Shown here in pieces: positions 1-64,000 of a DNA stretch of 64,000 nucleotides. The stretch comes from Mobula hypostoma (lineage: Eukaryota). The stretch is taken from NCBI RefSeq assembly GCF_963921235.1, contig NC_086108.1, forward strand, positions 57,228,001 to 57,292,000, written 5' to 3'. The notes under the pieces were generated by a model. It saw only the letters and a program-made list of their open reading frames with translations, did not search any database and was not told the DNA's origin. Position numbers and translations under genes: made by a program. Each line of letters begins with the position of its first letter. Within the stretch, counting starts at the first letter, position 1.

Positions 1-1025
1 TTCCGAAACATGTTGTGCAATCTATTATTGTAATGTATGCCTGCAATAACTCTCAAGATTTGTGTTTTGAATGCCTTTACTAACGCATGCCAAAGTCAGA
101 AGTCCTACTTAACACCTCAAAACTGATGCCAGATTTTAAACTAGGTGAGATACACTTTTAAGTATCAAACATGACTTTTAAGTGACTCTCAGGATGGTGA
201 GGCACTGAACCACACAAGCCAGGATGACCGCAGTTTTTACTAATACACTCATCTCACACAATAACAAAACGGTGCACATGGCTGCCCAACAGAAGAAGGG
301 AAGGGAATATTAAGGAATATTAAGTTGTCACAATTACTGAATCTGACGATTATGTAGTGACCTTTGCATGGAAAATTGTGCCCAAGAACTGCATTCAGGA
401 TAGTTATTGGGTGTTGCTCACAAACTGGGTTAATATATTGCAGCAGTGTCACGTAAGTAAAGAATAGTACCAGATATAGGTAATGATCATTTCAACAGTT
501 CCTCTAGAGACTAGAGGAAAGCCTTACTGTTTCTTACTTCGTACCCCCTCCCCACTCACTGGTCTTCAGTGAAAAATTATGTCTGCTTAATCAGCGTTAC
601 AATAATTTTCCTTAATTTCAATCCACAAGGTGTGCACTGAAGATCAAACCAGCTGTGAATGGAAGCCCACATGATATATAAAATCATCAAGTCTACTGAG
701 ATCTTCCAGGCAAAGTTGATACCTTATGTGGATTACCCAAATACATTATGTGTACAACTGGTTTAAGGTTACACCAGTAACTTCAGTCTGCTTGTACACA
801 AAGTAACCTTTCTACGCAATGGAAGGGTCTCAAATTAAGCAAGCTATTCAGGTTTTCTTCACATTTCTCTTCCACTTTGAGCACTCATGCTTTTAGAATG
901 ATCTAAAATAAATGCTTGAGTACATGGCTAATACTTCGAACAATTTTTAAACAATCTATATTTAAATGGAGTACTATATGACAGTAATGTTGATCTCTAT
1001 CAGGAGCAGAATCTACAAGTATGTT

Positions 1026-1031
1026 TTTATT
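1026..1031 (-). promoter_or_regulatory. Candidate WLS polyadenylation signal
   Basis: AATAAA on the minus strand about 525 nt downstream of the stop codon. Usage not shown. Confidence 0.45.
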
Positions 1032-1555
1032 GTAAAATCTAGAACTAAATATGTTACATCAAAGTAGGTCATTAGATGCAAAGCACTTTGGGGCATCCCG
1101 AGGATTTAAGATGCTATATAATTTCAGTTCTTTCTTAATCCCTCACACAATCTGACAATCCCTTGAGCAACTAAAGTTTCTGCCCACACACAGTCGTAAC
1201 ACAACAATACATTAAAGTCACAGAAGGTAATGCTCTGAAAGACAGAAACTACAATGATAGTACTTTGTTTTGACAAGTAAGTGTGCACATGACTGCTTTC
1301 AGAAAAAAAGGAATATTGTCCCATTGTAGAAAAGGCACAGTTCCGGAATCTTCCACAGATTATACAAATTGGAGCAAGATTACTGGATGCAGGAGTTCTC
1401 TCTAACCAGCAACAGGAATTGAAACAGGCTAAATCCCTAAAACATGACTTCAGTTCACACATGACACAGCAGACTTATACCTCCCCTTTTCCAGTGGGGA
1501 ATTGCATGGTTGGACTTTGTTGCTGGTTTGACTTCTCCCAATCCCAGTCCCACTA

Positions 1556-1665
1556 TTACTCCTGTGCCTCCTTGCCAGCCAATCTGTAAATTTCAGTTGG
1601 TCCATCAGCATGGGTGATTGTGGTAGTCAGCTGCAGTTCCTCACCGCCATTCACTCCCAGATCAC
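1556..1665 (-). CDS. WLS: Wntless last coding exon 12 (110 bp to stop)
   Basis: (G)DLGVNGGEELQLTTTITHADGPTEIYRLAGKEAQE followed by TAA then TAG. Acceptor ttcag; conserved KEAQE C-terminus. Confidence 0.97.
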
Positions 1666-2708
1666 CTGAAGGCAAGAACGTCATAGAAAATCAATACAAC
1701 AAACTGGTCTTTATTTTGTTGCTTCTCCTGTCAGGTGGTCATATGCGTTTATGGTTAACAGATGTGCGATTGAGGAAGACTGTGTAGAGATGGCACACTA
1801 CAAAATATTGTGGCATCCCTCGGAATTGAAGGAAAATGGACCTGACTCTTATCTGTGCTCTGGCTTCTTTCAGTGGTTACACCAATGATTTTGTTTTCAA
1901 TAGCATTATTTGTGCTTTATGCTCAAATTTTTATCAAGTCCCAAAAAACATATTTTGCCTGAAGAATTCACAATGTAATTATGCGTAGAACACCAAAAGA
2001 AGTCACTGGGATAACAAACAGATTAGGCAGCAAAGATGGCTGACTGCCTCTCACAAATCCTAAAAAAAAACTAATGATGAATCAACTGGGTTTTTAAAAG
2101 CATTAATTTACTAGCTAATACTTTAGTGTTTCAGATGCAAATACAGCACATGATGTGCATTTGGAACAAACTTTTAAACTGTGAGTAGTGTGTACTGCTA
2201 CGTACACGCAACCCTGTAAAAGGACCAGCAGCAAAGGACCACACCTGGAGTCAGATCTTGCAGTTAACAATCACTATTTTATTAGTAACTACGTAATATA
2301 GTAACTTACAACCAGGTGAGCCAAGAGTTAGCAGTGTTATGCATATATTGGTACAGGTGTCCCCCACTTTTCGAACGCTCGCTTTACGAAACCTCACTGT
2401 TATGAAAGATCTACATTAATACCCTGTTTTCGCTAACAGGTGTTTTCACTGTTACGAAAAAAGCAGCGTGCGCCCTGAGCAGCCGCTCTCCCCCGGATTC
2501 GGAACGGCATTCTCGCCGGCATTGCTTAAACACGTGCCTGTGAGCAGCCGTTTGCAAGATGAGTTCTAAGGTATCAGAAAAGCCTAAAAGAGCTCGTAAG
2601 GGTGTTATACTTAGCGTAAAACTAGACATAATTAAGCGTTTCGATCGTGGTGAATGAAGTAAGGACCAAGTGAGTTTGGCTTGTGGAAGTTGACGAATAT
2701 GATGTTGA

Positions 2709-3138
2709 CAACAAACAACCTGATGGCATGAACATTGACTTCTCTAACTTCCGCTAATGCCCCACCTCCCACTCCTACCCCATCCGTTATTTATTTTTAT
2801 ACACACATTCTTTCTCTCACTCCTCATTTTCTCCCTCTGTCCCTCTGACTATACCCCTTACCCATCCTCTAGGTTCCCCCACCCCTTGTCTTTCTCCCCA
2901 GACGTCCTGTCCCATGATCCTCTCATATCTCCTTTGCCAATTACCTGTCCAGCTCTTGGCTCCATCCCTCCCCCTCCTGTCTTCTCCTATCATTTTGGAT
3001 CTCCCCCTCCCCCTCCCACTTTCAAATCTCTTACTAACTCTTTCTTCAGTTAGTCCTGACGAAGGGTCTCAGCCTGAAACGTCGACTGCACCTCTTCCGA
3101 GAGAAGCTGCCTGGCCTGCTGCGTTCACCAGCAACTTT
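2709..3138 (+). mobile_element. Penelope-like element 3' fragment nested in the Tigger
   Basis: Encodes ...QPDGMNIDFSNFR* (PLE ORF end), then a pyrimidine tract and a hammerhead motif. Flanked by a 14-bp direct repeat GAAKATGATGTTGA (2695-2708, 3139-3152). Confidence 0.8.
3052..3087 (+). ncRNA. Minimal type I hammerhead ribozyme motif (PLE-associated)
   Basis: AGTC-CTGACGA-AGG GTCTCAG CCT-GAAA-C-GTC-GACT: stem I AGTC/GACT, intact core boxes, GUC cleavage triplet. Confidence 0.75.
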
Positions 3139-3439
3139 GAAGATGATGTTGAAGAGGTTTTGGCATCCCATGACCAAGAACTGATAGATGAAGAGCTGAT
3201 GCAATTGGAAGAGGAAAGGATAACAATTGAAACCGAATGAGTAATGATAAAGTATGACTTTAATTTTGAAAGGGTACGTGGGTTTAGGGGATATTTGCAG
3301 GATGGTTCGAGTGCTTACAAAGAACTGTATGATAGAAAAATGCGTGAGGCTCAGCAGTCAAGCAAGCCTTCCACATCAGCCACAGCAGACAATGAACCTC
3401 AACCTTCGACATCGAGATGACACCCCAGTGTCCCACTAC

Positions 3440-3755
3440 CCCAACCCCCAGGCCGCAGACAGATACCCATTCGCGAAGAATGCAGCGGTAGCCGGGATGC
3501 CCCCAGCACATCTTTAAGGAAAAAGCTGAAATAAACAAGCCAATTAATTAGGTGCCACCCGACACATAATTGTCGGCCCAGATCAGAGACGATGCAATCG
3601 GCACTGATCTGGGCCGACATTTACGTGTCAGGCAGCACCTAATTAATTAGCATGTTTATTTCGGCTTTTTTTCTTAAAGATGTGCTGTGTGCCTCCAGGC
3701 TACCGCTGCATGCTTCGCGAATTGCTATTGGTCGCTGCCTGGAGGGTGGGGGCCA
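3440..3755. repeat. Long imperfect inverted repeat inside the Tigger element
   Basis: Perfect core TGTCGGCCCAGATCAG (3571-3586) / CTGATCTGGGCCGACA (3604-3619). Arms extend through ATTCGCGAAG (about 3469) / CTTCGCGAAT (about 3722) and more weakly beyond. Confidence 0.9.
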
Positions 3756-4713
3756 CTGCACCACCCAAACACCGATGACTCAGTCTAACACACCACCATC
3801 AGTGTGCTCCGCGCTTTCCCAACTCCAGTAAGTGATACTACACTGTACATACATTATTTCTACTTTATATCGGCTGTGTATTTTTACGTGTTATTTGGTA
3901 TGATTTAGCAGCTTCTTAGCTTAAAGGTTCCTGGAGAGCGCTTGCGCCGTGTCTTTGCTGACGGCGCTTGTGTGAGATTTTCGCTACGGAGAACAGTTCA
4001 GGCAATAATTGTGGAAAAGTATTTCTACTTTATATAAGCTGTGTATTTATCATATCATTCCTGCTTTTACTATATGTTATTGTTATTTTAGGTTTTATGT
4101 GTTATTTGGCATGATTTGGTAGGTTATTTTTGGGTCTGCGAACGCTCACAAAATCTTCCCATATAAATAAATGGTAATTGCTTCTTCGCTTTACGACATT
4201 CCGGCTTACGAACCGTTTCATAGGAACCCTCTACCTTCGGCTGGCGGGGGAAACCTGTATAAATAAAGTTCCCAAAGTCATTCAAGCTCGGGTGGCAAGT
4301 GTTACAGTCTTACAGTATGTAAGAAAGTTCAGTTCGATCCACGGAATTGAGGTGAGACAGAGATGTTTGTAATCCAAGTAAACAGGTGTCTTTGATCTTC
4401 CCGATGTCCCCCAAATCCCTCAAGTTAGCCAAATGTGACTACACTAAAGGTGCCGTCTTCAAGTGGTAAAACTACCAACCCAGGCGAGGGTTAGACACAT
4501 CGGTAGTTCCCAAAGGGTCACCCTTACACGCACCGTAATAGCCACTGATTGATCTCTCTTGATTGACCCTCAACCCACCCTCGTGTGCACTTGAAGAGCT
4601 CATTTAGTGACTCTTCCGTCACCAGCCTCTGTGCGTCTCGTGTGTCTGCGAGAAAGACAGTTGACTTTGTTTAAATACACAGATGCTGAACACCAGCTGT
4701 CCATCATCTAACT

Positions 4714-4716
<3 letters not shown>

Positions 4717-4752
<36 letters not shown>
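4717..4752. repeat. (TC)18 microsatellite
   Basis: Read directly from the sequence. Confidence 0.95.
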
Positions 4753-4755
<3 letters not shown>

Positions 4756-4904
4756 AGCAACTCAGTCAGTTAGCAGTAGAAGACAGCTGCTTTTCGTAAT
4801 GCTGTATTCAGCCTCTCTCCTTAAAGGCATAGTCCATAACGAATGAAACTTAAAATCCCATCACAGTACAATGACTAATATAGCTGGAAGATTTTCCTTC
4901 CATA

Positions 4905-5290
4905 TCGTGGGATCTTTTTGAAATATATCAAATTATTGAAAGGCCTAGATTGGATGGATGTGGAGAGGATGTTTTCAATAGTGGTGGAGTCAAAGACCAG
5001 AGGACACAGCCTCAGAATACAAGGATGTTCCTTTTGAACAGAGATGAGGAGGAATTTCTTTAGCCAGAGAGTAATGAATCAGCGTAGTTCATTGCCATAG
5101 ACAGCTGTGGAGGCCAAATCATTGGGTATATTTAATGGCCAATAAATTGATAAGTTCTTGATTAGTAAAGGTGTCAAAGGTTACAGGGAGAAGGCAGGAG
5201 AATGGGGTTGAGAGGGATAATAAATCAGCTATAATGGAATAGCAGGGCTGACTCGAGCTGAATGGCCTAATTCTACTCCTGTGTCTTATG
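4905..5290 (+). mobile_element. CR1 LINE 3' fragment
   Basis: Degenerate SxTRGHSLRI...EMRRNFF region and 3' UTR AATGGCCTAATTCT, homologous to the CR1 at 14276-16631. Confidence 0.8.
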
Positions 5291-5684
5291 ATACAACTTT
5301 GGAACAATCAACCAGTTATCAATTAAAATTATGTCTGCAAAATAAAACTTTCACAACACATGTCAGTTATATGTTGAATTTCGGATTCTGGACACTTAAA
5401 AGGGAATGTTATGTACATTTTAAAATAGATAGATACAACTCTTTACAAGTTTAAGCAAATTTAATAACAAAAATCAGTCTTTATATTAAACACGACATAA
5501 AGATTGCTTATCATGCAGAGCATGTCTACAGTTTTGGTGATATCTAAACAACTTTCCCAATGAACTTTTCAAATTAACCACAGTATTTATTTAAAAAAAA
5601 TTATGACATATCTGTCTAGAATACCTCCTCTAGAATATGAAAAGCTCTTCAACATGCAAGAACTGATTGAAAAGTGAAACCTAC

Positions 5685-5841
5685 CATTTGATTGATCAGC
5701 ATCACTGTAACACTTATGGGAAGGAGCATACAGAAACATGATGGCAAAGACATACAGGTTCCACATGCCATAAATGCCAGTGAAGAAAGCACTGTTCACC
5801 TGGATGGTGTATTCTCCCCACTTCCAGTGTCCATCGTTCAC
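5685..5841 (-). CDS. WLS: Wntless coding exon 11 (157 bp)
   Basis: [52 protein letters not shown](G). Sites ctccag / gtaggt. Confidence 0.97.
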
Positions 5842-5939
5842 CTGGAGAGAGAATCCATCATTTTATATAAAGGCAAAAGAGATGGCATATAATATTGCAA
5901 AAATCAAGAGAAAACAGAGCACTTAGAAGTTTTAAAAAT

Positions 5940-8035
5940 CAAAGGAAGGCAACTAAAAGCCATAGAGAGAGAAGAGGTGAAATATGAAGGTAAGCTACCT
6001 AATAATATGAAAGAGGATACAAAACAGTTTTGGAGGCAGAAGAAAGGAAATTATCAGCCAATTAGCCTGACTTCAATGGTTGGAAAGATATTGGAATCTA
6101 TTATCAAGAATGATGTGCCCAGATACTTGAATTGAGGGCACACGATAAGTCCTGATGAGGGACTTATCGACTGTACTCTTTTCCATAGATGCTACCTGGC
6201 CCGCTAAGTTCCTCCAGCATTTTGTGTGTTACATGATAAGTTAGGCCAAATTCAGCATGGTTTCCTAAAGGGAAAATCCTACCCGACAAATCTGTTGCAA
6301 TTCTTTGAAGAAATTACATGCAGGATAGACAAAGGAGATTTTCAGAAGGCCTTTGACAAGGTGCTGCACAAGAGGCTGCTTAACAAGAGCCCATGGAATT
6401 ACAGAAAAGGTACTAGCGTGGATAGAAGATTGCCTGAATAACAGGATGCAAAGCTTGGGAATAAAAGGGGCCATTTCTGGTTGGCTGCTGGTGACTATTG
6501 GTGTGCTGCAGAGGTTGGTGTTGGGACGGCTTCTTTTCACGTTATATGTCAATGATTTGGATGAAGGCATTGACGGCTTTGTGGCCAAGTTTGCAGACTA
6601 CACGAAGATAAGTGGAGGGCCAGGACTAAGATTGGGAGAAGAGCGAAAAAGTGGCAGATGGAATGTAGTGTAGGGAAGTATATGGTTATACACTTAGGTA
6701 GAAGGAATAATGATGTAACACACAAAATACTGGAGAAACTCAACAGGCGAGGCAGCATTGGTGAAAGAGATACAGGGCTGGAGAAGGGGGTAATCTGATA
6801 GGAGAGGACAGAAGATAATGGAAGAAAGAAAAGGGGGAGGAGCACCAGGAAGTGATGAGCAGGTAAGGAGATAAGGTGAGGGAAGGAAAAGGGAATGGGG
6901 AACAGTGAAGGAGGGGCGCATTACTGGAAGTTCAAGAAATCAATGTTCATGTCATCAGGTTGAAGGACTTCTTGAACTTTCTGTAATGCCCCAACAGCAT
7001 TCTCTATTCCCTTTTCCCTCTTTTACCCTATCTCCTTAGCTGCCCATCATCTCCCTCTGTTGTTCTCCTTTTCTGTCTTCCATGGTCTTCTGTCCTCTTC
7101 CATCAGATTCCCCTTTCTGCAGCCTTGTATCTCTTTCACCAATCAACTTCCCAGCTCTTTACTTCACCCCTCTCGGTTTCACCTATCACCTTGTGTTTCT
7201 TCCTCCCCTCCCACCCCCCCCAACTCTGACTCATTTTTTTTCCCTCTAGTCCTGATGAAGGGTCTCAGCCCAAATCGTCAACTGTATTCTTTTCCATAGA
7301 TGCTGCCTGACCTGCTGAGATCCTCCAGTATTTGATGTGTGTTGCTTGGATTTCCAGCATCTTCAGATTTAGGATTTTAGGGAATAAAGGTGTGAACTAT
7401 TTTTCAATTAGGGAGAAAAATTCAAAAATCAGGGGTACAAATGGAATTGGAAGCCATTTTACAGGATTTCTAAAGGTCAACTTGCAGGTTGAGTCGGTGG
7501 TAAGGAAGGTAATGCAATCATAGCAATCATTTCGAGAGCATGAGAATAGAAAAAGCAAGGATGTAATTCTGAGGCTTTATAAGGCATTGGAGAGGGTCCA
7601 GAAGGGGTTCATGAGAATGATCCCAGGAATGAAATGGTTAACATATGAGGAGCATTAAATGGTTGTGGGCCTGTACATGTTGGAGTTCAGAAGAATGAGT
7701 TGGGATCTCATCTCACTGAAACCTATTGAAAGGCCTAGTGGGTGTGAAGAGAATGTTTCCTGCAGAGGTGGAGTCTAGGACCAGCAGGCATTGCCTCAGT
7801 ATTGAGGGACATCTATTCAGAACAGAAATGAGGAAAATTTCTTTAGCCAGAGGGTGGTGTATCTGTGGAACCTTTAAGGCGAAGGTTGATAGGTTCTTGA
7901 TTAATCAGGGCATCAAAGGTTACGGAGAGAAAGTAAGAGGATGGGGTTGAGTGGAATAATAAATTAGCCATGATGAAATGGCACAGCTGACTCAACAGGC
8001 TGAATGGCCTAAATTTGCCTCCATGTCATGGCTTT
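5940..8035 (+). mobile_element. Degenerate CR1 LINE with nested PLE insertions
   Basis: Reverse transcriptase (RT) remnants QHGFLKGKS, DFQKAFDKV, NDLDEGIDGFVAKFAD and a CR1 3' end. Interrupted at 6151-6230 and about 6715-7380. Confidence 0.85.
6715..7370. mobile_element. Inverted pair of PLE 3' fragments
   Basis: Minus copy at about 6715-6965 abuts a plus copy at about 6965-7370. Degenerate hammerhead at 7248-7283. Confidence 0.75.
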
Positions 8036-8229
8036 GTGTGGCGCTTACAAAGCAAGACATAAATATAAAAACTGCAGGCTACACATTAATTGAAACAGCA
8101 CATATGTTTTTTTTCCAATGCAGGTTGGCATATGGGTGTAGGTATTGTCATTCATGAGGCAACCCAAATTAGCTATTCAATAACAGGCTTGCAGCCAAAC
8201 TGAACCATCTCCCCACCCACCCTTCATGG

Positions 8230-9560
8230 AGCATAGAAACAGGACCTTCATCCCAAATGGTCCATGCCAACCGTAGCATCCTCCCTGCTGGGTCCTCTGT
8301 TGCCCACATCCCAGTACCTATTAAAATGCCTCTTCAGTTGCAATTGTATCCGCTGTAACCTCTTCCTCTGGTATTTCATTTAGTACTCACTACCCTCTGT
8401 TAAATCTCTTCCCTCTTGTATCTGTTCTGCATTGTTTAGGACTCCCCAACCCTGGGGATCATACCCCTCATGATCTTATAAACATCTCATTATCCTAAGC
8501 TCCACAATTAAAAATATAGCATGGCCAACTCATAACCTCTAGTCCAGGTAGCATCCTCGTGAATCTTTTATGTAGCTTCCTCAGCTTTACAATGTCTTTA
8601 ACAGGGTGACCAAAACTATACGCAATACTCCAAGTGTGGCCTTACAAACGACTTGGTCAACTACAACATAATATCCCAACTCCTATACCCAATGTCCTGA
8701 CTGATGAAGGCCAGCATGTTAAATGTCTTCTTTACTACCCTGTCTACTTGCTTCCACTTTGTCAACTATCTATACTCATCAGTGCCCTGCCACTTACTAG
8801 ATAGGTCCTACCCTGGTTTGAATGTCCAAAATGCATCTTCTCACCCTTACCCAAGGTCAAATCCATTTGCCATTTCTCAGCCCATCCTTAACTGATCACG
8901 GTGTGTTTGTAGTGTGCTTCACCATCAACAAGAACCCCCAAATTTTTGTAATCAGCAAACTTGTTAATCATGCCATGTACATTAATATCCAAGTAATTTA
9001 CATAAAACAGGAATAACTGGCTGCAACACTGATCCCTGCACCATCACTCTAGTTACAGGCCTCCAGTCTAAAAATCACCCCTCATCTTTACTTCCCATTA
9101 TTGAGTCACCTCATTAGATACCTGGAATCTCATGTGACCCCAACCTTCTGCATCAGCCTGCCACATAGGACTCTGTCAATAGACTTACTAAAGTCCATAT
9201 AGATGACATCCAATGTTCTACCTTCATCTAAAAAGGTACCTTAGTTACTCTTCAATAAACAGCAAAAGATTTATCAGACATGAACTCCCATGCACAAAAC
9301 TATGGTGACTATATCTGAACAGGCCTTGACTATCCAAGTGATGGCAGATCTTGTCCCTCAGAATCCTCAGCAGTAACCTCCTACAACTTTAAGTCAAGCT
9401 CACTAGTCTGTCTATGCTACCCTCTTGAACAATGGGACATTTGCCACCCTCCAGTCTTTTGGAGCTTCGCCAGTGGCTAACAACAAAGGAAATATCCCTA
9501 CAAGGGTCTGCGATTTTTTCCCTGGTCCTCCATAATACCTGGGGATGCATAATGTGCTTC
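8230..9560 (-). mobile_element. Old CR1-type LINE remnant
   Basis: Degenerate matches to CR1 RT and 3' regions (e.g. CAAAACT...ACTCCAAGTGTGGCCT on the plus strand). Confidence 0.6.
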
Positions 9561-10624
9561 AAGACAGTGAAGCAAGAGCTAACTATTCATTGCCCTCATT
9601 CCTTCGACATCTACATTACCTTCATTAGTTCACACAGAGGGGAAATAGATAATCAAAACCTCAGCTACCTCCTGCAGTTCCACCTGTACACAGCCTCGAT
9701 AGTCTTAAGAAAACCTGGTCTTTTTCCTTTTCCCAACTCCCTCCACATCTCACCTCAAGTCTGCAGAGTTTAATCAGAGTCAGAAGACTGGTGGAGGGTT
9801 TCAACCCGAGACTTTGACTGCCCCTTTGCATCTACTGATGTCCCCTGACCCAGTGTTCCTCCAGCATTTTGTTCTTTGGGCAGTAGTTTTACCTCTAAAC
9901 ACACCAGCAACTTTAAGGAGGTGCAAAATTTTTTTGTTATAGGTTCCACATACGTAGAGCTAACAACATCATTCTTGCCAAGGGTACCTGGTTCACGTCC
10001 ATTTATTTTTTTTAATGCAACCAATCTCATGTTCCTACTTCGTGATTGCTATTGGGGGTAGTTAGTCAGCAACTCCATGGAATGTCAGTCTTGACATGTA
10101 ATCAACTAGAATACAAGTTCTAAGCAGTAAAAGGAGTCAAAGAACTACATTGCTGAATTCTCAGAGTCAAACACTGCTTTTGCTGAAAACCGGAAACAAA
10201 ATCAGGAAATGTTGGAAATGCTCAGCAGGTTGTGTAACATTAGTGGAGAGAAAAACCAGGTTAATATTTTGGATATTTCAAGTATTCTCTTGTTTTTGCT
10301 AAATTTCCTGGTTACGTAGCGAATTAAAGGGCAGCCTGTGTTGTCACATGCACAGAAAAGCAAATATGTACTGGAGGAGAAGAGGGAAATTTCAGGCAAC
10401 GTATAAACATATGAAATGCCTTGAGTTTTCGTAGATACTTGGGTGAATGCTTTAAAACCTGTGGGTCATAAAACAAGTATACCGCTCCTCCAAATATTTC
10501 AAACTACTTTTAAAAAATCAAAAAATTACTTTATGATTTACACAAAAAAGACCTGTGAAATTCAAAGACCAGAAAACAAATGATAACCTCAATCAAATAA
10601 GAGCACAAATAAAGCTGGATTGTC

Positions 10625-11430
10625 TAAACAACACACACAATGCTGGAGGAAGTCAGCATGCCAGGCAGATCTATGGAAAAATGTACAGTCAGTAGATTTG
10701 AAAGCTGGGGGGAGGGGGAGAGAGAAACACTAAGCAATAGGTGAAACTTGGAGGAGGGGATGAAGTAAAGAGTTAGGAAGTTGATTGGTGAAAGAGACAG
10801 AGGCCATGGAAGAAAGAAAAAGGGGTGGGGAAAGAGCACCAGAAGGAGGCAATAGGCGGGCAAGGAGATAACATGAAAGAGGGAAAAGGGGATGGGAAAT
10901 GGTGGGGGAGGGGAGGGAGTCATTACTGGAAGTTTGAGAAATTAGGTAGCCTCCAAGCTGATAACATGAACATCAAATGGAATATAGGGTGTTGTTCCTC
11001 TAACCCAAGTGTGGCCTTATCAAGCCATCAAGTTGGAAGCCACACTTAGGTTGCAGGAACAACAGCTTGTATTTTGTTTGGGTAGCCTCCAACCTGATGG
11101 CCCATTGCCTCCCTCTGGTGCTCTCTCCCCCCCCCCCCCTTTTTCCCTCTTCCATAGCCTTCTGTCTCTTTCACCAATCAACTTCTTAGCTCTTTGCTTC
11201 CCCCTCCCCCTCCACCAAGCTTCACCAATCGCCTGGCATTTCTCTCTCCCCTCCCCCCACCTTTCAAATCTACTCCTCAGCTTTTTTCCTCCAGCCCTGC
11301 TGAAGGGTTTCAGTCAGAGATGTCAAATGTGCTTTTTTTCCGTAGATGCTGCTTGGCCTGTTGAGTTCCTCCAGCATTGTGTGTGTGTGTTGCTTGGATT
11401 TCCAGCATCTGCAGATTCTCTTGTTTGTGA
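10625..11430. mobile_element. Inverted pair of PLE 3' fragments
   Basis: Starts ACACACAATGCTGGAGGAAGTCAGC and ends GTTGAGTTCCTCCAGCATTGTGTGT. Contains the remnant LRLQEQQLVFCLGSLQPDG. Confidence 0.75.
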
Positions 11431-12974
11431 CTTGTCTAAAAATGCTTTTGTACCAGATTGTTAGGTGCCAACTTCAATAAAGCTGATGAAAAATTACCTC
11501 TCCTTCCAAAGGGAGATGTGTGAAGATTAAGGTACATTAGATGGCACACAAAAGCACAAATAGGCTAACTAATGGTAACTAAACACTTTGAATTCAGATT
11601 TTATTACATAGGATCCCAAAAATAATTACTGTTGCCACAGGAATTATGTTCTATTCATGTCCATTTTGCAAGCAATATAAAAAGCAGTACTGACCATTTC
11701 CAGATGAATGCCAAAAGAGAAAATTTACATCAAATTTGGTGGCTTTCTTTTTGTGTGTCATAGTTGACATTTAACAAGTGGGTGCCTGCCATTTGTTCAG
11801 CTACAATGTAACTGTTAAACTCACTGTGGTAATAGAAATATACCATTTACTTGATGATGTCAACACCCTTTAATTGGATTCAGTGTTAGCTGCCTTGCAG
11901 TTTCTGATAATCAGTGCAGTGAGAATTAAAAGCATGCCTATCTTCCAATTGCTACTTTGGCTACAGAGGTATGTAGAGACAGAGCCACAAAACACAGCAC
12001 AGAAATGGGTCCTTCAGCCCATCTATTCCATGCCAAACTATCAATCTGCCTAATCCCATCAATCTGCACCCAGACCATAGTCCACCATAACACTCCCGTT
12101 CACTTATCTATCCAAATCTCTCGTAAATTTGAAATTGAACCTGCACCACCGCCTCCGCTGGCCCCTCATTCCACACTCACACCACCTTCTGAGTGAAGAC
12201 GTTCCTGTTCCCCTTAAACATTTCACCTTTCACCCTTAACTCACGACCTCAAGTTCTAGATGTTTTTGTAAGGTTTTGTATGGCAACACCAATGCCTTTG
12301 AATGGAACAGATGATGGAAAGTAGTGGGTAAGCCCAGTCCCTCATAAAGCCTTCCCCACCATTGAGTATACCTGTCTGGTGTGCTGTTGTAAGAAAGCAG
12401 CATGCATCATCTAGGCGCCCCATCATCCAGGTCACGGTCACCTCTTACTGCTGCCACCAGCAAGGTGGTACAGGAGCATCAGGACCCATACCACCGGGTT
12501 CAGGAACACGTATCCATCACACTCCTGAACCAGATAACTGCACTCACCCCATCACTGAACTGTTTCCACAACCTGTGGACTCACTCTCGCTTTCAAGGAC
12601 TCTTCATCTCATGTTCTCGATATTTACTGCATATTTATTATTATTAGTTTTTTCTTGATTTTTGTCCTTGCAAAGTTTGTTGTCTTTTGCCCTTTAGTTG
12701 TTTGACTGTGCTGTTAGGTGTGGTCTTTCACTGATTTTACCCTTTCTTGAATTTACTGTGAATGCCCGCAAGAAAGTGAATTTTGAGGTTGTAAATCATG
12801 ACAAACATGTAATTTGATAGTAAACTTACTTTGAACTTTGTACTTTAGTCTAAGCCAAAGTCAGCAGAAAAGTGTGTTTGTACTTACTTTCTCTATACTA
12901 CTCATAATTTTGATTACCTCTATCAAATCTACCCTCATTCTCCTACACTCTAGGGAATAAAGTTCTAACCCATG

Positions 12975-15900
12975 ATGCTTAATCTGTGATGCTTCACTCC
13001 CAAATGAGCTCAACACCTTTTATGCATGCTTTGAAAGGCGGATAAAACTACACCAATGCAAATCCCTGCAGCAACAGTCACCCTCTGACGTTTGTCTCGA
13101 AGGCTGATGTCAGAACGTCTTCAAGAGGGTCAACCCTTGCAACGCATCAGGCCCTGATGGTCTATGGGTAAGGCACTGAAAATCTATGTCAAACGACTGG
13201 CGGGAGTGTTCAAAGACACCTTTAATCTCTCACTGCTGCAGTCAGAGGTTTCCATCTGCTTGAAAAGGGTGATAATCAAACCAAAGCCATAAAGAGGAGG
13301 TTGAGCTGCCTCACAAATATCACACAGTTGCATTCACATCCACCGTCATAAAGTAAATAACCAATTTCCCTCGGGATCAATAAAGTATGACTATGACTAT
13401 GACTATGAGAGGTTGGTCATGGCCAGAATCAACTCCTGCCTTAGCAAGGAACTATATCAGCTGCAGTTTGCTGACTGCCACAACAGATCTACAGCTGATG
13501 CAATCTCAGTGGCTCTCCACTCGGCCTTGGATCACCTGAACAACAGCAATATCTACATCAGGCTGCTGTTTATTGATTACATCTCAGCATTCAACACAGT
13601 CATTCCCTCAGTTGTATTAAAACAAGCTCCAAAGCCTGGGCCTCTGTACCTTCCTCTGCAACTGGATCTTTGACTTCCTCGTTGGGAGACCATAGTCTGT
13701 GCGGATTAAAAAATAACATCTCCTCCTCGCTGCCAATCAACACAGAGGCACCTCAAAGATACGTGCTTAGCCCACTGCTCTACTCTCTCTCTACACCCAC
13801 AACTAGGCACAGCTCAATGCCATCTATAAATTTACCACTGACACAACTCTTGTTGGCAGAATTTCAGATGGTGACGGGGAGGGGTACAGGAGCAAGGTAG
13901 ATCAGCTGGTTGACTGTTGTCACAGCTACAAATTTGCATTCATTGTCAGTAAGACCAAGGAATTGATCGTTGACTTCAGGAAGGGGAAGTTGAGAGAACA
14001 CTCATCAGTCCTAATCGAGGGATCAGCAGTGGGAAGGGCGAGCTGTTTCAAGTCCCTCAGTGTCAACATCTCTGAAGATCTATCCTGGGCCCAACATATT
14101 GATGTAATTACAAAGAAGGCACAATAACAGCTATATTTCATTAGGAATCTGAGGAGAGCTGGTATGCCAAAGACTCTTGCAAATCTCTACGGACGTACCT
14201 TGGAGAGCATTGTAACGGATTGCATCACTGTCTGGTATGGGGGTGGGGGGGGGTCACTGCACAGGACTGGAAAAACAGAAACATAGAACATAGGTGCAGG
14301 AGTAGGCCATTCGGCCCTTCGAGCCTGCACCGCCATTTATTATGATCATGGCTGATCATCCAACTCAGAACCCCGCCCCAGCCTTCCCTCCATACCTCCT
14401 GACCCCTGTAGCCACAAGGGCCATATCTAACTCCCTCTTAAACATAGCCAATGAACTGGCCTCAACAGTTTGCTGTGGCAGAGAATTCCACAGATTCACC
14501 ACTCTCTGTGTGAAGAAGTTTTTCCTAATCTCGGTCCTAAAAGGCTTCCCCTCTATCCTCAAACTGTGACCCCTCGTTCTGGACTTCCCCAACATCGGGA
14601 ACAATCTTCCTGCATCTAGCCTGTCCAATCCCTTTAGGATCTTATACGTTTCAATCAGATCCCCCCTCAATCTTCTAAATTCCAACGAGTACAAGCCCAG
14701 TTCATCCAGTCTTTCTTCATATGAAAGTCCTGCCATCCCAGGAATCAATCTGGTGAACCTTCTTTGTACTCCCTCTATGGCAAAGATGTCTTTCCTCAGA
14801 TTAGGGGACCAAAACTGCACACAATACTCCAGGTGTGGTCTCACCAAGGCCTTGTACAACTGCAGTAGTACCTCCCTGCTCCTGTACTTGAATCCTCTCG
14901 CTATAAATGCCAGCATACCATTCGCCTTTTTCACCGCCTGCTGTACCTGCATGCCCACTTTCAATGACTGGTGTATAATGACACCCAGGTCTCGTTGCAC
15001 CTCCCCTTTTCCTAATCGGCCACCATTCAGATAATATCTGTTTTCCTATTTTTGCCGCCAAAGTGGATAACTTCACATTTATACACATTAAATTGCATCT
15101 GCCATGAGTTTGCCCACTCACCCAACCTATCCAAGTCACCCTGCATCCTCTTAGCATCCTCCTCACTGCTAACACTGCCGCCAAGCTTCGTGTCATCCGC
15201 AAACTTGGAGATCCTGCATTTAATTCCCTCATCCAAGTCATTAATATATATTGTAAACAACTGGGGTCCCAGCACTGAGCCTTGCGGTACCCCACTAGTC
15301 ACCACCTGCCATTCTGAAAAGGTCCCGTTTATTCCCACTCTTTGCTTCCTGTCTGCTAACCAATTCTCCACCCACACCAATACCTTACCCCCAATACCGT
15401 GTGCTTTAAGTTTGCACACTAATCTCCTATGTGGGACCTTGTCAAAAGCCTTTTGAAAATCCAAATATACCACATCCACTGGTTCTCCCCTATCCACTCT
15501 ACTAGTTACATCCTCAAAAAATTCTATGAGATTCGTCAGACATGATTTTCCTTTCACAAATCCATGCTGACTTTGTCCGATCATTTCTCCGCTTTCCAAA
15601 TGTGCTGTTATCACATCCTTGATAACTGACTCTAGCAGTTTCCCCACCACCGACGTTAGGCTAACCGGTCTATAATTCCCCGGTTTCTCTCTCCCTCCTT
15701 TTTTAAAAATTGGGGTTACATTAGCCACCCTCCAATCCTCAGGAACTAGTCCAGAATCTAACGAGTTTTGAAAAATTATCACTAATACATCCACTATTTC
15801 TTGGGCTACTTCCTTAAGCACTCTGGGATGCAGACCATCTGGCCCTGGGGATTTATCTGCCTTCAATCCCTTCAATTTACCTAACACCACTTCCCTACTA

Positions 15901-16900
15901 ACATGTATTTCACTCAGTTCCTCCATCTCACTGGACCCTCTGTCCCTTACTATTTCTGGAAGATTATTTATGTCCTCCTTAGTGAAGACAGAACCAAAGT
16001 AATTATTCAATTGGTCTGCCATGTCCTTGCTCCCCATAATCAATTCACCTGTTTCTGTCTGCAGGGGACCTACATTTGTCTTTACCAGTCTTTTCCTTTT
16101 TACATATCTATAAAAGCTTTTACAGTCTGTTTTTATGTTCTCTGCCAGTTTTCTCTCATAATCTTTTTTCCCCTTCCTAATTAAGCCCTTTGTCCTCCTC
16201 TGCTGAACTCTGAATTTCTCCCAGTCCTCAGGTGAGCCACTTTCTCTGGCTAATTTGTATGCTACTTCTTTGGAATTGATACTATCCCTAATTTCTCTTG
16301 TCATCCACGGGTGCACTACCTTCCTTGATTTATTCTTTTGCCAAACTGGGATGAACAATTGTTGTAGTTCATCCATGCAACCTATTAATGCTTGCCATTG
16401 CATATCCACCGTCAATCCTTTAAGTGTCATTTGCCAGTCTATCTTAGCTAATTCACGTCTCGTACCTTCAAAGTTCCCCTTCTTTAAGTTCAGAACCTTT
16501 GTTTCTGAATTAACTATGTCACTCTCCATATTAATGAAGAATTCCACCATATTATGGTCACTCTTACCCAGGGGGCCTCTCACGACAAGATCGCTAATTA
16601 ACCCTTCCTCATTGCTCAAAACCCAGTCCAGAAAGCTGCGGAAGGTTGTAAACTTAGCCAGTTCGACCACTGGCCCTAGCCTCCCCAGCATCGAGGACAC
16701 CTACAAAAGGCAATGACTCAAAAGGGCATCATCCATCATAAAAGACCCATCACCCAGGACATGCCCTCTTCTCATTGCTACCATCAAGGTGGAGGTACAG
16801 GAGCCTGAAGACATAACTCAACATTTCAGGAACAGTTGCTTTCCTTGCACCATCAGATTTCTAAATGAACAATGAACCCATGAACATTACCTCAGTATTT
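12975..16900 (+). mobile_element. Degenerate Rex1/Babar-type LINE split by a CR1 insertion
   Basis: Remnants LQFADCHNRSTADAI, IRLLFIDYISAFNT and APQRYVLSPLLYSL. The homology resumes at about 16632 after the CR1. Confidence 0.75.
14276..16631 (-). mobile_element. Young 5'-truncated CR1 LINE (ORF2: endonuclease end plus RT)
   Basis: ORFs 15027-16700 and 14365-15000 contain LGKSDH, KSPGPDG, NYRPVSLTS, DFQKAFDKV, GVPQGSVLGP and KFADD. One apparent 1-nt frameshift near 15035; CTATGTT-type 3' tail. Confidence 0.95.
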
Positions 16901-16959
16901 TCTCTCTTTCTGCACTACTTACTTACATTTACATATCTACTTATTATACTACTACCTTT

Positions 16960-18260
16960 ATTAAACAAGGTTCTATTTAATCTTTCCCTATTACTCATGT
17001 CCTCCAATCTCGGCATCATCCTAGTAAATTTTCTCCGTATGCTTTCAATCTTATTGACATCTTTCCAGTAGGTAGGTGAGCAAAGTTGCACACAGCACTC
17101 CAAAGTAGACCTCACCATCGTCTTATACAACATCCCAATTCCTGTACTCAGTACTTTGATTTATAAAGGCCAATGTGCCAAAAGCTTTCTTTGCCATCCA
17201 TCTACCTGTGACACCACTTTCAGGGAATTAAGGCTCTGTTCTACCACACTCCTCATTGTCTTACTGCTCACCCTGCAAGTCCTACCCTGGTTTCTCCTCC
17301 CAAAGTGCAGCAACTTGTAATTGTCTGCATTAAATTCCATCCGCCATTCTTGAACCCATTTTTCCAGCTGGACTAGATCCCGCTGTAAGCTTTGACAACC
17401 TTCCTTGCTGTCCACTATGTCCCCAGTCTTGGTGCCTTTGCTGATCCAGTTCACTACATTATCAACCAGATCATTGATATAGATGATGAACAACAATAGA
17501 CCTGGCACCGATCCCTGCGGCACCCTGCTAGTTATAGGCCCCCAGTCAGAGAGGGAACCATCTACTACCACTCTCTAACTCCTCCTGCAAAGCCAATGTC
17601 TAATCCAATTTACTACCTCATCTTGAATGACAAGTGACTGAACTTCTTGACCAACTCCCATGTGGGACTTTATCAAAGGCCTTGCTAAAGTCCATGTTGA
17701 CACCATCCACTGCCTTGCCTTCAGTAATTTTCCTGGCAACTATTTTCCTCAAAAAAAAACTCTTAAGATTGGTTAGACACCACTTAGCACACACAAAGCC
17801 ATGTTAACTATCCCTGATCAATCCCTGCCTATCCAAATATTTATACATCTGGTCTCTTAGAACACTTTCCAATAACTTACCCACTACTGATGTCAAGCTC
17901 ACTGGCCTATGATATCCCGGCTTATTTTTAGAGCCTTTCTTAAACAATAGAACAACATCAGCTATCTTCCGACCCTCTGCAGCTCACTCATGGCTGAAGA
18001 CATTTTAAGCATCTCAGCTAGGTCCCCTGCAACTTCTGGACTAGTGTCTCATTGGGTCTGAGAGAACACTTTGTCAAGCCCTGGGGATTTATCTGCCCTA
18101 ATTTGCCTCAATACAGCAAGGACCCCCTCCTCTGTAATCCGTATAGGGTCATGACTTCACTGTTGCTTTGCCTTACTTCTCCAGACTGTGTCCATCTTCT
18201 GAGTAAATACAGATGCAAAAAAAAAAATCCATTTAATATCTCCCCCTTCCCTTCTCGCAT
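16960..18260 (-). mobile_element. Degenerate CR1 LINE
   Basis: Remnants VPQGSVPGLLLFIIYINDL, LQRDL...W.MEFN and LYKTMVRSTLECCVQ. Confidence 0.85.
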
Positions 18261-19218
18261 CCAACTCCAGTTTCACAATTGCCATTGACAAGTGGCAAGG
18301 TTTAAGGTTCTGTGAACAGGAATGGCTCAGTATCCCTGTCCCATACACAAAACCCAAAGGATTTAAAGTACTTTTATCATCAAAGAATGTGAAAATTATA
18401 AAACCTCGAGATTGGTCTACTTACAGGCAGCCACAAAGCAAGAAACTGGAAAGACCTGAATATAAAAAGGAAAGGCCAACACCCAAAGCGCAGAGAAAGA
18501 GAAATAACACAAATCATTCAAACAATAGAAGTAACAGCACTCTTAACCAAACAGTCCATAGACCCGGATTCTCGGAGCAGCCTGGTGCAGGCTCGAAGCC
18601 TTGGGCTCAGCTCATCATTCTAGGGGGGCAAATTGCTGTGTAGCTCGCAGACATGCAGCCGGAGCAGTTTCACAACCTCAGTGCCATGGAGAGAGGAGTG
18701 AACATTGTGGCAGAGTGAGCAAAATCCGGCCGATCCCCACCTCCGATCCCAACACCCTGCCTTTCCAGTCTAACTGGGCCGGCATTTAAATTGCCCAAGC
18801 ACCAGATGGTGCCTCCCATTAGCACCTGGGCTTTGCCGCAGTGCAGGCAAAATGTTTCCTCAAGGCAGCAGGTCACTTTCGGCCTCTGTTCCGAAGGAAT
18901 CAGTCACATCACGGTAATTCGAGAACACAAAGATCTCAGAAATGTTTGGGGTAGGAGGAAATGCTAAAGGTAAAGCTTTTATCATGGGGTCAGGATGTGC
19001 ACATCCACTCCCTCAAGAAATTTTGTTTTATAAAAGACTTAAAGCAGACCTATCTCGGCCACTTTAAGCCTTTTATCCCCCTTCAGGTAGCTTTTGCCTC
19101 CTGGAGAGACCAATCATGCTTTGAAAGGAAACTGCAGACTGAGTAACCAAACTGGACTCTGTCCACCTGAGGTGGGAGATTCAATATGCCTGCTGGTCAG
19201 AATGGGCAAAGAGTGGAT

Positions 19219-20074
19219 TGTGATGAGAATACACATAAAATTAAGATGTTTACTGGCCTGGGCTAGCATCAGTGGCATCAGCAGTTGGTCTGCCACCTGC
19301 CCTCAGGGGAAGGAGAGATAAGGAACAATGGAGCAGCGTCTGGAGATGTGTAATGAAGGGACGTGGGAGAGAGAGAGCTGTCTGGAGCGGCTCCCCCTTT
19401 GAACCCTGAACTGTTTGAAGTGGTGGACAGGCGATACCCCAGCAGGGGGATAAAAAGGTACAGGTTCGCTAAGACAGACACACACGCCACCCGAGGTAAC
19501 GAGACCCTGGAAGCGGTGCGCCTCTCACGAGTGGGTGAGAAGTACCAGACAACGACCAGGGTGGAAAGGTACGATCAGCGGGAACCCGGTGTGTGTCCGC
19601 CCTTGCCTGGGTGCCGGGTTCACTGCAGAGAATCGACCACATCTGGAGGAGGGGTCACAGTCGGTGACCTCAGGTGACATCACCAAGGACCCGCCCGAAA
19701 GCTGCTTGTGAGCCATCTCGCCGGTCTGTGAGTGAAGCAGTGTTCTGAATGATCAGTTGTTCCTGTTCTATCTCTCTCTTCCCCCACGTTGTCCATCGCC
19801 ATGGCAACGATTACTGCGAACTGAACTGGACTGAACTTTGAGTCATTTTGAAATTTGGTCATTTACCCCTAGACAACGATAGAGCTTGATTGATGCTGTT
19901 ATGTTAATTCTGTGCACATGTGTGTTTATCATCGCTGAACTGTTGCATTTATTATCCTTTCGATTACTGTGTTGCTTGTTTCTTTAATAAAACTTTCTTA
20001 GTTCTAGTACTCCAGACTCCAACTGAGTGATCCATTTCTGCTGGTTTGGCAACCCAGTTACGGGGTACGTAACA
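19219..20074 (+). mobile_element. Solo LTR (856 bp)
   Basis: TGTGATGAG...TACGTAACA. 4-bp TSD GGAT at 19215-19218 and 20075-20078. AATAAA at 19986-19991; CpG-rich. Confidence 0.85.
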
Positions 20075-20225
20075 GGATTAACTCCTATACTTTTTTAAAA
20101 TTAGTGCCCTTTCCCATTTGTGCTTTTTGGTCCAAATAGGAGCAGTTATCAGCGTGCATGGTCTCAATTAATACTAAAAGCATAATGCAAATCCTGACTA
20201 CACCTGGTAATTTAATTCACTTTAC

Positions 20226-20309
20226 CTGACTTATAATGAAGAATACAATGGTCATGGCTGCACAGGTCAGCGTGACGAGCATCAGGAACTTGAACCGAAA
20301 TATTAACCC
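20226..20309 (-). CDS. WLS: Wntless coding exon 10 (84 bp)
   Basis: GLIFRFKFLMLVTLTCAAMTIVFFIISQ. Sites tttcag / gtaaag; completes the YE|GL motif with exon 9. Confidence 0.97.
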
Positions 20310-20379
20310 CTGAAATAAAAAGAGAAAGTAATTATCATAAACTGCTAATAGCCCAAGAGTCATTGTGCACGGGTACAGA

Positions 20380-22020
20380 CCATGTCACCCACCTAACTCT
20401 AATCTCCTTTGTTCGACCCACATCCTTAGAGGCGCCTCCCTCCAAGTGTTTCATAAATGATACTACTGCACCATCTCAACCACTTTCTCTGGCAGTTCCA
20501 TCCATATACTCACCACCTTTTGCGTGAAAATGCTGCCTCCCAGGTCGCTTTTAAATCTTTCTGCTCCCATTGCAAATCTATGCTCCCCAGTTTTCGGCTT
20601 CTCTCTCCCCTGGGGAACAACCACCTTATCTATACCCCTCAGAATTTGAAACAGTTCCATAAGGTTCATCTACATTCCAAGGAATAACTTAGCCTGGTGA
20701 ACCTCTTCCAATAACTCTGTCACTTTATTCCTGGCACTCTCATCACAAGTCTCTTTCTTTTTTGCACTCTTTCCAGTTTAGCCATGTCTCTCCTATAACA
20801 GGGTGACCAAAACTCCAAGTGTGGCCTCACACCAATTCTTATAAAATTTCAACAGAATGTGCCAATTCCTATAATCAAAGCTCTGACTGATGAATGCTAG
20901 TGTGAGAAACATGTTTTTCTACCACTCTTGTCTACTTGTAATGCTGATAGTATGGAAACACACAGTCCTTCAATAAAACCAACACCTTGCCTCTGTCGGT
21001 CCTTGTTTCTCACATACCCATTCCTGTTGCTTCCAACTTAAAATTAATCCTTTCACCCATGTTTCTGCTCCTCCCACACTGAAAGAGTCCTCATTTGTGA
21101 CTTTCAATAGCTTCTCTATCTAATAACAAGGTGACCTCTCTGCATATCAAGAACATGCTTCTCTAATTCCTAGCTCAAAAGCACAAATGGAGATGATCTG
21201 TTGGTTGAGGCAAGTTTCAATGCTAGTATCCATGACTCCATTTCAGTCTCCTTGCCTGGACAGAAGTTGAAGACAGCCGAAAAACAACAAAATTTCCGTA
21301 ACTTTTGTAATTCCTGCTAAATTATTGGCAGACAAGTATTAGTAACTGAAATTAATGCTCTCATCTACTTCACTGGGAAGAGGAAAGCATGCCAAGGGAT
21401 CTCAGAGATAATGAAAAAATGGCAGTTTTCAAGAAAATCAAGTACTTAGGTCCATAAGATATAGGAGCAGAATTAGGCCATTTGGCCCATTGAGTCAGCC
21501 ATTTTATCATGGCTGATCCAATTTTCCTCCTAGCCCCAATCTCCTGCCTTCTCCCCCTACCCCTTCATGCCCTGATCAGTCAAGGATTTATCAACCTCTG
21601 CCTTATATAGACATAAGGACTTGGCCTCCACAACTGCCTGTAGCAATGAATTCCACAGATTCAACACACTGGCTAAAGAAATTCCTCATCTCCATTCTAA
21701 AAAGATGCCTGAGGCTGTGTCCTCTGGTTTTAAGACTCTCCCATCATAGGAAGCATCTTCTCCACAACCACTCTATCAAGGTCTTTCACCAGTTGCTAGG
21801 TTTCAAAGAGGTCACCCCTCATTCTTCTGAATTCTAGTGAATATAGGCCCAGAACCATCAAAGGCTCCTCACAGGACAATCCTGGAATCATTTTCATGAA
21901 CCTCCTTTGAACCCTCTCCAGTTTCAGCACATCCTTTCTAAGATAAGGGGCCCAAAACTGCTCATAATACTCCAAGAGAGGCTTCACCAGTGCTTTATAA
22001 AGTCCCAACATTACATCTAA
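20380..22020 (-). mobile_element. Two CR1 3' fragments (about 20380-20950 and 21450-22020)
   Basis: Remnants LYKALVKPLLEYYEQFWAPYLRKD and FTQKVVSIWMELP. Confidence 0.75.
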
Positions 22021-23385
22021 CACACCTATATTCTGTTCACTTGTGTAACAATAATTGTCTTCTTTACTGGTCATAACATTAAACAATGTTGTTTGTTTAT
22101 GGACCTCTGTTTCTTCATCTCCATCCCCTCTAAAATTGGAAGATACATCATTTTTTCATTGAAATATTTCCATAACCTATTGACTCACTTACAAGGACTC
22201 CTCATGTTATGTTCTCAATATTTATCTCTTATTTTCTTTTCTATTTGCGCAGTTTGTTGACTTTTGCACACTGGCTGAACACCAGTCTTTCATCGATACT
22301 GGTTATTATTCTATGGATTTATTAAGTATGCCCACAAGAAAATTAATCTCAGGGTTGGATATGGGGACATGCATGTACTTTGATAATGAATTTACTCTGA
22401 ACATCTGACTAATCCTTGATCAATATTTGCTTCTCTGACCCGACACTCATTTTCTGACAAAATTTTGCAATATGTTTTAAGCACTTTTATTCATTAAATA
22501 CAGTATCATACACTGTATCTGCTGTTATATGCATACAAATCATACAAGTTACTGCTCTGCCTTGCGCTATATTAGGTGCCATTCGATTAAAAAAAATGCC
22601 ATCTTAAACTGTGAGGTGAAATAAAGATGATCCCTGGAAGAGGCACACCCATTTATAAAGTGGATGCATGGATGAACTATAAATAATTGAATACATTTCA
22701 GAACAAAGAATGCATTCAGTGGAACAGATAGCCTTCTGTGCCTCAATGCAAATGTTACAGGTAAGACAAATGATTAAAAAATATACCATATTAGATATGG
22801 AATTTTTGCATGAAGCACAAGTAAAAGAATAGATTTTATGGTAAAATAGATATGATTGCTTCACCTGCTGAGTTCCTCTAGCATTTTGTGTGTGCAGCTT
22901 TAGATAGGATTATGCTTACAGTAGAAGGGAGGAGTCATTGCATTGCGTTATATAAAAAAGATGACATTGCCTCAGTGGGCTGAAGGGATATTCCATAATT
23001 GTCATATACCAGGCACTTTCTGTTTATGAGGAGTGAATAGAAAATTAATGGACTTGTCTTGGTACAAGGAGGATCTGTAGTTCTAAGAATGAGGGGGATT
23101 GATAGGAAGTTATGTGAGAACAAAAAATAAATTGAGATCAAAGAGATTGAGAATTAATAACACAAAACTTACAAAATGAAATGCCTGATTAGGTATTGAT
23201 GGAGGCTGAATTTATACCAGCTTTTAAAAGGAAAGTCATAAATATTTGAAAGTAAAACCTGAAAAAGGGATGGGGAAAGGACTAAATGGATAGCTTTCAG
23301 ACAGTTCATGCAAACGTAATATAACCTTGTTTTTCCTGTACTGTAACAAATGCACGCTGCATTTGGCACACTGTTATTTTTGTAC

Positions 23386-23529
23386 CTCGTAGTGCAGTCT
23401 CCTTGCTTTGGACATGGCTGGGAGTGAACATCTTTTGCCGCTTATATTTCGGAAGACCTGGAATACCATGAAGCAGAGAAAAAAGAAATACAGACATGCG
23501 CAGATGCCTGCAACTATGATAAAGGCCAT
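23386..23529 (-). CDS. WLS: Wntless coding exon 9 (144 bp)
   Basis: [48 protein letters not shown]. Acceptor gttag preceded by CCTTGAC; donor gtacaa. Confidence 0.97.
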
Positions 23530-26500
23530 CTAACATGCGGCTGTCAAGGTAAACACTAATTATGTGGTTTAAATTACCCTTGATGAGATGATTTCCACCC
23601 CAACTCCTCAAAACAGAAAGCCAGCAATACAGATAGCAAACAGAATCCTAGTACCTCATGTCAGACTTGGACCCTCACACCCTGCCCACTTTACGTTGTG
23701 ATAAATTGTACTGGGAGATAATCTTATGTGCACCGGTGACAGCATCAGGATTCGTAGCCAGGGCTGAACCCATCCTTACCAAAACACTACCCTTTTCCAA
23801 TCAGTAAACTGGAACCATCACGTTAAACCTTGCCATTGAATGCAGTTATGGATGCTTCTATTCTCATATGCAGAACTCCTGCTAAAAATCAACTAATTCA
23901 GTAGTTTTTATTGTGTTAAACTTTGGACAGAAGCATTAAGAACTTACTGCTAGTGGTTTTTGTTCATATGCAAGAATAAATAAAATAATATTCAATAAAG
24001 CAGCATCAATTAATAAATTATGTTAAAAAAAGAAAAAATATACACATTTTGGAAATCTGAGGTAATTACTGTGGGCATTCCAAATATACAACTGCTAGTT
24101 CTGAGGAAGGGTCACTAACGTGAAATATTAACTGTTTTCTCTTTCCATATATACGACTTGACTGGCTGAGTTTTTCCCCCAACAATTTCTGTTTTTGTTA
24201 CACCTTCATATGCCATGAAAAGATAAATGGGAACTTGGTCGATGTTCTAAGCTTGGAAAATTAGTTTAATATCTCTCTGCTTCTGGTAAGAAAACAGTAT
24301 ATTTCCAGCAACACACACACACAAAATGCTGGGGAAACTCAACAAGTCAGGCAGCATCTATGGATGGAAATGAAGAGTCAACCTTTTATCGGGACTGCAT
24401 TCTGAATACTCAACTGTAATGAATGGTCTTAACCTGAAAATGTCAACTGTTCACTTCCATCATGGATGTTGCCTGAATTACTGATATCCCTCAGCACTTT
24501 GTGTGTTTTGCTCAAGATTTCCAGCATTAGCAGAATATCTTGAGTCGCCATTCCTAGAAAATTCTTTGTGTCTGTCTGCTTTGGACACTGTCTGTAAAAG
24601 TTAAGTCTGTATCAGTCTGAATAAGGGATAAGCACACTTCTTTCCTAGCAAATACCAGCCCCAACCCAAAACACCACCTTTATTCAAATTAAATGACAGA
24701 ACATGAGACTGAACTTCCTGTGCTAGTCAGTTCTTCAGTATGTATTTGCATTTAGCCACAAGTTAATGACAGGAAAAGCAAGCCAATGATGCATAGTGGA
24801 ATTGAAAAAAAACACACTGCCGGATAGGAAATTCTGCAACACAGAGCTTTAAAATATAATAACTTGTATTCAAAAACACATTTCTCCCATTGAGTCTGAC
24901 CTCTTGCCAAGTTCCATGCATACTAAATACTCCAGAACTTATATAGTCAGATTTAAAATACATTATTCCTTCAAAACATGGACTTTGTAGGCCAAGCCAG
25001 CACTTCATTGCCCATTCCTAATTGTGCTGGGGAAGGCGGTAACGAGCTGCCTACTTCAATCACTGAAGTCCTTGTGGTGGGAGTATACCAACAATGCTGT
25101 TAGGGAGACAGTTCCAGATTTTGAGCCAGCAGTGATGACACATTTCCAAGTCGGCATGGTGAGATGGTTTAACTCTTGTGGAGAAGGTATGCAAGGACAC
25201 CTTTCCAGAAGCTGGTAACTGAAAAACAATCAAGAACCAAAGCTAGATGATTATTCTCTCTGACTGAGGCAGTGTTACTGACAGTTGCACCACCTTACAC
25301 CAGCAATGGACAGATGCAGATACCGAAATCAAAAAAGTATTTGAAGCGCACAGTTCAGCTACGTATTGTGTTGATGAACTAAGTAATCAAGGGAGCCAAA
25401 ATTCAAGGCATTTTTTAGATGCAGTCAGTCACCTTGAGTTTACTGTATAGTAGATACTCTCTTTGCTCCTGCAATTATTTTAGCCATTGTGCGGTCTTAA
25501 GATATTTAAGAAGCCCATTGTTTCTATTCCCACGGTGGATCTGTGAGTAAAAGACACACGAGGAGGAGAGCACTGGGAGAAAGAAGGGAGCAGCCAGCAT
25601 ATGGGCTTCAGTTTAAGCCAGCAGGCTTACAACTCAGAAATATTCCGTAGAAACGAGCTCTAGTAAAATTGAATAGTAATTGAAACTTCAGGATGCTATA
25701 ACAAATAAAGAAAATTCCATCTGCACTTAATTCGGATACAGGCTAGATAACACAGAGAAATCAATATGGAAATGAAGGCACTGGCGTCTTTGCCAAGGTT
25801 TAAAACAAACTGCTGTGCAACGCCCAAGTGAAATATTTGCTACATATTCAGAATTAGATTACAGCAGTTCAGACATGCTCAACCCCCTTAGGGTAGACTA
25901 CAGACGAGATATTTTTTTCTTTGTTCAATTCTTTAGCCCTCTACACCACTCCCAGTGTTTCCCCTATCTGTGATGGTGCCAACTGCTTCCGAAGTTTAAC
26001 TTCACGACTGCCTCTTTGATAACATGTCAAAAGGTCATTCCTCATATGAGAGTGTTGTCAGGAAATCTGTGCAGTATTACTTCTAGCCCAATATAGGCCT
26101 GACACTGATATTATAGACATATCCCAGCAGAAGTCATGGCAGAGCACTTGAACTCCAACTATCTATTTCAGGTAATTCATTTTGCTCTGGATTCCAGTAT
26201 CTTTTGTGTCTCCAGGTCCTCGCTGCCCGAGGCCCATTAACATTTTGGTTTATTTCATAGGAACTGCTCAGAAGACCACAGTCAGTCTGTGTTTATGCTG
26301 CACTTTGGTCCTGGAGTCTTCATCTAAATCTATCAACATATACCCTCGTTCCTTTTCTCATTTCCTTGTTTGACCTTCTCTTAAATACATCGAAACTAGT
26401 TGCTTCAGCCAGTCCCTGTCGTAGCAAGTTCCACATTTTCATGACTCTTTTAGGTAAGGAAAGTTTCTTTCAAGCTTCCAACCAGTAGCCTATACCTTGC

Positions 26501-29201
26501 AGCAAGACATACCCAACATTCAGGCATAGGCTCATCCAGCAAGTAACATTCATGAACTCATTTCGAGAGGCTTCTCCATGACAAAAAAAGCTGACGTCCT
26601 AAATCAATGTGGATTCTAGCCGTCTATGGGTCACCGTGCAACAGGCAGGGAGCAGAATCAAGCCTTTTTGGCCCTTGACTTAAATTGACAGGGACTAAGG
26701 AGAATCCACCATTCTGACTGTCCTCAGACACTTGCAGCTGCACGTCACCTCCAACTTGTCTCCTGCTGGCCTGGAGCTCATCTATGGGGTGAATGAGGGG
26801 AGAGGGGAGGGCGGTCAAAGCACAAGAGAGACGAGGCGTTGATCATCCCTTTGCTGCCTCAGATGCAACTTTTCAGGTGGTTTCTTCTGAATGCCCCAAC
26901 GGTAATGTATTCAAAACCACAGGCAGCAGATCCAAGGACAACATTCAGGCATAGGTTAATGTAGCCTGTAATAACTTATGCCTTAATCGGGCCAGGCAAC
27001 AAAAATGGCTTAAACTGAAGAGTTCAAACTGCCAGCCTTGATATTCAATGTAATTATTATCACTGAGCACCTGCACCCATACCCCTCATCCGTAGATGGG
27101 TGGAAGGCGGTGGGGTTTGAAATTGGCCAAAACTCAGCTGAAACAGCCATAAAAATACAGTGGCTTGAAGAGTAGTTCAGAAGCTTCTTGTGGTGAGTAA
27201 CTGAGCTTCCAATGCTCTCCCTTTCCACCATCTACAGGTGCCTGTCCTAATCAGGCTTATATTCACTGATATATGGTGTGAAATTTGTTGTTTTAGCAGT
27301 AGTGCAGTGCAAGACATAAAAAAAGAACTACTAAAAGTTACAATAAAAATAAACTACCTAAATAGTGCAAAAGTGGAATGGCAAGGAAGTGCTCAAGGAC
27401 CGTTCAGAAATCTGATAGCAGGGCAGAGTGCTTGCCATTTACACCACATTGGCACTAGCTGCCACACGAGAACTCACAGAACAAGAGTTCCTGATGCTGA
27501 GAGAGGGGCTTTACTGACAATGTCCTGTTTGTTTATGACCCTACTCGGCAATCAATGCGCTATTTCCTTTGCAGTTGCATTCCTCCCTCCAGCTGGTGCA
27601 ACCTGTCTGCCATCCTCACACTGCTTCACTCCACCTCAAACTCTTGTTTCACCACTCCCCCCCTCCTCGCACCTTGCCTGTTCATACTGGCCGTCTCCCC
27701 TCTCCACTCCCAGTCCTGGTGCAGGGTTTTGATGCAAAACGTTAACAATATTCTTTTCCTCGAACAGATGCCGCTCAACTCACTGAGTTCCTCCAGCAGG
27801 TCATTTGCTGCTCCGGATGCCAGCACCTGCAGTCACTTGCCTTCGCAGCTTCTGCTGTAGTAGTAGCTCCCAAATCTGCTTTCTCTTATCATTGACAAGA
27901 GCCACTCAGAAACTCCACCACCTTTCCCCAAGCTGCACACTATCTTGACTATTCCCGAGTCTAAATTCCAGATCTGCCCAGATAACAGCGCTTTAGGGGT
28001 AGGCTTGCAGTGGTTTAAAGAGACTGTTTACTACCACCTTCCCAAAGCAACTTTGGAAAGGCAATAAATTTTGGTGCTGTTGCTGAATACTACACCCACC
28101 CCCCCCCAAATCACCAAATAAAACAAAAACTATGATTTAATGAAGATTTATTCCCACGAAGATTCCAAAGAGATGGAAAAGTAATTAAGTTTCAAATGAT
28201 CACCCCTGTCAATAAAGTGTATGGGAGGCACTGAAGAAATATAAATTGGCCTGTCTCATCCTGCTCAGTATCCAGAGACCTGAGCAAGTATAACTGGACT
28301 CAATGTGATACACCCATCAGTCACAAAGTAAAGGCTATTTGGGGCTAATTGATGAATAACACAACTGTAAATCACTAGCGAGTCAGAAACTTCTGTAGGA
28401 GACAGTGTGAAATCAGAAGGGAAAAGCTTGAATTTTCTACCAATCAAGTGTACTGGTTAAAGCTCTGCGAATGAACTAATTGCTTTGGGGCTGAGCTGAA
28501 ATTGACTCCTTACAGTGAACCATTGCCACAAAATATTGCTCATGTTCAAAGGAACAGCAATTAACCACAGCAGCTTATCTCTACTGCACATAAGAGAGAC
28601 AGACACCCTTTTAAAGCTTAGCTTTCCAAGTATTTCAATAACAAATGCTAACATCTTAAATTCCATCTCAGCAGTTTTGGAAGCAAGGGAATGTATTCCA
28701 TGCATTTAATAAAATATTTGAAACTGTTACTCTTCAATTAGTTCCTTTCACCAGCAAAACATAAGCATCAGTAACATAAACACCACCACTGAAGGGAAAA
28801 ACAATCACGATTACTACCTCGGATTCAATGATGAGAAGCTAAGAATCCCATCACTGGTCAGTATAGGTCATTCTGTCAACTACAGCATCAAGATGATCAA
28901 TGATTGATAACCATTTCTCTGTGCCACCACCCCCGCCCCCAACCACACCACCCCATGCTCTAAATCATGGTCACAAAGACCAAATTCAATACTAATATCG
29001 TCATCCAAAGTTAAATCCTTTATATTAAAAAAAAGACCTGACCAACGAAATCAAATGTGGTACGTTTCCGGGCAATGCATACCTACACTGGCTGACATAA
29101 CAATTTAGCCTCATTTTGCAATTAACCACAATTATTTTAATCATTTCCTGGCATTCAGAGATAAATTTGTTTAATATAAAAAAGTTTCAATAAAAGGATA
29201 C
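23530..29201 (-). other. WLS: U12-type (minor spliceosome) GT-AG intron of WLS, between exons 8 and 9
   Basis: 5' splice site GTATCCTTTT (29201-29192). Branch site CCTTGAC (23549-23543) close to the AG, with no polypyrimidine tract. Confidence 0.9.
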
Positions 29202-29265
29202 AGCCAGTTCTGTGCCGACATCAGTGGCCCAAATACTGTAGAAAGGGTTTGTCAGCTGCACGCCC
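29202..29265 (-). CDS. WLS: Wntless coding exon 8 (64 bp)
   Basis: GVQLTNPFYSIWATDVGTELA. Acceptor tttccag; donor GTATCCTTTT (U12 type). Confidence 0.96.
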
Positions 29266-29577
29266 CTGGAAAAAATTATAAAAAATAAGGCAAGTTTTAT
29301 CAGAAATTTGGTGTTCAAAACATGCCACCGTTACTATATTTAATCAAGAGGAAGAGCATCCTTTCAGCATTCTTTGCAATACGTATTTTTAGTATGTTCC
29401 TTGGGTATTTTAGTTCTACCATTTTCTAGTTGAGGGGATTGAAAATTGATCCCAACACTGTACCAAGACTGTACTTCAGTAAGTCACTGAATCTGCTTTC
29501 ACACAACAGGTTACCCTAGTGGCTTTTCGTAACGTAGACTGGGTTAGTGTTTTCAATTGCACGGATTCCCATCAAGT

Positions 29578-29705
29578 CCTGACGAAGGGTCTCGACCTGA
29601 AACGTCGACTGCACCTCTTCCTAGAGATGCTGCCTGGCCTGCTGCGTTCACCAGCAACTTTTATGTGTGTTGCTTGAATTTCCAGCATCTGCAGAATTCC
29701 TGTTG
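29578..29705 (+). mobile_element. Short PLE-derived insertion headed by an intact hammerhead motif (29575-29610)
   Basis: Perfect 12-bp TSD TTCCCATCAAGT (29566-29577, 29706-29717). Motif AGTC-CTGACGA-AGG GTCTCGA CCT-GAAA-C-GTC-GACT. Confidence 0.85.
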
Positions 29706-30067
29706 TTCCCATCAAGTACTTGTTTTTCCTTCTGCTACTAAACACTGTGCTTATAGCATAAGCAACCTAAAGAGCCAATACACGTACTGGGAAAGACTGA
29801 CGCGGAGTTAATAACTAACCTTTTAAAATATTTTACTTGAGTTATCTTACAAATGTGTACACTTGCTCTACATGTACTAGACAGCTTACAATACAGAAAC
29901 GCACAAATGCACCCTAACCTTAATGCCAAAATGGAAGAATGCTCAACTCAAAATAATCCTTTAACATAGATGGTGATGAAAATTTTCTTTCAGAGCTGGT
30001 TAGCAGTATCGGTTTAAGCGCCAGAGTTAAACTGAAGCTTTCTGTGAATCTATTAACAAGTCTTTAC

Positions 30068-30165
30068 CTCTCGCATAGATCAAAAATGAAGAGACAGAAG
30101 GAACCAAAACCAATCGGCACAATCTGCTTCAGGTAGACAGACAGTCGATTCCTTTCATTCTGGTC
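30068..30165 (-). CDS. WLS: Wntless coding exon 7 (98 bp)
   Basis: DQNERNRLSVYLKQIVPIGFGSFCLFIFDLCER. Sites cctag / gtaaag. Confidence 0.96.
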
Positions 30166-30938
30166 CTAGGAGGTAAAAACAGATGCACAAGATTTTTAAC
30201 AGAAGTTAATGTAAGTGATGTAGAGAAAAGCGGTTATTCAGAAGAAAGATTTGGTGAGCCAAGGTTATTTTTCTTTGAAACAGAGAAGCCTGATGAAAGA
30301 CTTAAGAGGTGAATAAAATCATGAGCAATATACACGAAAAGCTGGAGGAATGCAGGTCAGGCAACATCTATAGAAATGAATGAACAGCAGGTGCTTCAGG
30401 CTGAGACCCTTCTTCGGGACTGGAATAGCCAAGATAACACAAGGAGAGAGCAGATTTAAAGTAAATGGCAGATGAATGATTGGGGATAGGGAGGGGGAAG
30501 AATCACCCAGAGCATGCAGTAAACTCACCATCTAAAAAGGATAGTGAACACAAATACTCTTAATCATTTTTAACCTGCACTTCGCTGTGTAATGCATGGC
30601 CGTGGTTCTCATAATGAAAGGTGGGTTTAGGTGGGGTTCAGCTGTCACAGAAACAATAGCCTAAATGATCGCCATGGTCATCAATTTTCTTTGATCCGGA
30701 ATGAAATGTACCAGAGTAATTTAACTCCTATCATCTTTATGTAATAGCTCAACATGAAAATTGAGCAATAGCATCTCTCAAAAACTTTTTCATCATTAGT
30801 TACCACAATAATTTTTAATTCTTATTAAAAAGATTGCATCTAAAAATGACTTAAAAATTGAAGTAACAACACCTTTCATTTGGAAATTGACTCAGAAATA
30901 TTTCTTGAATAAGTATGTATTCTGCAGAATAAACTAAC

Positions 30939-31107
30939 CATGAGATGCTCCCCACAGAAGATAATCCAAAATGACAGCAACATGGCGTAGAAAATGCCCT
31001 GTCGAATGTCTCCGAAGAGCAGCATCCAAGTCCAGTCGAATCCGATGGAAAACCATTCCACTGGGATATTTATAAAGGTCATTGAGATTCCAAGTGCAAA
31101 AATTACT
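30939..31107 (-). CDS. WLS: Wntless coding exon 6 (169 bp)
   Basis: VIFALGISMTFINIPVEWFSIGFDWTWMLLFGDIRQGIFYAMLLSFWIIFCGEHLM. Sites tttgcag / gttagt. Confidence 0.98.
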
Positions 31108-31778
31108 CTGCAAATAAAATATTAACGACTTACGAAATTCTTTCCAGCAGAAACATTGTGATGTAGCTTAGAAAAGCATGCTTTGCTAATCTTGCAACTG
31201 CATTGAGTTTGCCTGCATATGTATCCCACATCAGGTAAACAAATTCCTTAAATTACACGACTCCATTTTCAAAATTAGTAGTTACAGGATCCCATTATTC
31301 ACTTTATTAAGCTCTAGATATGTTCTTTAATTATAGAGTCACAACTTCATATATAATTTACAGGAAGAATATTTGGCCAAATTAAATAAAGTTAATTGAA
31401 ACTTTTCACCAAATTCTTAGAACTCTTTTGCTGCAACTAATGCCCCGGTTGACATCAATTAACATCTCAATTTGAAATTCAGTGTGACATCTTCTGATTT
31501 GTATGGGCCTGTTTCACACTGAAGTATGCTTACCAAACGATCTACAGGTTTGTTGAATTTTTTAAAGTATTTTTATTGAATTTTATTAATTTTATTTTTA
31601 ATGGTGAGGATAAAGGATCCTAACTTAAATAACTTCGATTGCCAGAGATTGAATGAGAGAAAAAGAAAGAAAATAAAAATATTTAAACAGACTATGTGTA
31701 AACAGGAAAACCAAAGAACTAAATCGTATCTAGAAACATACCACAAAAACATAAAACTACATTCACTACTGGTCTTAC

Positions 31779-31915
31779 TTCTCCAGGAGGACAGGTGGGC
31801 GAGTCATCATTGTAATTCGTCTCCAATACCAGACCATAATGATGAGAATACTGGGAGTCAGGAAGGTTTTCATTGCAAACCAGACCCTTGTGAATCCCCC
31901 ATTCTGATGGATTGC
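31779..31915 (-). CDS. WLS: Wntless coding exon 5 (137 bp)
   Basis: AIHQNGGFTRVWFAMKTFLTPSILIIMVWYWRRITMMTRPPVLLEK. Sites aacag / gtaaga. Confidence 0.97.
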
Positions 31916-33392
31916 CTGTTTAAAAGAATCAAATGACTATCATTAAAACCTTTATAAAATGGAGAGTTAATAGAATGTGGCATTCCTAATAATCCTTTCA
32001 CTACAGCTTTCTCTGAACACAACAAATGGCTTTAAGTCTAGCATCTGGGTTCAATCATTGTTACATACATCACTGAATATGCCATTCAGCGACCATGTAT
32101 TGGTGTTTATGCTTCACTTGAGTCTCCTTCCAACCCTCTTCATCAACATCTGCGATAATCATCTCTTCCTTTCTTCACAGGTGTTGAACTGGCTAAAGCA
32201 TCTGTGCTTCCCTTTTCACTAGCCTTTATGCTACCTGGCTCTATATTTCAACTACTAATTGTGTAACAGATTATTTCATATTTATAGATTTTAGCTTTGG
32301 TGTCCTTAATGAGTGAAAATATTTTCTGCTTTCCTTCCCAACAAACATTTTCAAAAATTTTAAAGCCTTCAATGTATTAGGTAGAATGTACATCTTCTCT
32401 TCTTCAAAAACAAGTGCATCATTCAGTTGGTCCTGATTGATTTTGGAATCACAGCTGAAGCACCAGGCTTTGAAGGATAGTTACAAGGAGACTATAGATG
32501 ATGAAACTGGTAGCAAAAAAGTAGTTAGCGGGTCAAACGGCATCTATGGTAGTGAAGGGATGATTGAAGTTTTGGGTTAAGATCTGAAGGGCAAATTGGT
32601 TCTTAGAGCCCTTCGCTAAAAGGGCTGACAGTCTGAGATCACCCCTATTGATCTGGCATCTGATCAGCATGACATCTTTTTCAAAGTATCATTCCATGAA
32701 TGATTGCTACATCGAGTACGACATGAACATTTATTGACACTTGCAGTGTAATCTGCTCTTTTAGTTCTCAGTAAGAGACAGCATTATCGTTACTGTATTC
32801 TAATATTACAAATAAAAATATCCAATTTCATTTCTATCTCTAGTCTGTATATGCCAAATGGCCGTGACCAGCTTCAGTCCCAGGACCTAATCTGGAATTT
32901 ATTTTGAGAATGCAAATAGAGGAATAGATAAAAGTGAAATAGTGGATATGGTCAGTTTCAGAAGGATTTTGATAAGATCCCACATAAGAAATTGGTATGC
33001 AATTTTAAAAAAACACACAGGACTGAACTGGTTGACAGATAGGAAACATTAGAAGTAAAGGGGACTTTTCCAGGTGGGGTTTTGAACAAAAGGGCATTCT
33101 CTTCTGAGTTTCCAAAAGCGGAATACATGATTATGCTTGGCAATTAATGCTTCTTTGAACACATGTCCTGCTTGTCTCTCCCAGTCTGGCAAGGCACGAG
33201 AAGACTACTAGGTTTCTTATAAAACTCAGTCAATATTTATTACTATTTTCTGACAAAAAATAAAAGGGAAAGTGCAATAGTTGGCTGGACATTTCATAAT
33301 GAATTGACGATTCATTAATAATTAGCTCCCAAGATTTAGTACTAAATCCCCTGGTATACTTTCATGTCAGAACAGTGCAGCAGTGACATTAC

Positions 33393-33554
33393 CACCAGCC
33401 GAACATTCTTCAGTTTTCCGATTTTCATGTTAATGTTCTTCTTCTCATTAACGGGAAGTCGTATGTTAATCAGGTAATACTTGTGCGCAACGCTCCCCAA
33501 TTCCATGAAGGGTAGCAGGTTACAGTCATACAGCTGCCCCTGATTGTCAGGATT
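33393..33554 (-). CDS. WLS: Wntless coding exon 4 (162 bp)
   Basis: NPDNQGQLYDCNLLPFMELGSVAHKYYLINIRLPVNEKKNINMKIGKLKNVRLV. Sites ccag / gtaatg. Confidence 0.97.
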
Positions 33555-34447
33555 CTGGTCAAGAGAGGAAACAGAATTCATCACGTCCCAGGCCACAGGA
33601 GTCAGAAGATTTTGTTACATACTGTAAGTGTCCCTCTCAAACATTTCAAAAGGTGTGATATCGTTTCAAAGGAAACAACTTCCTAGATAACAGCCTCTTC
33701 AAAATGTGAACCCTGTCACCAACATAAACAGATTTGCAAAATAAGCTTTTGGAATTGGGTGTGCATAATGAATATTTGGTGCAAAGTGAGTGAAGTTGGT
33801 TGGTTGTGGTGAAATAGCACGGCCGTAGGTCTGAGAGACCCATAAAAATGCAAGTTACTATGTGGAAATAATCATTATAGTATTCATGATTAGTTTCCCA
33901 ACAGATTTAATACTTTGTTTTGTAGTATCTTGTCCAAACCCAACAAACCCAGCAGAGGCCAGGAATTAAACCTAAAATCAATTAAACTTATCACCAACAA
34001 GCCCAGGGTGTACCATCTACTTAATTCAGATTGGTTCATGGAATAGTGTATTAGTTAATAAATCAGCTTCATAAAGTTGCTGAGAAGTGTGTGCAACTTA
34101 TATTCATTTGTAAAACAGACCTCTGTATTAACCCAGAGATTGATTTGTATATAGTGGAACTCTTTGGAATTAAAATCCCATGTCAGGAATGGTGAGTGTG
34201 AAATTATCAGATTGTTGTTAAAAATCTGGTGAATCCCTTCTGAACTCTCTCCAAAGCCTCCAGTTAGAGAAGGCAATAAATGTCAGCCTGGCCAGCAATA
34301 CCCAGATCTCACGATTGAATAACGTGTTAACAATCATGAATAGAGTGCAAACAGAAAACTCTAAAAACACGTAGCAGCTCTGGGTTCATTATCAGCAGGC
34401 TTTGATGTTCAACATTAATGGAACGGTGTAGAACTGAGATTACATAC

Positions 34448-34572
34448 TTTTGGAGATGAGAAGTTGCAATCTAGTTTCCGCTTCTCAATCGAATGGGCCA
34501 TCTCAGTCCACTCACTAATACGGTCATCACGATAGCCTAGCGAAACATTCAACGTAACCACAGCGTCGTCAG
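34448..34572 (-). CDS. WLS: Wntless coding exon 3 (125 bp)
   Basis: (A)DDAVVTLNVSLGYRDDRISEWTEMAHSIEKRKLDCNFSSPK. Sites tttccag / gtatgt; phase fits the neighbouring exons. Confidence 0.96.
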
Positions 34573-35469
34573 CTGGAAATAAAAGCACTGGCGGTTATTC
34601 TCAAAAATAAATTATTGTCGTTACACAATGAGGTATTTCCCACAAATAAGGAAACACTATCATTTGTCCAGGAATGTGCTGACACACAGCAATGTACTCC
34701 CCAGGTCTTCATGCTTAAGGACACTTGCACTGGGTGCAACAGCAACCTCGAAGTACGTTCAGAATTTTACCAAAAAGTGAGAAACATTGGGTGTGGGGTA
34801 TCCATCTTGAATTTGATGCTGTGATTTCCTTAAGGCGTAGAAAAGACCTCAGAAAATATGTTGCCAAAAAAAAAGGCCCCTTTTCCCAACTGCCACTGTG
34901 ATAACTGCAGTCCTATTCAGTCAAATAGGCTTGTGTTCTTTGATACGCAACAGACAGAAAATCTCCAATCATGCATTTATCACCCGAGCATGGCGTGTTG
35001 AGAGGCTGCTCAGCTCACTGGAAAACCGAGGGTTAAAAGGTAAACCTCAAAATAAGTGAAGTCTGACATTTAAGACCGAGAGAAACAATTTTTTCCAAGT
35101 CATAGTGAATTCTTTTCTGGAGGGCTGGAGTATTTTTGACACTGACACTAATAAATTATTTTCAAAAAGGAAGAATCCAAGGAAAGTACGCACAAGCTTT
35201 GGAGGTTGAAATGACACGTGGGTCAGTCAAGATTTTGTCCAGGCATTGATATGAGAAATTACAATGGACTTATCTTCTGCATGTACAAAACTTCTCTGGG
35301 GACTTGGCAACCAGCAATGGTGTGGAATTCAATTTTCAGGATAACATGTCGATAATATTTTGAACCAAAAATATTAGTGCTGGAGATATTCTATGGGTTG
35401 AGCAGCAACTGTAAAGTTATTTTTCTGATAAAATTTTATTCATAACAAAATTTTACTTTGATTATGTGC

Positions 35470-35965
35470 TGACATTGGAGAGGGTTTAGAGGAGGTTCGC
35501 GAGAATGATTCTGGGAATGAAAAGCTTACCATGTGAGGACTAATTGATGGCTCTGGGCTGTACTCACTGGAATGCAGAAGAAAGGTGGCGGGGGCGGGGT
35601 GGAATCTCACTGAAAGCTATTGAATGTTGAAAGGCCTTGATAGGCTGGATGTGGAGAGGATGTATCCTGTGGTGGGGGAGTCTAGAACAACCAGAGGACA
35701 CAGCCTGAGAATAGAGGGACATCTATTTAGAACAGAGATGAGCAGGAATTTCTTTAGCCAGAGAGCAGTGAATCTGTGAATTCATTGCCACAGATGTCTG
35801 TGGAGGCCAAGTCATTAAGGCAGAGGTTGCTAAGTTCTTGATTAGTCAGGGCATGAAGGGTTATGTGAAGCAGACAGGAGATTGAGGCTGAAAGGGAAAT
35901 GGATCAGCCATGATGAAATGGCAGAACAGACTCACTAGCCCAAGTGGCCTAATTCTGCTTATGGT
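35470..35965 (+). mobile_element. CR1 3' fragment
   Basis: Homologous to the CR1 3' ends at 4905-5290 and about 7590-8035. Confidence 0.8.
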
Positions 35966-36031
35966 CTAAAAAAAACGCATACAAAGAAATGGTGCAGGGC
36001 TTTACACATTTGTAGTGTTGTTCGGTATATA

Positions 36032-36610
36032 AGGTTCCTTAAGGTTGTTACAGCCAGGGGACGTAGTGGGGACAAGCTCCCACTACCTATTAAATGCACC
36101 CAGTGACATGAGCCTCAAATAGCCTCTGACAACCAAGTCCTAGCTCCTGGCCTTCATGTGTGCCTTAGCTACTAAGCCCAGCAGAACCATTTCTACTGGC
36201 AGAAGGGGTGGGTTACTCGTACCTTAACACCAGTTGCTTCAGGTAGATGGGGCTCGTCAGCCATTGTTAGCAGCTCATCCAGGAGGAAAACTCTGATATC
36301 AAACCTCCTCTGCCTTGCGGTTATACCCACTCATGGGGAAGGCCTCGGGAGTAACCCCAAGGAAAAATCTGGAGCTGGAATCCCCAAGGCAGTCCTGTGT
36401 TGAGTTCAGCATGATGGGCAATTCCCGTGACGCCTCAGGTGCCAAACTCTATTGGTCTCTGCTGTTCGTTTGGATTCATTAGCTGCATGGAGAGGAGGAG
36501 CATGCTGCCTGGGCAACAGCGTGTTCTCCATATCGTACTGCCCTGGCCTGCGTATCCTGTAGACCAGCTACAATGCAACTCCCATGGCTAACCCCAACCA
36601 ATGGAGGGCA
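36032..36610 (+). mobile_element. TSD-flanked non-coding insertion, possibly an RTE-related non-autonomous element
   Basis: Flanking TCRGTATATA (36022-36031, 36611-36620). More GC-rich than its surroundings, with a hairpin GTAGTGGG/CCCACTAC near the 5' end. Family assignment is tentative. Confidence 0.5.
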
Positions 36611-38269
36611 TCAGTATATACACTGTCAGTGTTAACAGTTCTCTACAGTGGGAGTGTTTGCATGTTCTGCAGGTAACATCATTGCCTCTCAGAGCCTCCT
36701 GGTGTGACACACACTTCAAGAGGCTTGAGCAGCTTCTACCCCAGACTTCGCCCCCTCAAAGTCTACTGGCAGAAGAATCCTTGGCTACCATCCTTCCCCC
36801 GTAACACGTGTATTGCCTGCCCTGAGTTTCAGTGTGTCCCTCAGCAACCTGGCAGCATTCCCTCATGGACATCTTGTTGTAGAGATAGATCAATCTGGGG
36901 CTTTCACTGAGATGATGATCTTCTTCTATCAGTACTTGATGTCAGCCTCTGTGATCACCCCTGGGAACAGACCGAAGATCGGAAATTGCTCCACAGCTGC
37001 TCGGGATGAACCATGACAATGAATATTGCATCCTTCTACAGACTTTCTATGCAAGTACACAGTCCTGCAAGGAGCTGGGCAACCTGAAGGAGGCCGAGAA
37101 CAGACAGGCTGGTGTACAAATGACGAGTTCTCCACTGACAGGCAAGGCCCAACACCAACTTGAGTAACATCAACTTGTATTCTGCCCGAGTAACCTACAA
37201 CCCAAAAGGATGAATGTTTAAATTGTCAATTTCAAGCAATCCTCATCTCCCGTGCTCACCACCTCTCCTTCCAAACCACCTCCAGTCCTCCAATATTTGC
37301 TCCCTTTCCCAAAGCAGCTCTCTAGCAACCTATCACCCATTTTTGTCCCCTTTCCCCCTCATGGTTCCATGCATGAAGTACCCATGGACCCCTCCCACAT
37401 GTTCTCCATCCCTAGTGATTCCCAATCTCTTCTTCCTCACTTATCAGATTCCAACGCTGGTATAATTTTTGTTTCCACCCATCACCCTCCAGCAACTGCC
37501 TCCACCTGCACTTTCACCCCCCACCAGCTCCGTCCTCCCCACCTCCAATTGTCAGCTTTCACATCACACAGCTGCCTCGACTTTCCAACTCCACCTTCCC
37601 TGTCCCCACCCATTCTTCAAACACCTCTTTTATTCAAGTTAGTAAAGATAGATATCTGAAATCAATAAATTGTTAAAATATAATAAGGATGCTGTGATAA
37701 CGTATCTTCACTTACTGGTTAATTTGAAAAAAAGTCTGAGCAGAGGATTAAATCTAAAATAATGGCTGCATATTATTTGACACATCCAAATTTTGAGATT
37801 GGATGACTGGCTGTAAAACATATCAGTTATCAACTACTCTTGGTGAGGATTGCTATTTCCCAGCATGACTTTACCTTATAATTGGCTGTCACCAGCCAGA
37901 GGTCATTATGATGCCCTTGTGCCATTAAGGCATGGATGATGTAGATATTGCAACCGTTACCAAGCTGTTGATTACCATAACATACAATCTTGTAGATATT
38001 TACATAAATGTCTTCCAATCTCTTTACAAAAGTTTACTGAAGATAGGTAGGCACACTTATGAATATACTTCATTGTAGGAACTGAGGGAAGAAACTATTC
38101 TAAATCATCACCTTTGACTTCTTACCCAACTTATTCTCCTATCAAATACTTTTAGATGACAATATAATCTCAGGGTAGTTATTCTTTGTTTGGAAAAGGA
38201 GGCAAGCATCAATGAATTGTTTTATCACAGAAATCTCAAAAAGCAGAGTTGAAGTGGGTGCGTCCGCCA

Positions 38270-38790
38270 AAACAGACAGGATCTCCCAGTAGCCACCCAC
38301 TTCAACTCTGCTTCCCACTCCCATTCAGATATGTCCATACATGGCCTCCTCTACTGCCATGATGAGGCTAAACTCAGGTTGGATGAGCAACACCTCATAT
38401 ACCGTCTAGGTAGTCTCCAGCCCCTTGGTATGAACATAGAATTCTCCAACTTCCGGTAATTCCCTCCCCCTCCCTTCCCCTATCCCTATGTCACTCTGCC
38501 CTTCTCCCAGCTTCCTATCACCTCCCTTATGGTTCCACTTCCTTCTACTACCCATTGTGTTTTCCCCTATTCTTTCTTCACCTTTTCTGCCTATCACCCT
38601 GCTTCCCCTTACTGGTTTTTCACCTGGAACCTACCAGCCTTCTCCTTCCCACCGTCCCCCCACCTTCTTTATAGGGCCTCTGCCCCTTCCCCCTTCAGTC
38701 CTGACGAAGGGTTCCAGCCCGAAACGTCGACCGATCTTTTCCACGGATGCTGCCCGACCTGCTGAGTTCCTCCAGCGTGTTGTGAGTCTT
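38270..38790 (+). mobile_element. Penelope-like 3' fragment with intact hammerhead motif (38698-38731)
   Basis: 38280-38459 encodes DLPVATHFNSASHSHSDMSIHGLLYCHDEAKLRLDEQHLIYRLGSLQPLGMNIEFSNFR* (GIY-YIG C-terminal part). Followed by GTC-CTGACGA-AGGG TTCCAG CCC-GAAA-C-GTC-GAC. Confidence 0.85.
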
Positions 38791-39189
38791 GTTTCCCCCA
38801 TGATTATTGTCATATTGCCCTTTAAGCATGCTTTTTCTATCTCCCATTGTAATCTGTAGACCACATCCTTACTGCTGTTTGAGGATCTGTATAAAACTCC
38901 CACCAGGATCTTTTTACCCTTTTATTTCCTTAGCTCCATCCACAATGATTCAACACCTCTTTCTAATGATTTGATTTCCTTTTTTAAACAACAGAGCAAT
39001 GCTGCTCCCTCTGCTTGTCCTTTTGATACAATGTGCATCCTTGGACATGAAGCTCTAATCTTCTTTCAGCCATGATTCAGTGACACCTACAACATCATAT
39101 CTGCCAATCTGCGTCTGTGCTGCAAGTTCATCGACTGCGCGCATTCAAGTATGAATACACTTAACCATGCAGGCGAGCCAGATCAAATC

Positions 39190-39415
39190 ACGCCACTGCC
39201 TGCAAGGAGTTTGTATGTTCTCCCCATGACTACACGAGTTTCCTCTGGGTGCTCTGGTTTCTTCCCACAGTTCAAAGACGTACTGGTTAGTGGGTTAATC
39301 GGTCATTGCAGATTGTCCTGTGATTAGCCTAGGAGTAAAACAGGGTATGGCTGGGTGGTGCAGCTCAAAGGGCCAGAAGGGACTAGACCGTGCTGTACCT
39401 CAATAAATTAAATTA
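39190..39415 (+). mobile_element. V-SINE (HE1-like) fragment
   Basis: Central domain GGAGTTTGTATGTTCTCCCC...TTTCCTCTGGGTGCTCTGGTTTCTTCCCACAGTTCAAAGACGT. Confidence 0.7.
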
Positions 39416-39805
39416 GTTATCCACAGACCAGGATTCTGACAAAACTAAAATGAGCACAGGTACCCTCTCCATAAATTAAGCAGTTCCTTTAACATAAAAG
39501 GAGGCCATTTACTCTATTCACTCTCTGCCAGTTCTCAATGCAATTGCATCGATTCCCCTTTTCCACTTATTTCCAGATAAGCAGTTGCTTCTCTCACACA
39601 TTGACCCCTAACACCGATCAACACTGAAGTAAATTTCCAGAATGTCGTCGAGTTGTGGTAAGAAACCGGTTCACAGGGCTACATTGTGAACACAGGATGA
39701 ACATGCAAATTCCACAGACAGTGTGGGAGATTTAGATGATACTCAGATTACTGGAGCAGTGCCACTGCATCCTCCTACAATTTCCCAGAATTTTATGTTT
39801 CATTA

Positions 39806-40384
39806 TGTAACACCCTGGGAAAGGTTTCACTGCAAACGTAATGGTTTTTCCTGTAACAGCAGTGTTTAGGTTAAGGCTAGAGATAACGGGGGCTTTGGAA
39901 TGTGCGCCGTCCAACAAAAGGAGTGATTTTTCTTGTTGTGTGCCTGAGACCGAGGTGATCTGGGTCTTTTGTTCGGCGGAAGATGGAGAGAGGAGAAGCC
40001 AGAAAGGAGAGGTGGTAGACACCAGGAAGGAGAGGATTAGGAGTGGGGCTGGGAGTTGACAAAGCCCAGAGAAAATCGATGGAGGACTGGTGAAAAGGAA
40101 ACCACGAGCTCCAACTTGTGCACATTAGACTGTTTCATTAAAATGGGCCTTTTTCTTTTTGTTTACCTTACTAAACCTTTAATCAAATTAAGAATTATAA
40201 AGCTAAGTCATTTACTTGCATGTGGTGTACTGTTTGTTATTTAGTGGTGCTGATTTGTAACAGGGTAACACATCACACAGCATCCATGCAAACAGGAGGC
40301 TTTGCAGCTCAATCTCATATGTTTGGTGGGGCCAGAGGTTATCTTCCCTGGACTTACACAGCCGACAGAACCTTGTGGGTTACA
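39806..40384 (+). mobile_element. Solo LTR (579 bp)
   Basis: TGTAAC...GTTACA termini; 4-bp TSD ATTA at 39802-39805 and 40385-40388. Orientation is tentative. Confidence 0.8.
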
Positions 40385-40867
40385 ATTATATTGACAAATT
40401 CTAGCTCAAGTAGTTAATGGTTTCAATTGAGGAAGAAGGCTCTGTCCTAGCCATCAAACAGTGGAATGGTGTACTTTCTTCCTTTTCCAGTTCCCCACTG
40501 CCATCCTGCAACCGTTCTTGTCACCAAACTGCTATCAGACAGCCCAAACCCACTGTCTAACACACTTTAAAAATAGACCTGCAGTGATTTCAGAGCAGCT
40601 TAGAGAGAGCACAAGAACTAACATGAAAGTCATTATTCAGCCCCCCAACATTTGTGTTGCCCCTTAGCTAATACAATCTGAAATAAATCTCAAAATGCAA
40701 TCATTTAAATACAAAAACAGGTGTATTGATTCATTTTTTTAAATGAATGGGGACCAACCACTGACAAAATACACTTCGATTCATATAAACATTAAAAAAA
40801 CATGCAACACACAAAATGCTGGAGGAACTCAGCAGGCCAGACAGCATTTACGGAAAAGAGTAAACCA

Positions 40868-40899
40868 CTGACATTTCAGGCCAAGACCCTTCATCAGGT
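40868..40899 (-). ncRNA. Hammerhead motif with core retained, in WLS sense orientation
   Basis: Minus strand reads AC-CTGATGA-AGG GTCTTGG CCT-GAAA-T-GTC. Stem I is disrupted. Confidence 0.45.
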
Positions 40900-43164
40900 C
40901 AGCATCCTTGTTTTGTAATGGAGCTTTTCTATACAGGAATAACCGAAGAGAAATAGCAGAGGGAATTCAGTATCACAAGGTCACCCAGCGCTGTTTGTGT
41001 ACTGCAATGATAGAGGATCATATTACAGAGATCTACCAGTGAACCACACTATTCATTACCTGCTGTTAGATGTCTTATCCATTTATAGACTTTTATCAGC
41101 AGTATAGACTATTTCAGAATAAAATGGCATTGGATTTTAAAAAAGACTAATCCTTGACTACAGACCTGAAGTGATTGGCTTTTGCTGGAATCTAATTTCA
41201 TGGGCACCAGATCTCCCATTAGTATTAAATGGCATTACTTGTGAAGCTGGTCCACCAGAGCAGACATTGAGCTGTGAATGGGATTGCCCCAAAACACTGT
41301 CCACAGATTGGCAACATTCACACCACTCATGTACAAAACCACAAAATGAAAGTGGCTTTAATGCTACGTGATCCAAATGATAAAGTACACATATTTTAAA
41401 AAGCTTGATTATATATAGCACTAATTTTATTAAGCTACCCACCAACATTTAGAACCATATTAAGTTTCCTGAGACATAATATTTGCATAGGCCACACAAA
41501 CCATGATTAACTGTATAATTTTCTGTCTGTGCTGATTTAGCTCAATGCACACATGGTAATAGAAAGCAGTTACTGCTGCTTCCTAAGACTGCATTCCAGT
41601 CAGCCTGCACAGGTCACACAAACCCCCCCAAATAATTTTTCTTGACCGCAAATAAGAAAATATTTTTCCAAGTTTCATTATTTTAATTTTCAATATATGA
41701 CAAGGTCCACACCAATTCAAATGAAGGATTTCTACACGTCAAAACAGAAGTGAATCAAGAAAGATTAGAAATGTTTGAAACAAAACCTTTTTGTGTAGGT
41801 TGTCTTTATAGAAAAACAGAACAGAAAACTTGTGGGCAAATGCCTGATTAATGCTAGCTCTCCACAGCCTGAGGTGCATGCCAATCTAACATAATGTCAC
41901 TCCACTGTGTCTGTCACCCCTGACGACTAATCCACTTCAACAGCTGTGTTATTCCTGGAGAACTGCCAAATGTTGTTGAAGCAGAGTATTTATTTCATCT
42001 TGATTGCATGAATAAGCTTCATTTCACCCACAAGGGATATGATTACTATTTGCAGATTTTGCTAACTCTTTTATCAATTACCTTCTAACTCAATCAAAAC
42101 TCAAGCAGTCCAAGATGTAGATCCAACTATATCTGAAGTTTCTTTTTTAAAAAAGACCATTCTGTACAACTCTGGTCATAATATTAATTTTAACCATATA
42201 ATCATATAACAATTACAGCACGGAAACAGGCCATCTCGGCCCTCCTAGTCCGTGCCGAACTCTTACTCTCACCTAGTCCCACCGACCTGCACTCAGCCCA
42301 TAACCTTCCATTCCTTTGTTGTCCATATAGCTGTCCAATTTAACTTTAAATGACAACTTTTTCTCTTCATCCACCCTTGTGACTAATAACAGCAGAAAGC
42401 TGTGGATGGAATGAAGGATTTCAGTGGAGAAAGTACTAAAGTCAAAGTTAAGGTTATTGTCATATGCATCGGTGGAATGAAAGAAAACTTACTTGCAGCA
42501 GAATCACCACCACACATGACCAACGTGACCAAATAAACAACATCCACAAAAAAAACATACGTTACACCAAATTTTACAAGAAATAACACAATTTGGACAA
42601 AAAATAAGTCTATTTTAGTGCAATGATTATGATAACACTTCAATTCTTTCAAAATCGACAGTCTATACTTGAATATTGTATTTTGTTCACGTAAGTGGTC
42701 ATTGTTTAGACTGAAACCTGAGAATGGTGTTTACTTGATATTAACCAAGAAACACTAATAATTTCTTTACTGATATTCAAATATGCAATACAAAAGTTCC
42801 AATGGAAGGTAAAAGGAATGGAAACTCCTTTTCATCAGCGCATCATTGGCTTAAACAGGATCCTTGTGACTTCATTGGATACCCACAGAGCTCAGAATAA
42901 GATAGGTCAATAGATTAGGTTCCATTTTCCTTTACAAGTAGATACAAAACATTCTTGTTGCTGTAACTTTATTGCTTCTACAACTCTCAGGCTGACAAGT
43001 GTAAAAAGCAATTCCAGGATCCCATGAAACATTATTTCTCTGATTAACATAAAATTGAAAATGCTGTACTAAAAGTAAGCCTCCCATACAAAATGCTGGA
43101 GGAACTCAGCCCGAAATGTCAACTGTTTATTCTTTTCTATAGATGCTGCCTGACCTGCTGAGAC

Positions 43165-45438
43165 TCTTTTTTCAAGGACTGGAAAGGAAGGGGCAAGATG
43201 CCAGAATTAAAAGGTGGGAGAGGGGAAAGAGGCTAGCTGGAAGTTGATAGTTGAAGCCAGGTGGGTGGGAAAGGCCAAGTGCTGGAGAAGGAAGAATCTG
43301 GTAGCAGAAGAGAGTGAACAATAGGAGAAAGAGAAGGAGGAGGGGAACCAGGGGGAAGCAATAGGCAGGTGAGAAGTGAAAGGTTAGAATGAGGAATAGA
43401 GAAAGTGGAAGCGGGGGGGGGGGGGGGGCGGAATTTGTTCACCGGAAGGAGAAATCGATATTCATGCTGCCATCAGGTTGGAATACAAGGTGTTGCTCCT
43501 CCATCCTGAGGGTGGCCTCATCTTGGCACAAGTGAAGGCCATGGATTGACACATTGGAATGGGAATGGGAATTAAAATATTTGACCACCGGGAAGTCACA
43601 CCTGTGGCATATGGTGCGGAGGTGCTTGACGAAGCAATTGCCCCTATTTATGACAGGTCTCACCGATGTAGAGGAGGTCGCATCTGGAGCACAGCTGACG
43701 CCAGCAGAAGTGTTGCCTCACCTGGAAGGACTGCCTGAGGCCCTGAATGGAGGTGAGGGAGGAGGTGAATGGGCATGTGTAGCACCTAGGCCACTTGCAG
43801 AGTTAAGTGCCTGGACAGATAGGCCAGGGAATCACAGAGACAGCCATCCCTGCGGAGAGTGGCGGGGGGGCGGGGGGTAAAGATATGTTTAATGGTAGGA
43901 TCCCTTTGGAGATGGTGGAGATTGTGGATGTGGAGAGTGATGGGGTGGTAGGCAAGTTCAAGAGGGACTCTATCACTATGATGGCGGCAGGAAGATGGGG
44001 AGAGTAGAGATGTACGGGAAATTGAGGAGATGTCTGTGTGGGCAGCATCAATAGTAGAGGGAGGGAAACCCTGTTCTTTGAAAAAGGAGGGCATCTCAAG
44101 TCCTGGAATGGAAAGCCACACCCTGGGAACAAATGTGGTGGAGACAAAGAAACTGAGAAAAAGGAATAGCATTCTTACAGGAGATGGGGTGGGAAGATGT
44201 ACACTCAGATCCCGCATAACACTACCCCACATAGTGCTGATTCATTATAACGTGGTTATTCAATTCTTCATTGAAATTTTTTTTAAATGACAAAAAAAAT
44301 TCATTCTAAACAACAATTAAAACTTCTCAAGAGCAGCAACCATTACAGTTAACAGCATTCAATCAGCCAGTGAGAGTAATTTATATAGGCTGAGCCACTC
44401 AAAGCCAATCACATATTAGTTTACGCTCTGCCTCTCCCGCGTGTGTAAACGTTCTTGCACCCTTACCAATTTAGTCCATTTTTTTCACCCATAATGCCGG
44501 GAAAACGGCCTGCAGCTTCCAGCAAGGGTAGCACATCTCAGGTGTCTAGGAAAAGCATTGGCACGGATGTGAAACTGCAAGTGATAGGCCGTGTGGAAGT
44601 TGGCGACCGTCTGGTTGATTTCGGTGCCTCTTTGAAAGTTTCAATGCTCATGGATAACGACCCTGACTGGGAGCGAAGCAAGAAGACAAAGAGAGGCGTC
44701 CCTGACATGATTTCCTACTACAGAGAACTGCTTCATGAGAGGAAACTTAAGAAAAGGCAGTCAAATCTCAAGGCCTACTTGAAGAAGCAGCTAAGTTACA
44801 GGAGGACCCACAGCCTGGTCCCTCCACCACCCGCTTCCTTTCGCTGCTGCTGCGGCTCCACCAATGTACAGGTTGGGCCTATTTGTGTTTGTTATTCCAC
44901 GAATCACTGTCTATACATTAAATAACATCAGATTTATCGGGTTTGATTTAAAAAAATAATCAGACATGTCCATTTACATCATGTTATAATCACCTCACGT
45001 AGAGCTGATCTACATAGCACTCCACCTCGATGGACACATCCTCAGCATTAAACAGGGCCTGAGTGTATTGTTGAGATAACCATGGAAGTTGGTAGGTTTA
45101 TTAAAGAAGTCGGTTGACCGTTTGTCTCCATAGATGGAGACAGAGGGATGAAGAAAGAGGAAGGAGGTGTCAGCAATGAGGCAAATGAACTTAAAGTGGA
45201 AGTTAGAGGCAAAATTGATGAGCTCAGCGTGGGCGTATGAAGCAGCGCTAATGCAGTCGTCAATATAGCGGAGGAAGAATTGGGGAATAAAACCGGGGAA
45301 GTCTTTGTACATAGACTGTTCTATATAGCAGACGAAGAGGCAGGCATAGCTTGGGCCCATGCGAGTGCCCACGGCGACCGCTCCGGTTTGGAGAAAGTGA
45401 GAGGATCCGAAGGAGAATCCGTTTAGGGTGAGGACCAC
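43165..45438 (-). mobile_element. Degenerate Penelope-like retroelement (RT and GIY-YIG remnants) interrupted by a Tigger
   Basis: ORF 45010-45438 has FLQTGAVAVGTRMGPSYACLF...FLRYIDD. Downstream remnants HLQRDPTIKHIF and LRMEEQHL...MNIDFS. Confidence 0.85.
44202..45065 (+). mobile_element. Non-autonomous Tigger/pogo element (864 bp)
   Basis: TA TSDs at 44200-44201 and 45066-45067. TIRs CACTCAGATCCCGCATAACACT versus CACTCAGGCCCTGTTTAATGCT (reverse complement). The ORF fuses N-terminal RKSIGTDVKLQVIGRVEVG to C-terminal DPDWERS...RQSNLKAYLKK. Confidence 0.8.
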
Positions 45439-45697
45439 GGTGAGAAGCCTGTTTAAAAATCAGTCCATTTCTGGCCTAGTGGATAACTATGCAAATGAAG
45501 AGATCAAGCAAAATTAATCAAATGAAAAGCAGTTAACAGTTTCTAGGCTAGACACATTATACCATGCTAGTAAAAATAATTATCAGTACATAATGCATGT
45601 GATAATTAGAAACAGAATCTCTAGATTCATCTGTACTTACTGATTTATCCATTTCCCCATCCTAATATTGTTGTCAAACCCACTGAGCTACCCCAGT

Positions 45698-45789
45698 CCT
45701 GAGGAAGGGTCTCAGCCTGAAATGTCAACTGTTTTTTTTCCCCTCCCATAGGTGCTGGCCTGCTGAGTTCCTCCAGCATTTTGTGTGTG
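45698..45789 (+). mobile_element. Short PLE-derived insertion headed by a hammerhead motif (45694-45731)
   Basis: 13-bp TSD GAGCTACCMCAGT (45685-45697, 45790-45802). Motif CAGTC-CTGAGGA-AGG GTCTCAG CCT-GAAA-T-GTC-AACTG. Confidence 0.8.
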
Positions 45790-47939
45790 GAGCTACCACA
45801 GTGCACCCCAGCCACCCTGCAGATGTCATCCAATTAGTTAAAACAACTTGCCGAATAGGAATGAGTTCTAAATTCAATCTAACAAACACATTTTACAAAA
45901 GGCACTAGTAGTTAAAAACAAAAAGCCCAGAAGCAATAACACCAAAAGCAACAATCCTAAAGCAGATTCAGTGAGCCAAAACCTTGATTCCGCTTTCTAT
46001 GTGTTTTGTCTAATCTGCAGATTATTTACGAATCAACGCTGCTGAATCTGAGGAGTCAAGCTATGTGCCAGACAGAAAAGTATGTCATCAAGAAGCTCTA
46101 ATTAATTAGGACAGAAAGATACTTTAGTTTTACTAACATTATGCTGAAGCAATCCCTCAGTTTTATAAACCTGAAAATCAAATTCATATTTCAACCAGAA
46201 AAATCTTAAATGCGAAAGACTAACAATTACATTTTTGCTTCTAGTGATGCAATTTTTGAACCAAATTATAAACTCAGATTCTCTAACAGAAAACGAGTCT
46301 TCACAATACTGTAAGAAAAAACTAGAATTGAGGGGAGCCCAAATACCATTGAGTAAACTGTAACAGGAAATATTTTCAGATTTCATGTGACCTCTGGGAT
46401 CTGACAATCAAATTATCATTGCCCATGCAACATTATTTTGGAGAGAGAAATCTAGACTATGTTGCTCCAAAAGCAATCATTGTCCAGCACTCCTAGGAAA
46501 GATACTCACAGCTATACACTAAGTTTGAAACTTTTGTCCTTCAGACGCTCCTGTAGCTAGCTACCCATTCCCTACCTCTCTTTCCACCTCAAAAGAGCCA
46601 CATTCACAATCTGGGTGCTGGTAATGGAGTCCCTTACCAACACAATCACCGAGTGATCACTCCCATAACCATTCACCAATCCTCCAGGCCTGAATCTCCA
46701 TCGTCTCACAACCAGAACACTCTAAGCCCATCAACTTGTCCAATTGCTGACCCAGCTCTAAGCCTCAATCAGACCATGAGCAATATCCAATCTATCTTCA
46801 ATGTTAGCTGGCACATTTCAAGTCCACCTAGCAGCATTCGAGAAGTAGCAGACCATGACCAAAATGGTCCATGATCCAAAGTTGCTAAGGCCACCTAGTA
46901 TAATAATTAGGGTACTTTGAACCTCCAGGCCAGAATCCTTGCTTAAACAGCGAGTATTTAAGAAAATATAAATCAGAAAGCTTTCAAATTAATTCCCCAA
47001 AATTGTAGGTACAGTAACATTTTATTAAAGTTTAGGGATGGGGGCACAAATCAGAATAATTGTTACCCAGTAATACCTGCTGGTAGGAAACATTTTGTGA
47101 CACAGAAGGCCAATCAACCCACCAAATCTATGTCAGCTCTCTGAGCACACCCATTTACTTCCTTATAATCTATTCTCTCTTATTTCTCTCAATTCTCCTG
47201 CCACTGGGGGCAATTTACAGGAGCAAAATAATCTAACAGCATAACAACACTTCGTTAGGAAGTAAGAAGAACCTACACAGTTGTGGAGAAAATGTGAACT
47301 CCGCACAGATCACATTAGAGGAAAGGATCAGTTTGTGCCTGTGTTGTTCTTTGCCGGACCAACACAATGTCAATTCCAATCAGAGCCATAAACTGTTGAG
47401 TGTGGGTCAAGTGTATAGTCTGGGGGAAAAAAACTTTATAGGTTCAGATTGAGTAAGACCTTGCAGTTCCAGCCCTGCTCAGTATTTCATTCAGTTCAGG
47501 ATGTTTTGCTAAGAACTCTTATCTTGATCAATAATAGGAGCTTCTCCTTCACACCAGCTCAAAGATCTGAAACACTGAAGCAGTCCATGCCTGCGTGTGG
47601 CAAAAGCCACACAGCATTCAAACATGGACTAAGCAGTGACAGGTAACATTCATGAAGGTAGGTATCCTTTGGAGAGTGTCTCTTGACACCAAAAAAAAAG
47701 AATCACTGTACTGATTCCCACAATGAAGGGTTCATCCGTAAAGAGAGGTTAAGTCGGTTGGGCTTATACTTATTGTGAAATAGAAGAGCAAGAGAAATTA
47801 TTGAAACATACAAGATTCTAAAGGGACACACACAAAATGCTGGAGGAACTCAGCAAGGTCTGAGGGGAGCTGGTAGGATTGGTTTCTGAAAATGTTTCCC
47901 GTATTGGGAGGTATGTAAAAACCAGGCAGTATAGTTTCA

Positions 47940-49600
47940 GAGACACACAAAAAAAGACTGCAGGTGATGGAAATCTAGAGCAGATCAAGGCAACATCTAT
48001 GAAGGGAAATGACAGCTGATGTTCTGGTCCGGACCCTTCATTAGGACTGGAAAGAAAGAGGGGCTAGTATAAAAGGGTGCAGAGTGTGGGATGGTGTAAA
48101 AGCTGGTGGGTGATAGGATGGACGCAGTTGAGGAAGGGTGAGAGTAGGAATAAAGTCAGAAATTGGAAAGTGACATGGAGAAGTGACAAAAGGCAGAAGA
48201 AGATGGAATCTGATAGGACAGTGGAGCACAGAATAAAGGGAAGGAGGTGAGGAGGGAAATGGGAGGGACGAATGAGTGGGTGATGGGCATATCAAGTCGG
48301 TGAGTGGAGAGACTGAGAAAGGGTGGTGAGGCAGGTTCGATAACGGAAAAACAAAGGAGGCAGAAAGGAGTGATTACCAGTGAGAAATTGATGTTCATGC
48401 CATCAGCTTGGAGACTACCATAGCAGAATGTGAGATGCTGTTCCTCTAATCCACGCCAAGCTTCAGCTTAGAGTAGAGGCAACTGTGGATATATCAGTAT
48501 GGGAATATAACAGAATCTTTCCTATCATCCTGTGAACTTCTGTATCCAACATACCATTCTCCTCAACTCCTGCCATCTCCAACAGGATCCCACATCAGGC
48601 TCATCTTCCAATCCCCTCCCCTCTCTGCTTTCAGCAGGGATCACTCTCTCCGGTACTCCTTTGCCACTAATCCTCCCCATCGATCACTCCTGGCAGTTAT
48701 CCCCACCACCCCATGAAGAGTTAGACCTGTGAATACACCTACTCCCTTAGCACCATTCGGGTACTGAAACAGTCCTGTAGGTCGGGCAGCCCTTCACATG
48801 TGAATTTATTGGTGCAGTTTATTGCATCCAATGCTCCTGCTGTGGCATCCTCTACATCAGGGATTCCCAACCTGGGGTCCATGGACTCCTTGCTTAAGGG
48901 CCTAAAGAAAGTTGGGAATTCCTACTTTACATTGCTCCAATCTATATTGGGTTTCAGCATTGCTTCAACAAGGACCCTCACTCTGTCTGCCACAACAGCC
49001 AGGATCTCCCAGTGGCAGCCATTTTAATTCCACTTCCCATTCCCACACTGATACATCTATCCACAACTCCTCCAATGCCAACTTGAAGCTAGATACAGTT
49101 AGACGGACAGCACTTCATATTCTGTGTTGGTAGTCTCCAATTCGAAAGCATGGAGATCTATTTTTAAACTTCTGATAACCATTCCCCTCTACCACCCCTC
49201 CACTCCAATTCTCCCTTAATCTACTAATCCAATCACCCAATCACTTTCCATTTCCCATCTGCTCAATCTGCCCTTCACCCACACGTCCCTCCATTTGTTC
49301 CCCTCCTCACTTTTTTACATTTATTCCATGGTCCACTATTCAGAATTCATTTTCTTCAATTCTTTGTCACTTCCACCTACCACATTCCAGCTTCCCACCC
49401 TTGCCTTCCCTTATCTACTTATGTTTCCCCTCTCACTTTGATTTACCTATGAACTACCAGCTCTTGCTCCATTTCCTTCCCTCCCCTACTCCCCTTTTTC
49501 TTTCCAGTCCTGGTGAAGGGTCTCAACCCAAAATGTTAACTGTCCTCTTTGTCCCACAGATGCTGTCTGACTTGCTGAATCCTCCAACATTTTGTGTGTT
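47940..49600. mobile_element. Old inverted PLE pair (minus about 47940-48500, plus about 48500-49600)
   Basis: HLQQDP remnant and degenerate hammerheads at about 48016-48050 (-) and 49505-49541 (+). Confidence 0.65.
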
Positions 49601-50046
49601 ACTCTACTGTAGTTTCACAATAGGGGAGGGGGGTCATTCATTTCAATTGCAGGCATTGAAGAATATCTTCTCTTAAGGGAATTGTAAGCATATTACATTC
49701 TCTACCACAGAAGGCTGTAGAGGTGGAATTGTTGAATTTACTCAAGGCCAATTTTAACAGCGCTTTAAAATACAAGATATTTAACGTTCACAATAGAAGA
49801 ACAAAGAAAGATGGTGTTGAGGACAACACTAGGTCAGCCAGTTTAGGAAGTTGACTAGTCTACTAATTTTCCTTCACTTTCCATAAATCAAATATCTGGA
49901 ATCTCAGTGGAATAAAATTTACTCCGCTTTTTAAGTACAGCACGACCACCCTGAAGAAAGAACATCAAATTAACATTTAAGATCCAATTGTCATACATAT
50001 AATATGAAAAAAATATATGTTCCTCCTTTCTTGTGCTGGAACTTAC

Positions 50047-50322
50047 CTATTTCGTTGTCTATTTGAAATTCAATCTCAAACTGCAAAACCACCAACAGGA
50101 ACTGAAACCAAGAGCTCATCTCCCAGTTTTGATGTGGGATATGCGCGGCAAACACAATATCATTGGCTTCAATCTGTTGTTTCATAGCTTCAGAGAACTC
50201 CTGGATTTTCTTTTCACATTGGTTGGGACCCCAAGGCATGAACCATCTGGACTTCTGATGATGTTTCCTGACGTCCACACATTTCGTTGCAAGGTATTTA
50301 ATTCCTGTAGTAGGACGTGGAG
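50047..50322 (-). CDS. WLS: Wntless coding exon 2 (276 bp)
   Basis: Translates to APRPTTGIKYLATKCVDVRKHHQKSRWFMPWGPNQC...IEANDIVFAAHIP...WFQFLL...DNEI, matching the WLS lumenal domain. Acceptor ttttcag, donor gtaagt. Confidence 0.97.
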
Positions 50323-50403
50323 CTGAAAAATTTGAACCAGAGTACATGATTAGAAATATGTTTAAGTTTGTATTAATTTCACCTAATTTTCTTCCCAAAA
50401 GTA

Positions 50404-51987
50404 CAAACCCCACTTCCAGAAAAGTTAGGATATTTTCCAAAATGCAATAAAAACAAAAATCTGTGATATGTTAATTCACATCAACCTTTATTTAACTGAC
50501 AAAAGTACAAAGAAAAGATTTTCAATAGTTTTACTGACCAACTTAATTGTATTTTGTAAACATACACAAATTTAGAATTTGATGGCTGCAACACTCTCAA
50601 CAAAAGTTGGGACAGAGTTAAAATAAGATTGAAAAGTGCACAGAATATTCAAGTAACACCGGTTTGGAAGACTCCACATTAAGCAGGCTAATTGGTAGCA
50701 GGTGAGGTATCATGACTGGGTATAAAAGTAGCGTCCATCAAAGGCTCAGTCTTTGCAAGTAAGGATGGGTCATGGCTCACCCCTTTGTGCCAAAATTCGT
50801 GAGAGAATTGTTAAAACGGAACATTTCTCAATGCAAGATTGCAGAGAATTTAGGTCTTTCAACATCTACAGTATATATTGTGAAAAGATTTAGAGAATTC
50901 AGAGACATCTCAGTGTGTAAAGGGCAAGGTCGGAAACCACTGTTGAATGCGTGTGATCTTTGAGCCCTCAGGCGGCACTGCCTAAGAAACCGTCATGCTA
51001 CTGTGATAATTATAGCCACTTGGGCTCGGGAGTACTTCGGAAAACTATTGTCACTCAACACAGTCCGTCGCTGCATCCAGAAATGCAACTTGAAACTGTA
51101 TTACGCAAGGAGGAAGCCATACATCAACTCTATGCAGAAACGCCAGCGAGTTCTCTGGGCCCGAGCTCATCTCAGATGGACTGAAAGACTGTGGAACCGT
51201 GTGCTGTGGTCAGATGAGTCCACATTTCAGTTAGTTTTCGGAAAAAACGAGTGTCGAGTTCTCTATGCCAAAGATGAAAACGACCATCCAGATTGTTATC
51301 AGCGAAAGGTGCAAAAGCCAGCATCTGTGATGGTATGGGGGTACATCAGTGCCCATGGCATGGGTGAATTGCATGTATGTGAAGGTACCATTGACTCTGA
51401 AGCGTATATTAGGATCTTAGAGAGACATATGTTGCCATCAAGGCGACGTCTCTTCCCGGGACGTCCATGCTTATTTCAGCAGGACAATGCCAGACCACAT
51501 TCTGCATGGGCTACAACAGTGTGGCTTTGTAGACACAGAGTGCGTGTGCTTGACTGGCCTGCTGCCAGTCCAAATCTATCTCCTATTGAAAATGTATGGA
51601 GCATCATGAAGAGGAGAATCAGACAACGGACTGTTGAGCAGCTGAAGTCTTATATCAAGCAAGAATGGACAAAATTACCAATTGCAAATCTACTACAATT
51701 AGTATCCTCAGTTCCAAAGCGATTAAAAAGTGTTATTAAAAGGAAAGGTCATGTAACACAATGGTAAACATGCCTCTGTCCCAACTTTTGTTGAGTGTGT
51801 TGCAGCGATCAAATTATAAATTTGTGTATGTTTACAAAATACAATTAAGTTGGTCAGTAAAACTATTGAAAATCTTTTCTTTGTACTTTTGTCAGTTAAA
51901 TAAAGGTTGACGTGAATTAACATATCACAGATTTTTGTTTTTATTGCATTTTGGAAAATATCCCAACTTTTCTGGAAATGGGGTTTG
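50404..51987 (+). mobile_element. Tc1 DNA transposon (DD34E) with about 210-bp TIRs and a disrupted transposase
   Basis: TIRs CAAACCCCACTTCCAGAAAAGTT / AACTTTTCTGGAAATGGGGTTTG, with TA on the left. Transposase starts at about 50764 (MGHGSPLC) and has a frameshift and a stop. ORF 51003-51767 has WSDES, QQDNA and SPNLSPIE, with 34 aa between the second D and E. Confidence 0.95.
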
Positions 51988-52781
51988 CACTTTGTGATCT
52001 GTGGCTCCATACACTCCAGTGCAATGAAGGAAATGTTACACTTCTTCACTTGGATCTTTAACCATTTAGTTTAAATTTACGTACATATCCTTGATCCTGT
52101 TATTTATAAAAATCCAGCTATCCTAAACCTTCCCTGCTCCAAGGAGAACATCCCCAGATCCCATAGTCTATCTTCAAAATCAAAATCTCTCATCTTTGGG
52201 ACAATTCTGGTAACTCTACTCTGCCCCCTCTCCCAGCTCTTCGCATCCTTTCAGGAATGACTCTACTCAAGTCACCTGACCGGTTTTCAATTCAAGTGAA
52301 AAATGTAAGACAAGGCAATCTGAGGGACATCTCTATAAAGAATCATCCAATCCTCAGCCAATACCCACATTAAAAGAAACCTGATTTATACTAGCCATCT
52401 TCCCTCTTTCCTTCCAGATTAGATGAGCCTCTTTTTCTTTTTAAATCTTTTTATTGAATAAGTATACAAAAAGGTAAGCCATATAGACACTAATACATTG
52501 TTAGAATATAATAAAATTACAGAAGATATTAATACAAAAAAAATACTACAAACAATGTAATTTAAACATAACATACCAAGGTAACATAATAGTATACTAA
52601 TTTTATATATATATATATCAATGGAGAAAAAGAAACCCCCCCCCAAAAAAAACCCACCGTGCAACTAACTAAAAGCAACGCAAAGCAATGGGCTAACTTG
52701 GAACCAAACAGTTAAACTTAAAATCACGTCCTCAATCCCGACCTCCATTAAAAACAGTGAAAAAAACAAGAAGGGTATATA

Positions 52782-64000: not shown

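Follow-up and report, generated by a model that had tools for sequence, protein, structure and literature searches.

Neptune-type EN+ Penelope-like elements (PLEs) are described in the accessible text of Craig et al. 2021 (PMC8557442) and Arkhipova et al. [quoted passage not shown] The family analyzed here shares these features, whereas its base-resolved 5'-end mode at helix I, its second-pass tandems and its putative spliced circle are not described in that text. The accessible text of PMC8557442 assigns the CX2-5CxxC linker to both Neptune and Nematis. Poseidon of Anolis (Frangieh et al. 2024, PMC11167929) belongs to a different clade, and the accessible text on it reports several properties also found here, namely, two internal RT initiation sites that define the tail, cutting and extension of both target strands, no need for hammerhead cleavage, and AT-rich targets. 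The Poseidon ORF starts inside the hammerhead, whereas here the long frame has its first ATG at +167; that text maps 3' ends and contains no 5'-end hotspot, although the coverage plots in its Fig. S2 may show the Anolis 5' profile.

In metazoan PLEs, minimal hammerheads have a short helix I, an extra base before helix II and a palindromic helix III, and they occur mostly in single truncated copies (Cervera and de la Pena 2014, PMC4209133), as observed here. In Drosophila virilis, the intron extends to the 5' end of helix I (PMC4209133), which is also the position of the acceptor in our family. The same authors propose circles formed by self-cleavage and ligation, whereas the template ends here lie off the cleavage site and two arrays carry a GT/AG junction. 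Animal non-LTR retrozymes are likewise PLE-derived, hammerhead-bearing and noncoding, and two 310-bp arrays found here have long TSDs and resemble retrozymes in a nascent state, as judged from the accessible text of PMC7229834 and bioRxiv 10.64898/2026.07.22.740005.

The PLE family

The PLE unit is 3,478 bp long, with 43,227 exact matches in the genome. Its one ORF, which encodes RT and a GIY-YIG endonuclease as in EN+ PLEs, is contiguous with the stub sequence. The Pfam matches to RVT_1 (E=2.8e-5) and GIY-YIG (E=2.6e-4) are both slightly below the curated cut-offs, and the copies read are frameshifted. The linker before GIY-YIG, C-x4-C-x2-C, fits the Neptune pattern between RT and EN, and this motif suggests a Neptune-type clade. 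All 10 long loci have a truncated copy upstream, that is, a pLTR formed through partial tandems. The TSDs are about 9 to 15 bp long and AT rich (32% GC).

Copies have two 3' ends, at +95 and +131 (numbered from the first C of CCTGA as 0), with the 30- to 40-bp tail at one end and an inverted 5' copy. About 40% are head-to-head structures with variable joints. Exactly one arm was tailed in all 48 head-to-head rows (42 distinct insertions), meaning that each two-armed insertion employs each priming site exactly once. Copy lengths are continuous from +54 up to full length, and the variant sites diagnostic of long copies also occur in the stubs, as read from an alignment rather than a tree.

Inserts and hammerhead motif in the window

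The window, a 64,000-nucleotide stretch of Mobula hypostoma DNA, contains three short inserts on the plus strand. As the earlier note had recorded, all three start with CCTGA and are flanked by repeats that end in AGT. Insert 1 (6151..6230) is a PLE 3' stub of the older subfamily that lacks the tail as well as helix II/GAAA and is hosted by a LINE RT fragment. Its left TSD copy, ACACGATAAGT (6140..6150), ends in an AGT (6148-6150) that is also the 5' strand of the element's helix I; the right copy is ACATGATAAGT (6231..6241), and both are summarized as ACAYGATAAGT. Insert 2 (29578..29705) is a tailed 3' stub of the young subfamily with its 3' end at about +128; it lies between two copies of TTCCCATCAAGT (29566..29577 and 29706..29717), with 3 nt of microhomology to the element's AGT. 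Insert 3 (45698..45789), a tailless stub of the older subfamily, is preceded by GAGCTACCCCAGT (45685..45697), the terminal CAGT of which matches the TCCAGT usual in that subfamily, and followed by GAGCTACCACAGT (45790..45802); the repeat pair is given as GAGCTACCMCAGT. Most of the paralogous LINE copies listed contain the duplicated sequence of insert 1 only once, and this repeat is therefore a true TSD, as the earlier note had supposed.

Besides the three inserts, the window holds 10 copies of the hammerhead core, most of which continue into the element's upstream pyrimidine tract. A longer young copy (2901..3141, plus strand) passes the hammerhead into upstream element sequence with TACTAAC, a pyrimidine tract and CAG|TTAGT. 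The three inserts are 5'-truncated ends of an autonomous PLE and not a separate SINE. They are single truncated stubs without a fixed monomer, whereas retrozymes consist of tandem units, and, having no sequence downstream of the tail, they are probably dead on arrival.

In insert 2, a minimal type I hammerhead extends over 29575..29610 (plus strand), with helix I AGUC/GACU, the core CUGACGA, helix II, GAAA and a palindromic ACGU. Cleavage is predicted after 29606, and helices I and II are present in the computed fold. CUGANGA, GAAA, helices I and II, a UH cleavage site and a palindromic helix III are found in insert 2 and in the young copies, and the motif is degraded in inserts 1 and 3. An Rfam scan at E<=1 gave three matches, all to miRNA-like hairpins and none to a hammerhead family.

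Position of the 5' ends

Plotted against the element, 5' ends are not evenly spread but pile up at the 5' edge of the hammerhead. Among the young copies that reach the hammerhead, 47 of 89 end inside a 46-nt zone from -33 to +12, where 1.15% of copies end per nucleotide, compared with 0.08 to 0.22% elsewhere; 42 of 100 copies extend past -33. Apparent boundaries, counted at four positions, numbered 2,790 at 0, 5,711 at -2, 6,986 at -3 and 1,435 at -5, these position-resolved counts being mainly from the young subfamily and two of the three window inserts belonging to the older one. The estimates for direct junctions are approximately 650 at 0, 2,300 at -2, 2,000 at -3 (from 29 of 100 hand-sorted loci) and 240 at -5, and true junctions number roughly 4,000 to 5,000 at -3, with about the same number at -2. 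An apparent boundary at either -2 or -3 is seen in about 18% of the core-matching copies, a figure that still includes variants and leaves out -1. There is thus a sharp mode at A-3/G-2, the A and G of AGTCC, about tenfold above the position two bases upstream, and a shoulder that covers -33 to +12. The shared junction proposed previously holds insofar as ends cluster at the hammerhead edge above chance; its placement at CCTGA does not, since the mode lies at A-3/G-2.

Only 1 of the 42 ORF-bearing copies that reach -3 begins there, so the end of full-length copies is not set by a start at -3. A stop limited by length instead of position was rejected, as arms from +95 and from +131 end, by eye, in the same zone. 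Splicing of host exons to an alternative AG at -2 is not a favored explanation for the -2/-3 mode, because the TSD abuts, overlaps or sits a few bases off in most direct junctions; such splicing may account for a few long fillers. At the predicted cleavage site, +29, direct junctions were found at 2 of 30 loci, out of 1,041 matches. Self-cleavage was accordingly rejected as a source of template ends, and no genomic trace of cleaved templates was found at +29.

Target site duplications and junction joining

The AGT is encoded by the element, as seen in the copy at 2901..3141; insertion does not favor it as a landing site. In an unselected sample, 2 of 68 TSDs had a terminal AGT, both well away from the hammerhead, and an AGT common to element and TSD was present in 2 of 14 unselected direct junctions at -3 (a count that excludes 3 rows chosen for their similarity to the window copy). 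An AGT-ending TSD, which the earlier note had put forward as a property of the junction, is thus not a rule. Where AGT does occur, microhomology accounts for its presence in both TSD copies, and microhomology of at least 3 nt at -3 exceeded chance (2/14, p=0.025). A terminal G was present in 7 of 10 fillers at -3 and in 5 of 17 elsewhere, an excess that is not significant (p=0.057); at five jump junctions at -3/-4, the filler was A, AA or none. A comparable microhomology-mediated 5' joining, with the TSD end overlapping the element by 1 to 5 nt, was reportedly seen for LINE-1 and Alu by Zingler and colleagues in 2005. To our knowledge, no ribozyme-edge hotspot is involved there.

Second passes and tandem arrays

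Long ORF-bearing copies have an upstream hammerhead of identical sequence, which 38 of 44 long cDNAs crossed. Stops in the zone were observed in 6 of 44 cases, compared with 47 of 89 on first passage (Fisher p=1.1e-5). Among the 93 tail-to-ORF matches were 34 short ones, mostly tandems with a segment that ends at +163..+459 ahead of the stub. The segment ends cluster at 198-207 and 263-293, and copying restarted mostly at +160 to +340. These tandems contain +132..+300 sequence without counterpart in the stubs, so the templates of the jump tandems come from ORF-bearing copies. Both passes ended on the same base in 4 of 19 scored pairs (-3, -4, -23 and +43; permutation p=0.00025), and identical ends therefore fit one RNA copied twice. 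The second pass went beyond the first in 3 of 19 pairs, a rarity that is not significant (p=0.083).

In two independent 310-bp tandem arrays elsewhere in the genome, a GT donor is fused to the AG acceptor that precedes the hammerhead, the junction that back-splicing into a circle would give, and the identical repeated junctions suggest a circular RNA intermediate. These arrays consist of tandem hammerhead units within the 150 to 450 bp of non-LTR retrozymes, which the three inserts do not. A spliced upstream exon joined at -5 was rejected as a common class (0 of 30 loci), the two arrays having been found by another route. No GT..AG joint to the acceptor was present among the 15 of 114 joints listed from contigs of four presumed-RNA runs, and contigs cannot show starts.

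Template RNA and alternative explanations

We consider it fairly probable that these 5'-truncated PLE ends start at the hammerhead edge because the copied RNA physically begins there. The 5' end of ORF-bearing copies would give rise to short RNAs, from about -3 to +200..+300, and the PLE protein would bind them. Priming would be internal, at +95 or +131 on nicked target DNA, and copying would run to the RNA end. The cDNA end would then be attached to the target as a blunt joint, with some filler in between or by way of 1 to 5 nt of microhomology, which by chance would sometimes be AGT. Genomic junctions point to an RNA 5' end at -3; transcription starting at the initiator-like YYAGTCC would be its likeliest origin, with 5' trimming back to helix I as a close alternative. 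A template end is supported because the zone hazard on first passage so exceeds that at the upstream hammerhead. The 3' ends of the inserts are the two normal PLE initiation sites, in line with the earlier proposal that PLE proteins produce them, and the accessible text on another PLE reports two internal priming sites in vitro, an uncleaved RNA substrate and a requirement for RNA lying downstream of these sites (PMC11167929). The D. virilis start site is not at the hammerhead but upstream of the intron that ends at helix I (PMC2377424, PMC4209133), which by analogy would count against a transcription start at the hammerhead. The long cDNAs could also be a selected, more processive subset, which would weaken the argument for a template end.

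It is unlikely, in our judgment, that the RT instead halts on, or is displaced from, a longer RNA, whether at the hammerhead, at a hairpin from -13 to +11 (loop -2..+1) or at splicing factors on the upstream branch point or acceptor, and that microhomology or filler joining follows. The zone does include the branch point, pyrimidine tract and AG, the acceptor is apparently used in the two arrays, full-length copies do not start at -3, and the RNAfold hairpin has its loop at the mode, albeit with a z of -0.42 that is no better than shuffles. However, most long cDNAs cross the same sequence, the mode lies on the distal side of helix I, where the RT has already copied the helix I 3' strand, and coinciding pass ends at the nonmodal -23 and +43 are unexpected from stalls. 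Of the stalling and microhomology joining suggested earlier, the joining is supported where AGT occurs and the stalling is disfavored. We judge improbable the other earlier suggestion, a discrete hammerhead-headed SINE or retrozyme of 100 to 135 nt that is transcribed from its own copies and mobilized by the PLE protein. The sharp mode with its thousands of true junctions and the initiator-like motif at the start would suit such a unit, and Penelope internal promoters are known (PMC2377424). Such a unit should keep constant 5' and 3' ends in the majority of its copies, whereas the ends here form a continuum up to full length; many copies pass -33, stubs and long copies share diagnostic sites, head-to-head joints vary, and the jump tandems hold sequence missing from stubs. 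That the endonuclease prefers sites ending in AGT, or that self-cleavage sets the template end, is highly improbable. All three window sites end in AGT and the microhomology at -3 is in excess, but unselected TSDs are simply AT rich, and ends expected at +29 are nearly absent; the junction, TSD and +29 counts largely refute both variants.

Implications

Template choice and completion in PLEs and the role of the hammerhead are treated as open questions in the accessible text of PMC8557442 and PMC11167929. In the family analyzed here, the ends of most short copies fall on a defined position at helix I, not at the cleavage site. We tentatively propose a dedicated hammerhead-headed short PLE RNA, both ends of which would be recorded in the genome. 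Linear forms starting at helix I might yield the tens of thousands of stubs, and back-splicing of a donor at +305 to the acceptor in front of the hammerhead might yield a circle of 310 nt, with a +304|-5 junction, for repeated copying by the PLE enzyme. The putative spliced circle suggests a route from PLE to retrozyme; if this is true, retrozyme-like arrays would be born straight from a PLE through the spliceosome and not through ribozyme cleavage.

An ordinary Penelope-like element family

The three inserts of the earlier note (window 6151-6230, 29578-29705 and 45698-45789), each beginning with CCTGA after a flanking repeat ending in AGT, were confirmed by inspection of the sequence. Insert 1 lies within one of the CR1/L2-type LINE copies observed at window 14365-16700 (minus strand) and about 5000-8000. 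Its flanking repeat is a target site duplication (TSD), since the duplicated sequence is single in most of the related LINE copies listed among the fetched loci; the final T of this target is A in most of these paralogues, so that the target had a private AGT. The window contains 13 hammerhead-core copies in total, and most of the other ten continue into the pyrimidine tract of the element itself.

An exact 33-mer of the 3' part occurred 43,227 times in the whole genome. Our copy sample consisted of the first 100 listed places; all lie in the initial 6.2 Mb of a single contig, and their 5' ends played no part in the choice. The longest of these copies reach a frame with reverse transcriptase (RT) motifs, a C-x4-C-x2-C linker and a GIY-YIG domain, with RT and GIY-YIG Pfam scores both just below the curated thresholds. 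The long copies form partial tandems of a 3,478-bp unit, with an ATG at +167 (positions count from the first C of CCTGA as 0, AGT being -3 to -1). Judged by its sequence, the family is an endonuclease-bearing Penelope-like element (PLE), of the Neptune type by motif alone. Its 3' ends fall at +95 or, with an additional tail, at +131, and a TSD was identified for 68 of the 100 sampled copies; the TSDs of the direct-junction set are mostly 9-15 bp long. In all 48 head-to-head rows (L031-L120), which represent 42 distinct insertions because six were counted from both arms, a single arm is tailed and the other untailed, which suggests one use of each priming site per two-armed insertion event. The discrete new element proposed earlier was not borne out: the stubs belong to an ordinary PLE family that has a real, quantifiable 5'-end feature. 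A donor-like GTGAGT was also observed within the endonuclease region (L113:4317-4322), and several joints, in contigs guessed to be RNA, begin at most 2 bases from it.

The window further contains two DNA transposons of the Tc1/mariner type (50398-51993 and 61110-62615), in which long inverted repeats and transposase frames are seen; a long L1-like element on the minus strand (52782-58181), broken into several pieces, whose frames resemble ORF1, endonuclease and RT; a nested inverted repeat of 314 bp with a weak miRNA-family match (3439-3752), probably a MITE; and, on the minus strand, decayed fragments of the PLE RT region from an older subfamily (43786-44241 and 45010-45459).

Distribution of 5' ends

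The 5' ends were not spread evenly. Among the 100 copies, 11 ended at +62 to +13, 47 of the remaining 89 ended in a zone from +12 to -33 around the hammerhead 5' edge, and 42 lay beyond, where 0.08-0.14% of copies end per nt. Genome-wide, one core pattern, counted at four positions, gave 2,790 apparent boundaries at 0, 5,711 at -2, 6,986 at -3 and 1,435 at -5, and 54,288 copies running through -4. The first 30 loci per class, and 100 for -3, were sorted by script and by eye; the -3 class comprised 29 direct and 38 inverted junctions, 1 internal join, and 32 loci that are continuing variants or belong to older subfamilies. Direct junctions were accordingly estimated at about 650 (0), 2,300 (-2), 2,000 (-3) and 240 (-5). 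The mode coincides with the 5' edge of helix I in the predicted fold, about tenfold over -5. The shared junction claimed earlier holds as clustering, but its peak is at -2/-3 and not at CCTGA. At the predicted cleavage site (+29), 1,041 matches were preceded by A or G, T-preceded ones being left out to avoid CpG decay; of 30 loci, only 2 had a direct junction, and one of these is an internal duplication.

The AGT is the element's own: the young subfamily reads TTAGT here, and 13 of 25 extended older copies read TCCAGT. Of the direct -3 junctions that have a TSD, 3 of 17 share AGT or more with it; the figure is 2 of 14 (p=0.025) once three rows are dropped that came from a listing ordered by similarity to the window copy. 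Such sharing is above chance, as the suggested microhomology-guided joining predicts, but most direct -3 junctions are blunt, carry filler or have 1-2 nt in common with the TSD. A TSD ending in AGT is not the rule (2 of 68 unselected TSDs), and AGT was rejected as a target signal. The three out of three in the window are best read as a selection of the most visible cases.

Nature of the templates

An exact pattern spanning the tail-to-ORF boundary occurred 385 times in the genome, and 93 matches at 90 loci (the first 96 listed places, minus one) were examined. Of these, 59 were ORF-bearing copies. In 44 of the 59 the copy extends at least to +12 of the upstream hammerhead, and just 6 of the 44 end in the zone, one of them at -3, versus 47 of 89 in the copy sample (Fisher p=1.1e-5). 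The hammerhead sequence alone is therefore no general block, which argues against the RT stalling put forward earlier. Fourteen of the 59 end at +49 to +126 of the upstream pLTR, around the priming sites (L351-L440), possibly at a protein-bound block.

The other 34 matches are mostly tandems, in which a segment that ends at +163 to +459, with clusters near 200 and 263-293, stands before the stub. Such tandems would arise by a jump from the 5' end of one template to the 3' end of a template. The scoring covered 19 pairs. The spliced array was excluded, as were rows in which no stub adjoins, three rows whose join is to ORF sequence far upstream, one duplicate row and one ambiguous inverted row. 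Both passes stop at the identical base in 4 of 19 pairs (-3, -4, -23 and +43; permutation p=0.00025). The excess of second passes kept within the first end was not significant (3 of 19 go beyond; p=0.083). Taken together, long-copy read-through and second-pass ends favour templates that would be short RNAs of roughly 200-300 nt with a 5' end within the zone.

This putative 5' end could be a transcription start at A-3 or, fitting equally well, the product of a longer RNA trimmed back to the paired, protein-bound hammerhead. The initiator consensus is YYANWYY; both TTAGTCC and CCAGTCC conform to it if A-3 is taken as +1. G is the last base of the filler in 7 of 10 cases at -3, compared with 5 of 17 at other positions (p=0.057), which hints weakly at a cap. 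However, G is absent from jump junctions at -3, hardly any full-length copy begins at that position, and in Drosophila virilis the start lies upstream of an intron that ends at helix I (PMC2377424, PMC4209133). An alternative hairpin at -13 to +11 (L125:600-623; window 3042-3065) would pair the catalytic core when the RNA is extended upstream and cannot form in an RNA starting at -3; it is a possible off-switch, with a modeled fold no better than that of shuffles.

Arrays with a splice-like junction

Directly upstream of the hammerhead are TACTAAC or TACTCAC, a pyrimidine tract and CAG at -8 to -6. A genome search with one junction from the tail-to-ORF survey gave six matches at two loci, both arrays of a 310-bp hammerhead unit: L441-L444 (G000:C2:157,816,4xx-157,817,7xx; four junctions) and L445-L446 (G000:C50:58,412,4xx-58,412,9xx; two junctions). 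The two arrays have separate TSDs and can be told apart at four sites that both contain. At the junction, +304 abuts -5; in the full element, GT comes directly after +304 (donor +305), and AG directly before -5. Identical repeated GT/AG junctions in two independent insertions make these arrays candidate rolling-circle copies of a back-spliced RNA circle, two loci being a small number.

Relation to published work

Earlier work already describes truncated and inverted PLE copies, their tails, internal priming, hammerheads within pLTRs and the descent of retrozymes from PLEs (PMC11167929, PMC4209133, bioRxiv 10.64898/2026.07.22.740005, PMC3846280, PMC2377424, PMC8557442, PMC7229834, PMC6155905). 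Neither a 5'-end mode at helix I nor a back-spliced PLE circle was found described in the literature searched, which covered few subscription journals. What appears to be new is the 5'-end hotspot, together with the evidence from second passes and the spliced arrays, in a PLE family that is itself ordinary, and with these three, open questions on the PLE mechanism become testable.
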